The notes under the pieces: generated by a model | The model's database searches: none | Told to the model about the DNA's origin: nothing | What the model saw: the letters and a program-made list of their open reading frames with translations, nothing else | Assembly (NCBI GenBank): GCA_977020255.1 | Contig: CDROCS010006901.1 | Span: 124,001-188,000, forward strand | Reading direction: 5' to 3' | DNA length: 64,000 nucleotides | DNA from: Obrimoposthia wandeli | Lineage: Eukaryota | In this document: positions 1-64,000 of the stretch, in pieces | Numbering within the stretch: the first letter of the stretch is position 1 | How the letters are laid out: every line of letters starts with the position of its first letter | Program-made: the position numbers and the translations under genes

Positions 1-403
1 TGTGACTTATATAGTCAACTATGTGCTGTCAATCAGCACTCTCGAAATCAAATCGTGAGTCCGGCTTGGCGGCAGCTGCTACAACGGATCGATTTAAATT
101 AATTGCACGTAAATGTGCTTACCTTTTTCTGCTGACGTTTTTCTTTCTGCTGACGTTAGCAGATTTCTAAATTATTCCCGTTTTTTGCTTTTTGCACTTT
201 TGGGTTAATTAACTTAACTTTTATACATTTCACACCATACACGACCTTCGTGGTCCTCCTAATTTTTACCCTAAATTCCACTAATTTTGATTCTAAAACT
301 AAATTTAATATTTTAATTTAATTTTCAACCTTGCTTTCAAGGATTTTTATTTTAGTATTTAATCGACTAAAATATTTAAATTTCTTAATTCTCAAACCTA
401 ACA
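1..403 (-). repeat. 3' LTR (U3-proximal 403 bp visible)
   Basis: No mismatch seen by eye against 17365-17767; ends CCTAACA (TGTTAGG on the element strand) directly beside the PPT. Confidence 0.95.
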
Positions 404-1435
404 TACCTCTATCTTTGTACAACAAAACAAGATGAGTAGTATTAATATTATAAATCCAATGATCAGTGCCAGTATTGGATTAACCAATTCTAGAATACCA
501 TAACGTACTGCTGGTATTCCTTTACTCTTGATGGTTAATATTTTAAATTTGTGTGCACTTTGGTTGGACATGTCACTGAGAAGCACTATTTTAGTTTGTC
601 CAAATATGTAGTCTTCACATGTGACAACACTAACTCCATAATGTCCATTAAGTGTTATCATTTCGGTCGCTGGGACTATACACATTCGTCCTGGACATCC
701 TTTTACACACATGATCATCACGGCTCTACTGTGGGATGTCTTGATTATTTCTAGGGTGTTGTCTAGATTTCTCAAATGTAAATTATATTCGGATAGTGTC
801 ATCAATTCGGCTTTACTGGTTGGCATGGCTTGCAGTACCAATCCAATTACTACTCCATAAATCAATCCTTGTGCAACGGTGCACAGGGCCTTGACTGACC
901 TTTTGCAAAGGGTTTTAATTATCAATCGTTTGAGAGATATCTGTTTCTGATTGGTTCGTTTTGTTGTCTGTCGTTGTTTTGACATCTCCTCGATTCCATC
1001 TCGTCCGATAATCAACTGTACTGGTTTACCTTGTATCGTCAACTTTCCGAATCCATTTTTGGCGGACAAGCATGTTTTATGTCCTTCCATTGTTTCAATT
1101 ATCACTCTCTTACTTCCATACTCACGTGTTTTGATGACATCGCCGTTGAATATATACGTTGGTCCTTTTGTATCAGCATCTTTTTGTATTTCCTTTACAA
1201 CTCGTTTTCTCCGCTTGCATCCGGCGAATGTTGTTGATATTCGGTCAAGTGTGTGCTGTCGGTCAGCTTCATAATCTATTCGAAATTGATTCAGTATTCT
1301 GTTTTGTGGGTAAAATATCGCTTCATTTACTATGTTGTCTTCGATCCTTTCGTCTAGATATACAAGCACTTTGTTCGTTGGTCCATTTGGTCTTTTCATC
1401 TTTACAAACTGAAATCTTTTACTGTCGGTTCTCAT
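398..1435 (-). CDS. 3' accessory ORF, membrane protein of unknown function (internal signal-like segment, Cys-containing ectodomain, C-terminal TM); stop codon lies inside the LTR
   Basis: 345-aa ORF; hydrophobic ALCTVAQGLIYGVVIGLVLQAM and PILALIIGFIILILLILFCC; in frame with 1460-1774 across one TAG. Confidence 0.65.
   Translation of the reverse strand: MRTDSKRFQFVKMKRPNGPTNKVLVYLDERIEDNIVNEAIFYPQNRILNQFRIDYEADRQHTLDRISTTFAGCKRRKRVVKEIQKDADTKGPTYIFNGDVIKTREYGSKRVIIETMEGHKTCLSAKNGFGKLTIQGKPVQLIIGRDGIEEMSKQRQTTKRTNQKQISLKRLIIKTLCKRSVKALCTVAQGLIYGVVIGLVLQAMPTSKAELMTLSEYNLHLRNLDNTLEIIKTSHSRAVMIMCVKGCPGRMCIVPATEMITLNGHYGVSVVTCEDYIFGQTKIVLLSDMSNQSAHKFKILTIKSKGIPAVRYGILELVNPILALIIGFIILILLILFCCTKIEVC
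404..416 (-). promoter_or_regulatory. Polypurine tract (PPT)
   Basis: Element strand reads AAAGATAGAGGTA immediately before the LTR start TGTTAGG. Confidence 0.8.
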
Positions 1436-1459
1436 GGATTGAAGACATTTTCGGATGAT

Positions 1460-1774
1460 CTACACATCAATTAGTCCTAACAATACTAATAGCATCATCA
1501 GTGCCGGTGTATGGTACTGTATGGTGTAATTGTGGATTTCGTTAAACCAGGAACTATTTCCGTGGTTGGAGCCTATTTCCTGTGCTCCCGTTATCGGCAT
1601 TAAACAACTTAACAAGCCTATCGCTAGCAATCTTTGGTATTGAAAGCTGGGCACTGTTGTTGTAGCTTCATTTCTTTCTCGTTGTTGCTTCCTCTTTTCG
1701 GTGTATTTCTCTATTTCTCGAACGAGTAACGGTTTGAAATCCGTATTTGGTCTATTCTGTTTGATGTAGACCAT
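1460..1774 (-). CDS. N-terminal part of the 3' accessory membrane ORF (signal-like segment, N-glycosylation sequons, TM)
   Basis: LLAIGLLSCLMPITGA|QE, sequons NSS and NYT, ALMMLLVLLGLIDV; after TAG 1460-1462 eight sense codons lead in frame to ATG 1435. Confidence 0.55.
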   Translation of the reverse strand: MVYIKQNRPNTDFKPLLVREIEKYTEKRKQQRERNEATTTVPSFQYQRLLAIGLLSCLMPITGAQEIGSNHGNSSWFNEIHNYTIQYHTPALMMLLVLLGLIDV

Positions 1775-4442
1775 CGCTTCTTCTGGCGAGAATAATTGGA
1801 TTGATTTCCCCTTCGTATTTGTGAATCGGATACGGTATTACACTATCTTTAAGTATCTCAACTTGGAACTGTGCTCCATAGCACATGACAATTGTTTCCA
1901 ATTTACCCATGATGGACAATCCATCGAAATAGGTAACATTCAGCTTAGATATCGGTGTCTTCGCATAATTAATTAAGTTTACTCGTATCTCAGTTGATGA
2001 CGGCCATCGATTTTTTAGTAAAATTATAATTTCGTCGTTTATCGATGTGATCACACTTGGCGCGGATGATACTATTTCAGCATGATATTTTGGCTGGATT
2101 GAGTTGGTCACTTGTTCTCGGATCATATTGATTCTTTGTGGTTTTTTATTTTTAGCTTCCCACTTCCGGTATCCGCTGTCAATGCGTAACTCTGCCGTTG
2201 CTTTGATGATTTTATTGTTAGTCACTTCCGGATGGGTTGGCGAATGGAATCCTTCTATTACGCTCAACCTTACAGATACTTCCGTTTGATCTGTGTCTAA
2301 CCGGTGAGATTCTGGTATACAACATACAATTGTCTTTCCATCAAAGTATTTGGTGTCCATCTGACAAATTATCTTTTCAGTGTCAGCGTCGATTAAATGG
2401 ACTCTCATGATATCTCTTTTCCCATGTGAATTACGTAATACCATTATTACATCGTGGTATTCTTGTTTGAGTCTTTTGGTGTACCATGCAGTATGTGACC
2501 ACCGGCCGGTTCTTTTTTCTTCCTGACTGGCTAGTCCTGCTTCAGTACTGTCATAGTTCTGCCATGCAACTATGTTTGGTGTCAATGTGATTTCGATTAT
2601 CACTTTCTCAGTCGTAAACACATTGGAATTTTGATAAAGTGCTGCGACTAGTGTATTTCCGTCGTAGTATGACACTCTAAGTTCGCACAGAAATTCGTTT
2701 GTCAGTGCATCTTTCACAATGACTTCTTTAGCCACATCTGTGGGTTGTGTTTTTTCGAAAACAACTATTATCTCTTCGTCTTCTTCTAATATCTCTTGTG
2801 GTGCGACGTGTCGGATTACTTCCTTTTCCTCTTGGTACTTCATTCTGAGCATACCAATTCTCGCTGGTTTTTTCTCGCTACCACTCGTCATCATGTTTAT
2901 ATAGTTCCGATCACTTACCATTCGTGTAAGTTTAATGGTATTGGTATTCGATTTCGATTTCTGTGATCTTAACTCATATCGTGACGCATTATCTTTATTT
3001 AGTACTAATTTGCATCGATTTGCATGTACAATCATCGGTTCCTTGTTCCGATTCTCTTCGTTGATTACTTTCAAATTTGTTGAGGTTGTCTGGATCACCT
3101 TGTATGGTCCTTTGTATGGTCTATGAAGTTTAAACGATAGACCTGGTTCGATGACTGGATAAAATATCATCACTTGATCTCCGACTCTAAATTCATGCGG
3201 TTTTGCTTTTTTGTCGTATTGTTCCTTGTAACCTTCTTGATTGAATTTCAACTTCAATCCGGCTTTGGTCCAAGCATCTTGTAACCTTTCCTTCATGACG
3301 ACAATGTATTGTTCAGTTTCTAGGTACTGAGATGTTGGCTCGGTCCACTCCAGATCCATCGGCATATTGTTCTGTCTGAGATACATCAGATAGAATGGTG
3401 TGTGACCCGTCGCCTCTCGAACTGAATTCCTGTAAGCATATAAACATGAAGGTAAATATTTATCCCAATCCTCTTGCTTGTCGGAGCAATAGGATTGTAC
3501 CATCATACATAAAGTTTTATTAAACCTTTCTACCAGACCATCTGTCTGTGGGTGATATGGTGAAGTTTGTAACTTCATGATTCCGAATATCTTCGATACT
3601 GCTTTGATTACTTCTCCAGTGAAGTTCTTACCTTGATCCGTTAACAACTTTCTAGGCACTCCGTATCGAAATATTATCTCTTCTACTAAGATTTGTGCTA
3701 TTGTTTCAGCCTTCTGGTTCTGTATGGGATATGCTTCTACCCATCTCGTCATGTAATCCGTAAATACTATGACATACTTGTTTCCTTTACTTGATTCTCT
3801 CAATGGTCCCAATATATCCATCGCTGTGAATTCCATTGGTGCCAAGGGAACTGGCATTGGTTTCAGTGGAACTTTAGTACGAGTTCCGGTGTCTTTTCTG
3901 GTTAAACATACTTTACATTGTTTACACCATTGTTTTATGTCGTCTTCCATACCATCCCAATGGTACTTCTCTTTGATTCTGGCTATTGTCTTTCGCCCTG
4001 ACAGATGTCCTCCTAGTGTTCCGTCGTGATACTGGATCATCACTGCTGTTTTCAATGACTTCGGAATTACTACTACTATCTTTCCGACATTATTGACAAT
4101 ATACAAGATGCCTTCTTTTATCGAGTATTTTTTCGTCATTTCATCGTTTAGATCTCCTTTCACCAACAATTCTTTAGTTAGACTCAGTTCTTCATCTTCT
4201 TTCTGTTCTTTGATGATCTCTTTGTCTATTTTACCCGTCTTTAGCAAAATCGTCAGTAGATTTGCTTCTCCTTTTTGGTCATTGGTTTCATCTTGTTTTT
4301 CCTCTGGAATTATGTTTCCTTTTTCATCTACATTTGTCAATCTCGACAAACAATCTGCGTTGCCGTTCGACTTTCCGGTTCTATAACGGATTTCTAGATC
4401 GAATTCGGCCAATTTTAGAAACCATCTGTTTAATCTACTCAT
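1752..4442 (-). CDS. pol part 3: RNase H end, integrase (HHCC, DDE, GPY/F) and a ~380-aa C-terminal extension with three repeats
   Basis: H..GGH...CKQC; AMDILGPL, TDQGKNF, QTDGLVERFNKTL; PYKGPYKV; three YxDG-containing repeats. Confidence 0.95.
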   Translation of the reverse strand: MSRLNRWFLKLAEFDLEIRYRTGKSNGNADCLSRLTNVDEKGNIIPEEKQDETNDQKGEANLLTILLKTGKIDKEIIKEQKEDEELSLTKELLVKGDLNDEMTKKYSIKEGILYIVNNVGKIVVVIPKSLKTAVMIQYHDGTLGGHLSGRKTIARIKEKYHWDGMEDDIKQWCKQCKVCLTRKDTGTRTKVPLKPMPVPLAPMEFTAMDILGPLRESSKGNKYVIVFTDYMTRWVEAYPIQNQKAETIAQILVEEIIFRYGVPRKLLTDQGKNFTGEVIKAVSKIFGIMKLQTSPYHPQTDGLVERFNKTLCMMVQSYCSDKQEDWDKYLPSCLYAYRNSVREATGHTPFYLMYLRQNNMPMDLEWTEPTSQYLETEQYIVVMKERLQDAWTKAGLKLKFNQEGYKEQYDKKAKPHEFRVGDQVMIFYPVIEPGLSFKLHRPYKGPYKVIQTTSTNLKVINEENRNKEPMIVHANRCKLVLNKDNASRYELRSQKSKSNTNTIKLTRMVSDRNYINMMTSGSEKKPARIGMLRMKYQEEKEVIRHVAPQEILEEDEEIIVVFEKTQPTDVAKEVIVKDALTNEFLCELRVSYYDGNTLVAALYQNSNVFTTEKVIIEITLTPNIVAWQNYDSTEAGLASQEEKRTGRWSHTAWYTKRLKQEYHDVIMVLRNSHGKRDIMRVHLIDADTEKIICQMDTKYFDGKTIVCCIPESHRLDTDQTEVSVRLSVIEGFHSPTHPEVTNNKIIKATAELRIDSGYRKWEAKNKKPQRINMIREQVTNSIQPKYHAEIVSSAPSVITSINDEIIILLKNRWPSSTEIRVNLINYAKTPISKLNVTYFDGLSIMGKLETIVMCYGAQFQVEILKDSVIPYPIHKYEGEINPIILARRSDGLHQTE

Positions 4443-5215
4443 CTCATCTCTATGTTTATATAAGAACTGTAGTGGTTTGTGATCTGTATACAGGAATACT
4501 TTTGTCCTAGCAAATAGTGTCTATATTGTCTACATGAATACACTATGGCTAGACATTCCTTTTCGATAACAGAGTATCCTCTTTCGGCTCTGTTTAATCC
4601 TCTACTCGCATACGCGATGACGTGTTCTCTTCCTTCGTCATCCTCTTGTCCCAATACTGCTCCTACAGCATAGTTACTTGCATCTGTCATGAGTATGAAT
4701 TGTCGGTTTATATCTGGAAACGCTAATATTGGTGCTTTTATCAGTCTTTCTTTTAAATGCTCGAACGCTTGTTGGGCTTCTTCTCCCCATATGAACTTCT
4801 CATCTTTTCTCGTCAACTTTCTCAGTGGTGTTGGTATATCTGAAAAATGTTCAACAAATCGTCTATAATAATTCGCAAGACCTAAAAAACTCTGTATCTC
4901 TTTAACAGTCTTTGGCGCTAAATGCGCTTTTACTTTCTCGATCTTTGCTGGATCAGGTCGAATGCCTTCTTTCGATACTATATGTCCTAAAAATGTTACT
5001 CGCTCTTTGGCCCATTCGCATTTTGTAGGTTTAACTTTTAATTTAGCGTTTTCCAGTCTTTTAAATACAACTTCAAGATTTTTTAAATGTTCTTCGAACG
5101 TTTTCGAAAATATTATTATGTCATCAATATAAACCATCGTGTTTGCACACGATGCGAGTACAAAATTCATACAACGCTGAAATGTTGCTGGAGCTCCTGT
5201 CAGTCCGAATGGCAT
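4439..5215 (-). CDS. pol part 2: reverse transcriptase C-terminal half and RNase H (frameshifted at both ends)
   Basis: MPFGLTGAPATFQR, YIDD, FLGHIV, TDASNYAVGAVL, YSVIEKECLAIV. Confidence 0.95.
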   Translation of the reverse strand: MPFGLTGAPATFQRCMNFVLASCANTMVYIDDIIIFSKTFEEHLKNLEVVFKRLENAKLKVKPTKCEWAKERVTFLGHIVSKEGIRPDPAKIEKVKAHLAPKTVKEIQSFLGLANYYRRFVEHFSDIPTPLRKLTRKDEKFIWGEEAQQAFEHLKERLIKAPILAFPDINRQFILMTDASNYAVGAVLGQEDDEGREHVIAYASRGLNRAERGYSVIEKECLAIVYSCRQYRHYLLGQKYSCIQITNHYSSYINIEMR

Positions 5216-7125
5216 CTTTTCGCATTCGTATAATCCATCTCCGCAGTTTTGTGTTTATCCTCTTCCTCTATCTCGATTTGCCAGTATCCACTCTGCAAAT
5301 CCAATGTCGTAAAATAATCTGAATTACCCAATTTATCGAGCATCTCTTCGATTCTAGGTAATGGATACACATCTTTTCTTGTGATCTTGTTCAGTTCTCT
5401 GAAATCTATACAGAATCTAATTTTCACATCCTTCTTTTTTACCAACACCACAGGTGCTGAGAATGGCGAAAAACTCGGTCTAATTACTCCTGTTTTAGAC
5501 ATATCTTCAATCTGACTTTTTACTTCATCTTGTAATTGTAATGGTACTCGGTATGGTCTTCTTCTGACTACTTTGTCTTCTGTCAGTGGTATTGTATGTT
5601 TTATGACAGGTGTTTCTCCTATGTCATATGGATTTTTTGCAATTACTTTTGGAAATTTATGTATTAGATCAAGTAATTGTTTCTTTTCTCTAGTTGTCAG
5701 TCTTTCTGATTGGATTACTATTTCTTCGTAATCATTCGTATCTTTATCGAGTTTCATAGCACACACGGTGGGATTCTCCATCTGTGCTATCTTTCCCAAC
5801 CTCATTCCTCTGTATAATAGGATGTCATTGTTGGTTGTATTCATCAGTCTAACTGGTATTTTGTGGTTTTCGATCAGGCATACTGTACTCACAACTGGTA
5901 ATTCGTATTTCTCTATGAAATCTCGTGATGGTTCGAACACAACTGGTCCTTTATCTTCTGATAATGTGTGACCTTGAATGAGAAATTGTGATCTTTTACC
6001 GATTTTTATAGGATTCTCTATAATTACATCAATTTGGTTTATTTGTCTGTTTGATGTGCTATCCTTCAATCTTGGATCTTGTAAATCAATACTTATCCCT
6101 TTAAGTTGTGATAGTACATCCATTCCTAAAATTGTAGGTTCAGGACATTCTTTCATGATTCTAACTGGTATAGTGATCGTATTACGTCCAATTATAAATG
6201 TACATGGTAATATTCCCGTCACTTTTACAGGGTCTCCATTGACCGATACCAAGAATTCATCTGGTTCTGCCATTGTTCGTTTCTGTTCCTCTGTCAAACA
6301 GTCTTCACTTACTATCGAAGCTACAGCACCTGTATCAATTAAGGCTTTTACTCTTAAATTATTTACTCTAATGATAGCTGCTGGTCGCTGTGCTCCATTT
6401 ATGTTTCCCATATGGTATATTGTATTTATCGAATTATTACACTCTGTCAGTCCACTTCCTGTGTTTGGATAGTGGAATCTAATGTTTCTCACTTGTCGAT
6501 CTATTATTCTTCGACAAATCGGACATGATACCATTTCATTCGCACATCTCCGACATGTTCTTACATGTCCGCATGGTAGAAAGGCAACTTCTATTTTGTT
6601 GATCATGCAAACTGCGCATTCCGGATCTTCTAGTACGTATTCCAGTTCATTTATGTACTCTTTCTCTTTTGTTTCAATTGTACTGTCATCTTTATCTCGC
6701 AGTAATTCAAAAATCGATCCGTATCCGTTTCGCGTAGTTTTTATTTTTAATTCTACCAATTCTCTGATTCTTTCTGCTTCTTTTGGATATAATCTTCTCA
6801 CGAATGACACTACCGGTGTGTCTTGTTGAGCCAAAATCTCTTTCCGTGTGATTTGGTATTCGATTATACATTCGGTTTTCTGTTCTTTTTGCTTTATTTT
6901 GTTTTTAAAAGTACAAAATTCGCAAAATTCATGATGTAAAATTTTCTTAGGTAGCTCAAGAGTGTATCTGTCGATAATTCGTTCTTTTTTACACTTGTGG
7001 CATTTAATTACGTCTTTACCATCCTTTTTTATAGCAAAAAGTCCCTTTTTTGCCAATTTTTTAAGTCTTGGATCTTCGAAGGTTACTTCTCGATATTGTT
7101 CGTCACATTCGTTCACTTCTCGCAT
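5200..7125 (-). CDS. pol part 1: degenerate BIR, IAP-type C3HC4 RING, retropepsin 2, RT N-terminal half
   Basis: LAKKGLF..DVIKCHKC..HHEFCEFC; CAVCMINKIEVAFLPCGHVRTCRRCANEMVSCPICR; ALIDTGA...ILGMDVL; RFCIDFRELN, YPLPRIEEML, LDLQSGYWQI. Confidence 0.93.
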   Translation of the reverse strand: MREVNECDEQYREVTFEDPRLKKLAKKGLFAIKKDGKDVIKCHKCKKERIIDRYTLELPKKILHHEFCEFCTFKNKIKQKEQKTECIIEYQITRKEILAQQDTPVVSFVRRLYPKEAERIRELVELKIKTTRNGYGSIFELLRDKDDSTIETKEKEYINELEYVLEDPECAVCMINKIEVAFLPCGHVRTCRRCANEMVSCPICRRIIDRQVRNIRFHYPNTGSGLTECNNSINTIYHMGNINGAQRPAAIIRVNNLRVKALIDTGAVASIVSEDCLTEEQKRTMAEPDEFLVSVNGDPVKVTGILPCTFIIGRNTITIPVRIMKECPEPTILGMDVLSQLKGISIDLQDPRLKDSTSNRQINQIDVIIENPIKIGKRSQFLIQGHTLSEDKGPVVFEPSRDFIEKYELPVVSTVCLIENHKIPVRLMNTTNNDILLYRGMRLGKIAQMENPTVCAMKLDKDTNDYEEIVIQSERLTTREKKQLLDLIHKFPKVIAKNPYDIGETPVIKHTIPLTEDKVVRRRPYRVPLQLQDEVKSQIEDMSKTGVIRPSFSPFSAPVVLVKKKDVKIRFCIDFRELNKITRKDVYPLPRIEEMLDKLGNSDYFTTLDLQSGYWQIEIEEEDKHKTAEMDYTNAKRCHSD

Positions 7126-10100
7126 AACTTCGATATATCTTCAATTCGACTATTCGTTATTACTCTACCTGTTATTAGGGCTGATTCTCCTTTTGGAATC
7201 CCGTCACTGTAATCGAAATCGGGTGCTTTTCCCGTTTGGATTTCTGGTACGTTTGAAGTTTTTAGTTTTAAAAGAAATGGACAATTTGGTGCATCTCTTT
7301 TATGACGTCTCATTGGGTTTTCATTCTGTTCCCATTCTCTAAACTTTACTCTACACCATACGCATCGTACTACTATCTCCTGACCATAACTGCTTGTCGC
7401 GTTTAACATTTCTAAACCTGATCTTGCCATTTTACGTGCCATTCCTTTTGAATAGTACTGTTCTAATATATTTCGTCTCTTTCTCTCGAATCTCATGGGA
7501 TCCCTTTCTGACAGATTTACATATGTTATTTTTCTCCTCGTCGTATCTTGTGGTCCGAAATTTACATTTTTGTAGTGAAGTATCGACTTTGCTAGCGCTT
7601 CCTGTTTTCTGTCTGGGTACGAACCTCCCATACGGAACGTAGTGCATTTTTCCTTTTCGACTATGGGTCCTCTCAACATTTTTATCTCTCTCACTGAACT
7701 GTCATTCTTACAACTCTTGTTGTTTGGTAGTATAATTATTCCTTCAAACATTCGTATTACGTCCATCCCAATCATGACTGGACTTCCGCAATCTGTGAAT
7801 ATTCTAGCATTTAACTGCAATGCTCTTCCATCGATATTCAACGAACATTTCAGTGTTCCTTCCGACACTACATCTGTACCATTCACGTTAACAAATGTCT
7901 GTTTTCTAGGACATACTTCTCTTAATTCTTTTGATGACAAGATTTCTTTACTTAGCACTGATACTGCTGATCCGGTATCAACTTCGGCAAGATATTCTCT
8001 TCCGTTCAATGTTACTGCTACTTGTGGTGGAGCATTTGGATTCTCATTTGATATTCTAGATTTCAGAATTCTTCTGGAATTATCTTTTTTGTCTTTTTCC
8101 TCTGCTTGTGGAATTTCACTGTAGCTCACTTTAGGCCATCTTATCATTAAGATGCCTCTCTTGAACTTTTCCTTCTCTTCCTTCAATTCCTTCATTGGAT
8201 ATAGGTTTAACGCCACTTCTTCCTTGTCTGGTAACGGAATCTTTGATTTTCCTGGTATCTTTGCATATACTTCTGGACTATCATTATCGTCGTCGTTGTC
8301 GTCTCGATAGTTTCTTGGTTCTCGCATCATGGTTCTCGTTTGGTGTTGTTCCTTCTTGAGGGCTCGCAACTCGTTCTCGTGATGATGGTGCATTAGATAT
8401 TTTGCTAAAAATGGAAAACATCCAATTATAAGTTGCCAGGTGATTCCGGTTATCCTGTATAAACTATACGTAGACAACACCTGGGCTATAATTACCTGCA
8501 CAAATTTAATTATAACATAAATACCTATGATACCCGAAAATAGTTGTCCTAAAACAAGGAATTTTCCCCACATCTTTCTAAGTGTCTGATGTGCTGCTTC
8601 CTTGAAATGACTTGGCGATAATAACATATCGAAATTCGCATATCTCGCTCCTGGCGGTAATGCTCGATGTACCATCTCCGTAAGTACTCTGGCTCTTCTT
8701 ACTGGAAACATTATTTCGTTCCACGCCGCTTTTAAATCTTTTTCATTGTACAATCCTGCGTTCTCCATATTTTCCACCGCTTGGAATTTCATTTTACCTT
8801 TAAGGTTCGTCATTCTTATCATCGCTGGGGTTGTCGTTGGCTTTCGATCAGGTAACGTTATCCATAGATTATTCGTCATCTGATATTCAGGTGCCATTAT
8901 ATTAGAGCAGCTGATTTCTTTAGTTGTAGTGTCTTTTGGAAGTAACATTCTCGTGATTGGTTCAACAAAAAGATCTTTTAAATTATACGTTACTGCCAAT
9001 TCGCTCGTACATCGATCTGTTTTTCTCAACTGTACCTCTACTTTATTACACTTGTAAGTATACAATACTTCTCCCATGGTTTTAGCAAATACTCCTTCAT
9101 CCAAGGGTAATAATGGTGCTACCATGTCTGGATTCGTAATAGCTAATGCTAACTTTGTTCTTACGATCTCTTTGTTTAACTGGCAATCTCTTTCGATCAT
9201 CATCCGATATAACTGTTCCATTTGCATCAATCCTTTATGATAATAGAAATCAATTTTATTATTAAAATACGTGTGTAGCTGCATATCTTTAGGTTTTAGC
9301 TTGGTTTCTGCCAATGCTATTGCTTCTTTAGACAAAACTATTCCTGGATAGTTTGTAGTACTAACAGTCATTCCGCATCGCGCTTTGTTTCTCTTTTTAA
9401 TAAATATCAATCCTTCTTCTATTGATGTTGCCATTAACAGTGTAGGTGTCTTTGTCATTGGAATTGGTCTTGTTTCATTTAGCAATCCTTTTCCAACTTT
9501 ATTATACAGGAATCCTTCTCCATCTTTATTATACAGGAATCCTTTTATTTTATTAAAACTAATCTCTTTCAAAAATACTAAAGAGCATTGCTTCGGATTT
9601 ATGTTATACACAATTGTGGATTCACCTGTAAAACAAGATGTATCTGTCATTTTACATTCTGGATACTTCATCATTAGTTGTGTCTTTTTATCAAAATTGG
9701 CGGTCCATGTTTTTAATTCAATTTTGTAAGTTACGTCCATTACTAACTCAGATACTTTGGTTCCACGCACGTTTTTTGTTTCTCCGTCACAAGATCCATC
9801 GGCCCATCGTTGTCCGACTCTCGTGACTGTTTCGTATCGTCTCACTCCAATTTTTACTTCAGGTTTGTAATTCTTGTCTACCTCTATTGTTCCCGTTCGA
9901 AATGCGTCTTCGCAATCTCTCGGCAAAACCTTATGTGCCTTGTACGGTGTGGTAGGTGTGATTTCTGACATAAAACTTCTATGACCACAATAGAATTCGT
10001 GATAACTTGAATGGATTGAACATTCTTTCACTTCTACTTGTGCTTTATCAACATCCTGATACACAAAGTAGTTTTCAACACCTTGAACTTCTAGTTTTGA

Positions 10101-11849
10101 CGGTTGTGACTCTGGGCAGTCTTCGCTGTCAAGCAGTGAATACTTTTGTCCCATCTTTGGTATGCTACAGTCATATGCTATCAATCCTGATGCCTGTTGC
10201 ATTCCCATAAACATTACTAACATCATCATCATCATTGTTGTGGACATATTTGGTGGATTGTTTCTCTCTTTCGGACGGTATTGTTTATTTTCCTTTTGAC
10301 GATTCTCATGACATTGTTCGTCATCGTCTTCATTCATTTCCACAATGATTTTAGCGTAGTCACTTAATTTTGCCCAACCTCCATTTTCGTCAATTCGTCT
10401 CTGTAATACATTCTCTATCAAATACATCGCTTCATTTATTCCTTGTTTGACTTCGTGAGGTTGGCTCGTTCGTTCCGTCAATTGGAAACATAGATATGTG
10501 ATCGCTGTAATTAACTTTTTATTTGTAGTCTGATTTCCGCATAGTCTCGCTAAAACTTCACCGTCATAAAATCTATCTATCGATGCATGGTATACATGAT
10601 TCGCGGTCATTCTCTTTACTGCAGACATCTGTGATCTGACTGCTTTAGTCAAATTGTCTGTTATATCGGTTGTTTCATCTCTGTACATTTTGAACAACTT
10701 CGGCTTCACTTGCCTGAGAATTCCCGTAAGTATATCTTTACTACTTGGAGTTTCCGAATTCATATCACCTCTGATATCTTCATTCCTCTCTGCACTATAC
10801 TGCTCTAATGACGCTGCTAACTGTCCAATACTTAGATGTCTCTCTTCATCAGTTTGTGGTGCTGTTAGAACATTTCGTAATATACTTTCGCCTTTTCTAG
10901 GTCTTCCAGGTCCTCTTCGAAAATACTGATACTCAGTTTGATTCTCTCCTGGATCATACGTTTCACCATTATACTGTATCTCTTGACTTGGTCCTTCTTC
11001 ATGGCCAATCTCTTCACTTTGTCGCATCATTTGCTCTGCTTGTCTATCTTTGTATGCGGCATGCCAAATTGGTGAATCCAAATCTACAATCTCGGAGACT
11101 TCGTCTTCTCCTACTAGTTGGGTTACGGTTTCGTTTTGTCTCACTTGGTTAGCTGTATCCGTGACTTCATCTTGTCTGATTGGAATTATATCTGGTTCTG
11201 GTGGCACCTCGACCACTGGAGTTGTCAACTCATTTTCTAAATTCATGTCTTGTAATTCAGTTACGTACGGTTCTGGTGTGGATGTCTTGTTCCAAGCTTC
11301 AGCTACATCATTATCTCCGCTTTCACTTGAACTGTCTAAAATTTCTATAGGCGTTTTTATCATTTCTAACGCAGAATTCAATATCTCGGTTAATCCTTCA
11401 TTATCTACTAACTCTTGACGTCCTACAGTGATGACATCAATTTTTTCCTCTAATTCATTTCCTATCGGATATCCAAACTCGACTGGTACGTCCTCATCAT
11501 CTAGTGATCTCCCTTTATAATGGAACAACATATTCATTCCATCAATTTCAAGTTTCTCGGCTAACTTTTTCCGAATCGTTTTCATTGTTTGATACACGTT
11601 AAGTTTTTCATGTATTATCTGTCCGGAAATTAATCGAAGTGAAATTTTCATCGTTCCTTTTTGGTTTGATCTCTGTACGTAACGACCATAACCTTTCAAT
11701 AATCCTCGGGTTACTTCTTTGTAACCCAAGTTATCATGACTATGTTTAACCAATTCTGCTCGCACTTCTTCCAATCGGTGCACTTTAATTGTTTGCAATT
11801 TGGCCAAAACTTCTGGAGCTTCACTCGTTTCATCTAACGGTTGATTCAA
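7113..11849 (-). CDS. Multidomain polyprotein: Ub/SUMO-like, AT-hook, Bcl-2-like, signal peptide + chuvirus-like envelope glycoprotein + TM, retropepsin 1, BIR
   Basis: 1578-aa ORF (track start is TTG); RRGPGRPRK; RIDENGGWAKL; LIAYDC..CGH..GSCDG..YFNNKIDF..RDCQL..GEVLYTYKC; AEVDTGS..MIGMDVI; VRCVWCRVKFREWEQNENPMRRHKRDAPNCPFL. Confidence 0.88.
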   Translation of the reverse strand: MNQPLDETSEAPEVLAKLQTIKVHRLEEVRAELVKHSHDNLGYKEVTRGLLKGYGRYVQRSNQKGTMKISLRLISGQIIHEKLNVYQTMKTIRKKLAEKLEIDGMNMLFHYKGRSLDDEDVPVEFGYPIGNELEEKIDVITVGRQELVDNEGLTEILNSALEMIKTPIEILDSSSESGDNDVAEAWNKTSTPEPYVTELQDMNLENELTTPVVEVPPEPDIIPIRQDEVTDTANQVRQNETVTQLVGEDEVSEIVDLDSPIWHAAYKDRQAEQMMRQSEEIGHEEGPSQEIQYNGETYDPGENQTEYQYFRRGPGRPRKGESILRNVLTAPQTDEERHLSIGQLAASLEQYSAERNEDIRGDMNSETPSSKDILTGILRQVKPKLFKMYRDETTDITDNLTKAVRSQMSAVKRMTANHVYHASIDRFYDGEVLARLCGNQTTNKKLITAITYLCFQLTERTSQPHEVKQGINEAMYLIENVLQRRIDENGGWAKLSDYAKIIVEMNEDDDEQCHENRQKENKQYRPKERNNPPNMSTTMMMMMLVMFMGMQQASGLIAYDCSIPKMGQKYSLLDSEDCPESQPSKLEVQGVENYFVYQDVDKAQVEVKECSIHSSYHEFYCGHRSFMSEITPTTPYKAHKVLPRDCEDAFRTGTIEVDKNYKPEVKIGVRRYETVTRVGQRWADGSCDGETKNVRGTKVSELVMDVTYKIELKTWTANFDKKTQLMMKYPECKMTDTSCFTGESTIVYNINPKQCSLVFLKEISFNKIKGFLYNKDGEGFLYNKVGKGLLNETRPIPMTKTPTLLMATSIEEGLIFIKKRNKARCGMTVSTTNYPGIVLSKEAIALAETKLKPKDMQLHTYFNNKIDFYYHKGLMQMEQLYRMMIERDCQLNKEIVRTKLALAITNPDMVAPLLPLDEGVFAKTMGEVLYTYKCNKVEVQLRKTDRCTSELAVTYNLKDLFVEPITRMLLPKDTTTKEISCSNIMAPEYQMTNNLWITLPDRKPTTTPAMIRMTNLKGKMKFQAVENMENAGLYNEKDLKAAWNEIMFPVRRARVLTEMVHRALPPGARYANFDMLLSPSHFKEAAHQTLRKMWGKFLVLGQLFSGIIGIYVIIKFVQVIIAQVLSTYSLYRITGITWQLIIGCFPFLAKYLMHHHHENELRALKKEQHQTRTMMREPRNYRDDNDDDNDSPEVYAKIPGKSKIPLPDKEEVALNLYPMKELKEEKEKFKRGILMIRWPKVSYSEIPQAEEKDKKDNSRRILKSRISNENPNAPPQVAVTLNGREYLAEVDTGSAVSVLSKEILSSKELREVCPRKQTFVNVNGTDVVSEGTLKCSLNIDGRALQLNARIFTDCGSPVMIGMDVIRMFEGIIILPNNKSCKNDSSVREIKMLRGPIVEKEKCTTFRMGGSYPDRKQEALAKSILHYKNVNFGPQDTTRRKITYVNLSERDPMRFERKRRNILEQYYSKGMARKMARSGLEMLNATSSYGQEIVVRCVWCRVKFREWEQNENPMRRHKRDAPNCPFLLKLKTSNVPEIQTGKAPDFDYSDGIPKGESALITGRVITNSRIEDISKLCEK

Positions 11850-11869
11850 CGTCTCCTTAGCTTCACTAA

Positions 11870-13846
11870 TTATCTTTTTACATCTTCCATACTCGTAGCA
11901 TTTCTCGCTGCTTCCACATGATCAGTCATAGGTTGTGCGTTACACGTTTTCTCTATTGGTGTCTCATACGCTTCTAGTATTCTATTCATTAAATCATTCA
12001 TCTCTTCTCTCGAGTGTAGACTTTTCTCTTGTTTCGACAACGTAGATGAATTCGCCATCTTTGTATGTGGTGAATCTTTAATTATTCCCAACATTCGTTC
12101 AAATTTACTATCACTATCTTCAAAATCTATTTCGCGTCGAAGCTCGGTCTCGCGATTCCTATCACTGTCATCGCTTACATAACTAAAATTTCCTTTCGGT
12201 TTCGGCGAACTCTCTCGACTATTTGTCTTGTCGACATTATTATTATTATATCTACCAGAATTATTATATATCTCAGCTCCTTGCTGTCCTACGTAATTAT
12301 TGTATCTCTCAGCTCCTTGCTGTCTGTCTGCATAGTTATTGTATCTACCTGGTGACTGTTGTCTATCTGTATACTGATTATTCAGTCTCCATGGCTGTGG
12401 AGTATATCCACCACCTCTATTCCATGGCGGAGGTGAATTATATCCTCTATAATTATTTCCAAAATTATTATTACCGAAATTATTATTTCCAAATCTGTTA
12501 GCTCCGAACTCTTTACTTCTCGTACAATCTCTCGAATAGTGACCCATTTGTTTACACGTGTAACACATTATTCTCCCTCGAATATCTATCTTATTTTGTT
12601 CATCTTCAAACTGTACTCGACGACTATTCTGTCTATTATCATAGCGTCCTCTAAAATCATTTCTTCGGAAATTCGATTCAAAACCGCTTCCTCGATTATT
12701 GAATCTTCCGTCACTATTTCCTGTATTATTTCCAAATCGAGAGTCACTTCGCTCTCCTCTGTTGGCGTTATAATTCCTATCGTCTCCTCTCCAAGGTTGG
12801 CGATTTCCGGAATTATCTCTATTAAATCTATTCCTGGAATCATCTCTATTTCTATTCCACGAATCATTATTATTTCTACCTCTTGAATCATCTCGATTCC
12901 TGTTCCAAGACTCACTATTATTTCTACCTCTCGAATCATCTCGATTCCTACTTCGGAAATTATCTCTATTTCCGTTACTGGATTCATCTACTTTTTCAAA
13001 CTTATTTTGTCCATAATTTCGATTCTGAAAATTACTCGGTTCTGTTTTATTCACGAAGACCTTTGTCTTATCGTCGTCACCTGCAGTCATTGCGTAAATT
13101 GCCAATGCTGCATTATTTTTTATATTTTTCTCAATCTCTCTCGCCTTTCGTACGGCATTATCAAAATCATTTGTATCCGATACTGCTAATAACACTTTAA
13201 TATCCTTTTTCAATCCTCCTCTAAATATATCTAACAAAACCTCTGCCATTTCATTTTGGTTCCGGTCATTTTCCGCTGCTTGTGCTTCTGGAGCTACAGG
13301 ATTACCGTCCTGATTTCTCATTATTCTTCTTGGGTACGCTCTTGCGGCCAAGGTTCTCAAAACATATGCGTATTCATTCACGCCTTCATCATGTTTCTGT
13401 TTCCGTTCTCTCATGAGTCGCTTATTTACTTTGGCTAAGTCTCCTAATACCAATTTTCCAATAAAAGCATTTTCCAACGTTGGCCAGTCTAAACGTTCTG
13501 CTTCTGTCAAATGTTTATACACTTCAAGTGCTAATCCGGTTAAATGTGCCTGTACTCTGACACATTTTTCTCTATCGTTCCATCCTTGAACATCTGCACA
13601 ACTCGAATATTCTGCGAGAAAGTCACAAATACTTTCCTCATCTCCTTTAAACTTTGTAATCTGCAATGATCCTGAAAAATTGGGTCTCAACGTCGCATTT
13701 AAAGCTTGTGCCAACTGCTCGGCATTCATTTCACCTACATTATTTCCTGCATTAATATCTGCTTGAGCTCCTGGGTGAGCCATATTTTCAGCTATATCCT
13801 CTTCAACTATTCCTTCAATATTATTTACTTGAACTTCTTCAATCAC
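11870..13846 (-). CDS. gag: Gag (retrotransposon capsid domain, R/N/D/G-rich repeats, CCHC zinc knuckle)
   Basis: ITKFKGDEESICDFLAEYSSCADVQGW capsid-like region; CYTCKQMGHYSRDC; track start is GTG, first ATG at 13783. Confidence 0.92.
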   Translation of the reverse strand: MIEEVQVNNIEGIVEEDIAENMAHPGAQADINAGNNVGEMNAEQLAQALNATLRPNFSGSLQITKFKGDEESICDFLAEYSSCADVQGWNDREKCVRVQAHLTGLALEVYKHLTEAERLDWPTLENAFIGKLVLGDLAKVNKRLMRERKQKHDEGVNEYAYVLRTLAARAYPRRIMRNQDGNPVAPEAQAAENDRNQNEMAEVLLDIFRGGLKKDIKVLLAVSDTNDFDNAVRKAREIEKNIKNNAALAIYAMTAGDDDKTKVFVNKTEPSNFQNRNYGQNKFEKVDESSNGNRDNFRSRNRDDSRGRNNSESWNRNRDDSRGRNNNDSWNRNRDDSRNRFNRDNSGNRQPWRGDDRNYNANRGERSDSRFGNNTGNSDGRFNNRGSGFESNFRRNDFRGRYDNRQNSRRVQFEDEQNKIDIRGRIMCYTCKQMGHYSRDCTRSKEFGANRFGNNNFGNNNFGNNYRGYNSPPPWNRGGGYTPQPWRLNNQYTDRQQSPGRYNNYADRQQGAERYNNYVGQQGAEIYNNSGRYNNNNVDKTNSRESSPKPKGNFSYVSDDSDRNRETELRREIDFEDSDSKFERMLGIIKDSPHTKMANSSTLSKQEKSLHSREEMNDLMNRILEAYETPIEKTCNAQPMTDHVEAARNATSMEDVKR

Positions 13847-14424
13847 TACTGGATTGGCAATTTCAATTTCTTCTGGGTTTTGAACTTCAAGATTATCAAT
13901 TTCTTCTGGGTTTATGTCACCAATTAACTCAGTCAGATCAAAACTATCGGTTGAAACTGCTGATTGATTTACGTCTCTTTCTGATACGTTTTCTTCGACT
14001 CTAGTCTTTTCTGTTACTTTGTTATCTGTTTGGGGAACCTGTTCAATTCGGTTAACTTTATTATTATTTGTCTCTTCCTTGGGAATCTGGCTTTGTCTTC
14101 AAGTATTAAACGCGGGTCCTTTTCTATTATCCGTTGTCTTATCAATTATGTATTCGTTTACGATATCAATTTACTTATTATTTTTATCTTATTTCACAAT
14201 TCTTATTTTACGATTTTTTATCTCTTTAATTAGTTCGAGGACAGAGTCTCCCGACTTAACCTATTCAATTAATTACTTCGAGTATCAATCCACTCGATTC
14301 TCACTTTATCAAATTTATTTACGATTTTATCTTTTTAATTAGTTCGAGGACAGAGTCTCCCGACTTAGCTTATTCAATTAATTACTTCGAGTATCAATCC
14401 ACTCTATTCTCACTATCAAATTTA

Positions 14425-15019
14425 CTGACTCGAGGAACAAATCCACTCGACTTCTCAAAACCTATCAAATTCTTAACTTCGAGGAACAAATCTACCCGAT
14501 TTCTCAAAACTTATCAACTTCTTAACTTCGAGGAACAAATCTACCCGATTTCTCAAAAACTTATCAAATTCTTAACTTCGAGGAACAAATCTACTCGATT
14601 TCTCAACACTTATCAAATTCTTAACTTCGAGGAACAAATCTACCCGATTTCTCAAAAACTTATCAAATTCTTAACTTCGAGGAACAAATCTACTCGATTT
14701 CTCAACACTTATCAAATTCTTAACTTCGAGGAACAAATCTACCCGATTTCTCAAAAACTTATCAAATTCTTAACTTCGAGGAACAAATCTACTCGATTTC
14801 TCAACACTTATCAAATTCTTAACTTCGAGGAACAAATCTACCCGATTTCTCAAAAACTTATCAAATTCTTAACTTCGAGGAACAAATCTACTCGATTTCT
14901 CAACACTTATCAAATTCTTAACTTCGAGGAACAAATCTACTCGATTTCTCAACACTTATCAAATTCTTAACTTCGAGGAACAAATCTACCCGATTTCTCA
15001 AAAACTTATCAAATTCTTA
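14425..15019. repeat. 49/50-bp tandem array (~12 copies, mostly alternating A/B variants) in the 5' leader
   Basis: Unit CTTAACTTCGAGGAACAAATCTAC(C/T)CGATTTCTCAA(AA/C)ACTTATCAAATT. Confidence 0.95.
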
Positions 15020-15039
15020 TCTCAATTTACTTATATCTT

Positions 15040-15235
15040 CTTCTGAAACTTATTCTCAATTGTCTATATTCTTCTGCTGAAACTTATTCTTAATTTATCT
15101 GAAACTTATTCTCAATTTATCTGAAACTTATTCTCAATATCTGAAACTTATTCTTAATATCTGAAACTTATCTGAACTTATTCTATTTACCTGAAACTTA
15201 TTCTCAATTTTCCAAAACTTATCTGAACTTATTCT
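15040..15235. repeat. Degenerate ~20-22-bp tandem repeat in the 5' leader
   Basis: Repeated CTGAAACTTATTCT(C)AAT. Confidence 0.85.
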
Positions 15236-15263
15236 ACGTGAATTCGCTGTGTCCGACGAGCTA

Positions 15264-15281
15264 TCCTCACTCGGGGCACCA
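15264..15281 (-). promoter_or_regulatory. Primer-binding site, elongator tRNA-Met type
   Basis: Element strand TGGTGCCCCGAGTGAGGA; plus strand TCCTCACTCGGGGCACCA resembles the 3' end of animal elongator tRNA-Met (..GATCCTCACACGGGGCACCA, recalled from memory). Confidence 0.85.
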
Positions 15282-15346
15282 CTTTAATATGTTGGGGTTT
15301 CTATACGAAACTCGGTATAGATCCTCTTGAGTGCGGAGGGCCCCAA

Positions 15347-15358
15347 CGTGAGTTCGAT
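15347..15358 (-). promoter_or_regulatory. Putative primer activation signal (complement of the tRNA-Met T-arm)
   Basis: Plus strand CGTGAGTTCGAT equals the tRNA-Met segment just 5' of the PBS-paired region; next to the stem GTTGGGG(15291-97)/CCCCAAC(15341-47). Confidence 0.6.
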
Positions 15359-15769
15359 TAGAAGCAGGTCTTAAAGTTGGTCGTGGCCTACTTAGTTTTA
15401 TGGTTGCCTAATCTCTTGTACTATCTGAAGGTATTTGATTTGATGTCTCTTATTCTGAAGGATGCAAAAACAACTTGTTCTAATGTAGGAAATTGTTTAT
15501 TTGTAATTCACGAACTAAAACACAACAATACGTTTATGTACGTATTTTCTAAAAAGTATAGTAAAATTCCTAAGACTTCTGTAAGTCTCTACAACAAGTG
15601 GGGATGAACCACGTATCGATTTTATGTTAAGGGTGATCGAGTTTTTAGAGTCGTTCTTCTAACTCGCGAATAAGCTCAAGTTAAGATTTTCAAATTAATG
15701 TGACTCTTATGTCAAACTCTAACTTTAATTCCCAATTTAACTTTAATGGCAACTTTTATCTTTATACCA

Positions 15770-16436
15770 AAACTATGGCAATTTAGAAAAAACTTCTCTT
15801 CAAACTTTTATGGCAATTTAGACAAAAACTTCTCTTCAAACTTTTATAGCAATTTAGACAAAAACTTCTCTTCAAACTTTTATGTCAATTTAGACAAAAA
15901 CTTCTCTTCAAACTTTTATGGCAATTTAGACAAAAATTTCTCTTCAAACTTTTATGGCAATTTAGACAAAAACTTCTCTTCAAACTTTTATAGCAATTTA
16001 GACAAAAACTTCTCTTCAAACTTTTATGTCAATTTAGACAAAAACTTCTCTTCAAACTTTTATGGCAATTTAGACAAAAACTTCTCTTCAAACTTTTATG
16101 CAATTTAGACAAAAACTTCTCTTCAAACTTTTATGTCAATTTAGACAAAAACTTCTCTTCAAACTTTTATGGCAATTTAGACAAAAACTTCTCTTCAAAC
16201 TTTTATGGCAATTTAGACAAAAACTTCTCTTCAAACTTTTATAGCAATTTAGACAAAAACTTCTCTTCAAACTTTTATGTCAATTTAGACAAAAACTTCT
16301 CTTCAAACTTTTATGGCAATTTAGACAAAACTTCTCTTCAAACTTTTATGGCAATTTAGACAAAAACTTCTCTTCAAACTTTTATGGCAATTTAGACAAA
16401 AACTTCTCTTCAAACTTTTATGGCAATTTAGACAAA
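15770..16436. repeat. 36-bp tandem array (~18 copies) inside the LTR
   Basis: Unit AACTTTTAT(GG/AG/GT)CAATTTAGACAAAAACTTCTCTTCA. Confidence 0.95.
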
Positions 16437-16489
16437 TTCTAATGTCAAACTTTATGACAATTTTAGGACAATTTAGACAATTTTATTAA

Positions 16490-16768
16490 TCAAACTTTAT
16501 GATAACTTTAGGACAATTGAGACAAATTTTAGTAATCAAACTTTATGATAACTTTAGGACAATTGAGACAAATTTTAGTAATCAAACTTTATGATAACTT
16601 TAGGACAATTGAGACAAATTTTAGTAATCCAACTTTATGATAACTTTAGGACAATGGAGACAAATTTTAGTAATCAAACTTTATGATAACTTTAGGACAA
16701 TTGAGACAAATTTTAGTAATCAAACTTTATGATAACTTTAGGACAATTGAGACAAATTTGAGTAATCT
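16490..16768. repeat. 46-bp tandem array (~6 copies) inside the LTR
   Basis: Unit CAAACTTTATGATAACTTTAGGACAATTGAGACAAATTTTAGTAAT. Confidence 0.95.
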
Positions 16769-17369
16769 CTCTTACGTTTTTTGTCTCGAGGTTGAGGTAT
16801 CCTGAAGCGTTCCGGAATATACTGAGATCGAACACAAAAACCGATCGGCTGACTGAATTGGAATTTCCGAATGAAAATTCGCTGATATAGTGCTGACTGG
16901 AACAACGATTGAACTGGTTTACAAGCTCTGCTCCGTGATAGATCGAGATTTGTATGTCGCTGTTACGACGTTGCCCAAATCCGTGATAGATTGATCTTTA
17001 AGTCTTGTGTTGTATTGTCGCGCTTCGTCTATTCCGTCTTCTGTCTGGTCTCAGGAGTATTGATTGAGTGCGGTATTGATTTCTTATTTTTTCTGGGACT
17101 GTGTTTTGATTTACACTTTGTTGCTTTATATCTTTTCTAAGACTGAATTTTTCTCCAATTCAATTTCGCACTCTCTGCTAATTTCGAGGCTTATTTCTCT
17201 TTTCTAATCTGCCAAAGTGCTTTACCTGGAGAAATAGGTTAACTGCACTTAACTAAAAATTGCTCACCTCTGGACGATTAACACCTGCTTTTCCTCCAAT
17301 TCAACTTTTCTCTATCAGAGCCTCCGAGACTTGTTTCTCTCGTTTTTTGTTTTGTAGGAAGTGCTGTGA

Positions 17370-17377
17370 CTTATATA
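17370..17377 (-). promoter_or_regulatory. Candidate LTR TATA box
   Basis: Element strand TATATAAG ~390 bp into U3; TATAAAG at ~17124-17130 is an alternative. Confidence 0.3.
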
Positions 17378-20300
17378 GTCAACTATGTGCTGTCAATCAG
17401 CACTCTCGAAATCAAATCGTGAGTCCGGCTTGGCGGCAGCTGCTACAACGGATCGATTTAAATTAATTGCACGTAAATGTGCTTACCTTTTTCTGCTGAC
17501 GTTTTTCTTTCTGCTGACGTTAGCAGATTTCTAAATTATTCCCGTTTTTTGCTTTTTGCACTTTTGGGTTAATTAACTTAACTTTTATACATTTCACACC
17601 ATACACGACCTTCGTGGTCCTCCTAATTTTTACCCTAAATTCCACTAATTTTGATTCTAAAACTAAATTTAATATTTTAATTTAATTTTCAACCTTGCTT
17701 TCAAGGATTTTTATTTTAGTATTTAATCGACTAAAATATTTAAATTTCTTAATTCTCAAACCTAACAATTTTATTAATTCTTGAATCTATAATTTGAGTT
17801 TCATCAAAAAATATTTTATTGAAAAATTATTCTTTAGGTTCAATTTTAAAAATATATAATATTAGGTATTGATATTTTAATAGTAAATGAGTTTAGAATA
17901 AAATAATGAATAGGGCTTGAAATAAAATTATGGGTAGGGTTATACGCATAGATGTATGTAAGCAATAGACTAATATATGGAATCAATATAGAAATATTAT
18001 TACAAATATTAGGAAGAAACTTTTGATTCCTACTTCAATTAGAGAAAATAATTATTTTTATTCATTTTTAGACCACATTGTAACTTTCTGCAACAAATAT
18101 CTGTGTTTCTGTGATTTTAACGAAGGTCGAAAATTTACTAGACCATAGTTTAAATTTAATAAACTTTTTCTAATTGGCCGTAGTTTAAAATTTATGAAAT
18201 CATATTGCAACTATTTGCAACTTATGTGCAAGTTGTATGCAATAAATGTCTTAGTTCTGAATTCCTTGAATTTAAATTTATGTAAACGCTTTCCACTCAC
18301 AAATAAAAGTAAATGAAATTACTCAAAATAAGCTATTTTTAAATTTGACAAATACTTCTAAAGAAAATAATCTTTGTGTTAAATTTTTTTAAAAATTGCT
18401 AAGCCTTTTAAAAATTTAAACCAAAATGATTTTTGGAGAAAAAATTGACGTTAACATTTAAAATTTGAATTTGCACACACAAATATTGATGCGTTTAAAG
18501 AAAATGAGATGAAAACTGACGTACTATATTACATACTGACCATCAAATTAAATTGGCTTTAACGTACTCGGCTGAAATTTGAGCTACATTCCATAACCTT
18601 AACGAACTCGATTAAAATATGTTCTACATATGGTTTCCATGGTAATGACAAATGTTCTCAAAATAAAACTGGTCTAGATCTCTCGGAAGGTACCCACAGG
18701 CTTTCTACTATTTGTTTAAGTATTCAGATCCTACTACTTACTACCGATAAGAAATTTTATTCAAATTTAAACAATACTCTTCAAAAAGTTTGTGTATCAA
18801 TAAGAAATTGATATATGCTTATTTTCTCGTTTAAAAAATCTATATCTATTATTAGTATTTTTTGACATATATGGATTTAATAGATAGAAATTTATACGAT
18901 ATCTAAAGAATATATTTCAATTACCATGTAGGTGTTATTGAGTTTTAATAATATTCGATTATACTTAATGTAAACTTATCTAATACAGGTTCCTCTAATG
19001 CTTTTTCTAACCCTTGTCATTAATTCATTTATTTATGTTTAATTTGATTTAAACTAAATGGGGTATTATTATTATGAATTATTATATTGTACACATACAT
19101 ATTTTGTAAGTATTTCATTATATATTCCTTATATATTTATCTGCACACCATTAGACTTATCTGAGGATACATACATACACACATACATAAATTTAAATAA
19201 AACACTATTCCCTATCGCTAATTTATTTTACTTAATTTTGATTCTTAAAGGTCTGGTGCTACTACTGACCCAACTACTCACCTGCTACTCATGTTGATGG
19301 TACTGAACCGTTTTACTGTATATTTAGTGGCAGTGTTATTAATAAAAGATGTTGAAATTTAAAATATATTTTTCTATAAAAAGAATTCAAATACAAATGT
19401 TGTAAAAATGTTGTACCTGTAATAATAAAAAATAACTTGTGTCTTTGTAGGTTGGTTCTCGAAAGTCTGACCAAGATTAGACTATGTGATTTATGATGGG
19501 CTTTAATAAGTAGTTTTTTATAAATTGAAGGAGGACCAAGTTTTGTGGTCTATCCTATAGTGACAATATGACCTTATGACCACCTTAAAAATACAAATCT
19601 AATATAGTAAATGGGAACACTTGCCAACGCAGTCGGCCATGATGAGTTATGCCATAATCGGAATGAAGGCACCTATCCGTTTAAAACGGATATACTAGGG
19701 AGAACGACCATGAAAAATGATGTGCTCATGAGAAACTTTCGTCGAACACCAGATAATGCAGACTGTAAAAAGGTGCTCATTGAAATACTGGTTTATATAA
19801 ATTATGATTCAACTTAAAATTTGTTTTTTAAAATTCTTAAGTTTAGTCATTTAAACGCTAATTAATTGTTCTTTGTGATATTTTCTCTGTTTATTAAAAT
19901 CTCGATCAATGTAACTGCACCTATAGTTGCAAATTAGGTATATAATAGGATGCCATTAAACTGAAGAATTTTTTTAAAACTATCAGAAATCCATGCTGAA
20001 AAACTCGAATATTTTATGTTTGTTTACTGAGAACGACAGCATCATTAAAATACAATAAGAATAGAGTTGAAGCTATGGTAAGAGACAGTTGACTACTCCC
20101 TTTAAGAGCAATCGAAGGTAAACTAAAGCCTGTACATGTTTGATGCTTATCGACAGATAACTCATCCAACCCTAAATTAATGAGGCATATGTTCAAAGAC
20201 AAGATTATTGACTTTCATTACCCTTAACACACCATTCCCAGACCAGTAGTTTTTCATATAGAGAAGCTCATGCAGCCTATTTTTGTTGTTGTTGTTGATG

Positions 20301-22034
20301 GTGTCAGCAATTATGGATGGTGGTATTAACTTTCTCTATTGGTTAGATGGAAAATCCCAAATGCATATTTGTTGACCCACGAAGAAAAGTATATATACCG
20401 CTGATTTTAAATAAACGAGGGAACAAATATAATTTTGGACTTAGGAGACAATCAAGGTACATTTTGTAATGATATTTTGCTAATAATTAAATTAAAAATT
20501 AAATTAAATTATTTTATTTAATCTCAAAAATAAATCAACTTGACAGAAACTACAATTTGATTTTGTACTTCAAAAAGTCAAAGTTTTAAAGTTAGGGGAA
20601 CTCTCAAACTCGTTAGTTAATCAGTTCTTTTGTCTATTTATTTATTATTAATATATCATTACATAATTTATTTATTCAATCATCAGTAATATCCATTTGA
20701 ATTTTAGTCTATATTGATTATGACTTCAATATATCGGATAAAACCAAAAACTGATAATATGTATCAGGAAGGTCATCAGATGGAGAGGAAAAGCCCTATT
20801 GAAAGTTCTGCACAATACCCCGACTTGCTATGTTTTGGCTATGAATTGGTAAAATATGCATTAGAAATGTTTGGAAGAAATGTTACAAAAAAACTCAATC
20901 AGTAAATGTATCTACTGTAATCAAACTGTTCATTAAACCTTATTTGATAAATGATTTTACGAATATATGTATTTTAGTTTTCAAATCTAATTATTACATG
21001 GAAAATATGATACAAGTGAATTTATAAAATTATGACTTACATGCCACAGTCTTCTTACACGTACTCACCAGACCTGACCAAAGTCCTAAAGTCAAAAATA
21101 ATATCGGAGTTAGAAGAATTTGTGACGTGGCTATCATATTTGAATGCCTGACGTGGTATTCGAATTCTGGGTTGTATGGATTAAATTTCACCACTGAAAT
21201 GAATACTTTCATTTTATAGCAACAGACCTTAAGTTTAGACAAAGGTATCATATTAATTTATCTATGCTAGAAAACAAGTGAAGCAGGTGAAGTAAATTTC
21301 TATCGTAAAATAACAGTAACATTTTCAATAAAATAATTTTATTCAGATGCTTGTCAATAATTTTTTTTGAAAAAAACAAAAAATAATTCGTATTGATTAG
21401 AAGAAACATATTTTATTTATAATTTTGCTTTTTTAACGAATTTGTTTGGAATATATATTAGTATTATCTTTTTGTTATAACAAAGATTATATTTTAATAT
21501 AAAAAACAATTTAAATTACAATTCAAGTTAAGTGTTTTGTTTGATACAATTACTTTATTAATAATTATTGAAAAATGTTATATGATTCGATTTTATCATA
21601 AAATATTTTACAATTAATTTAATTTAAAAAAAATATTTCAAAGTAATGATAATATTTGAATTTGAAATTTGATTTTTATCACAAGAAGTCTTTAAATGGA
21701 TTAAAAACGTAAATAATGAAACATTTTCACATTAACTTTATTGAGACTTTTACTTTAATCTTTTTGGATACCATCATATGATATTCTACTTAAACATTTC
21801 AATTATTAATCTAGTAAGTTGTTTCTAAAGTAATTATATATCAGATAAAAAACAAAAAAATTATTTCTTATTTTTTCTTGTGAAATGTGCAATAAATACG
21901 AAAATATGTTTTTATTTTTTCATTATTATTAAATTTAAACTAAAATTCAAGTTTTATTTGACCTTGAATTAAACGGTAATGACAATTTTGTTTCTTTTCT
22001 AGTATTTGTTTACAACTGATTGATTATTTTTAAA

Positions 22035-23865
22035 ATGGACGATAGTGACGTAAATTATATCAAAGTTTTTGAATTTGAAGATTCGGATCCTGTTGAAATA
22101 CCAATAGAAATAGATGATACCGTTTTGTTCAGTACTGTGGCTGGTCAGTTTCCTAGAATATGTGGATTGAAATATCGACCTCCAAATTCTTCAATGTCTT
22201 CATCTTATAGAGCCGTAAAGTTATCAGATGGAAAATTTTATATGCCTTCAGAAGGGTGGTATGATATTAAGATGATATGTGTTTTTGCCAAAGAAGGTGA
22301 TAATAAACGCAAATTTGTAGAAGATAATGAAATGTGTTCAAATGTCAAAACAAAACGCTTAGATGGTTCTACCAAAAAATGCACAGATTTGATAGTGTTA
22401 AATTTGGGTTGGAAGGTTGATGAGGAAGCTCTCAAAAGATATTTTAAGCAGTGGGGAGAGGTTGTACTTGTTCAAATAAAGCGTGATAGAGATAGTGGAC
22501 AAAGTAGAGGATATGGATTTGTAAGATATGCTGACTATGAGAGCCAAGTAGATTGTTTGATGACTGATAGACACATTATTGATGGTAGAGCATGTGCTGT
22601 TAAAGTTCCATTTAGTAAAGTAAGCAATGATTTTAAAATATATCTTCATTTATTTTTATAAAATTTAGGCTGAAGCTGATAAACAAGAGATTTACAAAAA
22701 AATTCACGTTTCATACTCTTCAGATGAAGTAACAGCGGAAGATCTTCGTAGCGCATTCGAAGAGTATGGTCACGTTGTAGACATTTTCGTTCCGAAACCG
22801 TTTAGAAATTTTGCATTCGTCACATTTGAGAGTAATGAAGTAGCACAAACGCTGATAGGAAAGAGTGTAGTCGTAAAGGGTCACAGCTTGACGATTGGAA
22901 GCGCTGTACCGAAGATTACGGGCACAAACAATGGTATGGGGATGGGAATGAATAGCGGCGGAGGTATGGGTAGACGTGGTGGAAGCGGCAATGCGTATGA
23001 TTACAGGTGAGCACCTTCGCATGACTTCATTAACTTACAGGGGAAGCTGTAACCCAGCGATGCTGCTTGTTTGTTCATCAGATGTTAAATGTGTTTCTAT
23101 TGCAGTTCCTTTATCAACTCGAGTGGCGTCGATACGCGCTACGGCTGGGGTGGATACGATGGAGGTTACGGCTATAAATCTAGTGGAAATGGACGCCAGT
23201 CGTACTCGAGACAGCAGCAACAACAGCAGCAACAACAACAGCAGCAGCAATATGGGGGAGGCGGTTACCCAATGTCATCTTACATGACCGCGGCCGCAGG
23301 ACCTAGTCGCATGCCTCAAGTAATACCCCGGATCCATATTTCTCAATTAACAGCCGAAATAATTCAACTTCTGTAGATTTTTCAATAAATAATACGTCAA
23401 TTACGATAATACCAATTTGCAGACACAAGAAACTCTAATGTCAGATTTTATAAACTTTTATAATTACTGAAAAATTCTCAAAATCGAAATAAATAGTACT
23501 TGTAAATATGTTTCTCAGCAGAGCAATTCTGACAATAATTATAGTTTTCTAAGTTAAAATAATTTATTAATCGTCCTAGATTAAGAACTGAAATATTTTT
23601 CAATTTAACTATTTATTAAATAGCTGCATTTAATGTCCAATTTACTCTTCTGAACCAGGAAATGATGATGAGTCACACTGCTCCCGACATGGTGGGTCAG
23701 AGCACTGCAGCAATGGCCGCCCTAAACATCCTCAACAACCCCGATGTTGTAGCGGCCATCGTTGCAGCGGCGGCCGCCTCCAATGGCGCAGGACAGATGA
23801 AGGGTGGATCACAACAGCTCAAGTACTCGAACTCTGCGCCAGGCAATGGATCCGGCTCTATGTAG
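22035..23865 (+). CDS. TARDBP: TAR DNA-binding protein 43 orthologue; exons 22035-22619, 22669-23006, 23106-23319, 23659-23865 (447 aa)
   Basis: NTD (VEIPIEIDDTVLFSTVAGQFP..GLKYR), RRM1 (DLIVLNLGW..SRGYGFVRY), RRM2 (DIFVPKPFRNFAFVTF), G/Q-rich tail with a NPDVVAAIVAAAAA helix; GT-AG introns keep the frame (1344 nt). Confidence 0.92.
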
Positions 23866-26621
23866 ATTTTCTGTGAGTTATAAATTGCCCTATTAGTAGT
23901 CGAACAAAAGCACAGATAAACGTAACGTCTGATATTTTGACATTACCATTATTTCCTACATACAATTTGATATACTTTTTTATACAGATTTTGGTATAAA
24001 TTAAAATTGTATTGATTAGCAGGTTCTAACCTGATACTTCTTTTGAATGTATTGTAACAGATCAAATTACTGATGATGTAATTTGTGTGTGAATTCTTAG
24101 AAAACGAAGTCATAGTAACAAAGCTCGATGTTAACGAACGACGTGAATGTATTAGTGGATTCTACTGATGATAACCTTGATGTTGCAGATGAGTGGTCGC
24201 GATACACAAGCACTGATGATGGCTGTTGGTGCGGTTGGTGCCGAGGATGTTGCGACAATGACTGACTAATGGTTTCTGGCTGACTCTACCGCTGCTTGTG
24301 TATGGATTTACGACCAATGTCTGTGTATATAACTTTGATTGTCTGTCGGCATACTTTTAATGCCTTGTTGAATTTTTCGTGTTGTAGTACATTAACCATT
24401 TAATTTCAATATAACAATTCTCTTATTATTTAGTTTGAATGCTAATTAAAATATATTTCCCTTCAATTTTAAATAAAGGGATGATTGAATTATTTATAAT
24501 GGAAATTATTTATACTAATTGTTAAATATCCGACAATGTAAGTTAAAATACTTTATAAATTAAATGTATCAAAACATTTGTGTTTTTAATTTGTTTATGA
24601 GTACAACATTTAAAACTTCTGGTTCTTTTTACAATTACGTAGTAATTATAAAAAGAAGAGAAAACTGCTATTATTGTACAGTATATTAATCGTGGTCTAT
24701 ATTCATAGTTAAACAGCTTCAGACAGTTAGAATTGGTAAATTATACGCAAACATGACACTCAAAAGGATTTGTTCCAGCTGCGTATTTAGAAAGATATTT
24801 ATTTAATATCTATTAATTTATTAGTACTAAGTTAAGGTTAAACAAAATATTACTTTTAAATATTTTGATTAAATTATATGAACTGTTACAGAGAAAAGAA
24901 TACGGTTATTTCAATAAATACTTTAATGCAATTGTTAACAAAATATTTTTGCGGTTTTCTAATTGTTTCTTAAACTTTTTCAGATGTCAAATATTAAAAT
25001 TAACTTATTAGACAGTTTTAATTATCTTTGATTATCTATCAACTTCCATCTTAAAACCGGTTAATAAATTTGTTCTTTATATCGGTTTTATATTGTGTAG
25101 TAGAAATTACAACATATTTCTATAAACTTATTATTTACTGTGGACTTATTGTTCTATTCAAGTTTCATAAATAGATAATAATCACCTTATTGAAGTTCCA
25201 AATTATTTTTTTTCAAATTCGACACTTATTTTAAACCTAAGATTTTCGTACTCTGTAAAATTATATCTAACAGCATTTGACAAACTTTTGTAGGATAGGT
25301 ATCATTTTTAGAAATCTCACCATTTTTAATTTCATATAGTTTTTGCTACAAAAAAAGAATTATGATCATAATGCAATTACTGACATTTAGGTATATAATT
25401 ACATAGGATTGGATAATGACGTTGAAGTCAAAAAATTTATATGAAATTGATTTTACAACACTAACATTCAAATTAGTAAAAAAAATAAGTTTCTAACATA
25501 CTTCTATAATATTTTTGTTCTACGTCAGCGACATTAAATAATAAGTAATTTTATTAAAATTATTCTAATTTCGTTGATTATTGAAATGTATTCTAATCCA
25601 AATATATATGTAAAACCAAAAATACTCCAAATTTGGTGTAGAAAAAGTAAATGATTTACAAATTTTAGTATATACAAAAATTGCCTCAAATAATTAGGCA
25701 TTCTAAAATTTAATAAATGCTGTATGGCTGTATTTGTATTTAAACTATTTATATGATAATTTTTAAATAGTAATATAATACTTACATATTCTGACATACA
25801 ACTTTCCCCTTCATAACGAGTTAGACAGATCAATTTACATGAAATTTAGCCTAATCACTCCAAATGTTTTGGTTTGGTAAATTTTCATTCAGCCAACATT
25901 TCATCGAATGCTTCACAAAATTGTTTGATCCAAATCGTACTGAAATAGTCATAAACGAAGAATGTACATTCAAATGCATTCTTTCTAATTGTGCTGTAGG
26001 ATTTATATGCTGAGTTTTGTATTATTTTTCACTCATTGGATGATACACCTACAACCCGTTTGAAAAGTTTTATTTTAGTGTATTCCTCATCCAGTCAACA
26101 TTTTAAAATGAATAATTCCTAAAGCATCTTGTACTCGAATGAATTTTGTTCATCTACCAAGAGATGTCTTTGACAGTAAGTTTTCACTCCACATCTTGAA
26201 TACAACTTCTCTTTTCTAGTTCTGTAGCACTGGTCATAAATTAGTATTAAAAAACAGATAATAAAATCAATTAAGTAATACCTAATTTCTCTGTTTCGAT
26301 TTTGATCAATTCCAAACGTTTTCGAAACCTTTTCGTTAGCTATTTTTCAGAGAATTCAGCCAGTAAGTTTTTCTTCATTGTATATTTTTGTAAATTTTCA
26401 TTTCTTAGACATGATTAATACTTTATTATAAATTGATATTTCATTTTAGTTATCGTTTATAATGCTTCATGCTTATTCATTTATCATGATTAGTAAAGGC
26501 AAAATTATATTATAGTTACAGCTTACACTGATTATTTTTTGTATTATTTTTTAAAAGCTATAATTGGAAGAAATACGGTACTTAGAATTACGTAGAACTT
26601 TTAACGGAAGTGTTGCCTTTA

Positions 26622-26678
26622 ATCCTAATAATTGCCTGAGCTGGCAATCTGATGAGGACAGCAGTCTGAAATTAGGAT
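26622..26678 (+). ncRNA. Type III hammerhead ribozyme (unit 1); predicted cleavage after 26630
   Basis: ATCCTAA-TA-ATTGCC-TGAGCT-GGCAAT-CTGATGA-GGAC-AGCA-GTCT-GAAA-TTAGGAT: stem III 7 bp, AUA triplet, stem I 6 bp, stem II 4 bp, intact CUGAUGA and GAAA cores. Confidence 0.93.
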
Positions 26679-27610
26679 AACCTGGAGTTCGTGTATTATT
26701 ATGGGAGTGAAACCGTTTACAACAGCGGTTCTCAAACTCAGGAACTGTTAGGTTCTATGTGAAGGTAATAAAATTAATTTAATTAAGAAAACTTAAAAAC
26801 GTTCTATGACAGATCTGTTTTTTAAAGAATTGGCACAGAAATGCTGTCACAAGATCTACATGACATTAAAAATGATTTTTTTTAAAACGTTGCAATGTTT
26901 AATATAAAATTATAAATTAAAAACAACTGGTTTATTACTTCAGGTACATATATTAATAGTTATCTTAATTAGAAAGTCAGTGTTACTGTTTGATTCTTTG
27001 CAGCAACCGGGATTTCATATATGCTTTTACCACATTTAACTTTGTTAATACCTATCTGGGTAAAAAGAAAGTCGTTCGTTTGCTTCGGTGTCTCTAGATA
27101 CTGTTGTAACTCTTCATATTTGTCAATACCTGTTTCTGACTGATGAAAGACCCAAAATACATCTACAGATACCTCTAAATTATCTATCATTACATAGTTA
27201 GAGAAATCAAATAGCAAAAGCCCTAAGGTCTTTAATTTCATGAGTTATGTTCTTTTGAAAACGATTATTTACAATTCAAAATTGACATCAATAAAATTAA
27301 TTTAAAAAATTAGGTAAAATATCAATGTTAAGGTCCCAGGCAGCTACATCAGCGTCATCCGTGTGGCTTTTCTTTGTTTGGTAGCACATGAGGTTTAGAA
27401 AATGTCTCAAGAATGGAAACAGTCACTGGATTGGGTTTTTATCGCAATAATGATATTTCATTAAATTTGTTAAAAATTTGTTTTTAAATTCATTATGTAT
27501 TTGGTTAACTCAAGATGTTTCTGTTTAGAAGATATTGTAAAACGGAATTTGTTGAAAGTTTGGTTACGCTATAACCTAGATGGGTCAGATTGTGTCAAGT
27601 TTTACGGGTA

Positions 27611-27773
27611 CGATCTTAGTAAGGACCACTAACTAGAAGTCGATCTTAGTAAGGACCACTAACTAGAAGTCGATCTTAGTAAGGACCACTAACTAGAAGT
27701 CGATCTTAGTAAGGACCACTAACTAGAAGTCGATCTTAGTAAGGACCACTAACTAGAAGTCGATCTTAGTAAG
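27611..27773. repeat. 30-bp VNTR (5 full copies; also 37952-38114 x5, 48281-48473 x6, 58647-58869 x7)
   Basis: Unit CGATCTTAGTAAGGACCACTAACTAGAAGT. Confidence 0.95.
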
Positions 27774-30152
27774 TCGACGTCTAGCTGGTGAAAGTTCATT
27801 AATGATGTGGGTTGCAATATGTGGCAGTAAAAGTCAGATTTGCAATTAGACACAGAAAACTTGAATACAGTGGAGTAATCCTTAGGCGACTGACAAACCT
27901 TCCTTAATAGCCGATTTGCTACTGAAGTGACGTGCCTTTTTAGCGTCGCTCTGGTGTATTTGAACAATATTAACCTAAATCTGGATATTACTGGCATGAC
28001 GTGTTTACAAAAACGGTTGTCAATTTAAATCAAAGAATGAAATTATTGATCAGAAAATATTTATTTATGCTTTGACAGAGATTAGGTATTACAATTTACC
28101 GAAAGCATGACCACATAAAGGCTTTGCTACAAAATATTGTAACGAAATAAATTTATTATTTAGCGTTTCTTGTAACCTGTTAATTTTCTATTTAAATGAT
28201 TTGGTATAATATTTAAATTTTGTTAGAAATCGCTTATTTAATTAAGGGATTTATCTTATAAATTGCACGAAACAAATTGAAATAATGAATTAAATAAGTA
28301 TAATTTATTATGAATCTCGCGGAATTTTTGTTATTTATTACTGTTTGCAACTGATTCGACTGTTGTATAAGAATGATTTATGAAAAGATAAATATTTGAA
28401 ATGTAAGTCTCTAGATTTTACATATAAATACATTGGTGGACATTTCATCTTGAATATATAGCAAAATCGATTGAAATTTTATAAATGTTTTTAAACATAA
28501 TTTAAACCTTTTTAACTCACTGTCATTTGATTGAAATTTGTGTGTGAGTGACAAATCGGGCATCTTCAGATATGCTAATTACAGGAAGTTGGCTCGACTG
28601 GTATATGTGGCCACTCGTGAGACTATTGGGATCCAGACCTCATCAATGGACAATATGGCGGTTCAATCATTTGAGAAGAGTCCATTGCACTTTTAGTGCT
28701 CTAGTTTGAATATACCGACAACTAATAAATTTCTATCTCTAGTCTGACATTTTTAATAAAGAATTATGAAAAGATTGGCACTCTAATTGAGATGTGTACT
28801 TTTTTCAAGCTAACTCTTTTTTGTTTACTTTTAATTTTGGATTTATGTTTCTGAAGTACATCCTAACGACGAACATTTTTTATTTCAATAATATTAGAAC
28901 ATTTCGCTGTGTTGTTGACTGAATAATTTTTTAAATTTTATGCAATTTTATTTAAGTGCTTATTTTTTATTATTTAACTGTTTTTCGGTATACAATTTGT
29001 ATTATTTTAATATAAAAAGCTAATATTTATTTAATATATTTTGTACTCTGGTTGTTCTGTTTTTCAGTGATGTTGTTTAATGAAAATATTCTGATCCTAA
29101 ACAAGTAGAATAAAAGAGCACCATTGTGAAATTCGGGTTAGTCCGATGATCAGGTAAAAAGTTATTCTATAAGTTATGCATTTTTTAGTATAAATATCTA
29201 AACATTTAGTCATTTTAATTAATATTCATTGCGTGTTTTGATATAATTTTTTAAAATATTTTTTAAATTCTCCCCACAGGGGTTGAAATTTTAACAGAAC
29301 TTTTGAAGATTTATCTAATTTGTCTAATAAATGACCTGGTTCTATCTGTACAATCAGCCGATTTATCTTATATTTTTTGATGCGGAGCGATTGAATTAGT
29401 ACTGGTGCACATTGATGTACTATGTTACGAGTAATTTGGTGTTGAAATTACTTGGGTGTCTTTATGGGTTTAATATAGCTGATTTTAAATATTATACATG
29501 TATATTACAATATTTTATTTATCTTCTTATTTACTTTTAAATATTAGATTTTTATTTTATATTTATTCTTATTTAATTTAAATATAGTTTAAACAATTTA
29601 TTACATCAATTTATTCTTCTTAATTACGAAATTAGAATATTTTATTCTATTTCTTTTCAATTTATTATATTATTTCATAAAATATCCTTGTTTAAACGCA
29701 TCATTTATGGGCATCCATGCAGTACCAACGTGGTACCCTTTGCCTGCTAAATATTTTTACAGTGCCTAAAAATATTTTTTGCAGTGCCTAAAATTGACAT
29801 TTCCCATAATTTCTAAAGCCCACATTAACTTTTTAAACTCAATTTTAAATACATTCTTTCCTTTTTACAAAGCCTTCTTTCTGTTCAAATGCAGATTAGG
29901 ATGCTTACTTTCTTGTAAAATTAAATTTAGGTTGCCCACTTTCTTTCGAAAGCTAATTTATGATGTCTACTTTCGGTTAAAATCAAAATTTTATATGCCT
30001 AATTTCTATTAAAATGCAAATTACAATGCCCATTTTATTTTAAAAGGAAATGTACGATGCCCACAATCTCTTTAAATGAATATAACGATGCCCACTTGCT
30101 TTATAAATAATTTGACGATCCCTTCTTCTCTTTTAAAATAAATTTAGATGTC

Positions 30153-30790
30153 CACACTGCACACATGTCACAAAAAGGGACAACCTAACCCTAAAAAACC
30201 CAGAAGATAATAAGTGTTATGAAAACGGTTTTCAAAAACGGATTCCCCGTCACAAATTGTGTACTACTCTAGAATTTCAGTGAAAGAAAATATTATTTAG
30301 TGCCCCAGTGAAAAAATAGGCGTGTAATTTGCATTATGTGATACCTGTGCAGATTATCTTTCAAAGGGATTTTAAGACACTGCTTTCGAAGTTTTAAAAT
30401 GTGTAGAACTTGTTTCTAGACTATTTCAGACACGGGCTACACGCTCATTTTAACGACAACTAAATTTAGTATATTTTTCATGTGTCTATAGGCCTACACT
30501 GCACAATTGTCACAAAAAGGCACAACCTAACCCTAGAAAACCAAGAAGATAATAAGTGTTATGAAAACAGTTTTCAGAAATGGATTCCCCGTGTCACGTT
30601 GTGTTATAATCCAGAGTTTCAGTTAAAGAAAATATTTATAGGTGCCCCGGTGAAAAAATAGGCGTGTAAATTGCATTAACTGGTACATGTGCACATATAT
30701 TTTCAATAGGATTTTGAGACATTGCTTTCGGATTTCTAAATTGTGTCGAACTTAGTTCTAGACTATATCTGTAACGGGCTACATGATGGT
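30153..30790. repeat. ~340-bp imperfect tandem duplication (present in every unit)
   Basis: ACACTGCACA..GTCACAAAAAGG..CAACCTAACCCTA..AAAATAGGCGTGTAA..ACGGGCTACA occurs twice. Confidence 0.85.
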
Positions 30791-30846
30791 GATAAAGAAA
30801 TCAGAAACGAAAACTATCTTAATATTTTATTAGGCATGTATATCAA

Positions 30847-30985
30847 GTCAGCAAAGGTACCACAGGGATAACTGGCTTGTGGCGGCCAAGCATCCATAGC
30901 GACGTCGCTTTTTGATCATTCGATGTCGGCTCTTCCTATCATTGCGAAGCAGAATTCGCAAAGCGTCGGATTGTTCACCCATTAA

Positions 30986-31016
<31 letters not shown>

Positions 31017-31143
31017 AAGACAGGTTAGTTTTACCCTACTATATACATTGTCGTTGTGATGGTAATTCTGCTCAGTACGAGAGGAACCGCAGATTCGGAT
31101 CTCTGGTAAGTGTGCTTGATCGACCGATCAGTGGCACGACACC
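30847..31143 (+). pseudogene. 28S rRNA fragment A (domain V peptidyl-transferase loop to sarcin-ricin loop), unit 1
   Basis: ACCACAGGGATAACTGGCTTGTGGC..TCGATGTCGGCTCTTCCTATCATT..GAGCTGGGTTTAGACCGTCG..AGTACGAGAGGAAC; flanks are not rDNA. Confidence 0.95.
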
Positions 31144-31381
31144 TTCAATTTTTAAAGGCCTCTAACCACTGAAAAACTACTCTACCACTATTGTCCCCCA
31201 CCACACACTTTTGCAACGCTCACAATTACCATAGCCAACTACAACTCATCGAGCCCTACAATTTGCTGCTACTCTCGCTCTAATATACTCACTATTCGCG
31301 AAGTTATGCAATTTAATACCTCAATCTTTTCCGCTAATTTCTCTGCAAATACCCAATCTCATTTTCACTTTTACACTACAG

Positions 31382-31696
31382 TATTAGAATTCAGATTTCG
31401 GCACAAAATAACTACATACTATATCGACTACGGGCTACACGTTGGTGATAACGGTTTACACAACAAAATTCATCTTCGCATTAATCTAGGCCTTGTAATG
31501 GTACAAATGTCATTTTTACCCCTACATACCCTGAAACACCATTAAGACAACAAGTTGGACTGAAACCGTTACGCTAGAACGATTCCCCGTGTTTAGTTAC
31601 ATATTATATCAAATTTCCAACACATACAAAAATTAAGGTGACATTCATGGCACTAGGCAGAAATCACATTGCGTCAAAGCCGGTTACCAGCCGTCG

Positions 31697-31727
<31 letters not shown>

Positions 31728-32058
31728 AATCTAGACCATTCAGTAACCAGTCAAGACTATGGTTGTAAAAATAATTAAAATATTTTCCCTAAGGCATTTA
31801 AAAATTTTTATATCATTTGGAAATTTGATATAATATGTAACTGAACATGGGGAATCGTTCTAGCGTAACGGTTTTAGTCCAACTTGTTGTCTTCCAGGTG
31901 TTTCGGGGTATGTAAGGGGTGAAAATGACATTTGTACCATTAAAAGGCCTATATTAATGTGAATATAATTTCTTTTGGGAAAACGGTTGTCACCATCGTG
32001 TAGCCCGTCGTTGATATGGTATGTAGAGTGTTTTCCAAGAATTTTGATTCTCTAATGA
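31382..32058. repeat. Long imperfect inverted repeat (~250-bp arms, ~165-bp spacer); copies at ~41724-42400, ~52078-52754, ~62471-63147
   Basis: Left arm GACAACAAGTTGGACTGAAACCGTTACGCTAGAACGATTCCCC pairs with right arm GGGGAATCGTTCTAGCGTAACGGTTTTAGTCCAACTTGTTGTC. Confidence 0.92.
31639..31727 (-). pseudogene. 28S rRNA fragment B (domain IV), antisense, unit 1
   Basis: Minus strand AATCCGACTGTCTAATTAAAACAAAGCATTGCGA..TTGACGCAATGTGATTTCTGCC.AGTGC..TGAATGTCA. Confidence 0.9.
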
Positions 32059-32334
32059 TAAATGGGGGAAATATTTCCAACAATATTAGGCCTACAAGAC
32101 AATAGTTAGGAAAACTAATTCCTAAGACCTTTAATAATTTTCATATTTGATAAAACTTTGATACAAGTTTTGAGCGCATTAACTTCATGGGAACTACGTA
32201 GAGAAAGATTTAGGCGTGTAATTTAGATTAAAAAATCGAGTATAGGCATCGCAAAATCTTTTTTAGGTAGGGTACCTGCTAAATTTTGTAAGTGACAATT
32301 TTTTATTTTCCAAATCGAAAATAATTTGGTCGTC

Positions 32335-33540
32335 AAATTTAATTTTTTTAAAAATGTAAAATGTAATTTTTAGGCATCGCATTTTGAAATTTAATTTTTT
32401 TAAAAATGTAAAATGTAGCTTTTAGGCATCGCATTTTGAAATTTAATTTTTAAAAAATGTAAAATGTAGTTTTTAGGCATCGCATTTAGAAATTTATTTT
32501 TGAAAATGTAATTTTTAGGCATCGCATTTTGAAATTTAATTTTTAAAAAATGTAAAATGTAGCTTTTAGGCATCGCATTTTTAAATTTAATTTTTTAAAA
32601 AATGTAAAATGTAGATTTTAGGCATCGCATTTTACGCTACACACTATGTGGCGACGTATCTCTATTTTAGCCAGATAGTTGACAGTTGAAAATGAATCCA
32701 AACTATCATCCGACAGAGAAGCACCACTCATGACGACGTGTATCTCTATTTTAGCCAGATAGTTGACAGTTGAAAATAAATCCAAACTATCATCAAAAAC
32801 TATCCGACAGAGAAGCCGACAATATGTAACTGTACACTTACTGGGGCCACTGACTGACGATAATCTAAGTACAAAGGGATACAACCTCATGTAGATTTTC
32901 CTCAGCCTCAGCTAATGTAATGGAAGATATTCAAGAAAATAGGTAACTGACAGTCTACCAGATAGACATTAGACTACTTTTGTTAATTTTATTTCAAATA
33001 GGCATCGCATTTTGAAAAAAATCGCAAAAATAAACATTTTAGGCATCACAATATGTAAAATAATTCATTCTAGGCATCGCAAAATTTAATTAAATTATTT
33101 TTAAAATGTAAAAATATTTTTTTAGGCATCGCATTTTGAATTTTAAAAAAAATTATATTTTTTAGGCATCGCATTTTGAAATTTATTTTTGAAAATGTAA
33201 TTTTTAGGCATCGCATTTTGAAATTTAATTTTTAAAAAATGTAAAATGTAGCTTTTAGGCATCGCATTTTTAAATTTAATTTTTTAAAAAATGTAAAATG
33301 TAGCTTTTAGGCACCGCATTTTTAAATTTAATTATTAAAAAATGTAAAATGTAGCTTTTAGGCATCGCATTTTTAAATTTAATTTTTTAAAAAATGTAAA
33401 ATGTAGCTTTTAGGCACCGCATTTTTAAATTAAATTTTTAAAAAATGTAAAATGTAGCTTTTAGGCATCGCATTTTGAAATTTAATTTTTTAAAAAATGT
33501 AAAATGTAGTTTTTAGGCATTGCATTTTGAAATTTAATTT
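32335..33540. repeat. ~50-bp AT-rich satellite (TTTTAGGCATCGCATTTT core) in two blocks split by a ~350-bp island with an 83-bp duplication; present in every unit
   Basis: Repeated TTTTAGGCATCGCATTTTGAAATTTAATTTTTAAAAAATGTAAAATGTAG; copy number differs between units. Confidence 0.93.
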
Positions 33541-35139
33541 TGAGAGTTGTATTTTGTATCATCTCTTTTAGAATTTTTTTTCGCTTTTATCTTTCCACAC
33601 AAACACTTTGGCGAATTTAGACATACAAATTCGGAATCAGTGAACGATTTTACGTTTGAAATATTCTAAGATTTTAAAATTGGTGCAAAAAATATTTTTA
33701 GCAATTTTTCTGAATTTTTAGAAATCCAGAACTTTGTTTGCAAATATCTCCCCACACAAATCTCGTAGAATTTTTAGACATACATATTCGGAATCAGGGA
33801 ACAATTCTACATCTGAAAAATGCTAAGATTTTAAGAATTGTGAATTTTATTTTAATCAATTTTTCAGGTATTACACGCTTTTTTATACTTTTCTCTGGAG
33901 ATATGCTACCATTAGCAAAACCACACACATATTCTTTCTCCTCTAAGCAAGACGGAAGTTTTCATACCCTGTTGTTGAAATTGGGACAAAAAAATGTTAG
34001 ATGCCTATTTTGGTGAGTTTCAGAGAAAATTCACTTTTACTCAGATTTCTCAAGGAGGACAGTACCATTCTTGAATCTAAAATTATATCCGTACTCACCT
34101 CACCGAGACGCGTCTTTTGATGGTGCTTCCGATCAGTTTGGTGCAATATAGAATTAAATTGTAAAATTGAATTTTCTAATATTAAAATATTGCATTCAAT
34201 GTTTCTTTCACGAATTTCTTTCTCAATATTGCGAATTAAAGAAAACTAAGCACACCATAATTTTTTTCAGAATTTTTAACACCAGAAAGATATAAAAGAT
34301 ATTTTATTCGAGCAAAGTACAGTTTTAAGCAAATATCTTAATTCCAAGAATCGAGATTTTCGATTACGAATAAATCGACAAATACTAAACCAATTTAGAA
34401 AGTAAACACAGATTCAGAAGTTTCTCGGCGAAACTTAATTTTGTATTCTATTTTCAGAATTTCTCTAAGAGCATTTACGTTTTTAGAAATCCAGGTACAT
34501 GCACTGACATGTAACCTTATCGCGAATATCTCGGCGAATATTGGGAATCCACAAAAGTCGGGTACGTATTCTTGCTCGTCTTGATGCGACAGAATTTTGG
34601 ATAATTTTCTGCACTTCAACAGATGCATATTAGAGAAGATAGCTAAATTGAGCACCGTTCTATAATATAAGGCAATTTCCATTTCCTTTATGACTCCGCG
34701 AATATCGAGAGTCGAGCAAAGTAAGTTACATATTCGTTGTCCTCTAATTGAGACGGAATTTCTGAAGCTACTTGCGAAAGGTTTGGGGGCATATTAGAGG
34801 ATTCGGAAAAAGATGGCTATTTAAATGCTTTGTCTTTGTTTTAAAAAGCGACTTTATATCGCTAATATCTCGTCACACAGAATTTTCATCGCAAAACCAA
34901 ATACATATTCTTGCTCGCAGTAATTTTCCGCCCCAGAAACCTACAGAAACCGGCACTTGAAGTTTCACACAATTTTTATTGTATTCACGGAAAAGCTCGA
35001 ATATCTGGGCACCCGGTGCACCAATGTGCACCAAAACACCCTCAAAACACTCGTAATCGAGCCCCCGAATTTCCACAACCAACTATTCATTTTAGTATCC
35101 ATTACCCACAAACACTCTCCTTGTTTCAATACCCCCTCT

Positions 35140-35470
35140 CCCATGAAATCGACGGCCACTTTTGCGGATCTCACTTGGGATTCGCCTACACGCCAGCGAT
35201 CGCACTGCAGAACGCTGTGTCGTGTATGCGCTCCAGATCTGGGATCCGCCCCGCACGAGGCGCGAGAGAGGAGCCGAAGCCGCCCAGTGTCCGGCAACAG
35301 AAGATTTGTCGGCGCCCGGCTCTCGGTCTCGCTCTCCGGCCGAAAATTCACCCAAAACGTCACTACACACCACCACCATCATTTAGCCACCAACAACGGA
35401 AATCAGCACCCACCGCTGTACTGCTCCCTATCTCCATCGCCCCCAAATTTAGCACGCAAAAGGTCTCCGA
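35140..35470. other. GC/CpG-rich island at the end of each unit (also ~45468-45798, ~55835-56165)
   Basis: Visibly GC-rich stretch with many CpG in otherwise very AT-rich DNA. Confidence 0.7.
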
Positions 35471-36961
35471 AAACATTACCCCACTTTCACTTTCCATGCC
35501 CAAACTTATTGAAGTTCCAAATTATTTTTTTTCAAATTCGACACTATTATTTTAAACCAATGTAAACCAGCAAAGATTTTCGTACTCTGTAAAATTATAT
35601 CTAACAGCATTTGACAAACTTTTGTAGGATAGGTATCATTTTTAGAAATCTCACACCATTTTTAATTTCATATAGTTTTTGCTACAAAAAAAGAATTATG
35701 ATCATAATGCAATTACTGACATTTAGGTATATAATTACATAGGATTGGATAATGACGTTGAAGTCAAAAAATTTATATGAAATTGATTTTACAACACTAA
35801 CATTCAAATTAGTAAAAAAATAAGTTTCTAACATACTTCTATAATATTTTTGTTCTACGTCAGCGACATTAAATAAAATAATAAGTAATTTTATTAAAAT
35901 TATTCTAATTTCGTTGGTTATTGAAATGTATTCTAATCCAAATATATATGTAAAACCAAAAATACTCCCAATTTGGTGTAGAAAAAGTAAATGATTTACA
36001 AATTTTAGTATATACAAAAATTGCCTCAAATAATTAGGCATTCTAAAATTTAATAAATGCTGTATGGCTGTATTTGTATTTAAACTATTTATATGATAAT
36101 TTTTAAATAGTAATATAATACTTACATATTCTGACATACAACTTTCCCCTTTATAACGAGTTAGACAGATCAATTTACATGAAATTTAGCCTAATCACTC
36201 CAAATGTTTTGGTTTGGTAAATTTTCATTCAGCCAACATTTCATCGAATGCTTCACAAAATTGTTTGATCCAAATCGTACTGAAATAGTCATAAACGAAG
36301 AATGTACATTCAAATGCATTCTTTCTAATTGTGCTGTAGGATTTATATGCTGAGTTTTGTATTATTTTTCACTCATTGGATGATACACCTACAACCCGTT
36401 TGAAAAGTTTTATTTTAGTGTATTCCTCATCCAGTCAACATTTTAAAATGAATAATTCCTAAAGCATCTTGTACTCGAATGAATTTTGTTCATCTACCAA
36501 GAGATGTCTTTGACAGTAAGTTTTCACTCCACATCTTGAATACAACTTCTCTTTTCTAGTTCTGTAGCACTGGTCATAAATTAGTATTAAAAAACAGATA
36601 ATAAAATCAATTAAGTAATACCTAATTTCTCTGTTTCGATTTTGATCAATTCCAAACGTTTTCGAAACCTTTTCGTTAGCTATTTTTCAGAGAATTCAGC
36701 CAGTAAGTTTTTCTTCATTGTATATTTTTGTAAATTTTCATTTCTTAGACATGATTAATACTTTATTATAAATTGATATTTCATTTTAGTTATCGTTTAT
36801 AATGCTTCATGCTTATTCATTTATCATGATTAGTAAAGGCAAAATTATATTATAGTTACAGCTTACACTGATTATTTTTTGTATTATTTTTTAAAAGCTA
36901 TAATTGGAAGAAATACGGTACTTAGAATTACGTAGAACTTTTAACGGAAGTGTTGCCTTTA

Positions 36962-37018
36962 ATCCTAATAATTGCCTGAGCTGGCAATCTGATGAGGACA
37001 GCAGTCTGAAATTAGGAT
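36962..37018 (+). ncRNA. Type III hammerhead ribozyme (unit 2)
   Basis: Identical to the unit-1 motif. Confidence 0.93.
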
Positions 37019-40000
37019 AACCTGGAGTTCGTGTATTATTATGGGAGTGAAACCGTTTACAACAGCGGTTCTCAAACTCAGGAACTGTTAGGTTCTATGT
37101 GAAGGTAATAAAATTAATTTAATTAAGAAAACTTAAAAACGTTCTATGACAGATCTGTTTTTTAAAGAATTGGCACAGAAATGCTGTCACAAGATCTACA
37201 TGACATTAAAAATGATTTTTTTTAAAACGTTGCAATGTTTAATATAAAATTATAAATTAAAAACAACTGGTTTATTACTTCAGGTACATATATTAATAGT
37301 TATCTTAATTAGAAAGTCAGTGTTACTGTTTGATTCTTTGCAGCAACCGGGATTTCATATATGCTTTTACCACATTTAACTTTGTTAATACCTATCTGGG
37401 TAAAAAAGAAAGTCGTTCGTTTGCTTCGGTGTCTCTAGATACTGTTGTAACTCTTCATATTTGTCAATACCTGTTTCTGACTGATGAAAGACCCAAAATA
37501 CATCTACAGATACCTCTAAATTATCTATCATTACATAGTTAGAGAAATCAAATAGCAAAAGCCCTAAGGTCTTTAATTTCATGAGTTATGTTCTTTTGAA
37601 AACGATTATTTACAATTCAAAATTGACATCAATAAAATTAATTTAAAAAATTAGGTAAAATATCAATGTTAAGGTCCCAGGCAGCTACATCAGCGTCATC
37701 CGTGTGGCTTTTCTTTGTTTGGTAGCACATGAGGTTTAGAAAATGTCTCAAGAATGGAAACAGTCACTGGATTGGGTTTTTATCGCAATAATGATATTTC
37801 ATTAAATTTGTTAAAAATTTGTTTTTAAATTCATTATGTATTTGGTTAACTCAAGATGTTTCTGTTTAGAAGATATTGTAAAACGGAATTTGTTGAAAGT
37901 TTGGTTACGCTATAACCTAGATGGGTCAGATTGTGTCAAGTTTTACGGGTACGATCTTAGTAAGGACCACTAACTAGAAGTCGATCTTAGTAAGGACCAC
38001 TAACTAGAAGTCGATCTTAGTAAGGACCACTAACTAGAAGTCGATCTTAGTAAGGACCACTAACTAGAAGTCGATCTTAGTAAGGACCACTAACTAGAAG
38101 TCGATCTTAGTAAGTCGACGTCTAGCTGGTGAAAGTTCATTAATGATGTGGGTTGCAATATGTGGCAGTAAAAGTCAGATTTGCAATTAGACACAGAAAA
38201 CTTGAATACAGTGGAGTAATCCTTAGGCGACTGACAAACCTTCCTTAATAGCCGATTTGCTACTGAAGTGACGTGCCTTTTAGCGTCGCTCTGGTGTATT
38301 TGAACAATATTAACCTAAATCTGGATATTACTGGCATGACGTGTTTACAAAAACGGTTGTCAATTTAAATCAAAGAATGAAATTATTGATCAGAAAATAT
38401 TTATTTATGCTTTGACAGAGATTAGGTATTACAATTTACCGAAAGCATGACCACATAAAGGCTTTGCTACAAAATATTGTAACGAAATAAATTTATTATT
38501 TAGCGTTTCTTGTAACCTGTTAATTTTCTATTTAAATGATTTGGTATAATATTTAAATTTTGTTAGAAATCGCTTATTTAATTAAGGGATTTATCTTATA
38601 AATTGCACGAAACAAATTGAAATAATGAATTAAATAAGTATAATTTATTATGAATCTCGCGGAATTTTTGTTATTTATTACTGTTTGCAACTGATTCGAC
38701 TGTTGTATAAGAATGATTTATGAAAAGATAAATATTTGAAATGTAAGTCTCTAGATTTTACATATAAATACATTGGTGGACATTTCATCTTGAATATATA
38801 GCAAAATCGATTGAAATTTTATAAATGTTTTTAAACATAATTTAAACCTTTTTAACTCACTGTCATTTGATTGAAATTTGTGTGTGAGTGACAAATCGGG
38901 CATCTTCAGATATGCTAATTACAGGAAGTTGGCTCGACTGGTATATGTGGCCACTCGTGAGACTATTGGGATCCAGACCTCATCAATGGACAATATGGCG
39001 GTTCAATCATTTGAGAAGAGTCCATTGCACTTTTAGTGCTCTAGTTTGAATATACCGACAACTAATAAATTTCTATCTCTAGTCTGACATTTTTAATAAA
39101 GAATTATGAAAAGATTGGCACTCTAATTGAGATGTGTACTTTTTTCAAGCTAACTCTTTTTTGTTTACTTTTAATTTTGGATTTATGTTTCTGAAGTACA
39201 TCCTAACGACGAACATTTTTTATTTCAATAATATTAGAACATTTCGCTGTGTTGTTGACTGAATAATTTTTTAAATTTTATGCAATTTTATTTAAGTGCT
39301 TATTTTTTATTATTTAACTGTTTTTCGGTATACAATTTGTATTATTTTAATATAAAAAGCTAATATTTATTTAATATATTTTGTACTCTGGTTGTTCTGT
39401 TTTTCAGTGATGTTGTTTAATGAAAATATTCTGATCCTAAACAAGTAGAATAAAAGAGCACCATTGTGAAATTCGGGTTAGTCCGATGATCAGGTAAAAA
39501 GTTATTCTATAAGTTATGCATTTTTTAGTATAAATATCTAAACATTTAGTCATTTTAATTAATATTCATTGCGTGTTTTGATATAATTTTTTAAAATATT
39601 TTTTAAATTCTCCCCACAGGGGTTGAAATTTTAACAGAACTTTTTGAAGATTTATCTAATTTGTCTAATAAATGACCTGGTTCTATCTGTACAATCAGCC
39701 GATTTATCTTATATTTTTTGATGCGGAGCGATTGAATTAGTACTGGTGCACATTGATGTACTATGTTACGAGTAATTTGGTGTTGAAATTACTTGGGTGT
39801 CTTTATGGGTTTAATATAGCTGATTTTAAATATTATACATGTATATTACAATATTTTATTTATCTTCTTATTTACTTTTAAATATTAGATTTTTATTTTA
39901 TATTTATTCTTATTTAATTTAAATATAGTTTAAACAATTTATTACATCAATTTATTCTTCTTAATTACGAAATTAGAATATTTTATTCTATTTCTTTTCA

Positions 40001-41186
40001 ATTTATTATATTATTTCATAAAATATCCTTGTTTAAACGCATCATTTATGGGCATCCATGCAGTACCAACGTGGTACCCTTTGCCTGCTAAATATTTTTA
40101 CAGTGCCTAAAAATATTTTTTGCAGTGCCTAAAATTGACATTTCCCATAATTTCTAAAGCCCACATTAACTTTTTAAACTCAATTTTAAATACATTCTTT
40201 CCTTTTTACAAAGCCTTCTTTCTGTTCAAATGCAGATTAGGATGCTTACTTTCTTGTAAAATTAAATTTAGGTTGCCCACTTTCTTTCGAAAGCTAATTT
40301 ATGATGTCTACTTTCGGTTAAAATCAAAATTTTATATGCCTAATTTCTATTAAAATGCAAATTACAATGCCCATTTTATTTTAAAAGGAAATGTACGATG
40401 CCCACAATCTCTTTAAATGAATATAACGATGCCCACTTGCTTTATAAATAATTTGACGATCCCTTCTTCTCTTTTAAAATAAATTTAGATGTCCACACTG
40501 CACACATGTCACAAAAAGGGACAACCTAACCCTAAAAACCCAGAAGATAATAAGTGTTATGAAAACGGTTTTCAAAAACGGATTCCCCGTCACAAATTGT
40601 GTACTACTCTAGAATTTCAGTGAAAGAAAATATTATTTAGTGCCCCAGTGAAAAAATAGGCGTGTAATTTGCATTATGTGATACCTGTGCAGATTATCTT
40701 TCAAAGGGATTTTAAGACACTGCTTTCGAAGTTTTAAAATGTGTAGAACTTGTTTCTAGACTATTTCAGACACGGGCTACACGCTCATTTTAACGACAAC
40801 TAAATTTAGTATATTTTTCATGTGTCTATAGGCCTACACTGCACAATTGTCACAAAAAGGCACAACCTAACCCTAGAAAACCAAGAAGATAATAAGTGTT
40901 ATGAAAACAGTTTTCAGAAATGGATTCCCCGTGTCACGTTGTGTTATAATCCAGAGTTTCAGTTAAAGAAAATATTTATAGGTGCCCCGGTGAAAAAATA
41001 GGCGTGTAAATTGCATTAACTGGTACATGTGCACATATATTTTCAATAGGATTTTGAGACATTGCTTTCGGATTTCTAAATTGTGTCGAACTTAGTTCTA
41101 GACTATATCTGTAACGGGCTACATGATGGTGATAAAGAAATCAGAAACGAAAACTATCTTAATATTTTATTAGGCATGTATATCAA

Positions 41187-41325
41187 GTCAGCAAAGGTAC
41201 CACAGGGATAACTGGCTTGTGGCGGCCAAGCATCCATAGCGACGTCGCTTTTTGATCATTCGATGTCGGCTCTTCCTATCATTGCGAAGCAGAATTCGCA
41301 AAGCGTCGGATTGTTCACCCATTAA

Positions 41326-41356
<31 letters not shown>

Positions 41357-41483
41357 AAGACAGGTTAGTTTTACCCTACTATATACATTGTCGTTGTGAT
41401 GGTAATTCTGCTCAGTACGAGAGGAACCGCAGATTCGGATCTCTGGTAAGTGTGCTTGATCGACCGATCAGTGGCACGACACC
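41187..41483 (+). pseudogene. 28S rRNA fragment A, unit 2
   Basis: Same as unit 1. Confidence 0.95.
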
Positions 41484-41980
41484 TTCAATTTTTTAAAGGC
41501 CTCTAACCACTGAAAAACTACTCTACCACTATTGTCCCCCACCACACACTTTTGCAACGCTCACAATTACCATAGCCAACTACAACTCATCGAGCCCTAC
41601 AATTTGCTGCTACTCTCGCTCTAATATACTCACTATTCGCGAAGTTATGCAATTTAATACCTCAATCTTTTCCGCTAATTTCTCTGCAAATACCCAATCT
41701 CATTTTCACTTTTACACTACAGTATTAGAATTCAGATTTCGGCACAAAATAACTACATACTATATCGACTACGGGCTACACGATGGTGATAACGGTTTAC
41801 ACAACAAAATTCATCTTCGCATTAATCTAGGCCTTGTAATGGTACAAATGTAATTTTTACCCCCTACATACCCTGAAACACCATTAAGACAACAAGTTGG
41901 ACTGAAACCGTTACGCTAGAACGATTCCCCATGTTCAGTTACATATTATATCAAATTTCCAACACATACAAAAATTAAGG

Positions 41981-42038
41981 TGACATTCATGGCACTAGGC
42001 AGAAATCACATTGCGTCAAAGCCGGTTACCAGCCGTCG

Positions 42039-42069
<31 letters not shown>
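41981..42069 (-). pseudogene. 28S rRNA fragment B, unit 2
   Basis: Same as unit 1. Confidence 0.9.
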
Positions 42070-45000
42070 AATCTAGACCATTCAGTAACCAGTCAAGACT
42101 ATGGTTGTAAAAATAATTAAAATATTTTCCCTAAGGCATTTAAAAATTTTTATATCATTTGGAAATTTGATATAATATGTAACTGAACATGGGGAATCGT
42201 TCTAGCGTAACGGTTTTAGTCCAACTTGTTGTCTTCCAGGTGTTTCGGGGTATGTAAGGGGTGAAAATGACATTTGTACCATTAAAAGGCCTATATTAAT
42301 GTGAATATAATTTCTTTTGGGAAAACGGTTGTCACCATCGTGTAGCCCGTCGTTGATATGGTATGTAGAGTGTTTTCCAAGAATTTTGATTCTCTAATGA
42401 TAAATGGGGGAAATATTTCCAACAATATTAGGCCTACAAGACAATAGTTAGGAAAACTAATTCCTAAGACCTTTAATAATTTTCATATTTGATAAAACTT
42501 TGATACAAGTTTTGAGCGCATTAACTTCATGGGAACTACGTAGAGAAAGATTTAGGCGTGTAATTTAGATTAAAAAATCGAGTATAGGCATCGCAAAATC
42601 TTTTTTAGGTAGGGTACCTGCTAAATTTTGTAAGTGACAATTTTTTATTTTCCAAATCGAAAATAATTTGGTCGTCAAATTTAATTTTTAAAAAATGTAA
42701 AATGTCATTTTTAGGCATCGCATTTTGAAATTTAATTTTTAAAAATGTAAAATGTCATTTTTAGGCATCGCATTTTGAAATTTAATTTTTAAAAAATGTA
42801 AAATGTCATTTTTAGGCATCGCATTTTGAAATTTAATTTTGAAAATGTAGATTTTAGGCATCGCATTTTGAAATTTATTTTTAAAAATATAAAATGTAGC
42901 TTTTAGGCATCGCATTTTACGCTACACACTATGTGGCGACGTATCTCTATTTTAGCCAGATAGTTGACAGTTGAAAATGAATCCAAACTATCATCCGACA
43001 GAGAAGCACCACTCATGACGACGTGTATCTCTATTTTAGCCAGATAGTTGACAGTTGAAAATAAATCCAAACTATCATCAAAAACTATCCGACAGAGAAG
43101 CCGACAATATGTAACTGTACACTTACTGGGGCCACTGACTGACGATAATCTAAGTACAAAGGGATACAACCTCATGTAGATTTTCCTCAGCCTCAGCTAA
43201 TGTAATGGAAGATATTCAAGAAAATAGGTAACTGACAGTCTACCAGATAGACATTAGACTACTTTTGTTAATTTTATTTCAAATAGGCATCGCATTTTGA
43301 AAAAAATCGCAAAAATAAACATTTTAGGCATCACAATATGTAAAATAATTCATTCTAGGCATCGCAAAATTTAATTAAATTATTTATAAATTGTAAATTT
43401 TAGGCATCGCATTTTGAATTTTAAAAAAAATTATATTTTTTAGGCATCGCATTTTGAAATTTATTTTTGAAAATGTAATTTTTAGGCATCGCATTTTGAA
43501 ATTTAATTTTTAAAAAATGTAAAATGTAGCTTTTAGGCATCGCATTTTTAAATTTAATTTTTTAAAAATGTAAAATGTAGCTTTTAGGCACCGCATTTTT
43601 AAATTTAATTATTAAAAAATGTAAAATGTAGCTTTTAGGCATCGCATTTTGAAATTTAATTTTTTAAAAAATGTAAAATGTAGCTTTTAGGCATCGCATT
43701 TTTAAATTTAATTTTTTAAAAAATGTAAAATGTAGCTTTTAGGCACCGCATTTTTAAATTAAATTTTTAAAAAATGTAAAATGTAGCTTTTAGGCACCGC
43801 ATTTTTAAATTTAATTATTAAAAAATGTAAAATGTAGCTTTTAGGCATTGCATTTTGAAATTTAATTTTGAGAGTTGTATTTTGTATCATCTCTTTTAGA
43901 ATTTTTTTTCGCTTTTATCTTTCCACACAAACACTTTGGCGAATTTAGACATACAAATTCGGAATCAGTGAACGATTTTACGTTTGAAATATTCTAAGAT
44001 TTTAAAATTGGTGCAAAAAATATTTTTAGCAATTTTTCTGAATTTTTAGAAATCCAGAACTTTGTTTGCAAATATCTCCCCACACAAATCTCGTAGAATT
44101 TTTAGACATACATATTCGGAATCAGGGAACAATTCTACATCTGAAAAATGCTAAGATTTTAAGAATTGTGAATTTTATTTTAATCAATTTTTCAGGTATT
44201 ACACGCTTTTTTATACTTTTCTCTGGAGATATGCTACCATTAGCAAAACCACACACATATTCTTTCTCCTCTAAGCAAGACGGAAGTTTTCATACCCTGT
44301 TGTTGAAATTGGGACAAAAAAATGTTAGATGCCTATTTTGGTGAGTTTCAGAGAAAATTCACTTTTACTCAGATTTCTCAAGGAGGACAGTACCATTCTT
44401 GAATCTAAAATTATATCCGTACTCACCTCACCGAGACGCGTCTTTTGATGGTGCTTCCGATCAGTTTGGTGCAATATAGAATTAAATTGTAAAATTGAAT
44501 TTTCTAATATTAAAATATTGCATTCAATGTTTCTTTCACGAATTTCTTTCTCAATATTGCGAATTAAAGAAAACTAAGCACACCATAATTTTTTTCAGAA
44601 TTTTTAACACCAGAAAGATATAAAAGATATTTTATTCGAGCAAAGTACAGTTTTAAGCAAATATCTTAATTCCAAGAATCGAGATTTTCGATTACGAATA
44701 AATCGACAAATACTAAACCAATTTAGAAAGTAAACACAGATTCAGAAGTTTCTCGGCGAAACTTAATTTTGTATTCTATTTTCAGAATTTCTCTAAGAGC
44801 ATTTACGTTTTTAGAAATCCAGGTACATGCACTGACATGTAACCTTATCGCGAATATCTCGGCGAATATTGGGAATCCACAAAAGTCGGGTACGTATTCT
44901 TGCTCGTCTTGATGCGACAGAATTTTGGATAATTTTCTGCACTTCAACAGATGCATATTAGAGAAGATAGCTAAATTGAGCACCGTTCTATCATATAAGG

Positions 45001-47290
45001 CAATTTCCATTTCCTTTATGACTCCGCGAATATCGAGAGTCGAGCAAAGTAAGTTACATATTCGTTGTCCTCTAATTGAGACGGAATTTCTGAAGCTACT
45101 TGCGAAAGGTTTGGGGGCATATTAGAGGATTCGGAAAAAGATGGCTATTTAAATGCTTTGTCTTTGTTTTAAAAAGCGACTTTATATCGCTAATATCTCG
45201 TCACACAGAATTTTCATCGCAAAACCAAATACATATTCTTGCTCGCAGTAATTTTCCGCCCCAGAAACCTACAGAAACCGGCACTTGAAGTTTCACACAA
45301 TTTTTATTGTATTCACGGAAAAGCTCGAATATCTCCGCACCCGGTGCACCAATGTGCACCAAAACACCCTCAAAACACTCGTAATCGAGCCCTCGAATTT
45401 CCACAACCAACTATTCATTTTAGTATCCATTACCCACAAACACTCTCCTTGTTTCAATACCCCCTCTCCCATGAAATCGACGGCCACTTTTGCGGATCTC
45501 ACTTGGGATTCGCCTACACGCCAGCGATCGCACTGCAGAACGCTGTGTCGTGTATGCGCTCCAGATCTGGGATCCGCCCCGCACGAGGCGCGAGAGAGGA
45601 GCCGAAGCCGCCCAGTGTCCGGCAACAGAAGATTTGTCGGCGCCCGGCTCTCGGTCTCGCTCTCCGGCCGAAAATTCACCCAAAACGTCACTACACACCA
45701 CCACCATCATTTAGCCACCAACAACGGAAATCAGCACCCACCGCTGTACTGCTCCCTATCTCCATCGCCCCCAAATTTAGCACGCAAAAGGTCTCCGAAA
45801 ACATTACCCCACTTTCACTTTCCATGCCCAAACTTATTGAAGTTCCAAATTATTTTTTTTTCAAATTCGACACTATTATTTTAAACCAATGTAAACCAGC
45901 AAAGATTTTCGTACTCTGTAAAATTATATCTAACAGCATTTGACAAACTTTTGTAGGATAGGTATCATTTTTAGAAATCTCACACCATTTTTAATTTCAT
46001 ATAGTTTTTGCTACAAAAAAAGAATTATGATCATAATGCAATTACTGACATTTAGGTATATAATTACATAGGATTGGATAATGACGTTGAAGTCAAAAAA
46101 TTTATATGAAATTGATTTTACAACACTAACATTCAAATTAGTAAAAAAATAAGTTTCTAACATACTTCTATAATATTTTTGTTCTACGTCAGCGACATTA
46201 AATAAAATAATAAGTAATTTTATTAAAATTATTCTAATTTCGTTGGTTATTGAAATGTATTCTAATCCAAATATATATGTAAAACCAAAAATACTCCCAA
46301 TTTGGTGTAGAAAAAGTAAATGATTTACAAATTTTAGTATATACAAAAATTGCCTCAAATAATTAGGCATTCTAAAATTTAATAAATGCTGTATGGCTGT
46401 ATTTGTATTTAAACTATTTATATGATAATTTTTAAATAGTAATATAATACTTACATATTCTGACATACAACTTTCCCCTTTATAACGAGTTAGACAGATC
46501 AATTTACATGAAATTTAGCCTAATCACTCCAAATGTTTTGGTTTGGTAAATTTTCATTCAGCCAACATTTCATCGAATGCTTCACAAAATTGTTTGATCC
46601 AAATCGTACTGAAATAGTCATAAACGAAGAATGTACATTCAAATGCATTCTTTCTAATTGTGCTGTAGGATTTATATGCTGAGTTTTGTATTATTTTTCA
46701 CTCATTGGATGATACACCTACAACCCGTTTGAAAAGTTTTATTTTAGTGTATTCCTCATCCAGTCAACATTTTAAAATGAATAATTCCTAAAGCATCTTG
46801 TACTCGAATGAATTTTGTTCATCTACCAAGAGATGTCTTTGACAGTAAGTTTTCACTCCACATCTTGAATACAACTTCTCTTTTCTAGTTCTGTAGCACT
46901 GGTCATAAATTAGTATTAAAAAACAGATAATAAAATCAATTAAGTAATACCTAATTTCTCTGTTTCGATTTTGATCAATTCCAAACGTTTTCGAAACCTT
47001 TTCGTTAGCTATTTTTCAGAGAATTCAGCCAGTAAGTTTTTCTTCATTGTATATTTTTGTAAATTTTCATTTCTTAGACATGATTAATACTTTATTATAA
47101 ATTGATATTTCATTTTAGTTATCGTTTATAATGCTTCATGCTTATTCATTTATCATGATTAGTAAAGGCAAAATTATATTATAGTTACAGCTTACACTGA
47201 TTATTTTTTGTATTATTTTTTAAAAGCTATAATTGGAAGAAATACGGTACTTAGAATTACGTAGAACTTTTAACGGAAGTGTTGCCTTTA

Positions 47291-47347
47291 ATCCTAATAA
47301 TTGCCTGAGCTGGCAATCTGATGAGGACAGCAGTCTGAAATTAGGAT
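47291..47347 (+). ncRNA. Type III hammerhead ribozyme (unit 3)
   Basis: Identical to the unit-1 motif. Confidence 0.93.
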
Positions 47348-50300
47348 AACCTGGAGTTCGTGTATTATTATGGGAGTGAAACCGTTTACAACAGCGGTTC
47401 TCAAACTCAGGAACTGTTAGGTTCTATGTGAAGGTAATAAAATTAATTTAATTAAGAAAACTTAAAAACGTTCTATGACAGATCTGTTTTTTAAAGAATT
47501 GGCACAGAAATGCTGTCACAAGATCTACATGACATTAAAAATGATTTTTTTTAAAACGTTGCAATGTTTAATATAAAATTATAAATTAAAAACAACTGGT
47601 TTATTACTTCAGGTACATATATTAATAGTTATCTTAATTAGAAAGTCAGTGTTACTGTTTGATTCTTTGCAGCAACCGGGATTTCATATATGCTTTTACC
47701 ACATTTAACTTTGTTAATACCTATCTGGGTAAAAAAGAAAGTCGTTCGTTTGCTTCGGTGTCTCTAGATACTGTTGTAACTCTTCATATTTGTCAATACC
47801 TGTTTCTGACTGATGAAAGACCCAAAATACATCTACAGATACCTCTAAATTATCTATCATTACATAGTTAGAGAAATCAAATAGCAAAAGCCCTAAGGTC
47901 TTTAATTTCATGAGTTATGTTCTTTTGAAAACGATTATTTACAATTCAAAATTGACATCAATAAAATTAATTTAAAAAATTAGGTAAAATATCAATGTTA
48001 AGGTCCCAGGCAGCTACATCAGCGTCATCCGTGTGGCTTTTCTTTGTTTGGTAGCACATGAGGTTTAGAAAATGTCTCAAGAATGGAAACAGTCACTGGA
48101 TTGGGTTTTTATCGCAATAATGATATTTCATTAAATTTGTTAAAAATTTGTTTTTAAATTCATTATGTATTTGGTTAACTCAAGATGTTTCTGTTTAGAA
48201 GATATTGTAAAACGGAATTTGTTGAAAGTTTGGTTACGCTATAACCTAGATGGGTCAGATTGTGTCAAGTTTTACGGGTACGATCTTAGTAAGGACCACT
48301 AACTAGAAGTCGATCTTAGTAAGGACCACTAACTAGAAGTCGATCTTAGTAAGGACCACTAACTAGAAGTCGATCTTAGTAAGGACCACTAACTAGAAGT
48401 CGATCTTAGTAAGGACCACTAACTAGAAGTCGATCTTAGTAAGGACCACTAACTAGAAGTCGATCTTAGTAAGTCGACGTCTAGCTGGTGAAAGTTCATT
48501 AATGATGTGGGTTGCAATATGTGGCAGTAAAAGTCAGATTTGCAATTAGACACAGAAAACTTGAATACAGTGGAGTAATCCTTAGGCGACTGACAAACCT
48601 TCCTTAATAGCCGATTTGCTACTGAAGTGACGTGCCTTTTTAGCGTCGCTCTGGTGTATTTGAACAATATTAACCTAAATCTGGATATTACTGGCATGAC
48701 GTGTTTACAAAAACGGTTGTCAATTTAAATCAAAGAATGAAATTATTGATCAGAAAATATTTATTTATGCTTTGACAGAGATTAGGTATTACAATTTACC
48801 GAAAGCATGACCACATAAAGGCTTTGCTACAAAATATTGTAACGAAATAAATTTATTATTTAGCGTTTCTTGTAACCTGTTAATTTTCTATTTAAATGAT
48901 TTGGTATAATATTTAAATTTTGTTAGAAATCGCTTATTTAATTAAGGGATTTATCTTATAAATTGCACGAAACAAATTGAAATAATGAATTAAATAAGTA
49001 TAATTTATTATGAATCTCGCGGAATTTTTGTTATTTATTACTGTTTGCAACTGATTCGACTGTTGTATAAGAATGATTTATGAAAAGATAAATATTTGAA
49101 ATGTAAGTCTCTAGATTTTACATATAAATACATTGGTGGACATTTCATCTTGAATATATAGCAAAATCGATTGAAATTTTATAAATGTTTTTAAACATAA
49201 TTTAAACCTTTTTAACTCACTGTCATTTGATTGAAATTTGTGTGTGAGTGACAAATCGGGCATCTTCAGATATGCTAATTACAGGAAGTTGGCTCGACTG
49301 GTATATGTGGCCACTCGTGAGACTATTGGGATCCAGACCTCATCAATGGACAATATGGCGGTTCAATCATTTGAGAAGAGTCCATTGCACTTTTAGTGCT
49401 CTAGTTTGAATATACCGACAACTAATAAATTTCTATCTCTAGTCTGACATTTTTAATAAAGAATTATGAAAAGATTGGCACTCTAATTGAGATGTGTACT
49501 TTTTTCAAGCTAACTTTTTTGTTTACTTTTAATTTTGGATTTATGTTTCTGAAGTACATCCTAACGACGAACATTTTTTATTTCAATAATATTAGAACAT
49601 TTCGCTGTGTTGTTGACTGAATAATTTTTTAAATTTTATGCAATTTTATTTAAGTGCTTATTTTTTATTATTTAACTGTTTTTCGGTATACAATTTGTAT
49701 TATTTTAATATAAAAAGCTAATATTTATTTAATATATTTTGTACTCTGGTTGTTCTGTTTTTCAGTGATGTTGTTTAATGAAAATATTCTGATCCTAAAC
49801 AAGTAGAATAAAAGAGCACCATTGTGAAATTCGGGTTAGTCCGATGATCAGGTAAAAAGTTATTCTATAAGTTATGCATTTTTTAGTATAAATATCTAAA
49901 CATTTAGTCATTTTAATTAATATTCATTGCGTGTTTTGATATAATTTTTTAAAATATTTTTTAAATTCTCACAGGGGTTGAAATTTTAACAGAACTTTTT
50001 GAAGATTTATCTAATTTGTCTAATAAATGACCTGGTTCTATCTGTACAATCAGCCGATTTATCTTATATTTTTGATGCGGAGCGATTGAATTAGTACTGG
50101 TGCACATTGATGTACTATGTTACGAGTAATTTGGTGTTGAAATTACTTGGGTGTCTTTATGGGTTTAATATAGCTGATTTTAAATATTATACATGTATAT
50201 TACAATATTTTATTTATCTTCTTATTTACTTTTAAATATTAGATTTTTATTTTATATTTATTCTTATTTAATTTAAATATAGTTTAAACAATTTATTACA

Positions 50301-51541
50301 TCAATTTATTCTTCTTAATTACGAAATTAGAATATTTTATTCTATTTCTTTTCAATTTATTATATTATTTCATAAAATATCCTTGTTTAAACGCATCATT
50401 TATGGGCATCCATGCAGTACCAACGTGGTACCCTTTTGCCTGCTAAATATTTTTACAGTGCCTAAAAATATTTTTTGCAGTGCCTAAAATTGACATTTCC
50501 CATAATTTCTAAAGCCCACATTAACTTTTTAAACTCAATTTTAAATACATTCTTTCCTTTTTACAAAGCCTTCTTTCTGTTCAAATGCAGATTAGGATGC
50601 TTACTTTCTTGTAAAATTAAATTTAGGTTGCCCACTTTCTTTCGAAAGCTAATTTATGATGTCTACTTTCGGTTAAAATCAAAATTTTATATGCCTAATT
50701 TCTATTAAAATGCAAATTACAATGCCCATTTTATTTTAAAAGGAAATGTACGATGCCCACAATCTCTTTAAATGAATATAACGATGCCCACTTGCTTTAT
50801 AAATAATTTGACGATCCCTTCTTCTCTTTTAAAATAAATTTAGATGTCCACACTGCACACATGTCACAAAAAGGGACAACCTAACCCTAAAAGCCCAGAA
50901 GATAATAAGTGTTATGAAAACGGTTTTCAAAAACGGATTCCCCGTCACAAATTGTGTACTACTCTAGAATTTCAGTGAAAGAAAATATTATTTAGTGCCC
51001 CAGTGAAAAAATAGGCGTGTAATTTGCATTATGTGATACCTGTGCAGATTATCTTTCAAAGGGATTTTAAGACACTGCTTTCGAAGTTTTAAAATGTGTA
51101 GAACTTGTTTCTAGACTATTTCAGACACGGGCTACACGCTCATTTTAACGACAACTAAATTTAGTATATTTTTCATGTGTCTATAGGCCTACACTGCACA
51201 ATTGTCACAAAAAGGCACAACCTAACCCTAGAAAACCAAGAAGATAATAAGTGTTATGAAAACAGTTTTCAGAAATGGATTCCCCGTGTCACGTTGTGTT
51301 ATAATCCAGAGTTTCAGTTAAAGAAAATATTTATAGGTGCCCCGGTGAAAAAATAGGCGTGTAAATTGCATTAACTGGTACATGTGCACATATATTTTCA
51401 ATAGGATTTTGAGACATTGCTTTCGGATTTCTAAATTGTGTCGAACTTAGTTCTAGACTATATCTGTAACGGGCTACATGATGGTGATAAAGAAATCAGA
51501 AACGAAAACTATCTTAATATTTTATTAGGCATGTATATCAA

Positions 51542-51680
51542 GTCAGCAAAGGTACCACAGGGATAACTGGCTTGTGGCGGCCAAGCATCCATAGCGACGT
51601 CGCTTTTTGATCATTCGATGTCGGCTCTTCCTATCATTGCGAAGCAGAATTCGCAAAGCGTCGGATTGTTCACCCATTAA

Positions 51681-51711
<31 letters not shown>

Positions 51712-51838
51712 AAGACAGGTTAGTTTTACCCTACTATATACATTGTCGTTGTGATGGTAATTCTGCTCAGTACGAGAGGAACCGCAGATTCGGATCTCTG
51801 GTAAGTGTGCTTGATCGACCGATCAGTGGCACGACACC
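51542..51838 (+). pseudogene. 28S rRNA fragment A, unit 3
   Basis: Same as unit 1. Confidence 0.95.
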
Positions 51839-52334
51839 TTCAATTTTTTAAAGGCCTCTAACCACTGAAAAACTACTCTACCACTATTGTCCCCCACCAC
51901 ACACTTTTGCAACGCTCACAATTACCATAGCCAACTACAACTCATCGAGCCCTACAATTTGCTGCTACTCTCGCTCTAATATACTCACTATTCGCGAAGT
52001 TATGCAATTTAATACCTCAATCTTTTCCGCTAATTTCTCTGCAAATACCCAATCTCATTTTCACTTTTACACTACAGTATTAGAATTCAGATTTCGGCAC
52101 AAAATAACTACATACTATATCGACTACGGGCTACACGTTGGTGATAACGGTTTACACAACAAAATTCATCTTCGCATTAATCTAGGCCTTGTAATGGTAC
52201 AAATGTCATTTTTACCCCTACATACCCTGAAACACCATTAAGACAACAAGTTGGACTGAAACCGTTACGCTAGAACGATTCCCCGTGTTTAGTTACATAT
52301 TATATCAAATTTCCAACACATACAAAAATTAAGG

Positions 52335-52392
52335 TGACATTCATGGCACTAGGCAGAAATCACATTGCGTCAAAGCCGGTTACCAGCCGTCG

Positions 52393-52423
<31 letters not shown>
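52335..52423 (-). pseudogene. 28S rRNA fragment B, unit 3
   Basis: Same as unit 1. Confidence 0.9.
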
Positions 52424-55400
52424 AATCTAGACCATTCAGTAACCAGTCAAGACTATGGTTGTAAAAATAATTAAAATATTTTCCCTAAGGCATTTAAAAA
52501 TTTTTATATCATTTGGAAATTTGATATAATATGTAACTGAACATGGGGAATCGTTCTAGCGTAACGGTTTTAGTCCAACTTGTTGTCTTCCAGGTGTTTC
52601 GGGGTATGTAAGGGGTGAAAATGACATTTGTACCATTAAAAGGCCTATATTAATGTGAATATAATTTCTTTTGGGAAAACGGTTGTCACCATCGTGTAGC
52701 CCGTCGTTGATATGGTATGTAGAGTGTTTTCCAAGAATTTTGATTCTCTAATGATAAATGGGGGAAATATTTCCAACAATATTAGGCCTACAAGACAATA
52801 GTTAGGAAAACTAATTCCTAAGACCTTTAATAATTTTCATATTTGATAAAACTTTGATACAAGTTTTGAGCGCATTAACTTCATGGGAACTACGTAGAGA
52901 AAGATTTAGGCGTGTAATTTAGATTAAAAAATCGAGTATAGGCATCGCAAAATCTTTTTTAGGTAGGGTACCTGCTAAATTTTGTAAGTGACAATTTTTT
53001 ATTTTCCAAATCGAAAATAATTTGGTCGTCAAATTTAATTTTTTTAAAAATGTAAAATGTAATTTTTAGGCATCGCATTTTGAAATTTAATTTTTTTAAA
53101 AATGTAAAATGTAGCTTTTAGGCATCGCATTTTGAAATTTAATTTTTAAAAAATGTAAAATGTAGTTTTTAGGCATCGCATTTAGAAATTTATTTTTGAA
53201 AATGTAATTTTTAGGCATCGCATTTTGAAATTTAATTTTTAAAAAATGTAAAATGTAGCTTTTAGGCATCGCATTTTACGCTACACACTATGTGGCGACG
53301 TATCTCTATTTTAGCCAGATAGTTGACAGTTGAAAATGAATCCAAACTATCATCCGACAGAGAAGCACCACTCATGACGACGTGTATCTCTATTTTAGCC
53401 AGATAGTTGACAGTTGAAAATAAATCCAAACTATCATCAAAAACTATCCGACAGAGAAGCCGACAATATGTAACTGTACACTTACTGGGGCCACTGACTG
53501 ACGATAATCTAAGTACAAAGGGATACAACCTCATGTAGATTTTCCTCAGCCTCAGCTAATGTAATGGAAGATATTCAAGAAAATAGGTAACTGACAGTCT
53601 ACCAGATAGACATTAGACTACTTTTGTTAATTTTATTTCAAATAGGCATCGCATTTTGAAAAAAATCGCAAAAATAAACATTTTAGGCATCACAATATGT
53701 AAAATAATTCATTCTAGGCATCGCAAAATTTAATTAAATTATTTTTAAAATGTAAAAATATTTTTTTAGGCATCGCATTTTGAATTTTAAAAAAAATTAT
53801 ATTTTTTAGGCATCGCATTTTGAAATTTATTTTTGAAAATGTAATTTTTAGGCATCGCATTTTGAAATTTAATTTTTAAAAAATGTAAAATGTAGCTTTT
53901 AGGCATCGCATTTTTAAATTTAATTTTTTAAAAATGTAAAATGTAGCTTTTAGGCACCGCATTTTTAAATTTAATTATTAAAAAATGTAAAATGTAGCTT
54001 TTAGGCATCGCATTTTGAAATTTAATTTTTTAAAAAATGTAAAATGTAGCTTTTAGGCATCGCATTTTTAAATTTAATTTTTTAAAAAATGTAAAATGTA
54101 GCTTTTAGGCACCGCATTTTTAAATTAAATTTTTAAAAAATGTAAAATGTAGCTTTTAGGCATCGCATTTTGAAATTTAATTTTTTAAAAAATGTAAAAT
54201 GTAGTTTTTAGGCATTGCATTTTGAAATTTAATTTTGAGAGTTGTATTTTGTATCATCTCTTTTAGAATTTTTTTTCGCTTTTATCTTTCCACACAAACA
54301 CTTTGGCGAATTTAGACATACAAATTCGGAATCAGTGAACGATTTTACGTTTGAAATATTCTAAGATTTTAAAATTGGTGCAAAAAATATTTTTAGCAAT
54401 TTTTCTGAATTTTTAGAAATCCAGAACTTTGTTTGCAAATATCTCCCCACACAAATCTCGTAGAATTTTTAGACATACATATTCGGAATCAGGGAACAAT
54501 TCTACATCTGAAAAATGCTAAGATTTTAAGAATTGTGAATTTTATTTTAATCAATTTTTCAGGTATTACACGCTTTTTTATACTTTTCTCTGGAGATATG
54601 CTACCATTAGCAAAACCACACACATATTCTTTCTCCTCTAAGCAAGACGGAAGTTTTCATACCCTGTTGTTGAAATTGGGACAAAAAAATGTTAGATGCC
54701 TATTTTGGTGAGTTTCAGAGAAAATTCACTTTTACTCAGATTTCTCAAGGAGGACAGTACCATTCTTGAATCTAAAATTATATCCGTACTCACCTCACCG
54801 AGACGCGTCTTTTGATGGTGCTTCCGATCAGTTTGGTGCAATATAGAATTAAATTGTAAAATTGAATTTTCTAATATTAAAATATTGCATTCAATGTTTC
54901 TTTCACGAATTTCTTTCTCAATATTGCGAATTAAAGAAAACTAAGCACACCATAATTTTTTTCAGAATTTTTAACACCAGAAAGATATAAAAGATATTTT
55001 ATTCGAGCAAAGTACAGTTTTAAGCAAATATCTTAATTCCAAGAATCGAGATTTTCGATTACGAATAAATCGACAAATACTAAACCAATTTAGAAAGTAA
55101 ACACAGATTCAGAAGTTTCTCGGCGAAACTTAATTTTGTATTCTATTTTCAGAATTTCTCTAAGAGCATTTACGTTTTTAGAAATCCAGGTACATGCACT
55201 GACATGTAACCTTATCGCGAATATCTCGGCGAATATTGGGAATCCACAAAAGTCGGGTACGTATTCTTGCTCGTCTTGATGCGACAGAATTTTGGATAAT
55301 TTTCTGCACTTCAACAGATGCATATTAGAGAAGATAGCTAAATTGAGCACCGTTCTATAATATAAGGCAATTTCCATTTCCTTTATGACTCCGCGAATAT

Positions 55401-57657
55401 CGAGAGTCGAGCAAAGTAAGTTACATATTCGTTGTCCTCTAATTGAGACGGAATTTCTGAAGCTACTTGCGAAAGGTTTGGGGGCATATTAGAGGATTCG
55501 GAAAAAGATGGCTATTTAAATGCTTTGTCTTTGTTTTAAAAAGCGACTTTATATCGCTAATATCTCGTCACACAGAATTTTCATCGCAAAACCAAATACA
55601 TATTCTTGCTCGCAGTAATTTTCCGCCCCAGAAACCTACAGAAACCGGCACTTGAAGTTTCACACAATTTTTATTGTATTCACGGAAAAGCTCGAATATC
55701 TCCGCACCCGGTGCACCAATGTGCACCAAAACACCCTCAAAACACTCGTAATCGAGCCCCCGAATTTCCACAACCAACTATTCATTTTAGTATCCATTAC
55801 CCACAAACACTCTCCTTGTTTCAATACCCCCTCTCCCATGAAATCGACGGCCACTTTTGCGGATCTCACTTGGGATTCGCCTACACGCCAGCGATCGCAC
55901 TGCAGAACGCTGTGTCGTGTATGCGCTCCAGATCTGGGATCCGCCCCGCACGAGGCGCGAGAGAGGAGCCGAAGCCGCCCAGTGTCCGGCAACAGAAGAT
56001 TTGTCGGCGCCCGGCTCTCGGTCTCGCTCTCCGGCCGAAAATTCACCCAAAACGTCACTACACACCACCACCATCATTTAGCCACCAACAACGGAAATCA
56101 GCACCCACCGCTGTACTGCTCCCTATCTCCATCGCCCCCAAATTTAGCACGCAAAAGGTCTCCGAAAACATTACCCCACTTTCACTTTCCATGCCCAAAC
56201 TTATTGAAGTTCCAAATTATTTTTTTTCAAATTCGACACTATTATTTTAAACCAATGTAAACCAGCAAAGATTTTCGTACTCTGTAAAATTATATCTAAC
56301 AGCATTTGACAAACTTTTGTAGGATAGGTATCATTTTTAGAAATCTCACACCATTTTTAATTTCATATAGTTTTTGCTACAAAAAAAGAATTATGATCAT
56401 AATGCAATTACTGACATTTAGGTATATAATTACATAGGATTGGATAATGACGTTGAAGTCAAAAAATTTATATGAAATTGATTTTACAACACTAACATTC
56501 AAATTAGTAAAAAAAATAAGTTTCTAACATACTTCTATAATATTTTTGTTCTACGTCAGCGACATTAAATAAAATAATAAGTAATTTTATTAAAATTATT
56601 CTAATTTCGTTGGTTATTGAAATGTATTCTAATCCAAATATATATGTAAAACCAAAAATACTCCCAATTTGGTGTAGAAAAAGTAAATGATTTACAAATT
56701 TTAGTATATACAAAAATTGCCTCAAATAATTAGGCATTCTAAAATTTAATAAATGCTGTATGGCTGTATTTGTATTTAAACTATTTATATGATAATTTTT
56801 AAATAGTAATATAATACTTACATATTCTGACATACAACTTTCCCCTTTATAACGAGTTAGACAGATCAATTTACATGAAATTTAGCCTAATCACTCCAAA
56901 TGTTTTGGTTTGGTAAATTTTCATTCAGCCAACATTTCATCGAATGCTTCACAAAATTGTTTGATCCAAATCGTACTGAAATAGTCATAAACGAAGAATG
57001 TACATTCAAATGCATTCTTTCTAATTGTGCTGTAGGATTTATATGCTGAGTTTTGTATTATTTTTCACTCATTGGATGATACACCTACAACCCGTTTGAA
57101 AAGTTTTATTTTAGTGTATTCCTCATCCAGTCAACATTTTAAAATGAATAATTCCTAAAGCATCTTGTACTCGAATGAATTTTGTTCATCTACCAAGAGA
57201 TGTCTTTGACAGTAAGTTTTCACTCCACATCTTGAATACAACTTCTCTTTTCTAGTTCTGTAGCACTGGTCATAAATTAGTATTGAAAAACAGATAATAA
57301 AATCAATTAAGTAATACCTAATTTCTCTGTTTCGATTTTGATCAATTCCAAACGTTTTCGAAACCTTTTCGTTAGCTATTTTTCAGAGAATTCAGCCAGT
57401 AAGTTTTTCTTCATTGTATATTTTTGTAAATTTTCATTTCTTAGACATGATTAATACTTTATTATAAATTGATATTTCATTTTAGTTATCGTTTATAATG
57501 CTTCATGCTTATTCATTTATCATGATTAGTAAAGGCAAAATTATATTATAGTTACAGCTTACACTGATTATTTTTTGTATTATTTTTTAAAAGCTATAAT
57601 TGGAAGAAATACGGTACTTAGAATTACGTAGAACTTTTAACGGAAGTGTTGCCTTTA

Positions 57658-57714
57658 ATCCTAATAATTGCCTGAGCTGGCAATCTGATGAGGACAGCAG
57701 TCTGAAATTAGGAT
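57658..57714 (+). ncRNA. Type III hammerhead ribozyme (unit 4)
   Basis: Identical to the unit-1 motif. Confidence 0.93.
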
Positions 57715-60700
57715 AACCTGGAGTTCGTGTATTATTATGGGAGTGAAACCGTTTACAACAGCGGTTCTCAAACTCAGGAACTGTTAGGTTCTATGTGAAG
57801 GTAATAAAATTAATTTAATTAAGAAAACTTAAAAACGTTCTATGACAGATCTGTTTTTTAAAGAATTGGCACAGAAATGCTGTCACAAGATCTACATGAC
57901 ATTAAAAATGATTTTTTTTAAAACGTTGCAATGTTTAATATAAAATTATAAATTAAAAACAACTGGTTTATTACTTCAGGTACATATATTAATAGTTATC
58001 TTAATTAGAAAGTCAGTGTTACTGTTTGATTCTTTGCAGCAACCGGGATTTCATATATGCTTTTACCACATTTAACTTTGTTAATACCTATCTGGGTAAA
58101 AAAGAAAGTCGTTCGTTTGCTTCGGTGTCTCTAGATACTGTTGTAACTCTTCATATTTGTCAATACCTGTTTCTGACTGATGAAAGACCCAAAATACATC
58201 TACAGATACCTCTAAATTATCTATCATTACATAGTTAGAGAAATCAAATAGCAAAAGCCCTAAGGTCTTTAATTTCATGAGTTATGTTCTTTTGAAAACG
58301 ATTATTTACAATTCAAAATTGACATCAATAAAATTAATTTAAAAAATTAGGTAAAATATCAATGTTAAGGTCCCAGGCAGCTACATCAGCGTCATCCGTG
58401 TGGCTTTTCTTTGTTTGGTAGCACATGAGGTTTAGAAAATGTCTCAAGAATGGAAACAGTCACTGGATTGGTTTTTATCGCAATAATGATATTTCATTAA
58501 ATTTGTTAAAAATTTGTTTTTAAATTCATTATGTATTTGGTTAACTCAAGATGTTTCTGTTTAGAAGATATTGTAAAACGGAATTTGTTGAAAGTTTGGT
58601 TACGCTATAACCTAGATGGGTCAGATTGTGTCAAGTTTTACGGGTACGATCTTAGTAAGGACCACTAACTAGAAGTCGATCTTAGTAAGGACCACTAACT
58701 AGAAGTCGATCTTAGTAAGGACCACTAACTAGAAGTCGATCTTAGTAAGGACCACTAACTAGAAGTCGATCTTAGTAAGGACCACTAACTAGAAGTCGAT
58801 CTTAGTAAGGACCACTAACTAGAAGTCGATCTTAGTAAGGACCACTAACTAGAAGTCGATCTTAGTAAGTCGACGTCTAGCTGGTGAAAGTTCATTAATG
58901 ATGTGGGTTGCAATATGTGGCAGTAAAAGTCAGATTTGCAATTAGACACAGAAAACTTGAATACAGTGGAGTAATCCTTAGGCGACTGACAAACCTTCCT
59001 TAATAGCCGATTTGCTACTGAAGTGACGTGCCTTTTAGCGTCGCTCTGGTGTATTTGAACAATATTAACCTAAATCTGGATATTACTGGCATGACGTGTT
59101 TACAAAAACGGTTGTCAATTTAAATCAAAGAATGAAATTATTGATCAGAAAATATTTATTTATGCTTTGACAGAGATTAGGTATTACAATTTACCGAAAG
59201 CATGACCACATAAAGGCTTTGCTACAAAATATTGTAACGAAATAAATTTATTATTTAGCGTTTCTTGTAACCTGTTAATTTTCTATTTAAATGATTTGGT
59301 ATAATATTTAAATTTTGTTAGAAATCGCTTATTTAATTAAGGGATTTATCTTATAAATTGCACGAAACAAATTGAAATAATGAATTAAATAAGTATAATT
59401 TATTATGAATCTCATGGAATTTTTGTTATTTATTACTGTTTGCAACTGATTCGACTGTTGTATAAGAATGATTTATGAAAAGATAAATATTTGAAATGTA
59501 AGTCTCTAGATTTTACATATAAATACATTGGTGGACATTTCATCTTGAATATATAGCAAAATCGATTGAAATTTTATAAATGTTTTTAAACATAATTTAA
59601 ACCTTTTTAACTCACTGTCATTTGATTGAAATTTGTGTGTGAGTGACAAATCGGGCATCTTCAGATATGCTAATTACAGGAAGTTGGCTCGACTGGTATA
59701 TGTGGCCACTCGTGAGACTATTGGGATCCAGACCTCATCAATGGACAATATGGCGGTTCAATCATTTGAGAAGAGTCCATTGCACTTTTTAGTGCTCTAG
59801 TTTGAATATACCGACAACTAATAAATTTCTATCTCTAGTCTGACATTTTTAATAAAGAATTATGAAAAGATTGGCACTCTAATTGAGATGTGTACTTTTT
59901 CAAGCTAACTCTTTTTGTTTACTTTTAATTTTGGATTTATGTTTCTGAAGTACAGCCTAACGACTAACATTTTTTATTTCAATAATATTAGAACATTTCG
60001 CTGTGTTGTTGACTGAATAATTTTTTAAATTTTTTGCAATTTTTTTTAGGTGCTTTTTTTTTTTTTTTTACTGTTTTTCGGTATACAATTTGTATTATTT
60101 TAATATAAAAAGCTAATATTTATTTAATATATTTTGTACTCTGGTTGTTCTGTTTTTTCAGTGATGTTGTTTAATGAAAATATTCTGATCCTAAACAAGT
60201 AGAATAAAAGAGCACCATTGTGAAATTCGGGTTAGTCCGATGATCAGGTAAAAAGTTATTCTATAAGTTATGCATTTTTTAGTATAAATATCTAAACATT
60301 TAGTCATTTTAATTAATATTCATTGCGTGTTTTGATATAATTTTTTAAAATATTTTTTAAATTCTCACAGGGGTTGAAATTTTAACAGAACTTTTTGAAG
60401 ATTTATCTAATTTGTCTAATAAATGACCTGGTTCTATCTGTACAATCAGCCGATTTATCTTATATTTTTTGATGCGGAGCGATTGAATTAGTACTGGTGC
60501 ACATTGATGTACTATGTTACGAGTAATTTGGTGTTGAAATTACTTGGGTGTCTTTATGGGTTTAATATAGCTGATTTTAAATATTATACATGTATATTAC
60601 AATATTTTATTTATCTTCTTATTTACTTTTTAAATATTAGATTTTTATTTTATATTTATTCTTATTTAATTTAAATATAGTTTAAACAATTTATTACATC

Positions 60701-61936
60701 AATTTATTCTTCTTAATTACGAAATTAGAATATTTTATTCTATTTCTTTTCAATTTATTATATTATTTCATAAAATATCCTTGTTTAAACGCATCATTTA
60801 TGGGCATCCATGCAGTACCAACGTGGTACCCTTTGCCTGCTAAATATTTTTACAGTGCCTAAAAATATTTTTTGCAGTGCCTAAAATTGACATTTCCCAT
60901 AATTTCTAAAGCCCACATTAACTTTTTAAACTCAATTTTAAATACATTCTTTCCTTTTTACAAAGCCTTCTTTCTGTTCTAATGCATAGTATGATGCGTG
61001 CTGGCTTGTAAAATTAAATTTAGGTTGCCCACTTTCTTTCGAAAGCTAATTTATGATGTCTACTTTCGGTTAAAATCAAAATTTTATATGCCTAATTTCT
61101 ATTAAAATGCAAATTACAATGCCCATTTTATTTTAAAAGGAAATGTACGATGCCCACAATCTCTTTAAAATGAATATAACGATGCCCACTTGCTTTATAA
61201 ATAATTTGACGATCCCTTCTTCTCTTTAAAATAAATTTAGATGTCCACACTGCACAAATGTCACAAAAAGGGACAACCTAACCCTAAAAACCCAGAAGAT
61301 AATAAGTGTTATGAAAACGGTTTTCAAAAACGGATTCCCGTCACAAATTGTGTACTACTTAGAATTTCAGTGAAAGAAAATATTATTTAGTGCCCCAGTG
61401 AAAAAATAGGCGTGTAATTTGCATTATGTGATACCTGTGCAGATTATCTTTCAAAGGGATTTTAAGACACTGCTTTCGAAGTTTTAAAATGTGTAGAACT
61501 TGTTTCTAGACTATTTCAGACACGGGCTACACGCTCATTTTAACGACAACTAAATTTAGTATATTTTTTCATGTGTCTATAGGCCTACACTGCACAATTG
61601 TCACAAAAGGCACAACCTAACCCTAGAAAACCAAGAAGATAATAAGTGTTATGAAAACAGTTTTCAGAAATGGATTCCCCGTGTCACGTTGTGTTATAAT
61701 CCAGAGTTTCAGTTAAAGAAAATATTTATAGGTGCCCCGGTGAAAAAATAGGCGTGTAAATTGCATTAACTGGTACATGTGCACATATATTTTCAATAGG
61801 ATTTTGAGACATTGCTTTCGGATTTCTAAATTGTGTCGAACTTAGTTCTAGACTATATCTGTAACGGGCTACATGATGGTGATAAAGAAATCAGAAACGA
61901 AAACTATCTTAATATTTTATTAGGCATGTATATCAA

Positions 61937-62075
61937 GTCAGCAAAGGTACCACAGGGATAACTGGCTTGTGGCGGCCAAGCATCCATAGCGACGTCGCTT
62001 TTTGATCATTCGATGTCGGCTCTTCCTATCATTGCGAAGCAGAATTCGCAAAGCGTCGGATTGTTCACCCATTAA

Positions 62076-62106
<31 letters not shown>

Positions 62107-62233
62107 AAGACAGGTTAGTTTTACCCTACTATATACATTGTCGTTGTGATGGTAATTCTGCTCAGTACGAGAGGAACCGCAGATTCGGATCTCTGGTAAG
62201 TGTGCTTGATCGACCGATCAGTGGCACGACACC
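61937..62233 (+). pseudogene. 28S rRNA fragment A, unit 4
   Basis: Same as unit 1. Confidence 0.95.
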
Positions 62234-62727
62234 TTCAATTTTTAAAGGCCTCTAACCACTGAAAAACTACTCTACCACTATTGTCCCCACCACACACTTT
62301 TGCAACGCTCACAATTACCATAGCCAACTACAACTCATCGAGCCCTACAATTTGCTGCTACTCTCGCTCTAATATACTCACTATTCGCGAAGTTATGCAA
62401 TTTAATACCTCAATCTTTTCCGCTAATTTCTCTGCAAATACCCAATCTCATTTTCACTTTTACACTACAGTATTAGAATTCAGATTTCGGCACAACATAT
62501 CTACATACTATATCGACGACGGGCTACACGTTGGTGATAACGGTTTACACAACAAAATTCATCTTCGCATTAATCTAGGCCTTGTAATGGTACAAATGTC
62601 ATTTTTACCCCTACATACCCTGAAACACCATTAAGACAACAAGTTGGACTGAAACCGTTACGCTAGAACGATTCCCCGTGTTTAGTTACATATTATATCA
62701 AATTTCCACAACATATAAAAATTAAGG

Positions 62728-62785
62728 TGACATTCATGGCACTAGGCAGAAATCACATTGCGTCAAAGCCGGTTACCAGCCGTCG

Positions 62786-62816
<31 letters not shown>
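62728..62816 (-). pseudogene. 28S rRNA fragment B, unit 4
   Basis: Same as unit 1. Confidence 0.9.
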
Positions 62817-64000
62817 AATCTAGACCATTCAGTAACCAGTCAAGACTATGGTTGTAAAAATAATTAAAATATTTTCCCAAAGGCATTTAATAAATTTTAT
62901 ATAATTTGGAAATTTGATATAATATGTAACTGAACATGGGGAATCGTTCTAGCGTAACGGTTTTAGTCCAACTTGTTGTCTTCCAGGTGTTTCGGGGTAT
63001 GTAGGGGTTGAAAATGACATTTGTACCATTACAAGGCCTATATTAATGTGAATATAATTTCTTTTGTGAAAACGGTTGTCACCATCGTGTAGCCCGTCGT
63101 CGATATAGTATGTAGAGTGTTTTCCAAGAAATTTGATTCTCTAATGATAAGGAGGGAAAATATTTCCAACAATATTAGGCCTACAAGACAATAGTTAGGA
63201 AAACTAATTCCTAAGACCTTTAATAATTTTCATATTTGATAAAACTTTGATACAAGTTTTGAGCGCATTAACTTCATGGGAACTACGTAGAGAAAGATTT
63301 AGGCGTGTAATTTAGATTAAAAAATCGAGTATAGGCATCGCAAAATCTTTTAGGTAGGGTACCTGCTAAATTTTGTAAGTGACAATTTTTATTTTCCAAA
63401 TCGAAAATAATTTGGTCGTCAAATTTAATTTTTAAAAAATGTAAAATGTCATTTTTAGGCATCGCATTTTGAAATTTAATTTTTAAAAATGTAAAATGTA
63501 TTTTTTAGGCATCGCATTTTGAAATTTAAATTTTAAAAAATGTAAAATGTCATTTTTAGGCATCGCATTTTGAAATTTAATTTTTTAAATGTCATTTTTA
63601 GGCATCGCATTTTTGAATTTAATTTTTAAAAAATGTAGTATGTAGCGTTTGTGCATAACATTTTAAATTTAATTTTTTAAAAAATGTAAAATGTAGATTT
63701 TAGGCATCGCATTTTACGCTACACACTATGTGGCGACGTATCTCTATTTTAGCCAGATAGTTGACAGTTGAAAATGAATCCAAACTATCATCCGACAGAG
63801 AAGCACCACTCATGACGACGTGTATCTCTATTTTAGCTGATAGTTGACAGTTGAAAATAAATCCAAACTATCATCAAAAACTATCCGACAGAGAAGCCGA
63901 CAATATGTAACTGTACACTTACTGGGGCCACTGACTGACGATAATCTAAGTACAAAGGGATACAACCTCATGTAGATTTTCCTCAGCCTCAGCTAATGTA

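Follow-up and report, generated by a model that had tools for sequence, protein, structure and literature searches.

Burro, a giant Gypsy element of planarians, is the closest described system. As section 7 of a 2019 review (PMC6431247) presents it, Burro has Ubi2/SUMO-like and BCL2-like domains, an in-frame env placed between gag and pol, a BIR, and a dUTPase-like domain. The review proposes that Burro meddles with host apoptosis and considers this worthy of experimental confirmation. A second group is the Ty3/gypsy elements of Platyhelminthes, Nematoda, and Bryozoa that have the order GAG-ENV-POL and an HSV/gB-type env (including Smed_errantivirus_1-6; PMC13524379), with coding spans of 14.5-18 kb in that paper's supplement. 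Its main text does not discuss cargo: the words Burro, BIR, Bcl, apoptosis, and phosphatase have 0 occurrences there.

We studied an element in 64,000 nucleotides of DNA (the window) from Obrimoposthia wandeli (contig CDROCS010006901.1, positions 124,001 to 188,000). A sequence-only reading had described it as a cargo-bearing Gypsy element, had named Burro as a possible precedent for the IAP part, and had suggested that the combination of cargo might be new. At its core the combination is not new: SUMO-like, BCL2, in-frame env, and BIR have already been published for the planarian Burro (PMC6431247). Our own view is that the element is a Burro-like flatworm Gypsy with very many copies and recent activity and that, judging from its sequence, it probably carries survival-type cargo that keeps the producing cell alive.

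A young, high-copy Gypsy element

The element lies on the minus strand, from window position -1931 to 17767 (19,699 nt). The earlier span, 398..17767, was right at 17767; the other end is at -1931 instead. All of the parts that had been named are there, in five consecutive frames. Their order is gag, ubiquitin-like, AT-hook-like, Bcl-2 fold, class III-type env, protease 1, BIR, degenerate BIR, cIAP-type RING, protease 2, dUTPase fold, RT, RNase H, and integrase, which includes the PR-RT-RH-IN order of Gypsy LTR elements. Nine database polyproteins (P0006-P0014; 2,855-4,057 aa), which we call the relatives, have the same domain order, with an in-frame env, protease, RT, RNase H, and integrase. 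The parts are:

15290..17767, minus: 5' LTR, 2478 nt, TG...CA, with 36-nt and 46-nt tandem arrays and the target duplication beside it
15264..15281, minus: primer-binding site, 8 nt in from the LTR, tRNA-Met(CAU)-like, from sequence
14099..15263, minus: 5' leader with 49/99-nt, 109-nt, and 22-nt tandem arrays
11870..14098, minus: gag frame of 742 aa between stops; single CCHC knuckle (Pfam), 12521-12565
11418..11648, minus: ubiquitin/SUMO-like domain, Pfam ubiquitin E 0.004 (weak)
10890..10919, minus: AT-hook-like motif; core in 35/5000 shuffles; same place in 4/9 relatives
10323..10760, minus: predicted Bcl-2-fold domain; BH2-like GGW kept, BH1 NWGR replaced
10182..10238, minus: hydrophobic, signal-peptide-like stretch before env, inferred from sequence; below the 19-residue hydropathy cut-off
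8292..10181, minus: class III-type (chuvirus/gB-like) env glycoprotein, Pfam PF24664 Monjiviricetes fusion glycoprotein, E 4e-95
7731..8039, minus: retropepsin 1, Pfam E 1e-5; DTG in 21/21 copies
7263..7502, minus: BIR1, canonical Cx2Cx16Hx6C, Pfam E 4e-9; motif in 20/21 copies
6913..7098, minus: BIR2, degenerate, Cx2Cx18Hx6C, E 0.008 alone; frame differs from that of BIR1 in the window copy
6472..6873, minus: UBA-like helical stretch (weak) and cIAP-type RING; RING Pfam E 8e-12, motif in 21/21 copies
6097..6393, minus: retropepsin 2, Pfam E 7e-8, DTG; motif in 20/21 copies
5776..6039, minus: dUTPase-fold domain between protease and RT; model pLDDT 78
4490..5613, minus: RT (YIDD) and RNase H (Pfam); two frame changes break the window copy here
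3009..4067, minus: integrase with zinc finger, DDE core, and GPY-type C-terminal part (Pfam)
1791..2843, minus: post-integrase stretch, 350 aa, matching no assigned family
1788..1789, minus: deletion junction; ~1.26 kb of sister-copy sequence missing
407..1787, minus: membrane-protein tail with three hydrophobic stretches; the window copy has one in-frame stop
404..417, minus: polypurine tract, from sequence
1..403, minus: inner end of the 3' LTR, which is 2335 nt whole and extends to -1931

The two LTRs are identical at 2327 of 2333 aligned positions (99.7%; 6 mismatches), and a 4-bp target-site duplication flanks the element, so this copy is young and its family was recently active. The leader has no minus-strand frame of at least 100 aa. 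The last 12 nt of the primer-binding site are one base off two Met_CAU rows in supplement 2 of PMC13524379. A neighboring TDP-43 exon had 5 matches, of which 3 have names, and those 3 are all from flatworms.

The window copy is a disabled deletion variant. It is broken at five frame junctions and lacks sequence that sister copies have at ~407, 1788/1789, and 5246; in these segments sister copies are at least 2.7 kb longer, which gives a length of at least 22.4 kb. Given these breaks and deletions, one might suspect a one-off nested chimera or an assembly artifact, and the break between BIR1 and BIR2, in a homopolymer-rich zone, is also found in 7 of 20 sister loci. We reject this explanation and give it almost no chance. 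There are hundreds of matching places, on different contigs; the LTRs match and have a target duplication; the nine relatives share the domain order; and public runs contain 94-96% of the sampled words (in one sample, possibly the source). The five breaks are open in 8/9, 13/20, 10/11, 10/11, and 9/9 sister loci. All 150 scored copies have the Bcl-2-like segment, at no less than 99% identity; their open frames range from 315 to 5,220 aa, and the 4.8-kb cargo region is covered at 98-100% in all 31 scored places. The sequence-only reading had worried that other copies might lack the cargo; the sister copies carry it.

From gag to the second protease

Gag is 23-29% identical to the gag regions of 7 of the 9 relatives. 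The ubiquitin/SUMO-like domain reaches E 4e-5 in P0013 and has dN/dS of 0.08-0.19 against three divergent relatives. The AT-hook-like motif is so named for its GRP core.

For the Bcl-2-like domain, we found no sequence match in Pfam, PDB, the Atlas, or 1.84 billion representatives. Its AlphaFold model (pLDDT 69) was built from element sequences alone, with no host Bcl-2 in the alignment. All 43 of the matches listed by Foldseek are Bcl-2-family chains (best E 8e-3, none below 1e-3). In a wide structural search, the model reached Z 12.8 (rmsd 3.4, 145 aligned); all 29 chains at Z of at least 8 are Bcl-2 folds, and the first unrelated chain is at Z 5.3. The top matches are BH3-binding Bcl-2 proteins, and vBcl-2 structures are among the matches. 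As modeled, then, 10323..10760 has the Bcl-2 helical fold. Seven of the nine relatives have no match to this domain and P0009 reaches E 0.7 only. The BH1 NWGR signature is absent from the domain throughout the element family; it is also missing from many viral Bcl-2 proteins. A52, A46, and B14, poxvirus proteins with a Bcl-2 fold that inhibit signaling rather than block apoptosis, match the model too, at a lower Z of 6.5-7.5.

The env has 14 ectodomain cysteines and, by hydropathy, a transmembrane stretch at 8466-8555. Downstream, the RING best matches cIAP1/cIAP2/XIAP, and the canonical BIR1 together with a C3HC4 RING gives an IAP signature. The earlier calls of a SUMO/ubiquitin-like domain, AT-hook, Bcl-2-like domain, env, two retropepsins, two BIRs, and a RING hold, with BIR, RING, and Bcl-2 folds all assigned by profile and structure searches, but the ubiquitin-like domain is weak and BIR2 is degenerate.

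This putative IAP is located between two intact proteases, in a slot that has other cargo in the relatives (ankyrin repeats in P0013, zinc fingers in P0006 and P0007, or no known family), which we did not find in print. A second protease-like match precedes the main one in 8 of 9 relatives and a further one follows the integrase in 6 of 9. A Maverick-like element in this genome carries the same IAP as a free-standing gene, and we did not find such apparent sharing in print either. The RING is internal to the polyprotein, whereas the free IAP ends at that point, four residues past the polyprotein's aromatic-proline pair. Aromatic-proline pairs are retropepsin sites. IAP RINGs are described as using a C-terminal aromatic residue (PMC5702613), and protease cleavage may free the C-terminus of this RING.

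The post-integrase DUSP pair and selection on the cargo

For a model of the dUTPase-fold domain, all 31 of the matches listed by Foldseek are dUTPases (best E 7e-4). Beyond the integrase, the missing ~1.26 kb encodes, in sister copies, a DUSP whose HCx5R motif is intact and the greater part of a second DUSP, which lacks the cysteine. Because the window copy lost this segment, the sequence-only reading could not have seen the pair. The sister DUSP matches Pfam DSPc at E 3e-35, has both the HCx5R loop and the general-acid aspartate when aligned to DUSP10, and retains its motif in 19 of 20 sister loci. Its best structures are DUSP10/MKP5, DUSP4, DUSP1, DUSP2, DUSP16, and DUSP8. A Pfam scan of 717 aa found no rhodanese/KIM docking domain ahead of it, so MAPK specificity is a best-hit argument only. 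We did not find in print any such element with what appears to be a MAP-kinase-phosphatase-like DUSP and a pseudo-DUSP. The tail continues in sister copies for at least 1.44 kb of coding sequence that is gone from the window copy.

The sequences indicate that the cargo is under purifying selection, which supports a function. Against four divergent relatives, the Bcl-2-like domain has dN/dS of 0.06-0.10 (over dS of 0.5-1.3), versus 0.30-0.39 for the adjoining linker. Variants among copies show a third-position excess. Among near-identical copies, shared synonymous and non-synonymous variants number 8 and 3 in BIR1, 6 and 2 in BIR2, 6 and 3 in the RING, 8 and 1 in PR1, 6 and 0 in PR2, 17 and 1 in DUSP1, 10 and 0 in DUSP2, and 23 and 1 in RT-RH; these counts are small, and the copies are related and were picked as best matches. 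Could the cargo be neutral captured sequence that rides on an active element? The relatives replicate without BIR or DUSP motifs, which all nine lack, and mostly without the Bcl-2-like domain, and constraint on the tail's final 480 codons is weak (20 synonymous and 18 non-synonymous shared variants). Yet an in-frame passenger needs only an open frame, as the linker does, and the constraint on the Bcl-2-like domain is far from that, while constraint on the IAP and the DUSPs is near that of RT. Neutral cargo is already largely refuted, and we consider it very unlikely. Selection is evidence of use, and it is silent on which use.

Possible functions and known systems

Our preferred explanation would work as follows. 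One long RNA would encode one polyprotein of ~5,200 aa (the architecture being taken from the copies). The signal peptide and transmembrane helix of env would thread env into the ER, and a signal peptidase cut would leave the gag-ubiquitin-like-AT-hook-Bcl-2 part in the cytosol with the signal peptide as its tail anchor, which is the topology of cellular Bcl-2 proteins. All parts past the env helix would be cytosolic. Cuts by the two retropepsins would free both Pol and the BIR-BIR-RING unit that they flank. After integrase would come a DUSP with its active site intact, a pseudo-DUSP, and membrane proteins. The death/stress pathway would be targeted at three levels, by a Bcl-2 fold, a ubiquitin ligase of IAP type, and a phosphatase of JNK/p38 type. 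JNK is described as a trigger of planarian apoptosis in PMC4055413. The likely purpose would be that the producing cell survives and stays quiet while expression and integration stress it. Anti-death function, including the suggested block of caspases and of the mitochondrial pathway, is inferred from the domains, as are expression and infectivity.

The cargo could instead be functional in signaling, defense evasion, or particle making. The Bcl-2 fold might be an adaptor decoy, the RING might degrade restriction or silencing factors, and the DUSP might act on the element or on non-MAPK substrates. The lost BH1 motif, the degenerate BIR2, the DUSP with no docking domain reported, and the A52/A46/B14 matches all point this way and away from a survival role, as does the ankyrin or zinc-finger cargo of the relatives' slot, which suggests general protein-binding roles. 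Also, all nine relatives lack BIR and DUSP motifs and most lack the Bcl-2-like domain, so the lineage does not need the kit for replication. On the other hand, three unrelated domains all come from death or stress pathways, the best structural matches bind BH3, and the IAP part has a canonical BIR1 and a RING of cIAP type. We regard this alternative as possible but do not favor it.

One can imagine a more elaborate form of the survival explanation: a three-level kit of tail-anchored Bcl-2 fold, protease-released IAP ligase from or shared with a Maverick-like virus, and JNK/p38 phosphatase with a substrate-trapping pseudo-partner would let expressing stem cells escape JNK-driven culling, and spread between cells via the class III env would rig cell competition in an animal that regenerates and yield thousands of copies. 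We doubt that all of this is right.

Burro/GYPSM1 of Schmidtea mediterranea and the Burro-like element of Dugesia tigrina have, by the review's description, a single giant ORF (4,873 and 5,140 aa; up to 5,220 aa here). Shared with Burro are gag, SUMO/ubiquitin-like, BCL2-like, and mononegavirus-like env followed by protease; BIR; a dUTPase-like domain between protease and RT; thousands of copies; tandem repeats; and a flatworm host. Burro exceeds 30 kb, whereas our element has 19,699 nt in the window copy and at least 22.4 kb with the lost segments, and Burro has two or three CCHC knuckles rather than one. MATH, ankyrin, Smc, and midasin-like domains, which vary among Burros, had no Pfam match in the window frames or sister tails. 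A second protease, an IAP-type RING, an AT-hook, and a phosphatase all go unmentioned in the Burro text of PMC6431247. Because it falls short of 30 kb, we file the element as Burro-like rather than as Burro1-4, with Burro compared by description.

The elements of PMC13524379 also have env between gag and pol, and their gB/chuvirus-type fusogen has a signal peptide and a transmembrane helix, as ours appears to. Our element has the features of that group (LTRs, a primer-binding site, gag, and an env with signal/transmembrane stretches ahead of pol), and the env rows look homologous by eye. Its env is 37-41% and its RT/RNase H 56-61% identical to those of the nine relatives, and the window copy is on a long branch in trees with them.

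This family makes the idea, from the part of the 2019 review on Burro, of meddling with apoptosis more testable, and adds support: a Bcl-2 fold backed by structure searches, cargo domains that are all under purifying selection, and young, abundant copies. New here are a third class of cargo (the DUSP and pseudo-DUSP), a slot between the two proteases whose cargo seems to be swappable, and a sign that, within one genome, a retroelement and a Maverick-like element have exchanged an IAP.

Viral anti-death proteins include baculovirus IAPs, the vBcl-2 proteins of herpesviruses, poxviruses, and asfarviruses, and the dual-specificity phosphatases of poxviruses and baculoviruses. Large DNA viruses have these three protein classes as separate genes, whereas our element has them as domains of one polyprotein. 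If the proposed function is correct, this would be a retrotransposon that uses the counter-death strategies of large DNA viruses.

Layout, copies and missing segments

The element in the window is an LTR retroelement, and its main landmarks are as follows.

15290-17767, minus strand: 5' LTR
403 to -1931 (past the window edge), minus strand: 3' LTR
15264-15281: tRNA-Met-like primer site
404-417: purine tract

The element is 19,699 nt overall, with TG...CA termini and a 4-bp target duplication on its flanks. It is young: the LTRs are identical at 2,327 of 2,333 aligned positions, and the two large gaps in their alignment (108 and 37 nt) both lie within tandem arrays. The coding region of this copy consists of seven stop-to-stop frames, in which Pfam recognizes a CCHC knuckle, two retropepsins (PR1 and PR2), RT, RNase H, integrase, a BIR (E 4e-9), a RING (E 8e-12), and, as the env, a Monjiviricetes fusion glycoprotein (E 4e-95).

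In the outermost part of the window (1-311), the contig depth summed across positions 1-200 is lower than that of the internal region by a factor of about 150, and there is a loose end at 312. Depth is not the same as copy number, but most family members may differ in the LTR beyond its inner 90 nt. On the other side, the first coding exon of a TDP-43 homologue (22035-22620, plus strand) lies 4.3 kb away from the 5' LTR; judged from this exon, the host is a flatworm (3 of 5 matches are named, all of them flatworms). At 25186-64000, a 10.3-kb unit is repeated in tandem about four times at 98-99.8% identity; every repeat includes AT-rich 51-nt arrays and a 405-nt stretch matching the 3' portion of 28S rRNA.

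The sequence-only reading took the cargo to belong to one element rather than to a nested chimera, and the other genomic copies bear this out. The cargo region is covered at 98-100% in 31 of 31 scored places, and of 11,686 first-look candidates for the Bcl-2-like segment, the 150 that were scored all show 99% identity or more, so this is no chimera. None of the 36 other scored places matches the 3' half of the window copy at full length. That the layout is an artefact is something we find scarcely credible. Genome scans gave 14,213 candidates for DUSP and 12,110 for BIR; these are not copy numbers, but the family likely has thousands of copies. A metagenome scan returned one 1.8-kb contig out of 78 candidates. 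No RNA data set was listed among those that contain the element, a result that carries no information on its expression.

Frames that are open around the Bcl-2-like segment range from 315 to 5,220 aa. The five breaks in the window copy are open in 8/9, 13/20, 10/11, 10/11, and 9/9 sister loci. Because these places are mostly open in the sisters, the natural design is a single giant ORF, of which the window contains a disabled copy; for the same reason, programmed frameshifts at the breaks are ruled out.

Sister copies also have segments that are missing from the window copy: about 1.26 kb at 1788/1789 (9 of 9 loci) and at least 1.44 kb at ~407, where 39 of 39 other matches end. Four public contig sets (from one sample, possibly the source) have loose ends at 1788/1789, ~407, and 5246. 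Splicing is ruled out as the cause of the 1.26-kb gap because the gap's ends are not GT-AG. The 1.26-kb segment encodes a dual-specificity phosphatase (DUSP1; Pfam E 3e-35) whose HCx5R loop is kept in 19 of 20 sister loci and whose best structures are DUSP10/MKP5 (E 9e-24), DUSP4, DUSP1, DUSP2, DUSP16, and DUSP8. Next comes a pseudo-DUSP without the catalytic cysteine (DUSP2; E 1e-6). The tail that follows (residues 590-1439 of P0016, a sister-copy protein) contains four hydrophobic stretches as well as a region rich in proline and tyrosine, which suggests extra membrane proteins. For this tail, Pfam and Atlas gave nothing but sub-threshold leads (Atlas best 0.82), so we claim no family.

The cargo: folds, selection, and purpose

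The Bcl-2-like segment has no sequence relative in Pfam, no match among 1.84 billion representatives, one irrelevant match by sequence in the PDB, and Atlas matches that are all under the Atlas recognition mark. So its identity was settled by relatives in the genome and by fold searches only. First, scanning the genome with Pfam's Bcl-2 family gave 30 matches out of 51 candidates, 10 of them above the cut-off, and five weak matches (L027-L031) fall on divergent relatives of the element. (Loci L012-L026 are host Bcl-2-family loci; L020 also contains a relic of the element's tail, 37% identical.) Second, a structure model made from element sequences only (pLDDT 69) hit Bcl-2-family chains in 43 of 43 Foldseek matches listed, with E never under 1e-3. 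In a structural search across 48,161 chains the model reached Z 12.8, every one of the 29 chains with Z of at least 8 has a Bcl-2 fold, and unrelated chains begin at Z 5.3; helical bundles may score high in such searches, but here the gap to unrelated chains is wide. The domain retains a BH2-like GGW and lacks the BH1 NWGR. The Bcl-2 fold that was proposed from sequence can thus be assigned, as can the BIR and the RING.

Within the IAP unit, BIR1 is canonical, BIR2 has a spacer of 18 residues (E 0.008), and the RING is nearest to cIAP1, cIAP2, and XIAP. A search through 1,232 candidates between 201 and 643 aa long turned up no homologue of the IAP cassette. The spacer between PR2 and RT has a dUTPase fold in its predicted structure (31 of 31 among the matches listed, best E 7e-4); a sequence search with the dUTPase-like profile gave no match. 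The ubiquitin-like domain is weak by itself (E 0.004) and clearer in the related database polyprotein P0013, and the AT-hook-like core is also in 4 of nine such relatives.

Catalytic and zinc motifs are intact, and the cargo is under selection. Comparison with four divergent relatives puts dN/dS at 0.06-0.10 in the Bcl-2-like domain, at 0.30-0.39 in the linker next to it, and at 0.11-0.26 in the N-terminal part of env. L029 is omitted from the Bcl-2-like range because it is too divergent for its codons to be compared (7 codons in that domain); the ubiquitin-like value from L027 (0.33 over 11 codons) is omitted as well. Among 9-21 near-identical copies, the synonymous/non-synonymous counts of shared variants are 8/1 in PR1, 8/3 in BIR1, 6/2 in BIR2, 6/3 in the RING, 6/0 in PR2, 23/1 in RT-RH, 22/0 in integrase, 17/1 in DUSP1, 10/0 in DUSP2, 11/3 in the first 405 codons of the tail (which are constrained), and 20/18 in the last part of the tail, and third codon positions account for 31 of the 41 shared variable sites in the IAP unit and for 16 of the 18 in DUSP1; these numbers are small, and the copies are related to each other and were chosen as best matches. 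By these counts, the constraint on the cargo is almost equal to that on the RT, and it would be quite surprising if the cargo were neutral.

It is conceivable, though we would not lean that way, that these constrained domains serve other signalling or evasion roles. We think that their purpose is probably cell survival. The signal peptide and transmembrane helix of the env would set the topology of the polyprotein, and the signal peptide would hold the Bcl-2 fold as a tail anchor does. The two proteases would excise the IAP and leave its RING with a free aromatic tail (PMC5702613 covers the role of this residue at the IAP RING). The DUSP would damp JNK/p38 signalling; in planarians, apoptosis is driven by JNK (PMC4055413).

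Relatives, free IAP genes, and known elements

Nine database polyproteins (P0006-P0014, among 945 candidates) share an in-frame env-protease-RT-integrase. Most of them have two protease-like domains, so the protease duplication is lineage-wide. The slot between the proteases holds ankyrin repeats (P0013), zinc fingers, or nothing recognised, and none of the nine has BIR or DUSP motifs. Past the integrase, six of the nine (among P0006-P0012) have a third protease-like domain, most with a D-T/S-G motif, and P0014 has an Ig domain. Our trees had no Burro reference and gave conflicting placements, and we did not use them.

Among the best BIR matches in the genome is another repeat (L054:677-1702 and L056; G000:C609) with a free-standing 341-aa BIR-BIR-RING gene. 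This gene is a homologue of the element's whole IAP unit (32% identity along 345 aa, E 1e-44), and its end lies four residues past the shared RING tail. A count by hand finds the 341-aa frame in about 50 of the 150 best BIR matches. Three pairs of BIR matches stand in inverted orientation with about 10.5 kb between them. Between the members of one pair we read 3 kb, which encodes an integrase of the rve-chromodomain type and gives a weak match to Adeno_PX; no polymerase or capsid was seen there. Given this integrase and the weak Adeno_PX match, we take the repeat to be Maverick/Polinton-like. In literature that excluded most subscription journals and Repbase, we found no report of an IAP common to Burro and Mavericks, or of a DUSP in a retrotransposon.

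As described in PMC6431247, Burro has domains of the SUMO-like, BCL2-like, BIR, and dUTPase-like kinds along with an in-frame env, and interference with apoptosis was already proposed for it. The IAP-like precedent that the sequence-only reading mentioned agrees with this, and the combination of Bcl-2-like, env, and BIR, which it put forward as possibly new, had been described. PMC13524379 lists flatworm GAG-ENV-POL elements with a gB-type env, and its available part does not discuss cargo; the available parts of PMC11410931 and PMC10680173 have nothing further about domains. How new the RING, the second protease, and the DUSP are may depend on Grohme 2018 and Repbase, which lie outside our comparison. 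Burro elements are over 30 kb long and have two or three CCHC knuckles, whereas ours is shorter (19,699 nt) and has one knuckle. Because of these differences, we file the element as Burro-like rather than as one of Burro1-4.

Follow-up and report, generated by a model that had tools for sequence, protein, structure and literature searches.

Why should an IAP module sit between two aspartic proteases, and could those proteases set it free? The window analysed here, a stretch of 64,000 nucleotides, raises this question. A first-pass annotation had placed a complete BIR-BIR-RING module between two aspartic proteases and suggested that these could release an IAP-like E3 ligase from a polyprotein. 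Its coordinates and motifs were borne out, on the minus strand (Table 1), and both proteases are intact retropepsins with Pfam aspartyl-protease matches. Our analysis indicates that the module is probably the anti-apoptotic cargo of a giant Gypsy/Metaviridae LTR element of the Burro type, in a flatworm genome that is probably planarian. That an element of the Burro kind carries an IAP is already known: a BIR was noted in Burro in 2007, and 'B-IAP' was reported in 2026 to protect planarian stem cells (available part of PMC13465017, citing Lee et al. Dev Cell 2026).

Table 1. Features of the element, in window coordinates
Feature	Position	Strand	Basis
5′ LTR, TG...CA, ~2.48 kb, internal tandem repeats	15290..17767	-	LTR comparison
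Putative primer-binding site, starts TGG, 8 nt past LTR end	15265..15281	-	direct sequence reading
Gag ORF, one CCHC zinc knuckle	11870..14098	-	zf-CCHC E 7e-6
Ubiquitin-like domain, weak	11490..11639	-	Pfam ubiquitin E 0.008, below cut-off
Possible degenerate Bcl-2-like region, BH2-like NGGW at 10385-10374	10290..10760	-	motif and position only
Envelope: hydrophobic leader, chuvirus/mononegavirus-type fusion glycoprotein, membrane anchor	8292..10235	-	PF24664 E 4e-95
Aspartic protease PR1, DTGS 7979-7968	7752..8021	-	Asp_protease_2 above cut-off
Candidate cleavage motif IKML, N-terminal to IAP	7674..7685	-	inferred from recurring domain-boundary motif
BIR1, C-x2-C-x16-H-x6-C	7272..7493	-	Pfam BIR
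Frame break between BIR1 and BIR2	7113..7140	-	ORF overlap
BIR2, divergent, C-x2-C-x18-H-x3-C	6913..7101	-	alignment, AF2 model, structure search
UBA domain, XIAP/cIAP type (moderate support)	6685..6849	-	profile alignment and structure match
IAP-type C3HC4 RING and tail V-R-N-I-R-F	6472..6627	-	zf-C3HC4_3, tail comparison
Candidate cleavage motif INTI, C-terminal to IAP, 31 residues before PR2 Asp	6418..6429	-	inferred
Aspartic protease PR2, DTGA 6336-6325	6097..6390	-	RVP, gag-asp_proteas above cut-off
Conserved segment between PR2 and RT	5776..6033	-	kept in related elements
Reverse transcriptase and RNase H, frameshifted in window copy	4439..5442	-	RVT_1, RT_RNaseH
RNase H end, integrase (H2C2, rve), C-terminal extension	1752..4520	-	profile matches
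Site at which ~1.26 kb with two dual-specificity phosphatase (DSP) domains is missing from window copy	1788..1789	-	copy comparison
3′ LTR start, extends beyond window	1..403	-	identity to 5′ LTR

The element and its polyprotein

LTRs, a target-site duplication and the order PR-RT-RH-IN place the element among the Ty3/Gypsy (Metaviridae) retrotransposons. The first 403 nt of the 5′ LTR equal window positions 1-403 with no mismatch, the 5′ and 3′ LTRs are 99.2% identical over 1853 nt, and the 4-nt duplication AAAT is present on both sides of the element. The putative primer-binding site may be of the tRNA-Met type. All 40 scored DNA matches (the best 40 of 3,869 candidates) were 96-100% identical, and all 150 scored PR1 matches (the best 150 of 19,746 candidates) were at 100%. 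The element is young and present in multiple thousands of copies. A TDP-43 gene at position 22020 of the window has cestodes as its best named relatives (46-49%), which places the host as flatworm-like.

The element encodes one very long polyprotein, ordered Gag, ubiquitin-like domain, envelope, PR1, BIR-BIR-UBA-RING, PR2, RT, RNase H, IN and tail. Among the 150 scored PR1 copies, open frames of 5,478 and 4,985 codons were found, the longer containing PR1. Of 12 long-frame copies, 11 have Gag and ORF2 in one frame, and in the window copy's own sublineage the Gag junction is offset in frame; the envelope shares its reading frame with PR1. The window copy is a broken one. Its RT/RNase H ORF breaks near 5200-5254 and 4439-4520, and it lacks the ~1.26 kb phosphatase segment found in all eight other copies examined; in the tail of another copy, the phosphatase domains matched DSPc at E 1e-40 in two stretches.

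Burro1/GYPSM1 and Burro2-4 are giant Gypsy-like LTR elements of planarians (PMC6431247, available in part). As in the partial descriptions of Burro, we find a giant LTR element with thousands of copies and a single ORF of ~5,000 residues, a mononegavirus-type envelope in frame between Gag and Pol, and Gag, Ub-like domain (here a match below cut-off), PR, RT, RNase H and IN accompanied by BIR/RING cargo. The Ub-like domain matches the Ubi/SUMO-like domain of Burro in position, and the segment between PR2 and RT is probably the dUTPase-like domain of the Burro type, a name taken from its position and from the available part of PMC6431247; it had no profile match. Where Burro has a BCL2-like domain, ahead of the envelope, the BH2-like motif lies at the expected place, and the surrounding region gave no significant match with Pfam, PDB, Atlas or a host Bcl-2 profile. 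The element differs from the Burro descriptions available in having one CCHC knuckle, compared to two or three (three in Burro1), two DSP domains in the tail, and a length of ~20 kb in the window copy as opposed to >30 kb. Two proteases, a second BIR and a UBA are unmentioned in these partial accounts. MATH_TRAF and ankyrin, both features of Burro1, had no Pfam match in the window ORFs or in another copy's tail. Overall, the architecture points to membership of the Burro family.

Domains and conservation of the IAP module

BIR1 has the full ligand set that had been claimed for it (VRCVWC, 7370-7353; HKRDAPNCPFL, 7304-7272) and scores 37.2 bits with Pfam BIR, against a cut-off of 22.9 (E 4e-9). 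Its closest single-domain PDB match is DIAP1 BIR1 (E 7e-9), and structural comparison gave Z values of 9-10.7 to BIRs. Type II (IBM-binding) BIRs are defined by E/Q76 and W/H80 (PMC8917759), a signature carried by 207 of the 392 BIRs compared. With R76 and D80, BIR1 falls outside type II, and it has no V/L80 of type I either.

The Pfam scan proposed by the first-pass annotation placed BIR1 and the RING above cut-off and left BIR2 unmatched in the window frame; in an unbroken natural copy, BIR2 was counted as a second BIR stretch. Its motifs (LAKKGLF, 7056-7036; DVIKCHKC, 7014-6991; HHEFCEFC, 6936-6913) are accompanied by a predicted BIR fold: for the AlphaFold model, with a core pLDDT of 79-91, the 13 best matches among 48,161 chains are BIR domains (Z 5.8-7.3). 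BIR2 had been described as a degenerate BIR. Its assignment to the BIRs stands. Across the IAP subfamily alignment, none of the three Cys varies and the His hardly does, and the non-canonical H-x3-C spacing is a subfamily trait rather than decay.

The RING follows the IAP C3HC4 pattern, as annotated, with 45.1 bits for zf-C3HC4_3 (PF13920, ~6627-6496) against a cut-off of 27 (E 8e-12), and its profile matches the RINGs of cIAP1, cIAP2 and XIAP at E 6e-14 to 6e-12. Between BIR2 and RING, there is moderate support for a UBA of the XIAP/cIAP type, which the annotation had overlooked. This segment had no Pfam UBA match, and its profile aligns weakly to the cIAP1 UBA (i-E 1.2); its best structural match is the XIAP UBA (2kna; Z 5.4, rmsd 2.3 Å over 59 residues). 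The two BIRs and the RING of the proposed layout are thus joined by a fourth domain, giving BIR-BIR-UBA-RING, which, with its UBA, resembles cIAP/XIAP rather than DIAP1 or baculovirus IAP3, the models originally suggested. An AF2 model of the whole module had a mean pLDDT of 56.8, with low confidence for the RING (pLDDT ~30) and linkers.

The module shares with cIAP1/2, XIAP, DIAP1 and baculovirus IAP3 the BIR fold, a UBA-like helical domain and an IAP-type RING, including the conserved Arg after the last RING Cys and V-R in the tail. Unlike these, it has two BIRs, neither of them type II and the second with H-x3-C, and no CARD, and it is embedded in a polyprotein. The RING is not at a free C-terminus, its tail running on into PR2. 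If cut at the candidate site, ~30 residues would follow the last RING Cys, whereas 116 of the 141 RINGs compared have 13 and the Maverick copies 18. An aromatic residue is absent at the position of cIAP1 Phe616, which is required for ubiquitin transfer (available part of PMC6349121); Ile is found there, with Phe two residues later. Given this Ile, E3 activity may be weak or absent.

In the window copy, BIR1 (ORF 7113-11921) and BIR2-RING (ORF 5200-7140) lie in different frames, so the term 'complete' does not hold for this copy. The annotation had asked whether the junction is ever bridged. It is open in all 19 of the closest other copies; the break is private to the window copy, and a programmed frameshift at this site is ruled out. 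Among the 19 closest copies, 16 are open from PR1 through PR2; another set of 21, 20 of them chosen for long frames, has 16 such copies. To assess selection, we counted synonymous and non-synonymous variants common to at least 3 of 32 copies; some of these copies had been picked because their frames are open, and a variant found in several of them does not count as several independent events. Synonymous to non-synonymous counts were 11:6 for BIR1, 6:4 for BIR2, 7:1 for the UBA and 8:1 for the RING, with a pooled dN/dS of ~0.10 for the IAP domains, compared to 9:14 and 2:3 for the linkers. The zinc ligands of the IAP are retained in 31-32 of the 32 copies. Purifying selection acts on each of the four domains and maintains the IAP part, which is in frame in most copies.

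Proteases, proposed release and function

PR2 is 30% identical to PR1. The catalytic Asp of each protease is present in all 32 aligned copies, and purifying selection acts on both (shared variants 13:1 for PR1 and 6:0 for PR2). A PR1+PR2 complex model scored 0.69, compared to 0.00 for the best control, and lies above the mark, which 51 of 78 solved pairs and 2 of 108 mismatched microbial pairs reach. Runs shared at least 77% of contacts, and the partner pLDDT was at least 77. As retropepsin dimers are textbook structures, we read this score as likeness only and not as evidence for an intramolecular heterodimer. Two to four proteases are also found in three of four IAP-less related elements, so the tandem proteases are a trait of the lineage and no adaptation to the IAP.

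Candidate cleavage motifs flank the IAP on both sides. In proteases of related elements, the motif lies 31-36 residues upstream of the protease Asp in four of nine and is absent in five, a placement equalled in 111 of 20,000 random placements; this shuffle test is not independent, since the motif had been picked out by eye in the window and in the very relatives later tested. Release of an IAP of ~420 residues by the proteases is plausible. The original suggestion to this effect is strengthened by co-translation (16/19), the conserved catalytic Asp and the candidate motifs, and weakened insofar as the proteases are not IAP-specific.

We think it likely that the Burro-type element carries a protease-released IAP that acts as a RING E3 against caspase-dependent death. 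The envelope anchor would return the downstream half of the polyprotein to the cytosol, and the element's proteases would dimerise and cut at the motifs on either side, setting the IAP free. Once released, the protein would function mainly as a RING E3, dimeric and with a UBA that binds ubiquitin, and would lower caspase-dependent death of the element-expressing cell, as reported for Burro1 B-IAP. Because BIR1 does not show the groove signature of type II and BIR2 is not of canonical form, the classical IBM pocket is probably unused and a mechanism based on it doubtful; contact with caspases or their regulators would probably lie outside that pocket.

The departure of BIR1 from the type II signature also fits another function, one we regard as unlikely, in which the module, as an E3 that also reads ubiquitin, would serve the element's own life cycle (through particle budding, turnover of Gag/Env, or elimination of a host factor that acts in restriction or immune signalling) and would not be a caspase-directed death blocker. 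Constraint is strongest on the UBA and the RING, in line with such a role, and the ubiquitin-like domain of the polyprotein, along with the two phosphatase domains of other copies, would suggest signalling interference. However, the BIR+RING of Burro1 is reported to guard stem cells from caspase-mediated apoptosis (available part of PMC13465017), and both BIRs are conserved and under selection here. Whether release occurs at all bears on a further view, that the module works while fused to the polyprotein or a protease, membrane-tethered, with no clean release by the duplicated proteases typical of the lineage. We hold this to be quite unlikely. The multiple proteases of IAP-less relatives and the weak definition of the cleavage motifs speak for it, but a motif lies at the usual distance ahead of PR2, and IAP RING activity needs packing of the C-terminal tail in the dimer (available part of PMC6349121), where PR2, if still attached, would be expected to interfere.

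It is very improbable that the module is a decaying relic, passively carried. The break within the module of the window copy, the divergence of BIR2, and a BIR1 groove and RING tail that depart from canonical IAPs would be compatible with decay, but strong purifying selection in all four domains largely rules it out; the zinc ligands persist, and the BIR2 spacing is characteristic of the subfamily.

Few transposon proteins have been reported to benefit the stem cells of their host, and the Burro IAP is one of them. With the favoured reading of released, anti-apoptotic cargo, the present element adds a second family, of different build, in which selection maintains an IAP module, with the full architecture of the module (two BIRs, UBA, RING) defined and the ends of the released protein predicted.

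Relatives and origin of the element IAP

The closest relatives of PR2 and the segment that follows are four env-bearing, multi-protease LTR polyproteins from public assemblies (P0004, P0006, P0013 and P0097). In three of the four, a PF24664 envelope precedes the protease(s) in frame; unlike the element studied here, all are without an IAP. P0006 has C2H2-like zinc fingers (recognized by eye) between its first two proteases, suggesting that the inter-protease slot takes different cargo.

Two Maverick/Polinton families of the same genome carry, as a gene on its own, an IAP of the same divergent subfamily, with H-x3-C in the second BIR. Maverick-type elements there carry an A32 ATPase, rve integrase, pPolB, adenain-like protease, jelly-roll capsid and TBP-like gene. 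Over their full length, Maverick and element IAPs share 35-37% identity, rising to 60% in the RING. Whereas the IAP of the LTR element is part of a polyprotein, that of the Mavericks is a gene of ~300-340 residues with its own stop; one family has lost BIR2, and the Maverick BIR1 (Q76/F80) is closer to type II than the element BIR1. IAP and Bcl2 homologues have been observed in adintoviruses (available part of PMC8502044). We found no account in print of a same-subfamily IAP in Burro-type and Maverick elements, in a coverage outside of which lay Grohme 2018, Lee 2026 and their supplements. Six further stand-alone relatives are known from the searches, and scans of viral and metagenome contigs yielded no relative.

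In the phylogeny called for by the first-pass annotation, the element IAP groups with the Maverick IAPs in one clade, separate from all cellular-type IAPs compared (support 100/100). For a sister relationship of LTR and Maverick IAPs, the AU p was 0.26. Two further IAP trees were quick ones without bootstrap, one of which dropped two Maverick rows (RING off pattern). The IAP belongs to a mobile-element subfamily common to the LTR element and the Maverick/Polinton elements of the same genome.

In the host, matched exon by exon, no cellular RING-IAP was seen among the best 71-150 of 12,000-20,000 candidates, and PF21290 had 0 matches. Of the non-redundant host loci opened (L021-L032, L079-L088, L103, L105, L106 and L134-L137), only one survivin-like and one BIRC6-like locus looked cellular by eye; all others carry a Maverick-type or LTR-type IAP sequence, with Maverick surroundings established for some. 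RING-IAPs have been reported absent from the parasitic flatworms sampled (PMC13159474).

A free gene of the same subfamily in Maverick/Polinton elements raises the question of a viral rather than host origin, one made testable by the fact that the nearest kin in the genome are these genes. Transfer may have occurred in either direction, or each element may have captured a host gene separately. That a Maverick/Polinton accessory IAP, by then fashioned into a suppressor of cell death, was inserted whole into the inter-protease slot, as a virus-to-virus acquisition and not a captured host gene, is a tentative idea that we judge somewhat unlikely. If confirmed, it would mean that a DNA virus-like element and a retroelement with an env have exchanged a gene, and the stem-cell protection by Burro would be viral in origin, handed from one mobile element to another, unrelated one before it came to serve the host. 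If, in addition, the host resembles the surveyed parasitic flatworms in being without a cellular RING-IAP, its RING-IAP supply would come wholly from tens of thousands of mobile-element copies. A DSP phosphatase is also carried by both the LTR and Maverick element types, and was perhaps co-transferred with the IAP.

Anatomy of the element and layout of its IAP module

The IAP module lies between two aspartic proteases, PR1 and PR2, in the polyprotein of a single Burro-type giant Gypsy/Metaviridae LTR element; it is a real feature, under selection, and broken in the window copy. Its ORFs specify a Gag that has a single zinc knuckle, a weakly matching ubiquitin-like domain, a fusion glycoprotein of chuvirus type (E 4e-95), PR1, BIR, RING, PR2, reverse transcriptase (RT), RNase H and integrase. 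With flank beyond the window included, the LTRs are 99.2% identical over 1,853 bases. Given this near-identity and a bordering 4-base target-site duplication, insertion was recent.

Features in and around the element (window positions)
Feature	Position	Strand	Remark
LTR element	1-17,767	-	fills this interval
5' LTR	15,290-17,767	-	TG...CA; matches 3' LTR
3' LTR	starts at 403, continues past window edge	-	403/403 bases identical to 5' LTR inside window
Tandem repeats, 5' leader	14200-15250		long array
Tandem repeats, within LTR	15770-16770		long array
Gag/next-ORF junction	11870-11921		one-base offset
Motif after PR1	7685		[IV]-x-[MT]-[LIM]
BIR1/BIR2 junction	7113-7140		frame break
Motif before PR2 aspartate	6429		[IV]-x-[MT]-[LIM]
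Post-integrase repeats	398-4520		beta-rich
Site of missing 1.26-kb segment	1788/1789
TDP-43 (TARDBP) gene	22020-23400		host gene
~10.3-kb repeat units	25186-64000		about 3.7 repeats
LSU rRNA-like pieces	30794, 41134, 51489, 61884		one per unit

The BIR and RING motifs quoted in the first-pass annotation proved to be correctly placed when checked against the sequence. BIR1 and the RING exceed the Pfam cut-offs, so that a BIR profile is indeed found for BIR1; BIR2 gave no Pfam match in the window frame. Its spacing is C-x2-C-x18-H-x3-C, with the three Cys invariant and the His nearly so in an alignment of ten relatives. In an AlphaFold model (mean pLDDT 71), the 13 best matches of the BIR2 part among 48,161 chains are all BIR domains (Z 5.8-7.3). 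For a helical domain that follows BIR2 in the same model, the best match is the UBA of XIAP (rmsd 2.3 Å over 59 residues), with a Z of 5.4, a modest value by itself when a domain is small and helical. This domain also aligns weakly to the cIAP1 UBA by profile, and Pfam detects no UBA there. We assign the domain between BIR2 and the RING as a UBA with moderate confidence. Because BIR2 models as a BIR and a UBA-like domain follows it, the BIR-BIR-RING layout proposed earlier is replaced by BIR-BIR-UBA-RING.

Beyond integrase, the polyprotein has two or three similar repeats with the same candidate cleavage motif between them and hydrophobic segments at the end; these repeats have no Pfam match. 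The tandem-repeat arrays differ in length among copies. In the host genome, of 1.35 Gb, a TDP-43 gene of apparently few exons lies 4 kb from the 5' LTR; its best named relatives are cestode proteins (46-49%), and two unnamed proteins reach 60-63%. These relatives are consistent with a flatworm host, and together with the type of element they make a planarian likely. The ~10.3-kb units are ~98% identical, and each holds a ~400-nt piece that resembles the 3' portion of eukaryotic LSU rRNA.

Reading frame and selection among copies

The family is large: all 40 DNA matches scored out of 3,869 candidates are 96-100% identical, and the PR1 protein is identical in all 150 matches scored out of 19,746 candidates. 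One natural frame spans from upstream of the BIR1 cysteines through PR2 in 19/19 closest other copies. The BIR1/BIR2 junction, on whose bridging the first-pass annotation had made its module depend, is therefore open there, with BIR1 and BIR2-RING co-translated, and the break is private to the window copy, which is also frame-broken in RT and RNase H. From PR1 to PR2 the frame is open in 16 of the 19 closest copies; among 21 copies at greater distance, 20 of which were chosen for long frames, it is open in 16. One copy among 150 scored keeps 5,478 codons open, and in 11 of 12 long-frame copies Gag shares its frame with the remainder; hence the family plan is a single polyprotein. At the Gag/next-ORF junction, all 20 closest copies (L033-L052, window included) share the offset, so this recently amplified sublineage would either shift frame in a programmed way or have inherited a defect that leaves it non-autonomous, with mobilisation in trans.

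Selection was assessed in the 32 copies whose frame is unbroken between PR1 and PR2, from variants common to at least three of them. Synonymous to non-synonymous counts were 11:6 for BIR1, 6:4 for BIR2, 7:1 for the UBA, 8:1 for the RING, 13:1 for PR1 and 6:0 for PR2, compared to 9:14 and 2:3 for two linkers outside the module, with the caveat that open frames guided the choice of copies and that variants found in several copies are not independent events. Pooled dN/dS over the four IAP domains is about 0.10. Of the 32 copies, 31-32 retain the zinc ligands and all retain both catalytic aspartates. The predominance of silent variants in the domains, compared with the linkers, speaks for a functional module. 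A 1.26-kb segment with two dual-specificity phosphatase (DSP) domains, present in 8/8 other copies (L065-L072), is absent from the window copy.

Predicted release and departures from canonical IAPs

Co-translation of the module with intact proteases, and selection on it, are directly supported; release of the IAP would occur via polyprotein cleavage. The motif [IV]-x-[MT]-[LIM] occurs directly after PR1 and 31 residues upstream of the PR2 aspartate, and cuts at both would liberate ~420 residues. It also precedes 4/9 protease aspartates by 31-36 residues in four related polyproteins, a figure reached by 111 of 20,000 random placements, although this test is only suggestive, as the motif was defined by eye from these same sequences. 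PR1 and PR2 are 30% identical and, judging from their sequences, are an old duplication.

The earlier picture of a released IAP-like E3 ligase is tempered on two counts. Where IBM-binding type II BIRs are described as having Glu/Gln and Trp/His (PMC8917759), BIR1 carries Arg and Asp. The RING tail would be ~30 residues, compared to 13 for 116 of the 141 RINGs used for comparison; its residue at the position of cIAP1 Phe616, a Phe that ubiquitin transfer is reported to require (PMC6349121), is Ile, and a Phe occurs two residues later. Maverick copies share the shifted Phe and end naturally 18 residues past the last Cys, which suggests that this IAP subfamily tolerates a longer tail.

Kinship with Burro and Maverick/Polinton IAP genes

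A BIR in Burro was noted in 2007 (PMC6431247), and a Burro IAP ('B-IAP') has been reported by Lee et al. to protect planarian stem cells from caspase-mediated apoptosis (cited in PMC13465017); we thus regard the core finding as known in kind. Planarian Burro/GYPSM1 is described as having a ~5,000-residue ORF with Gag, Ubi/SUMO-like and BCL2-like domains, an in-frame mononegavirus-type env, PR, a dUTPase-like domain and RT (PMC6431247). Unlike Burro1 as described, the present family has one knuckle, no MATH or ankyrin match, and two DSP domains in its tail segment. Of the BCL2-like part, only a motif is seen here. Tandem proteases are not peculiar to the IAP, since one, two, three and four proteases occur among the related LTR polyproteins that have no IAP (P0004, P0006, P0013 and P0097). 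Zinc-finger-like repeats occupy the same inter-protease slot in one IAP-less relative. The proteases of these four polyproteins are retropepsin domains, and in three of the four a chuvirus-type envelope is in frame. They suggest that the Burro-like lineage extends more widely; the label of one, as a Flavobacteriaceae MAG protein, probably reflects a mis-binned eukaryotic contig.

Architecturally, the LTR IAP is a variant of the Burro IAP; its kinship with Maverick IAP genes, hitherto unreported, appears to be new and makes its origin testable. Two Maverick/Polinton families hold free intronless genes that match the BIR better than anything else in the genome except one survivin-like and one BIRC6-like locus (named by eye). 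These genes are neighboured by an A32 ATPase, integrase, protein-primed PolB, adenain-like protease, weak jelly-roll capsid match and TBP-like gene. They are 35-37% identical to the LTR module end to end and, among proteins compared, match it best over the UBA and RING (60% over the RING). LTR and Maverick IAPs and six unnamed proteins that stand alone in public assemblies form one clade versus cellular-type IAPs, in quick trees of the RING alone with 135 others (SH-aLRT 95) and of whole proteins with 25 others (100), and in a careful tree with 8 others (100/100). An LTR-plus-Maverick group within that clade is neither established nor rejected (AU p 0.26).

We consider a viral (Maverick/Polinton) origin possible rather than probable. 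That adintoviruses can have IAP homologues is known as a general point (PMC8502044), and Mavericks are described as expanded in Dugesia (bioRxiv 10.64898/2025.12.11.693146). Exchange has circumstantial support: a Maverick family with an IAP also has, near its IAP gene, a DSP gene 32% identical to the DSP of the LTR element in a comparison of these two, a Maverick IAP gene lies ~3 kb past the window copy's 3' LTR (L134), and at L137:1411-2364 a Maverick major-capsid-like ORF is fused in frame to UBA-RING-PR2 of the LTR family, so that the two element types meet in a chimera. The clade could also represent flatworm IAPs captured twice, the trees being without a confirmed planarian cellular RING-IAP. 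RING-IAPs are reported absent from flatworms in PMC13159474, where the flatworm rows examined are parasites and the supplement has no Schmidtea, Dugesia or Macrostomum entry. In the host, no cellular RING-IAP was found among the matches scored, in searches crowded by repeats.

At L134, some 3-5 kb outside the window on the side of position 1, the Maverick-type cluster adjoining the 3' LTR is broken and includes IAP, TBP-like and DSP genes. Very high-copy Maverick/Polinton families with IAP and TBP-like genes occur at L073-L078; one family lacks BIR2 but has BIR1, UBA and RING.

Follow-up and report, generated by a model that had tools for sequence, protein, structure and literature searches.

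The genome of Obrimoposthia wandeli harbours a Gypsy LTR element of 19.7 kb (about 21 kb with a segment missing here) in which an Env glycoprotein is encoded in frame between Gag and Pol. On the basis of its profile match and modelled fold, this Env is a Jingchuvirales-like class III (gB-like) glycoprotein with predicted fusion activity. The element lies on the minus strand of the window, i.e., the stretch of 64,000 nucleotides that was analysed (contig CDROCS010006901.1, positions 124,001 to 188,000), and it is very probably a giant Ty3/Gypsy element of the Burro-like kind (a GAG-ENV-POL "errantivirus" with an env gene), with the Env region as its env domain. An env placed in frame before pol is already known for Burro (PMC6431247), and a gB-type env before pol for GAG-ENV-POL Gypsy elements (PMC13524379), while the occurrence in one huge protein of two apparently functional proteases, together with a captured phosphatase, looks new.

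The domains are ordered Gag, ubiquitin-like, Bcl-2-like, Env, protease, BIR, BIR, RING, protease, RT, RNase H and integrase, followed by three Ig-like repeats, a dual-specificity phosphatase (lost from the window copy) and a membrane tail (Table 1); no accessory ORF was seen in the element. The hallmarks of Gypsy elements are present, including TG...CA LTRs, a tRNA primer site, a purine tract and a target-site duplication (4 bp, AAAT), and the tRNA-end pattern at the primer site gave 54 matches against 0 in controls. Gag is recognised by zf-CCHC (E 7e-6) and, below the cut-off, by Retrotrans_gag (E 0.008), and its 3' end is a frame break in the window copy. The GGW region of the Bcl-2-like domain aligns in four of eight relatives, one of which (P0001) scores E 0.001, and the domain has no PDB match. 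A Gypsy-type RT had been proposed in the sequence-only reading, and this holds: Ty3 RT is the best match in the PDB ranking (E 4e-48), and the order is PR-RT-RH-IN with Gypsy-type RT_RNaseH, Integrase_H2C2 and GPY. Thus, an origin of Env as an endogenised glycoprotein of a negative-strand virus, or a BEL/Pao (Anakin-type) identity of the element, is scarcely conceivable. Although Env shares a Pfam family with the Anakin-type protein P0024, at E 0.1 none of the six frames matches DUF5641 or another BEL/Pao family, env precedes pol, and the element has no viral polymerase or nucleoprotein.

Table 1. Features of the element in the window copy (window positions; all on the minus strand).
Feature	Position	Strand	Basis or remark
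5' LTR, 2,478 bp, TG...CA; contains tandem repeats of 36 and 46 nt	15290..17767	-	LTR pair comparison
Primer-binding site, 19 nt	15263..15281	-	complementary to 3' end of host tRNA-Met(CAT)
5' leader tandem repeats, 49/50 nt (family D10)	14408..15099	-	
Gag: capsid-like part, one CCHC knuckle (~12565-12521), R/N/G-rich tail	11870..14098	-	
Ubiquitin-like domain (weak)	11451..11699	-	PF00240 E 0.0036, below cut-off; equal position in relative P0019
Bcl-2-like domain (weak), BH2-like GGW motif 10388-10374	10251..10751	-	PF00452 E 0.065, below cut-off
Env region as a whole	8390-10247	-	PF24664 profile and motif order
Internal signal sequence of Env	10185..10247	-	hydropathy; hydrophobic stretch before AYDC kept in relatives; cleavage predicted
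Env ectodomain, class III (gB-like)	8562..10184	-	profile, motifs, fold model
Env membrane anchor, then shorter hydrophobic helix	8390..8561	-	hydropathy, fold model, relatives' alignment
Aspartyl protease 1, VDTGS at 7982-7968	7700..8030	-	profile and alignment
BIR domain 1	7272..7442	-	PF00653 E 4e-9, above cut-off
BIR domain 2, degenerate	6840..7100	-	E 0.017, below cut-off; window-copy frame break ~7125
IAP-type RING finger	6496..6627	-	PF13920 E 8e-12
Aspartyl protease 2, IDTGA	6090..6390	-	canonical site before RT
Gypsy-type reverse transcriptase (YIDD) and RNase H	4400..5640	-	window-copy frame breaks ~5230, ~4480
Integrase: H2C2, rve core, GPY motif	3000..4100	-	
Three beta-rich repeats of ~100 aa after integrase	1791..2840	-	IPT/TIG-like by language-model features only
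Missing-segment site	1780..1800	-	sister copies have ~1.26 kb more (9/9 tiles)
C-terminal tail, four hydrophobic segments	398..1837	-	stop codon in first bases of 3' LTR
3' LTR start, after purine-rich tract	1..403	-	runs on 1,931 bases past window start

The identity of Env is indicated by several kinds of evidence. Pfam PF24664 (Monjiviricetes_fusion) matches at 319 bits (E 4.4e-95; cut-off 27), far beyond chance. The seven motifs of the sequence-only reading were recovered in order in a single minus-strand frame: LIAYDC (10184-10167), CGHRSF (9989-9972), GSCDG (9797-9783), YFNNKIDF (9269-9246), RDCQL (9191-9177), GEVLYTYKC (9074-9048) and LFVEPITRML (8972-8943). By hydropathy, they are preceded by a signal-peptide-like hydrophobic stretch (~10238-10197) and followed by a hydrophobic block (8561-8472), both also as first described. 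The ectodomain (540 residues) contains 14 cysteines and keeps those that are invariant in 88 aligned proteins, stand-alone glycoproteins of about 650 residues among them; it has one N-glycosylation sequon and no furin-type site. Since a PDB sequence search with Env found nothing below E 0.2, a fold search was needed. The predicted ectodomain structure (pLDDT 88.6) has a gB-like fold and matches chu-like G (E 4e-42, TM-score up to 0.66), the best viral structural match, as well as herpes gB (E 8e-14, TM-score 0.4), in line with the glycoprotein class originally suggested. Jingchuvirales and related mononegavirus glycoproteins and herpesvirus gB have the class III fold and PF24664 in common with Env but are stand-alone genes with at most 20% identity to it.

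The Env frame runs without a stop into the DTG aspartyl protease 1; Gag precedes it, and RT, RNase H and integrase come after. This bears out the claim that env sits between gag and pol and shares its frame with a protease. The "1578-aa ORF" taken earlier as the unit is really a frame of 1,602 codons between stops (1,512 when counted from the first ATG), and it is no natural unit because both of its ends are frame breaks of the window copy. Of the sister tiles, 8/9 are open across the upstream junction and 16/17 across the downstream one; over all junctions the counts are 8/9, 17/17, 16/17, 9/9, 9/9, 9/9 and 8/9, biased upward in that the nine long sister tiles were picked for long open frames. 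Frames through env reach 5,295 codons, 54 of 71 exceed that of the window copy, and the sister copies encode a single polyprotein of about 5,000-5,300 codons. Env, protease, RT and integrase are likewise in one chain in the relatives P0004, P0007, P0015, P0016 and P0153. The window copy is a broken, recent insertion. Three of its four main breaks, as well as 9 of the 27 private breaks, adjoin homopolymer runs (at least four equal bases), against a background of 15%, and the breaks may reflect decay or assembly error.

The sequence-only reading had also proposed an independent capture with a new topology, and this part is not supported. According to PMC6431247, Burro (GYPSM1), described from planarians in 2019, has one giant ORF (4,873-5,140 aa) that includes env; there, env follows the ubiquitin-like and BCL2 domains and is read in the same frame as gag before it and pol behind it. 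This env has mononegavirus matches and was likened to gypsy Env. GAG-ENV-POL Gypsy elements with a gB-type env are reported for Platyhelminthes, Nematoda and Bryozoa in PMC13524379 (2026), as are chuvirus-like glycoproteins lying next to Gypsy pol for arthropods. A full HMMER scan yielded 1,346 env relatives and a word-index protein search two. The window Env falls in a clade of 13 sequences (FastTree support 0.999, stem 0.58) to which it is 27-44% identical, as opposed to 19-24% to stand-alone glycoproteins, and all clade members having flanking domains are gag/pol-linked polyproteins. Because of this placement, the capture of env appears to be old and shared rather than specific to the window element. 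That this Gypsy lineage captured a chuvirus glycoprotein independently, in an unprecedented topology, is thus improbable and for topology largely refuted, even though the best viral structural matches are chu-like and the GAG-ENV-POL elements are non-monophyletic in the published POL tree (PMC13524379), so that separate captures among phyla are possible. For seven elements, the trees of env and of RT agree in two strong splits but place P0007 and P0010 differently. By eye, motifs of the env recur in six Schmidtea env rows of the PMC13524379 supplement; five short Schmidtea motifs had no exact match among the retrieved proteins.

Going by PMC6431247, Burro and the window family have in common the giant single ORF, the order Gag/ubiquitin-like/BCL2/Env/protease...RT/RNase H/integrase, BIR, long LTRs, thousands of copies and a flatworm host, although both the ubiquitin-like and Bcl-2-like domains of the window element are below Pfam cut-offs. 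The window element is shorter (Burro exceeds 30 kb) and has no Pfam match to the MATH and ankyrin domains of Burro, and for these reasons it is termed Burro-like and not Burro proper; it also has one CCHC knuckle, as opposed to two or three. Its Env fold is class III, whereas Burro env was compared to gypsy Env, and that text names neither a unit of two proteases flanking BIR-BIR-RING nor a phosphatase pair and Ig-like repeats past the integrase. With the GAG-ENV-POL errantiviruses, the family shares a Gypsy pol, a gB-type env before pol and multiple young copies, but its copy number is far above that of the nine flatworm elements (six from Schmidtea, 1-215 copies each) listed in the PMC13524379 passages found, which mention no polyprotein, fusion, BIR or repeated proteases. 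The chuvirus-like glycoprotein of Anakin belongs to a mosquito BEL/Pao LTR element (PMC7642597, in part); the present case is separate from it in host superfamily and position, and apoptosis or phosphatase cargo is absent from the passages seen on this insect element.

The family is recently active, as shown by the 99.2% identity of the 5' and 3' LTRs across 1,853 nt, the target-site duplication and 5,950 exact env 20-mers. It comprises about 3,000-6,000 copies and may fill several percent of the host genome. As a separate observation, the mitochondrial code of the host fits table 9 (flatworm-type). Env, both proteases and the cargo are under purifying selection. Every pN/pS value was measured against one reference copy, so that the values are mutually non-independent. 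Among young copies pN/pS is 0.035 for the env ectodomain, 0.042 for integrase and 0.071 and 0.024 for the proteases; the phosphatase gives 0.022-0.089. Against nine older copies it is 0.23 for env, above the values of 0.05 for integrase and 0.10 for RT/RNase H, and 0.57 for BIR1. It might be argued that Env is no more than a passenger, its frame staying open only because any stop or frameshift in it would deprive the element of the downstream pol. Nonsense changes upstream of pol in one frame would be purged whatever the function of Env, and the ratio against older copies is consistent with this. However, read-through needs no amino-acid conservation, yet the ectodomains of young copies differ by a mean of 15.9 synonymous and 2.2 non-synonymous changes, and the neighbouring linkers, at 0.20-0.30, are above the ectodomain. 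Deletion end points differ among 20 sampled tiles and no deletion variant recurs, although these tiles were chosen by env 20-mer, leaving env-less copies invisible. A mere passenger role is therefore quite unlikely.

The two proteases are 30% identical, and the number of retropepsin domains per polyprotein in the Env clade ranges from one to seven in relatives. Protease trees are mostly without resolution; they back duplication within the element for two pairs (P0012 and P0005) and do not show the two proteases of the window as sisters. Between protease and RT lies a constrained 130-aa segment without a Pfam match, where Burro has a dUTPase-like domain. For the repeats after the integrase, no homologue, Pfam match or convincing PDB match was found and the single-sequence fold has a pLDDT of 35, so their IPT/TIG label (Atlas scores 0.88 and 0.92, recognition below threshold) is a lead only. 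An RRM identity (PDB profile E 0.008, weak domain scores) was judged a chance match. The ~1.26-kb segment present in sister copies encodes an acidic linker, a dual-specificity phosphatase and a second, degenerate phosphatase domain; the deletion junction is found once in the assembly, and the catalytic loop is intact in 19 of 20 readable tiles. Neither two intact proteases nor the phosphatase cargo turned up in the literature searched.

A plausible scheme is that one mRNA would yield a polyprotein about 5,000 residues long, whose internal signal sequence would place Env into the ER. Signal peptidase would free the Env N-terminus, so that the Bcl-2-like domain would end in a membrane anchor, like cellular Bcl-2 proteins, while the Env anchor would bring the chain back to the cytosol. 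There, cleavage by the two retropepsins would set free Gag, Pol, the BIR-BIR-RING unit and the phosphatase. This topology is drawn from hydropathy, and if the second helix after the anchor were membrane-crossing, Pol would face the lumen. Env trimers on budding particles would then allow fusion with other cells, and the Bcl-2-like, IAP-like and phosphatase cargo would favour survival of the producer cell and damp stress or immune kinase signalling. An alternative, possible but distinctly less probable, is that Env is needed but non-infectious, either as an ER-membrane assembly anchor or for direct fusion between neighbouring cells, with spread inside the stem-cell and germ lineage of one animal and no free virion. 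Purifying selection proves need and not route, the ectodomain has a single sequon, and a single frame would make Pol as abundant as Gag and Env, in contrast to typical retroviruses. An anchor alone, however, requires no complete class III ectodomain with invariant cysteines. The extent of infectivity via gB-type Env of invertebrate Gypsy elements is stated as open in the passages found (PMC13524379).

A bolder and somewhat more doubtful proposal is that such flatworm elements are true infectious retro-transcribing viruses, in which a multi-pass membrane polyprotein is processed by several retropepsins per chain, paired domains dimerising in cis and excising Env, Pol and host-control modules before capsid assembly. 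As cargo, the Bcl-2-like and IAP-like domains, the MAPK-type phosphatase and pseudo-phosphatase, the Ig-like repeats and small accessory membrane proteins would then be a toolkit like those of large DNA viruses, and the small membrane proteins may act as receptor binders for the gB-like fusogen. With thousands of young copies and an Env under purifying selection, the family offers a good case for testing the infectivity of gB-type Env. That a single polyprotein carries more than one intact retropepsin domain implies an uncommon mode of processing, and the constrained phosphatase, judging from its conserved loop, would add control of kinase signalling to the apoptosis cargo of Burro.

Env belongs to an LTR element about 19.7 kb long. 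Over 1,853 nt its two LTRs share 99.2% identity; they begin with TG, end with CA and have a 4-bp duplication on either side. Its 19-nt primer site matches tRNA-Met genes of the host, and a tandem tRNA-Met(CAT) array elsewhere in the assembly (L031, 1-2004, spacing about 284 nt) is the likely primer source. The encoded domains are Gag (one CCHC knuckle), ubiquitin-like (E 0.004), Bcl-2-like (E 0.065, with a GGW motif), Env, protease 1, BIR, a second, weak BIR (E 0.017), RING, protease 2, RT, RNase H, integrase (with a GPY motif), three beta-rich repeats and a C-terminal tail with four hydrophobic segments. The polyprotein frame crosses the purine tract and meets its stop within six bases of the start of the 3' LTR.

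Features of the window copy and its neighbourhood (window coordinates)
Feature	Position	Strand	Basis or content
5' LTR	17767-15290	-	LTR comparison
Env-bearing frame	7113-11921	-	1,602 codons
Signal-like hydrophobic stretch	10238-10197	-	flanks Env motifs
Seven Env motifs	10184-8943	-	one shared frame
Hydrophobic block	8561-8472	-	flanks Env motifs
Polyprotein stop	398-403	-	
3' LTR	starts 403, ends 1,931 bases before window	-	LTR comparison
Host TDP-43 gene	22020-23376	+	PF18694 and two RRM matches
Tandem units	about 27000-64000		near-identical, about 10.3 kb each
400-nt 28S rRNA pieces	30794, 41134, 51489, 61884		one per unit

By sequence and predicted fold, Env is a class III fusogen. Its frame matches PF24664 (Monjiviricetes_fusion, E 4.4e-95) and continues, according to Pfam, into an aspartyl protease and then a BIR domain. 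The AlphaFold2 model (mean pLDDT 88.6, 88-row alignment) has herpesvirus gB as its top PDB match in Foldseek (E 7.7e-14, TM about 0.4), and chu-like virus glycoproteins head the viral models (E 4.4e-42, TM up to 0.66). Env contains 14 cysteines and one N-glycosylation sequon, and no furin-type site is found in its sequence. The sequence-only reading of a Jingchuvirales-like, gB-like glycoprotein is thereby borne out, as is its Gypsy-type RT: the nearest solved RT is that of Ty3 (E 3.7e-48), and Pfam lists no BEL/Pao family for any frame of the window.

In the window copy the frame shifts near 11900, 7125, 5230 and 4480. These junctions are stop-free and in one frame in 8/9, 16/17, 9/9 and 9/9 tiles of sister copies, respectively, and the Env-protease junction, where env runs in frame into protease 1 as had been proposed, is open in 17/17 (nine copies were picked for long frames and nine by score, with one counted twice). 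Among the 71 best-scoring copies, env is free of stops in 70, and the frame through it spans 738 to 5,295 codons (median 2,257); many copies are therefore broken somewhere, through either decay or assembly error. At about 2480-2520, in the second beta-rich repeat region, the window copy carries paired compensating frame differences from most sisters, and the frame stays open. Near 1789 it lacks about 1.26 kb that is present in 9/9 tiles, and this deletion junction occurs once in the whole assembly. The missing segment encodes a dual-specificity phosphatase (PF00782, E 2e-41), whose closest relative of solved structure is DUSP10 (E 5e-24) and which carries the loop HCxxGxSRS, together with a degenerate second domain.

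Exact 20-mers from env, phosphatase and integrase occur 5,950, 3,675 and 3,030 times in the assembly (controls, 0). With copies reckoned at up to 21 kb, the element would take up no more than 5-9% of the 1.35-Gb assembly; this is a ceiling, since many copies are deleted, haplotypes are possibly doubled and bacterial-looking contigs are included. A further 20 tiles (14 without a paired integrase or phosphatase 20-mer, six with odd spacing) hold older subfamilies that are 88-98% identical and share the layout; their deletions are private, and none recurs among the 20.

For the window copy against young copies, pN/pS is 0.035 for the Env ectodomain, 0.042 for integrase, 0.071 and 0.024 for proteases 1 and 2, 0.062 for the ubiquitin-like domain, 0.135 for the Bcl-2-like domain, 0.27 for the linker and 0.43 for RING (very few changes); against nine older copies it is 0.23 for env, 0.105 and 0.215 for proteases 1 and 2, 0.052 for integrase and 0.57 for BIR1; and it is 0.022-0.089 for the phosphatase and 0.074 for the degenerate domain, all comparisons sharing one reference and hence being non-independent. 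DTG is retained at 30/30 readable sites in protease 1 and 23/25 in protease 2, and the phosphatase loop is intact in 19 of 20 readable tiles (29 examined).

A full scan yielded 1,346 env-related proteins. The closest are polyproteins (29-44% identity), followed by stand-alone glycoproteins of ~650 residues (19-24% identity in the alignment). In a tree of 88 among the 150 listed matches, the window env falls inside a 13-row clade (support 0.999). Five relatives carry env, protease, RT and integrase in a single chain, and a sixth carries env, protease and RT. For seven elements, the Env and RT trees agree on two strong splits and otherwise branch differently.

The number of proteases per chain varies among these relatives. 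By a profile itself built from many of the counted domains, P0153 has seven DTG proteases (five before RT, two after integrase), P0005 at least four, P0004 and P0006 three, P0003, P0009 and P0012 two each, and P0007, P0010, P0015 and P0016 one; the chains of P0003, P0005, P0006, P0009 and P0012 stop short of RT. P0153, the most extreme case in the clade, is 4,844 aa long and also bears ankyrin and C2H2 domains. Signal-like and membrane segments follow integrase at the ends of P0004, P0007, P0015 and P0153. P0007, a eukaryotic Gypsy env-pol polyprotein, has a bacterial metagenome-assembled genome as its stated source and is probably a binning contaminant.

The element is Burro-like, a variant of an already known kind. 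The initial interpretation of an independent capture was right about glycoprotein type, Gypsy pol and env position, but its new topology falls away, as gB-type GAG-ENV-POL Gypsy elements are described in flatworms, nematodes and bryozoans in PMC13524379, which also places chuvirus-like glycoproteins in 114 arthropod Gypsy elements. Anakin elements are treated in PMC7642597, and passages of PMC12440569, PMC11410931 and PMC13238120 give no further domain information. Literature listings showed no paper on protease repetition or a phosphatase as cargo in elements of this sort; repeated proteases may already be documented in published figures, in Grohme 2018 and its supplements, in Sacco 2022 or in Repbase.

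Multi-copy mitochondrial COX1 fits table 9, which rhabditophoran flatworms and echinoderms use, with AAA at conserved Asn and ATA at conserved Ile; the way it diverges from the standard invertebrate sequence suggests a flatworm. A single, different COX1, carried by a small contig, matches table 5 and probably stems from food or contamination. Large contigs contain many full-length mitochondrial COX1 copies, bacterial-looking, stop-free oxidase genes are numerous, and the assembly seems unfiltered. Beside the element, TDP-43 lies ~4 kb from the 5' LTR; the tandem units also hold 342-nt and 51-nt sub-repeats and long inverted repeats, with no other rRNA part above threshold.

Order, frame, fold and constraint are established; the processing scheme that follows is a proposal. 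The six main hydrophobic segments would alternate, placing the Env ectodomain and a small C-terminal domain in the lumen and leaving Gag, proteases, Pol and phosphatase cytosolic. Signal peptidase cleavage before LIAYDC would give the Bcl-2-like domain a tail anchor; in the window copy and the three relatives measured, GGW precedes the signal by 27-60 residues. The proteases would free the cytosolic modules. Retropepsins act as dimers, and therefore two protease domains of one chain could, hypothetically, pair in cis. The main rival reading assigns Env a non-infectious role; its most likely role is the entry of particles into other cells.

Follow-up and report, generated by a model that had tools for sequence, protein, structure and literature searches.

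Two U5 boxes complementary to the elongator tRNA-Met primer of a Burro-like Ty3/gypsy retrotransposon: probable extended primer contacts resembling those of HIV

A Burro-like gag-env-pol Ty3/gypsy retrotransposon of 19.7 kb, located on the minus strand of the 64,000-nt stretch of Obrimoposthia wandeli DNA analysed here (the window), probably grips its tRNA primer at three places, much like HIV. Besides a primer binding site (PBS) for elongator tRNA-Met, the element contains a box resembling a primer activation signal (PAS) and a second box, named box A. The target of box A on the tRNA abuts that of the PAS-like core, and box A, the PAS-like box and the PBS tile nucleotides 38-76 of the tRNA with no gap. 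We regard the U5 boxes, with a probability of about 0.65, as extended primer-template contacts analogous to the HIV-1 PAS and to the HIV-1 contact at nt 142-148. Coordinates are shown in Table 1; we infer the R/U5 border, and hence the U5 location of the boxes, from the candidate AATAAA at 15501 only.

Table 1. Positions of the retrotransposon features in the window
Feature	Position	Strand	Description
3' LTR start	1..403	-	extends out of the window; ends ~1,930 nt before base 1
Coding region	398..14098	-	Pfam; several frames in the window copy
Downstream PAS near-copy	15237..15246	-	tRNA 57-48, one G·U; weaker
PBS	15264..15281	-	complementary to the 3' 18 nt (76-59) of host elongator tRNA-Met; 19 nt (76-58) with 15263
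Spacer, LTR end to PBS	15282..15289	-	8 nt, conservation ~0.95
5' LTR	15290..17767	-	2,478 bp, TG...CA ends; a 4-bp target-site duplication flanks the element
U5 terminal stem GTTGGGG/CCCCAAC	15291..15347	-	encloses two hairpins (15339-15323, 15321-15300); minimum free energy (MFE) fold
PAS-like core	15347..15355	-	complementary to tRNA 56-48 (5' strand of the T arm, start of the T-loop)
3-nt extension to the 12-nt box	15356..15358	-	tRNA 59-57; subfamily-specific
Conserved U5 stretch	15385..15394	-	predicted to pair with and mask the PBS 5' half in free RNA
Box A	15423..15432	-	10 nt, complementary to tRNA 47-38 (variable loop and anticodon-stem 3' strand)
Box A'	15454..15461	-	8 nt, tRNA 46-39 (46-36 in several subfamilies); weaker second copy
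Candidate poly(A) signal AATAAA	15496..15501	-	from sequence

The LTR recurs at the start of the window with 100% identity over 403 nt, and the 5' and 3' LTRs, the latter taken from the genome, were 99.2% identical over 1,853 nt. Pfam domains in the coding region comprised a gag zf-CCHC, a chuvirus-type (Monjiviricetes) fusion glycoprotein, a protease, BIR, RING, a second protease, RT, RNase H and integrase. The LTRs, the target-site duplication, gag, the PR-RT-RH-IN order and a gB/chuvirus-type env between gag and pol place the element among the GAG-ENV-POL members of Ty3/gypsy (Metaviridae). A search with a pattern on the flanks of the box gave 17,385 LTR sites in the genome. The window copy (398-17767) carries frame shifts near 11900, 7120, 5230 and 4480 and two 3' coding stretches without annotation, and some other copies have open frames of more than 5,000 codons. 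Tandem arrays were found in the leader and LTR (14430-15019, 15774-16436 and 16417-16767, with units of 49/50, 36 and 46 nt), and their length is not equal between both LTRs. Elsewhere in the window, 22020-22661 (plus strand) is a host TDP-43-like coding stretch (Pfam TDP-43_N and RRM), and the region from about 25186 to 64000 consists of a 10.3-kb unit repeated about four times with ~99% identity, each unit having a 404-nt piece of large-subunit rRNA (30794, 41134, 51489 and 61884) and 51/52-nt repeats.

The PBS was complementary, without a mismatch, to the tRNA-Met(CAT) gene of the host with CCA added, in agreement with the preliminary description of this sequence, which had assigned it to the 3' 18 nt of elongator tRNA-Met. 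The genome contains 54 matches to the tRNA-Met 3' motif in tandem arrays, and the ARAGORN calls, at four loci, had one sequence common to 38 of 43. Arrays of the elongator gene with a period of ~284 nt are located on contigs C2252 (1-11900) and C2837 (586000-598000). By established criteria the host tRNA-Met is the elongator and not the initiator, because it carries G1:C72 and a GTTCGA T-loop. The organisation does not correspond to the bipartite PBS of Ty1 and Ty3: the PBS is a full one of 18-19 nt for elongator Met, and the boxes are in U5.

The 12-nt box ATCGAACTCACG (15358-15347, minus strand) matched nt 59-48 of the host tRNA-Met exactly and was separated from the PBS by 65 nt; the ARAGORN tRNA gene does contain the complement of the box in its T arm, and the upstream T-arm match proposed before was thereby corroborated. 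The box occurred once in the window, and 0 of 100 shuffles had a match. The 190-nt U5 was subjected to 20,000 dinucleotide shuffles: 12 nt matching tRNA 1-59 turned up in a fraction of 0.0004 and the specific core 9-mer in 0.0007, while one match of at least 9 nt appeared in 0.026 and two in 0.00045 (0.045%). Eight of 672 window tiles had one tRNA match of at least 9 nt and none had two. When control tRNAs were used, which were of bacterial type with encoded CCA (from an RF00005 search of the genome), 2 of 40 had a U5 match of at least 9 nt, one of them labelled Met and possibly a host variant. Clusters of such bacterial-type tRNAs with encoded CCA and short integrase ORFs unlike that of the element were seen among loci L128-L157 and L158-L176, and point to bacterial contigs in the assembly.

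Conservation was evaluated on family copies sampled by their PBS and not by the box. The U5 regions of 76 loci were aligned, 64 being kept and 12, with less than 55% identity to the window copy, dropped. For the 9-nt core the majority fraction was 0.985, ranking 4 among 182 nine-column windows, with only LTR-end windows higher, and the GAA of the core was invariant (65 of 65 rows at each position). Box A, which was absent from the earlier account of the sequence and was found by comparing U5 with the host tRNA, had a majority fraction of 0.955 (rank 23); the U5 stretches beside the boxes had 0.70-0.89. The core is therefore better kept than the surrounding U5, and it lies upstream of the PBS inside the LTR and matches tRNA-Met 56-48, the position and target of a PAS; these are, however, family members of common descent, and the LTR-end stem is conserved as well as the core. 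The core was also paired in divergent subfamilies, L068 having a G·U variant. Among the 12 dropped rows, it was fully paired in five (one via G·U), had one mismatch in three and was in a missing region in four. The few box changes within the family were a mix of pairing-keeping and pairing-breaking ones. Without recourse to an alignment, 47 loci with an exact PBS had the core fully paired in 42, box A in 40 and the 12-mer in none, this sample excluding the subfamily of the window copy by design. Among the first 100 listed of the 17,385 flank-selected sites, the core was intact in 95, with a perfect 12-mer in 26 and an 11-nt form in 22. The best 30 DNA matches all had the 12-mer; they were picked by similarity and were therefore left out as evidence of conservation.

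These data show that the family-wide box is the 9-nt core, complementary to tRNA 56-48, and that the 12-mer is a young derived form. The conserved signal corresponds to tRNA 48-56, because the core is kept throughout the family and the extension, with a majority fraction of 0.77, is not. In a midpoint-rooted tree built from 50 U5 sequences after excision of the box (5 of the 55 were left out, and the 12-nt rows had been picked as near-copies), the eight 12-nt rows formed one supported clade nested in 11-nt forms, which were in turn nested in 9-nt forms. The 12-nt form would be unable to pair fully, because the PBS already occupies nt 59 and because m1A is normally present at nt 58. The argument drawn previously from the rarity of a 12-nt match was thus overstated: such a match is rare in shuffles, but its length belongs to one subfamily.

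Other complementary stretches were evaluated as contacts and rejected as too variable or too short. Box A' had a conservation of 0.80, near background, and the downstream near-copy had a mismatch opposite nt 54 in many family copies. Six leader repeats (15103-15227, minus strand) carry a 7-nt match to tRNA-Met 44-38, in the target of box A, and may be due to chance amplification.

Relatives of the element with a switched primer were not found in an env Pfam search (30 of 30 loci were the same family, with 89-97% identity to the window copy), nor in a search for distant homologs (24 of 24 the same family, ~97-98%). A pattern designed to exclude the elongator-Met PBS gave 150 matches, and the 100 listed were all damaged sites of this PBS. 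About one quarter of the damaged PBSs (100 listed, including L188-L217) had an identical one-base deletion, which suggests either that one variant has been propagated or that the assembly contains a systematic error. Integrase Pfam matches, which were distant or non-LTR, were set aside. In viral contigs, two single-protein scans gave no match, an alignment scan yielded 21 loci, none of which had a usable tRNA PBS, and the two matches of a PBS scan were dismissed as GC-rich chance matches.

The GTTGGGG/CCCCAAC stem and the inner CTATAC/GTATAG hairpin that had been noticed earlier were both recovered in the MFE fold, together with a third hairpin. The arms of the stem are at 15347-15341 and 15297-15291, the 3' arm being the LTR end, and those of the hairpin at 15320-15315 and 15306-15301. 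The first G of the stem is the last G of the box, and in the predicted fold the stem brings the core to about 9 nt from the PBS. A U5 inverted-repeat stem also adjoins the PBS in RSV/ASV. The outer-stem positions were paired in 60-65 of 65 rows with almost no compensatory change, and the fold energy of the region was not better than that of shuffles (z = -1.0). In free RNA the predicted unpaired fraction was 0.77 for the box and 0.19 for the PBS, which would be masked, and both boxes were mostly exposed in the predicted fold; with the PBS blocked, the prediction for the core was 0.54 vs 0.77 in free RNA. The duplex energies were -40.8 kcal/mol for the PBS, -15.7 for the core and -15.0 for box A, and the opening costs were 4.2-5.3 kcal/mol for U5 and 3.4-5.1 for the remainder of the tRNA. 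Because the duplex energies exceed the opening costs, both box helices can form according to these figures, which ignore pseudoknot geometry and penalties as well as tRNA modifications.

The predicted masking of the PBS raises the alternative, which we consider unlikely, that the core is kept for intramolecular folding, the CTCAC of the box pairing with the GTGAG of the PBS in a PBS-masking switch. Such pairing is inherent in the sequence because the T stem is self-complementary, and the participation of the last G of the box in the U5 stem would also be in line with it. However, it is through 15394-15385 and not through the box that the MFE fold masks the PBS, leaving the core largely unpaired, and neither the invariant GAA nor box A finds a partner in the PBS, yet both match the tRNA.

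If the boxes are primer contacts, as we prefer to read them, the following sequence of events may be envisaged. In free RNA, the U5 stretch 15394-15385 would mask the PBS. The zinc knuckle of Gag (NC) would anneal the tRNA's 3' end to the PBS, with the acceptor stem and the T stem being opened; this would free tRNA nt 48-56 for pairing to the PAS-like core, after which the variable loop and the 3' anticodon strand could pair with box A. These contacts would select and hold the primer and set up the initiation complex, and the RT would remove the box contacts while copying U5.

In a metagenome scan, a PBS for elongator Met was found at no fewer than 116 loci. Among the 116 loci listed, 10 had short upstream DNA, 79 were GC-rich chance matches, and 17 and 10 were AT-rich with and without an LTR-like ACA junction, respectively. 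The boxes were scored against the tRNA-Met of the window host as a proxy, and the tRNA of the loci's own hosts may differ. Counted by lineage, four of the eight represented among the 17 junction loci had an exact box of 9 nt or more, vs 2 of the 79 GC-rich control loci; no box was found in the other four lineages (L222/L270, L242, L249 and L331). L254 has the layout of the window element, with 10 nt complementary to tRNA 47-38 at -160 and 7 nt to 56-50 at -85, and L256 and L276 have anticodon-arm boxes. These boxes of 9-10 nt in L254, L256 and L276 were equalled by 0, 7 and 5 of 300 shuffles, respectively. A retroelement protein was found, among the box-bearing loci, in L276 only.

Eleven of the metagenome loci formed one group, in which the sequence preceding the PBS had a mean identity of 58% (46-79%) and, past the junction, did not resemble the window LTR; no retroelement protein was found in the group, and its assignment rests on the LTR-like junction. 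A 9-bp box to tRNA 56-48 was fully paired in nine of the 11 loci and degraded in the other two. All changes in this box were A-to-G opposite U or C-to-T opposite G, that is, they keep wobble pairing. In 8 of 11, tRNA 38-27, in the anticodon arm, was matched by 10 or more contiguous pairs, and a box to tRNA 9-2 was rejected, being not above shuffles. Conserved hairpins lie between the boxes of this group, and five loci (L219, L229, L244, L267 and L287) have an ORF of ~170-190 codons about 950-340 nt before the PBS, possibly inside the LTR; this ORF had no family match in Pfam or the Atlas. In L249 (PBS at 3441) and L277 (PBS at 4001), in the element's orientation, the complement to tRNA-Met runs past 18 nt into the T arm; the two have 51 nt in common at 94% and could be tRNA retrocopies or an extended PBS.

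A contiguous complement beyond the PBS, as in L249 and L277, is what could be expected if the boxes were functionless relics of tRNA cDNA, left by plus-strand read-through into the primer with a stop near nt 38. The coverage does stop close to the modified anticodon loop, at tRNA 38-36, and template switching by the RT could account for stepwise growth of the box through 9, 11 and 12 nt. We nevertheless hold this origin to be very improbable, since box A, core and PBS follow one another in the element in the order opposite to that of a single cDNA and the boxes are better conserved than the spacers. There is similarly little probability that the boxes are signals at the DNA or protein level (integrase attachment neighbourhood, poly(A) downstream element or opposite-strand Pol III B-box) and that their match to the tRNA is incidental or ancestral. 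The boxes are flanked by the candidate poly(A) signal on one side and by the LTR end, the site of the top-conserved windows, on the other, and the plus strand of the 12-mer resembles the Pol III B-box motif; but the three bases completing this motif are missing in most subfamilies, and the two boxes abutting on the tRNA and the wobble-only variation in an unrelated group are left unexplained. Each of the three alternatives covers a part of the data, and none accounts at once for the invariant GAA, for box A and for the wobble pattern.

The more than 17,000 LTR copies, together with unrelated elements that share the primer and vary by wobble only, offer natural comparative evidence for selected pairing of U5 with the T arm and the anticodon arm. 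As a tentative generalisation, which we think rather doubtful, LTR elements primed by elongator Met may have evolved, repeatedly and independently, U5 'splints' opening up the greater part of the primer body (nt 27-56), being natural equivalents of the HIV-1 PAS, variable-loop and anticodon contacts, including those of the Met-adapted laboratory mutants; the grip might still be tightening, from 9 to 11 to 12 nt in the youngest burst. With the contacts proposed here, PAS-type control of the primer would reach beyond retroviruses to the Ty3/gypsy elements of animals, and the short RNA with long perfect boxes is easy to probe.

Like Burro/GYPSM1 and the flatworm GAG-ENV-POL errantiviruses (PMC6431247, PMC13524379), the element has env between gag and pol, BIR/RING, long LTRs and thousands of copies, and its env resembles, by eye, an entry in an errantivirus supplementary table of PMC13524379. 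The planarian Burro exceeds 30 kb and carries BIR, MATH, ankyrin and BCL2-like extras (PMC6431247), unlike the present element of 19.7 kb, in which Pfam gave no MATH or ankyrin match; no named Burro protein was among the 120 protein matches listed. A Met_CAU PBS, of elongator-Met type, is recorded in 3+1 of 1,151 errantiviruses with a PBS, and five S. mediterranea entries have the PBS given as 'none' (PMC13524379), so that our results would supply a primer for a flatworm-type element class of that kind. The sections of PMC6431247 and PMC13524379 consulted describe no U5 boxes for Burro or flatworm errantiviruses, and our literature search, in which subscription journals were thinly covered, found no description of tRNA-matching U5 boxes for gypsy elements of animals.

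Other LTR retrotransposons, too, contact the primer outside the 5' PBS. Ty1 and Ty3 have a bipartite PBS for initiator Met, the second part being in U3 in Ty3 (PMC5371799), and Drosophila gypsy has 5' and 3' Lys sites, that is, a second PBS (PMC1635307). In contrast to Ty3 and gypsy, with a second site at the 3' end of the RNA, the element described here has a full 18-nt PBS and upstream U5 boxes, and its primer is elongator Met instead of initiator Met (Ty1/Ty3) or Lys (gypsy). Among retroviruses, a U5-TPsiC contact has been proposed for avian sarcoma virus and none for MLV (PMC3185550; PMC13191261). The U5 box that would pair with the T arm is similar to the interaction with tRNA-Trp in RSV/ASV, but the second box has no counterpart among the alpharetroviral contacts in the cited part of PMC3185550.

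Judging from sequence, the feature, which is real and conserved, appears to be a variant of the known retroviral U5-primer contacts, analogous to the PAS and variable-loop contacts. The HIV-1 PAS corresponds to nt 123-130 and the anti-PAS to nt 48-55 of tRNA-Lys3 (PMC3675109, PMC3185550), although the PAS remains in dispute, since mutations in it perturb the local structure as well (PMC3185550). As in HIV-1, a U5 box lies ~65 nt upstream of an 18-nt PBS and is complementary to the same register of the tRNA (48-56). It differs in belonging to a Ty3/gypsy element primed by elongator tRNA-Met, in its nine perfect pairs and in its predicted exposure, the PAS of HIV being buried in a U5-leader stem; the earlier reading is supported as to elongator-Met priming and the existence of a PAS-like U5 box, which is predicted to be mostly unpaired. 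The nt 142-148 region of HIV-1 contacts the 3' anticodon stem and variable loop, with an additional A-loop/anticodon contact, and HIV-1 kept tRNA-Met stably once the PBS and U5 were both matched to it (PMC3185550). Box A targets the same part of the tRNA as nt 142-148, with 10 nt; it lies upstream of the PAS-like core, in an order opposite to that of HIV, and the anticodon-arm boxes of L276, L256 and the 11-locus group are natural likenesses of the HIV-1 anticodon contact and of the Met-adapted mutants.

Follow-up and report, generated by a model that had tools for sequence, protein, structure and literature searches.

A tandem array of 10.3-kb units behind a putative TDP-43 gene in a flatworm is probably a young macrosatellite

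A block of sequence about as long as a ribosomal DNA unit is repeated downstream of a putative TDP-43 gene in Obrimoposthia wandeli, a flatworm and probably a planarian, which raises the question of what this block is and how it came to stand in tandem. The window analysed here comprises 64,000 nucleotides (assembly GCA_977020255.1, contig CDROCS010006901.1, positions 124,001 to 188,000), and all coordinates below refer to it. Self-BLAST of the window reveals offsets of approximately 10.3, 20.6 and 31.0 kb at 97.7–98.4% identity (gaps included) with a common start at 25186, resolving three whole units and a partial fourth that are arranged head to tail (Table 1), as the original prediction had it. 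Such multi-kb, highly similar head-to-tail units are what characterizes a macrosatellite. The array begins 1,321 bp past the putative TDP-43 stop at 23865, in agreement with the 1.3 kb estimated earlier; the last exon of this gene matches its named relatives weakly (E 0.28–1.1). Our analysis suggests that the array is probably a young macrosatellite (nested tandem repeat) of a triclad flatworm, in which an old patchwork of repeats has recently been amplified as a block.

The left boundary of the array is sharp, and the end of the flank shares no bases with the tail of the unit. The first bases of the array are CT. The junction between tail and head is identical all three times and differs from the junction with the flank. 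Base composition runs smoothly from the flank into the head of the unit and jumps at the tail-head junction. Pieces of the unit are absent from the 25 kb to the left of the array, apart from a single match (E 0.005, 75% over 71 AT-rich bases). Our literature search, with most subscription papers and Repbase outside its scope, did not find this repeat described.

Table 1. Features of the array and its neighbourhood (window coordinates; unit 1 unless stated otherwise).
Feature	Position	Strand	Remarks
TDP-43 gene (putative)	22038..23865	+	context, outside the repeat
Unit 1	25186..35504		10,319 bp; self-BLAST
Unit 2	35505..45832		10,328 bp; self-BLAST
Unit 3	45833..56199		10,367 bp; self-BLAST
Unit 4	56200..64000		7,801 bp; partial, cut by window end
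Diverged edge of unit 1	25186..25812		4 substitutions and gaps of 2, 13, 2 and 5 bp are private; units 2–4 agree
Type III hammerhead motif (descriptor match)	26622..26678	+	identical copies at 36962–37018, 47291–47347 and 57658–57714
30-bp VNTR	27611..27773		copies 100% alike; 5, 5, 6 and 7 full copies in units 1–4
Degenerate ~31-bp repeats	29700..30160	-	TAGGCA-type motif on minus strand (8 minus, 1 plus)
342-bp dimer	30138..30837	+	84% by BLAST over 289 bp; 268/343 columns in global alignment
28S piece A	30847..31139	+	Rfam model ~2805–3096, peptidyl-transferase region to sarcin-ricin loop
Left hairpin arm	31383..31634	+	diverged relative of the 342-bp repeat
28S piece B	31639..31727	-	model ~2131–2219; inverted, in hairpin loop
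Right hairpin arm	31803..32062	-	184/212 core columns match left arm
Two ~51-bp satellite arrays	32240..33541	+	TAGGCATC motif (20 plus, 0 minus)
Degenerate 158–170-bp repeats	33575..34845	+
GC-rich tail	34900..35504		52%, core 60%; C-rich on plus strand; ends abruptly at unit junction
Stop-poor frame in unit head	35682..36752 (unit 2)	-	possibly a decayed ORF

Several satellites had been expected in the unit and are indeed present; the copy number of the ~51-bp satellite differs among units. The tail, previously described as a CpG-rich island, is merely a GC-rich patch (52–60%) in which CpG is not enriched: its observed/expected ratio is 1.11–1.16, compared with 1.02–1.06 in the LTR element mentioned below, the 3' flank and the unit outside the tail, and the ratio upstream of TDP-43 is 0.74. 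Most of the window shows no CpG depletion, and planarians reportedly have no 5mC. G-quadruplex scores are unremarkable (best 1.52, tail 1.40), and any resemblance of the tail to the C-rich sequence following 28S piece A lacks significance (19 of 300 shuffles). The long hairpin is also confirmed, with a near-perfect fold of 690 nt. Its arms are 13% apart, and their relationship with the 342-bp repeat is detectable by profile only (E 1e-8 to 1e-5). A TIR DNA transposon, MITE or Pack-MULE would have terminal inverted repeats within a target duplication; the arms are there, no target duplication flanks their outer ends, and old duplications decay. Such a hairpin could mark a selected small-RNA locus, a source of siRNAs or piRNAs against a repeat family or rRNA, which would be compatible with a macrosatellite. 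Transitions between the arms favour G-U pairs on the plus strand by 9 to 3, and 43% of the SMEDWI-2 piRNAs of S. mediterranea fall in genomic sequence that has no annotation (PMC8532177). However, this preference does not reach significance (p 0.15), transversions make up 15 of the 27 mismatches and good folding is expected of any inverted repeat, so that selection for small RNAs appears barely credible here.

Both of the 28S pieces that had been predicted were recovered, piece A by Rfam and piece B by a narrow search alone (E 3.5e-15). At the gathering threshold Rfam gives one LSU match per unit and nothing else, including no SSU or 5.8S in the array; further rRNA pieces or RNA families were found neither in 27780–30160 nor in 33500–35600, and no tRNA was found. 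The array is thus not 45S rDNA, as had been stated, because 18S, 5.8S and full 28S do not follow one another in it. A degenerate rDNA unit or spacer derivative, with the satellites as spacer subrepeats, would account for the size of the unit, for its two 28S pieces and for the succession of a 28S 3' piece, repeats and a GC-rich patch, which recalls a spacer. However, the pieces cover just ~380 of the 3,401 LSU model positions, lie in opposite orientations and are accompanied by no SSU or 5.8S, while piece A ends ~300 model positions before the end of 28S, making such a descent highly improbable.

Pfam finds no credible family in any of the 130 stop-free frames of at least 33 aa (ten weak matches with E 0.036–0.1 are all below the cut-off), nor in any of the 24 read-through segments, which bears out the reported lack of a recognizable transposase or RT. 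The stop-poor frame in the unit head stays free of stops over 167 codons in each of units 2 and 3, over 125 in unit 4 and over 103 in unit 1 (9 and 16 of 1,000 in comparison with shuffles). It has no homologue at E<=0.01 among 1,464 candidates (lengths of 195–623 aa only), nothing supported in Pfam or among PDB sequences and no usable match in the ESM Atlas; a neighbouring frame, compared with the full library, gives one weak match (E 2.7e-5) to a 4,472-aa protein over the K/E/L-rich residues 14–71. Relics of Tc1/mariner, pogo, piggyBac and hAT elements were suspected by eye in the unit head, from motifs typical of such elements, and found no support in Pfam, PDB, the homologue search or the ESM Atlas. 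A sequence at 26723 that resembles a hAT terminal motif lacks an inverted counterpart at up to 4 mismatches and also pairs within the local RNA fold.

Comparison of the units outside the internal repeats reveals 2 differences in 7,052 sites between units 2 and 3, which argues for recent amplification as a block, and 6 in 7,028 between units 1 and 3, four of them within the first 630 bp of unit 1. Most private changes belong to unit 4, where 10 of 13 private substitutions outside repeats are packed into 160 bp. Among one-base indels between units, 27 of 34 fall within runs of 3 or more, and of the 26 changes within the hairpin arms that are private to a unit, 18 carry the base of the opposite arm, at scattered sites. 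Most unit-specific substitutions and 1-nt indels therefore look like consensus error or paralogue mixing and are weak proof of real copies, for which the original prediction had invoked them; the VNTR counts, invoked for the same purpose, are better evidence, together with the private multi-base indels of unit 1. A gypsy LTR element elsewhere in the window has its RT and RNase H in split frames although its LTR pieces match perfectly for 403 bp, a combination that hints at a consensus prone to indels. All these irregularities would suit an assembly artefact, in which the assembler inflated one or two real copies or stitched haplotypes in tandem. We consider this quite unlikely, because the tail-head junction has to derive from reads, three VNTR lengths occur among four units and the multi-base gaps of unit 1 are not homopolymer errors, while the scattered arm-to-arm changes could equally be real short gene conversions. 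Nevertheless, the assembled copy number may not match the true one, and users of the assembly should be aware that unit-specific variants are partly unreliable here.

The ribozyme proposed for the unit is recovered by descriptor as a type III hammerhead, once per unit and on the same strand in all four units, while Rfam hammerhead models gave no match in 201 bases even when E values up to 10 were admitted. The motif has the conserved core, an NUH triplet (AUA) and three stems of 6, 4 and 8 bp with stem III open, and the cut is predicted after 26630; the base of stem II has G-U where G-C is usual. None of 2,000 shuffles gave a motif as good and 5 of 2,000 gave any minimal motif. The hammerhead sits in a closed fold of ~165 nt (z -3.5, with boundaries picked after the fold was seen), and apart from the hairpin the unit is not generally enriched in RNA structure (the best of 272 windows of 150 nt has z -3.6). 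No type I motif was found in the window by descriptor, and no internal direct repeat surrounds the single hammerhead of each 10.3 kb. A nearly intact motif within a closed fold exceeds what one would expect of junk of great age and weighs against a macrosatellite; nevertheless, it is probably a passenger within the unit. Animal genomes contain mostly type I hammerheads according to reviews, and the type of the ribozyme is the only feature of the array that is unusual for an animal. Our literature search found no paper on a type III hammerhead in Schmidtea, and the motif points to a putative undescribed family of ribozyme-bearing repeats in triclads.

One same-strand hammerhead per unit, identical in all four, is what a giant retrozyme would have: transcripts of the array would be cut once per unit, circularized as 10.3-kb RNA and recopied by a helper RT, for example of the adjoining gypsy family. 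A gypsy element is present in the window, and type III motifs accompany gypsy-dependent plant retrozymes (PMC4918200). We give this reading very little credence. Known retrozymes have 150–1,000 nt, the array opens with CT rather than TG, no PBS or PPT is seen by eye at the junction, a cDNA of >38 kb would be implausible, and both the G-U pair at the base of stem II and the ordinary level of RNA structure speak against it. Nor does the unit fit either described class: plant-type LTR retrozymes carry the hammerhead in 300–400-bp LTRs with PBS, PPT, a 4-bp target duplication and a 600–1,000-nt RNA (PMC4918200), and animal non-LTR retrozymes carry a type I hammerhead in 150–450-bp tandem units (PMC7229834, bioRxiv 10.64898/2026.07.22.740005). 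More broadly, it is conceivable, if very unlikely, that the unit is a functional RNA module with an active hammerhead. The array might be the genomic form of a ribozyme-processed circular RNA of 10 kb, at least 10 times the known size and with a plant-type ribozyme in a flatworm; or the ribozyme, which shares its strand with TDP-43 and lies 2.8 kb past the stop of that gene, might cut read-through transcripts and shield gene and array from each other, with the hairpin and its antisense 28S loop feeding small RNAs. Either unit-length circles or ribozyme-terminated TDP-43 transcripts would be new biology.

A non-autonomous element amplified by rolling-circle or RNA-mediated means, as originally suggested, finds no positive support: neither a Helitron-type end nor an inverted-repeat-plus-target-duplication end is seen, and none of the unit occurs in the left 25 kb. 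Helitrons begin with TC by consensus and have at their 3' end a hairpin with CTRR behind it. A scan of both strands of unit 2 for a GC-rich hairpin with CTRR behind it revealed no such end, its single match being the hammerhead stem, and the junction is without TC/CTRR. Helentron-type elements are marked by short subterminal inverted repeats and a TT target. A scan for boundaries of inverted repeat plus target duplication was negative, general inverted-repeat scans returned nothing at the unit junction, and Pfam gave no trace of a Rep/helicase. On the other hand, the TAGGCA-type motifs to the left and to the right of the central module point opposite ways, as is also seen in the ends of some DNA transposons, which weighs against a macrosatellite. 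A non-autonomous, Helitron- or Helentron-like rolling-circle or other DNA element that picked up the 28S pieces and was arrayed in tandem as it inserted would also fit the size, the captured fragments, the internal satellites and the sharp left boundary without shared bases; Helitrons capture host fragments and reach 14–39 kb (PMC6431247). A mobile 10-kb unit of this kind is compatible with the data, since the window covers neither the array's right end nor the remainder of the genome, and we regard it as unlikely.

A macrosatellite is favoured by the single tail-head junction, seen three times and unlike that with the flank, by the diverged edge of unit 1 with its multi-base gaps, by the VNTR counts of 5, 5, 6 and 7 along the array, by the lack of a protein family and of transposon-type ends, and by the base composition, smooth from flank to head with a jump at the tail-head junction. 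Blocks of nested tandem repeats exceeding 1 Mb in planarian assemblies (PMC11410931) count in the same direction. The ages of the modules differ, from the distant relationship between arms and 342-bp repeat through the 84% dimer and the arms (184/212) to 28S piece A, with 8 changes at Rfam upper-case positions in ~186 nt (~4%, counted by eye); it is because of this divergence, and not because modules were identified as named transposons, that we speak of a patchwork of relics. The spread suggests a history in which satellites, two 28S scraps, a hammerhead-bearing fragment, an inverted duplication and perhaps a decayed ORF slowly accumulated in a non-coding stretch. A single rearrangement may then have fused the GC-rich tail with the sequence that directly follows TDP-43, which would have left either a duplication in tandem or a circle cut out of the chromosome. 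Copies would have become more numerous, and the inner units would have been kept near-identical, through unequal exchange or because a circle or its multimer re-integrated, while VNTRs slipped. The ~630 bp next to unique DNA differ from the other units, and this first edge, in unit 1, would have escaped homogenization. The unit would encode no machinery of its own, and the ribozyme and 28S pieces would be passengers.

As a macrosatellite the array is a modest addition to what is known, and may serve as a worked example of the way in which a planarian nested repeat block could start right behind an essential-type gene. The human D4Z4 and DXZ4 are macrosatellites, or large-unit tandem repeats, with multi-kb head-to-tail units, near-identical inner copies, a divergent edge, nested VNTRs and a GC-rich patch, all of which recur here; in contrast to them, the present unit has 10.3 kb, is AT-rich, has no identified gene and contains 28S scraps and a hammerhead motif. 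The nested Schmidtea blocks (PMC11410931) resemble it in tandem structure and presumably in animal group. Retrozymes (PMC4918200; PMC7229834; bioRxiv 10.64898/2026.07.22.740005) are likewise non-coding tandem repeats with one hammerhead per unit, whereas the present unit is 10 to 70 times longer, has a type III motif in an animal and shows no LTR, PBS or PPT. Non-autonomous Helitrons (PMC6431247) share size range and captured host fragments with a unit that is without their canonical 3' hairpin-CTRR end. SINE28 and Pokey with its spacer repeats (PMC10946416) also hold 28S-derived sequence inside a repeat, but the present unit carries two internal 28S pieces in opposite orientation, with no SINE or piggyBac anatomy seen.

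Self-comparison reveals that the array runs head-to-tail from 25186, 1,321 bp 3' of the putative TDP-43 stop, to the window end, as units of 10,319, 10,328 and 10,367 bp (U1 to U3) plus the first 7,801 bp of another (U4). The junction at which the GC-rich tail of one unit meets the AT-rich head of the next is identical in 3/3 cases and unlike the junction between the array and its flank, the unique DNA next to TDP-43. Rfam finds no SSU or 5.8S rRNA and one LSU match per unit (piece A); a second, inverted LSU piece (piece B) was found by a narrow Rfam search. Pfam returned a credible family for 0/130 stop-free frames of at least 33 aa in U2, and none for 24/24 six-frame read-through segments. 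Hence the original prediction of a tandem macro-repeat that is not rDNA, has no recognisable transposase or RT, and combines a ribozyme motif, two 28S pieces, a long hairpin and satellites in each unit is borne out. We favour, with moderate confidence, a young macrosatellite made from an old patchwork: the patchwork of repeats would have come first, one rearrangement next, and unequal exchange or circle re-integration last.

Modules of the repeat unit in order (U1 coordinates, plus strand)
Module	Position	Strand or content
AT-rich head with stop-poor frame	unit start	frame on minus strand
Type III hammerhead motif	26622-26678	plus
30-bp VNTR	3' of hammerhead motif	
~31-bp degenerate repeats	3' of 30-bp VNTR	
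342-bp dimer	3' of ~31-bp repeats	
28S piece A	30847-31139	
690-nt hairpin		loop holds 28S piece B, reverse orientation
51-bp satellite, two arrays	3' of hairpin	
158-170-bp degenerate repeats	3' of 51-bp arrays	
GC-rich tail	unit end	

The modules are related to one another; the 342-bp repeat has diverged relatives in the two hairpin arms (E 1e-8 to 1e-5). TAGGCA-type motifs number 8 minus and 1 plus to the left of the central module, and 20 plus and 0 minus to its right. An inverted stretch at 29671-29800 resembles the start of piece A and its upstream motif (1/1,000 shuffles, for a comparison picked post hoc). The tail, earlier called a CpG-rich island, is indeed GC-rich, but its CpG o/e of 1.11-1.16 is close to the 1.02 of the remainder of the unit. 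The stop-poor head frame is matched in 9 and 16 of 1,000 shuffles and has no match in homologue, Pfam, PDB-sequence or ESM Atlas searches. Overlapping plus-strand stop-free frames of 249 aa (45194-45943) and 210 aa (45252-45884), also without a Pfam match, span tail and junction, where only ~7 stops per 200 codons are expected.

About 1.5 TTAGGG-like telomeric units occur on the minus strand of the 342-bp repeat (30188-30198 and 30529-30540, by eye) and TTAGGC in the 51-bp satellite, both probably by chance. A ~70-bp short direct duplication lies between the 51-bp arrays (32659-32815, by eye). Among the 272 windows of the unit scan, the best z-score for local folding (-3.6, on the minus strand) belongs to the C-rich, G-poor stretch 3' of piece A (31111-31400).

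Several features count against trusting variants between units. One-base indels fall in homopolymer runs of at least 3 in 27/34 cases; of 26 arm changes private to a single unit, 18 reproduce the other arm and are scattered in position, which either consensus mixing or very short conversions would produce; 10/13 private substitutions of U4 lie within 160 T-rich bases; and in the LTR element, a gypsy element left of TDP-43, RT and RNase H are frame-split though the LTR pieces differ at none of the 403 bp visible. Such variants would suit an inflated assembly. However, the novel junction, the three VNTR lengths (5, 5, 6 and 7 copies in units 1-4) and the multi-base gaps in U1 count for real copies, and inflation is unlikely. 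Weighing both sides, two or more tandem copies are very likely real. In the earlier argument for real copies, the VNTR counts are the better evidence and the substitutions are weak.

Within a unit, identity between the two copies of the 342-bp dimer is 84%, and 184/212 core columns agree between the arms. Piece A departs from highly conserved Rfam positions 8 times in ~186 nt (by eye) and is therefore probably a pseudogene piece, although it may instead come from a divergent class of host rDNA; compared by eye with two 28S probes of 40 nt from Schmidtea mediterranea (supplement 1 of PMC6884822), it agrees at 39 and 38 positions. With internal repeats masked (~3.3 kb left out), U2-U3, U1-U3 and U1-U2 differ at only 2/7,052, 6/7,028 and 8/7,033 sites, and U4 has 13-17 differences from the others in ~5,100 sites. 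High divergence inside the unit against near-identity between units indicates that the coming together of the parts long preceded amplification or homogenisation of the block. The first 630 bp of U1 hold 4/6 of the U1-U3 differences and four multi-base gaps. An array edge diverges when between-unit exchange cannot reach unique flank, and this is the pattern seen.

Base composition shows no break between flank and head and changes abruptly at the tail-head junction. Nine bases across the unit junction recur 62 bp upstream of U1, at 25124 (the 2,000-draw control amounts to only ~41 independent windows). Both observations fit a head of local origin, and neither proves it. Three CTTATT copies fall within 65 bp of the left edge (25124-25192); with the nine-base recurrence, they make a microhomology origin of the junction possible. 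Amplification as a rolling-circle or other non-autonomous element, proposed originally, is not favoured and has a modest chance at best: a hairpin-plus-CTRR end is absent on both strands of U2, no inverted-repeat pair has a flanking duplication at its outer ends, and the left 25 kb of the window holds no unit fragments. A derivative of an rDNA spacer is improbable, and a selected small-RNA locus least probable of all.

The LTR element (1-17767, minus) is a Burro-like giant gypsy whose insertion appears recent from its identical LTR pieces. It encodes gag with a zinc knuckle, BIR, two aspartyl-protease, RING, RT, RNase H and integrase domains, and a Monjiviricetes (mononegavirus-type) fusion glycoprotein domain between gag and pol; gag, BIR, RING and a fusion domain so placed are the layout given for planarian Burro elements in the retrieved part of PMC6431247. 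Its non-coding leader (14207-16767) contains tandem arrays with periods of 109, 49/99, 36 and 46 bp, and two frames at its 3' end (398-1837, minus; 353 and 125 aa) have no Pfam match. TDP-43 (22038-23865, plus) is divergent and includes a glutamine tract of CAG/CAA codons near 23211-23250; the only guides to its putative 3' exons are weak tblastn matches and sites that resemble splice sites. For exon 1, named relatives are cestode and trematode proteins (46-52% identity), and two unnamed proteins reach 61-64%. Taken with the 28S probe agreement and the Burro-like layout, these relatives make a triclad flatworm the likely host.

The interest of the array rests mostly on the ribozyme motif. Its core is complete, its triplet is AUA and its stems measure 6, 4 and 8 bp. 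Of 2,000 dinucleotide-shuffled units, 0 contained a motif as good, at a threshold set to the observed stems, and 5 contained any minimal motif. The motif folds as expected, with a z-score of only -1.1 alone, and the ~165 nt around it form a closed fold with a z-score of -3.5 (post hoc). By eye, pairing between the two loops is possible (GCU with AGC). Rfam hammerhead models missed it. Its stem II closing pair is G-U, a position usually occupied by G-C. The predicted cut, on the coding strand of TDP-43, lies 2,765 bp 3' of the stop, and three AATAAA hexamers between stop and array suggest that the TDP-43 mRNA probably ends before it.

The listings from literature searches gave no account of this repeat or of planarian type III hammerheads. 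In the parts retrieved, PMC11410931 already records nested tandem blocks for Schmidtea assemblies, and PMC10946416 shows that repeats can contain rDNA scraps. Excerpts of the hammerhead literature describe animal motifs as mostly type I, in 150-450-bp repeats, and link type III typically to plant LTR retrozymes, besides mentioning insects and bacteria (PMC7229834, PMC7761336, PMC6155905, PMC4918200, bioRxiv 10.64898/2026.07.22.740005). A giant retrozyme is as improbable as the spacer derivative, since the 10.3-kb unit fits neither the plant LTR nor the animal definition.
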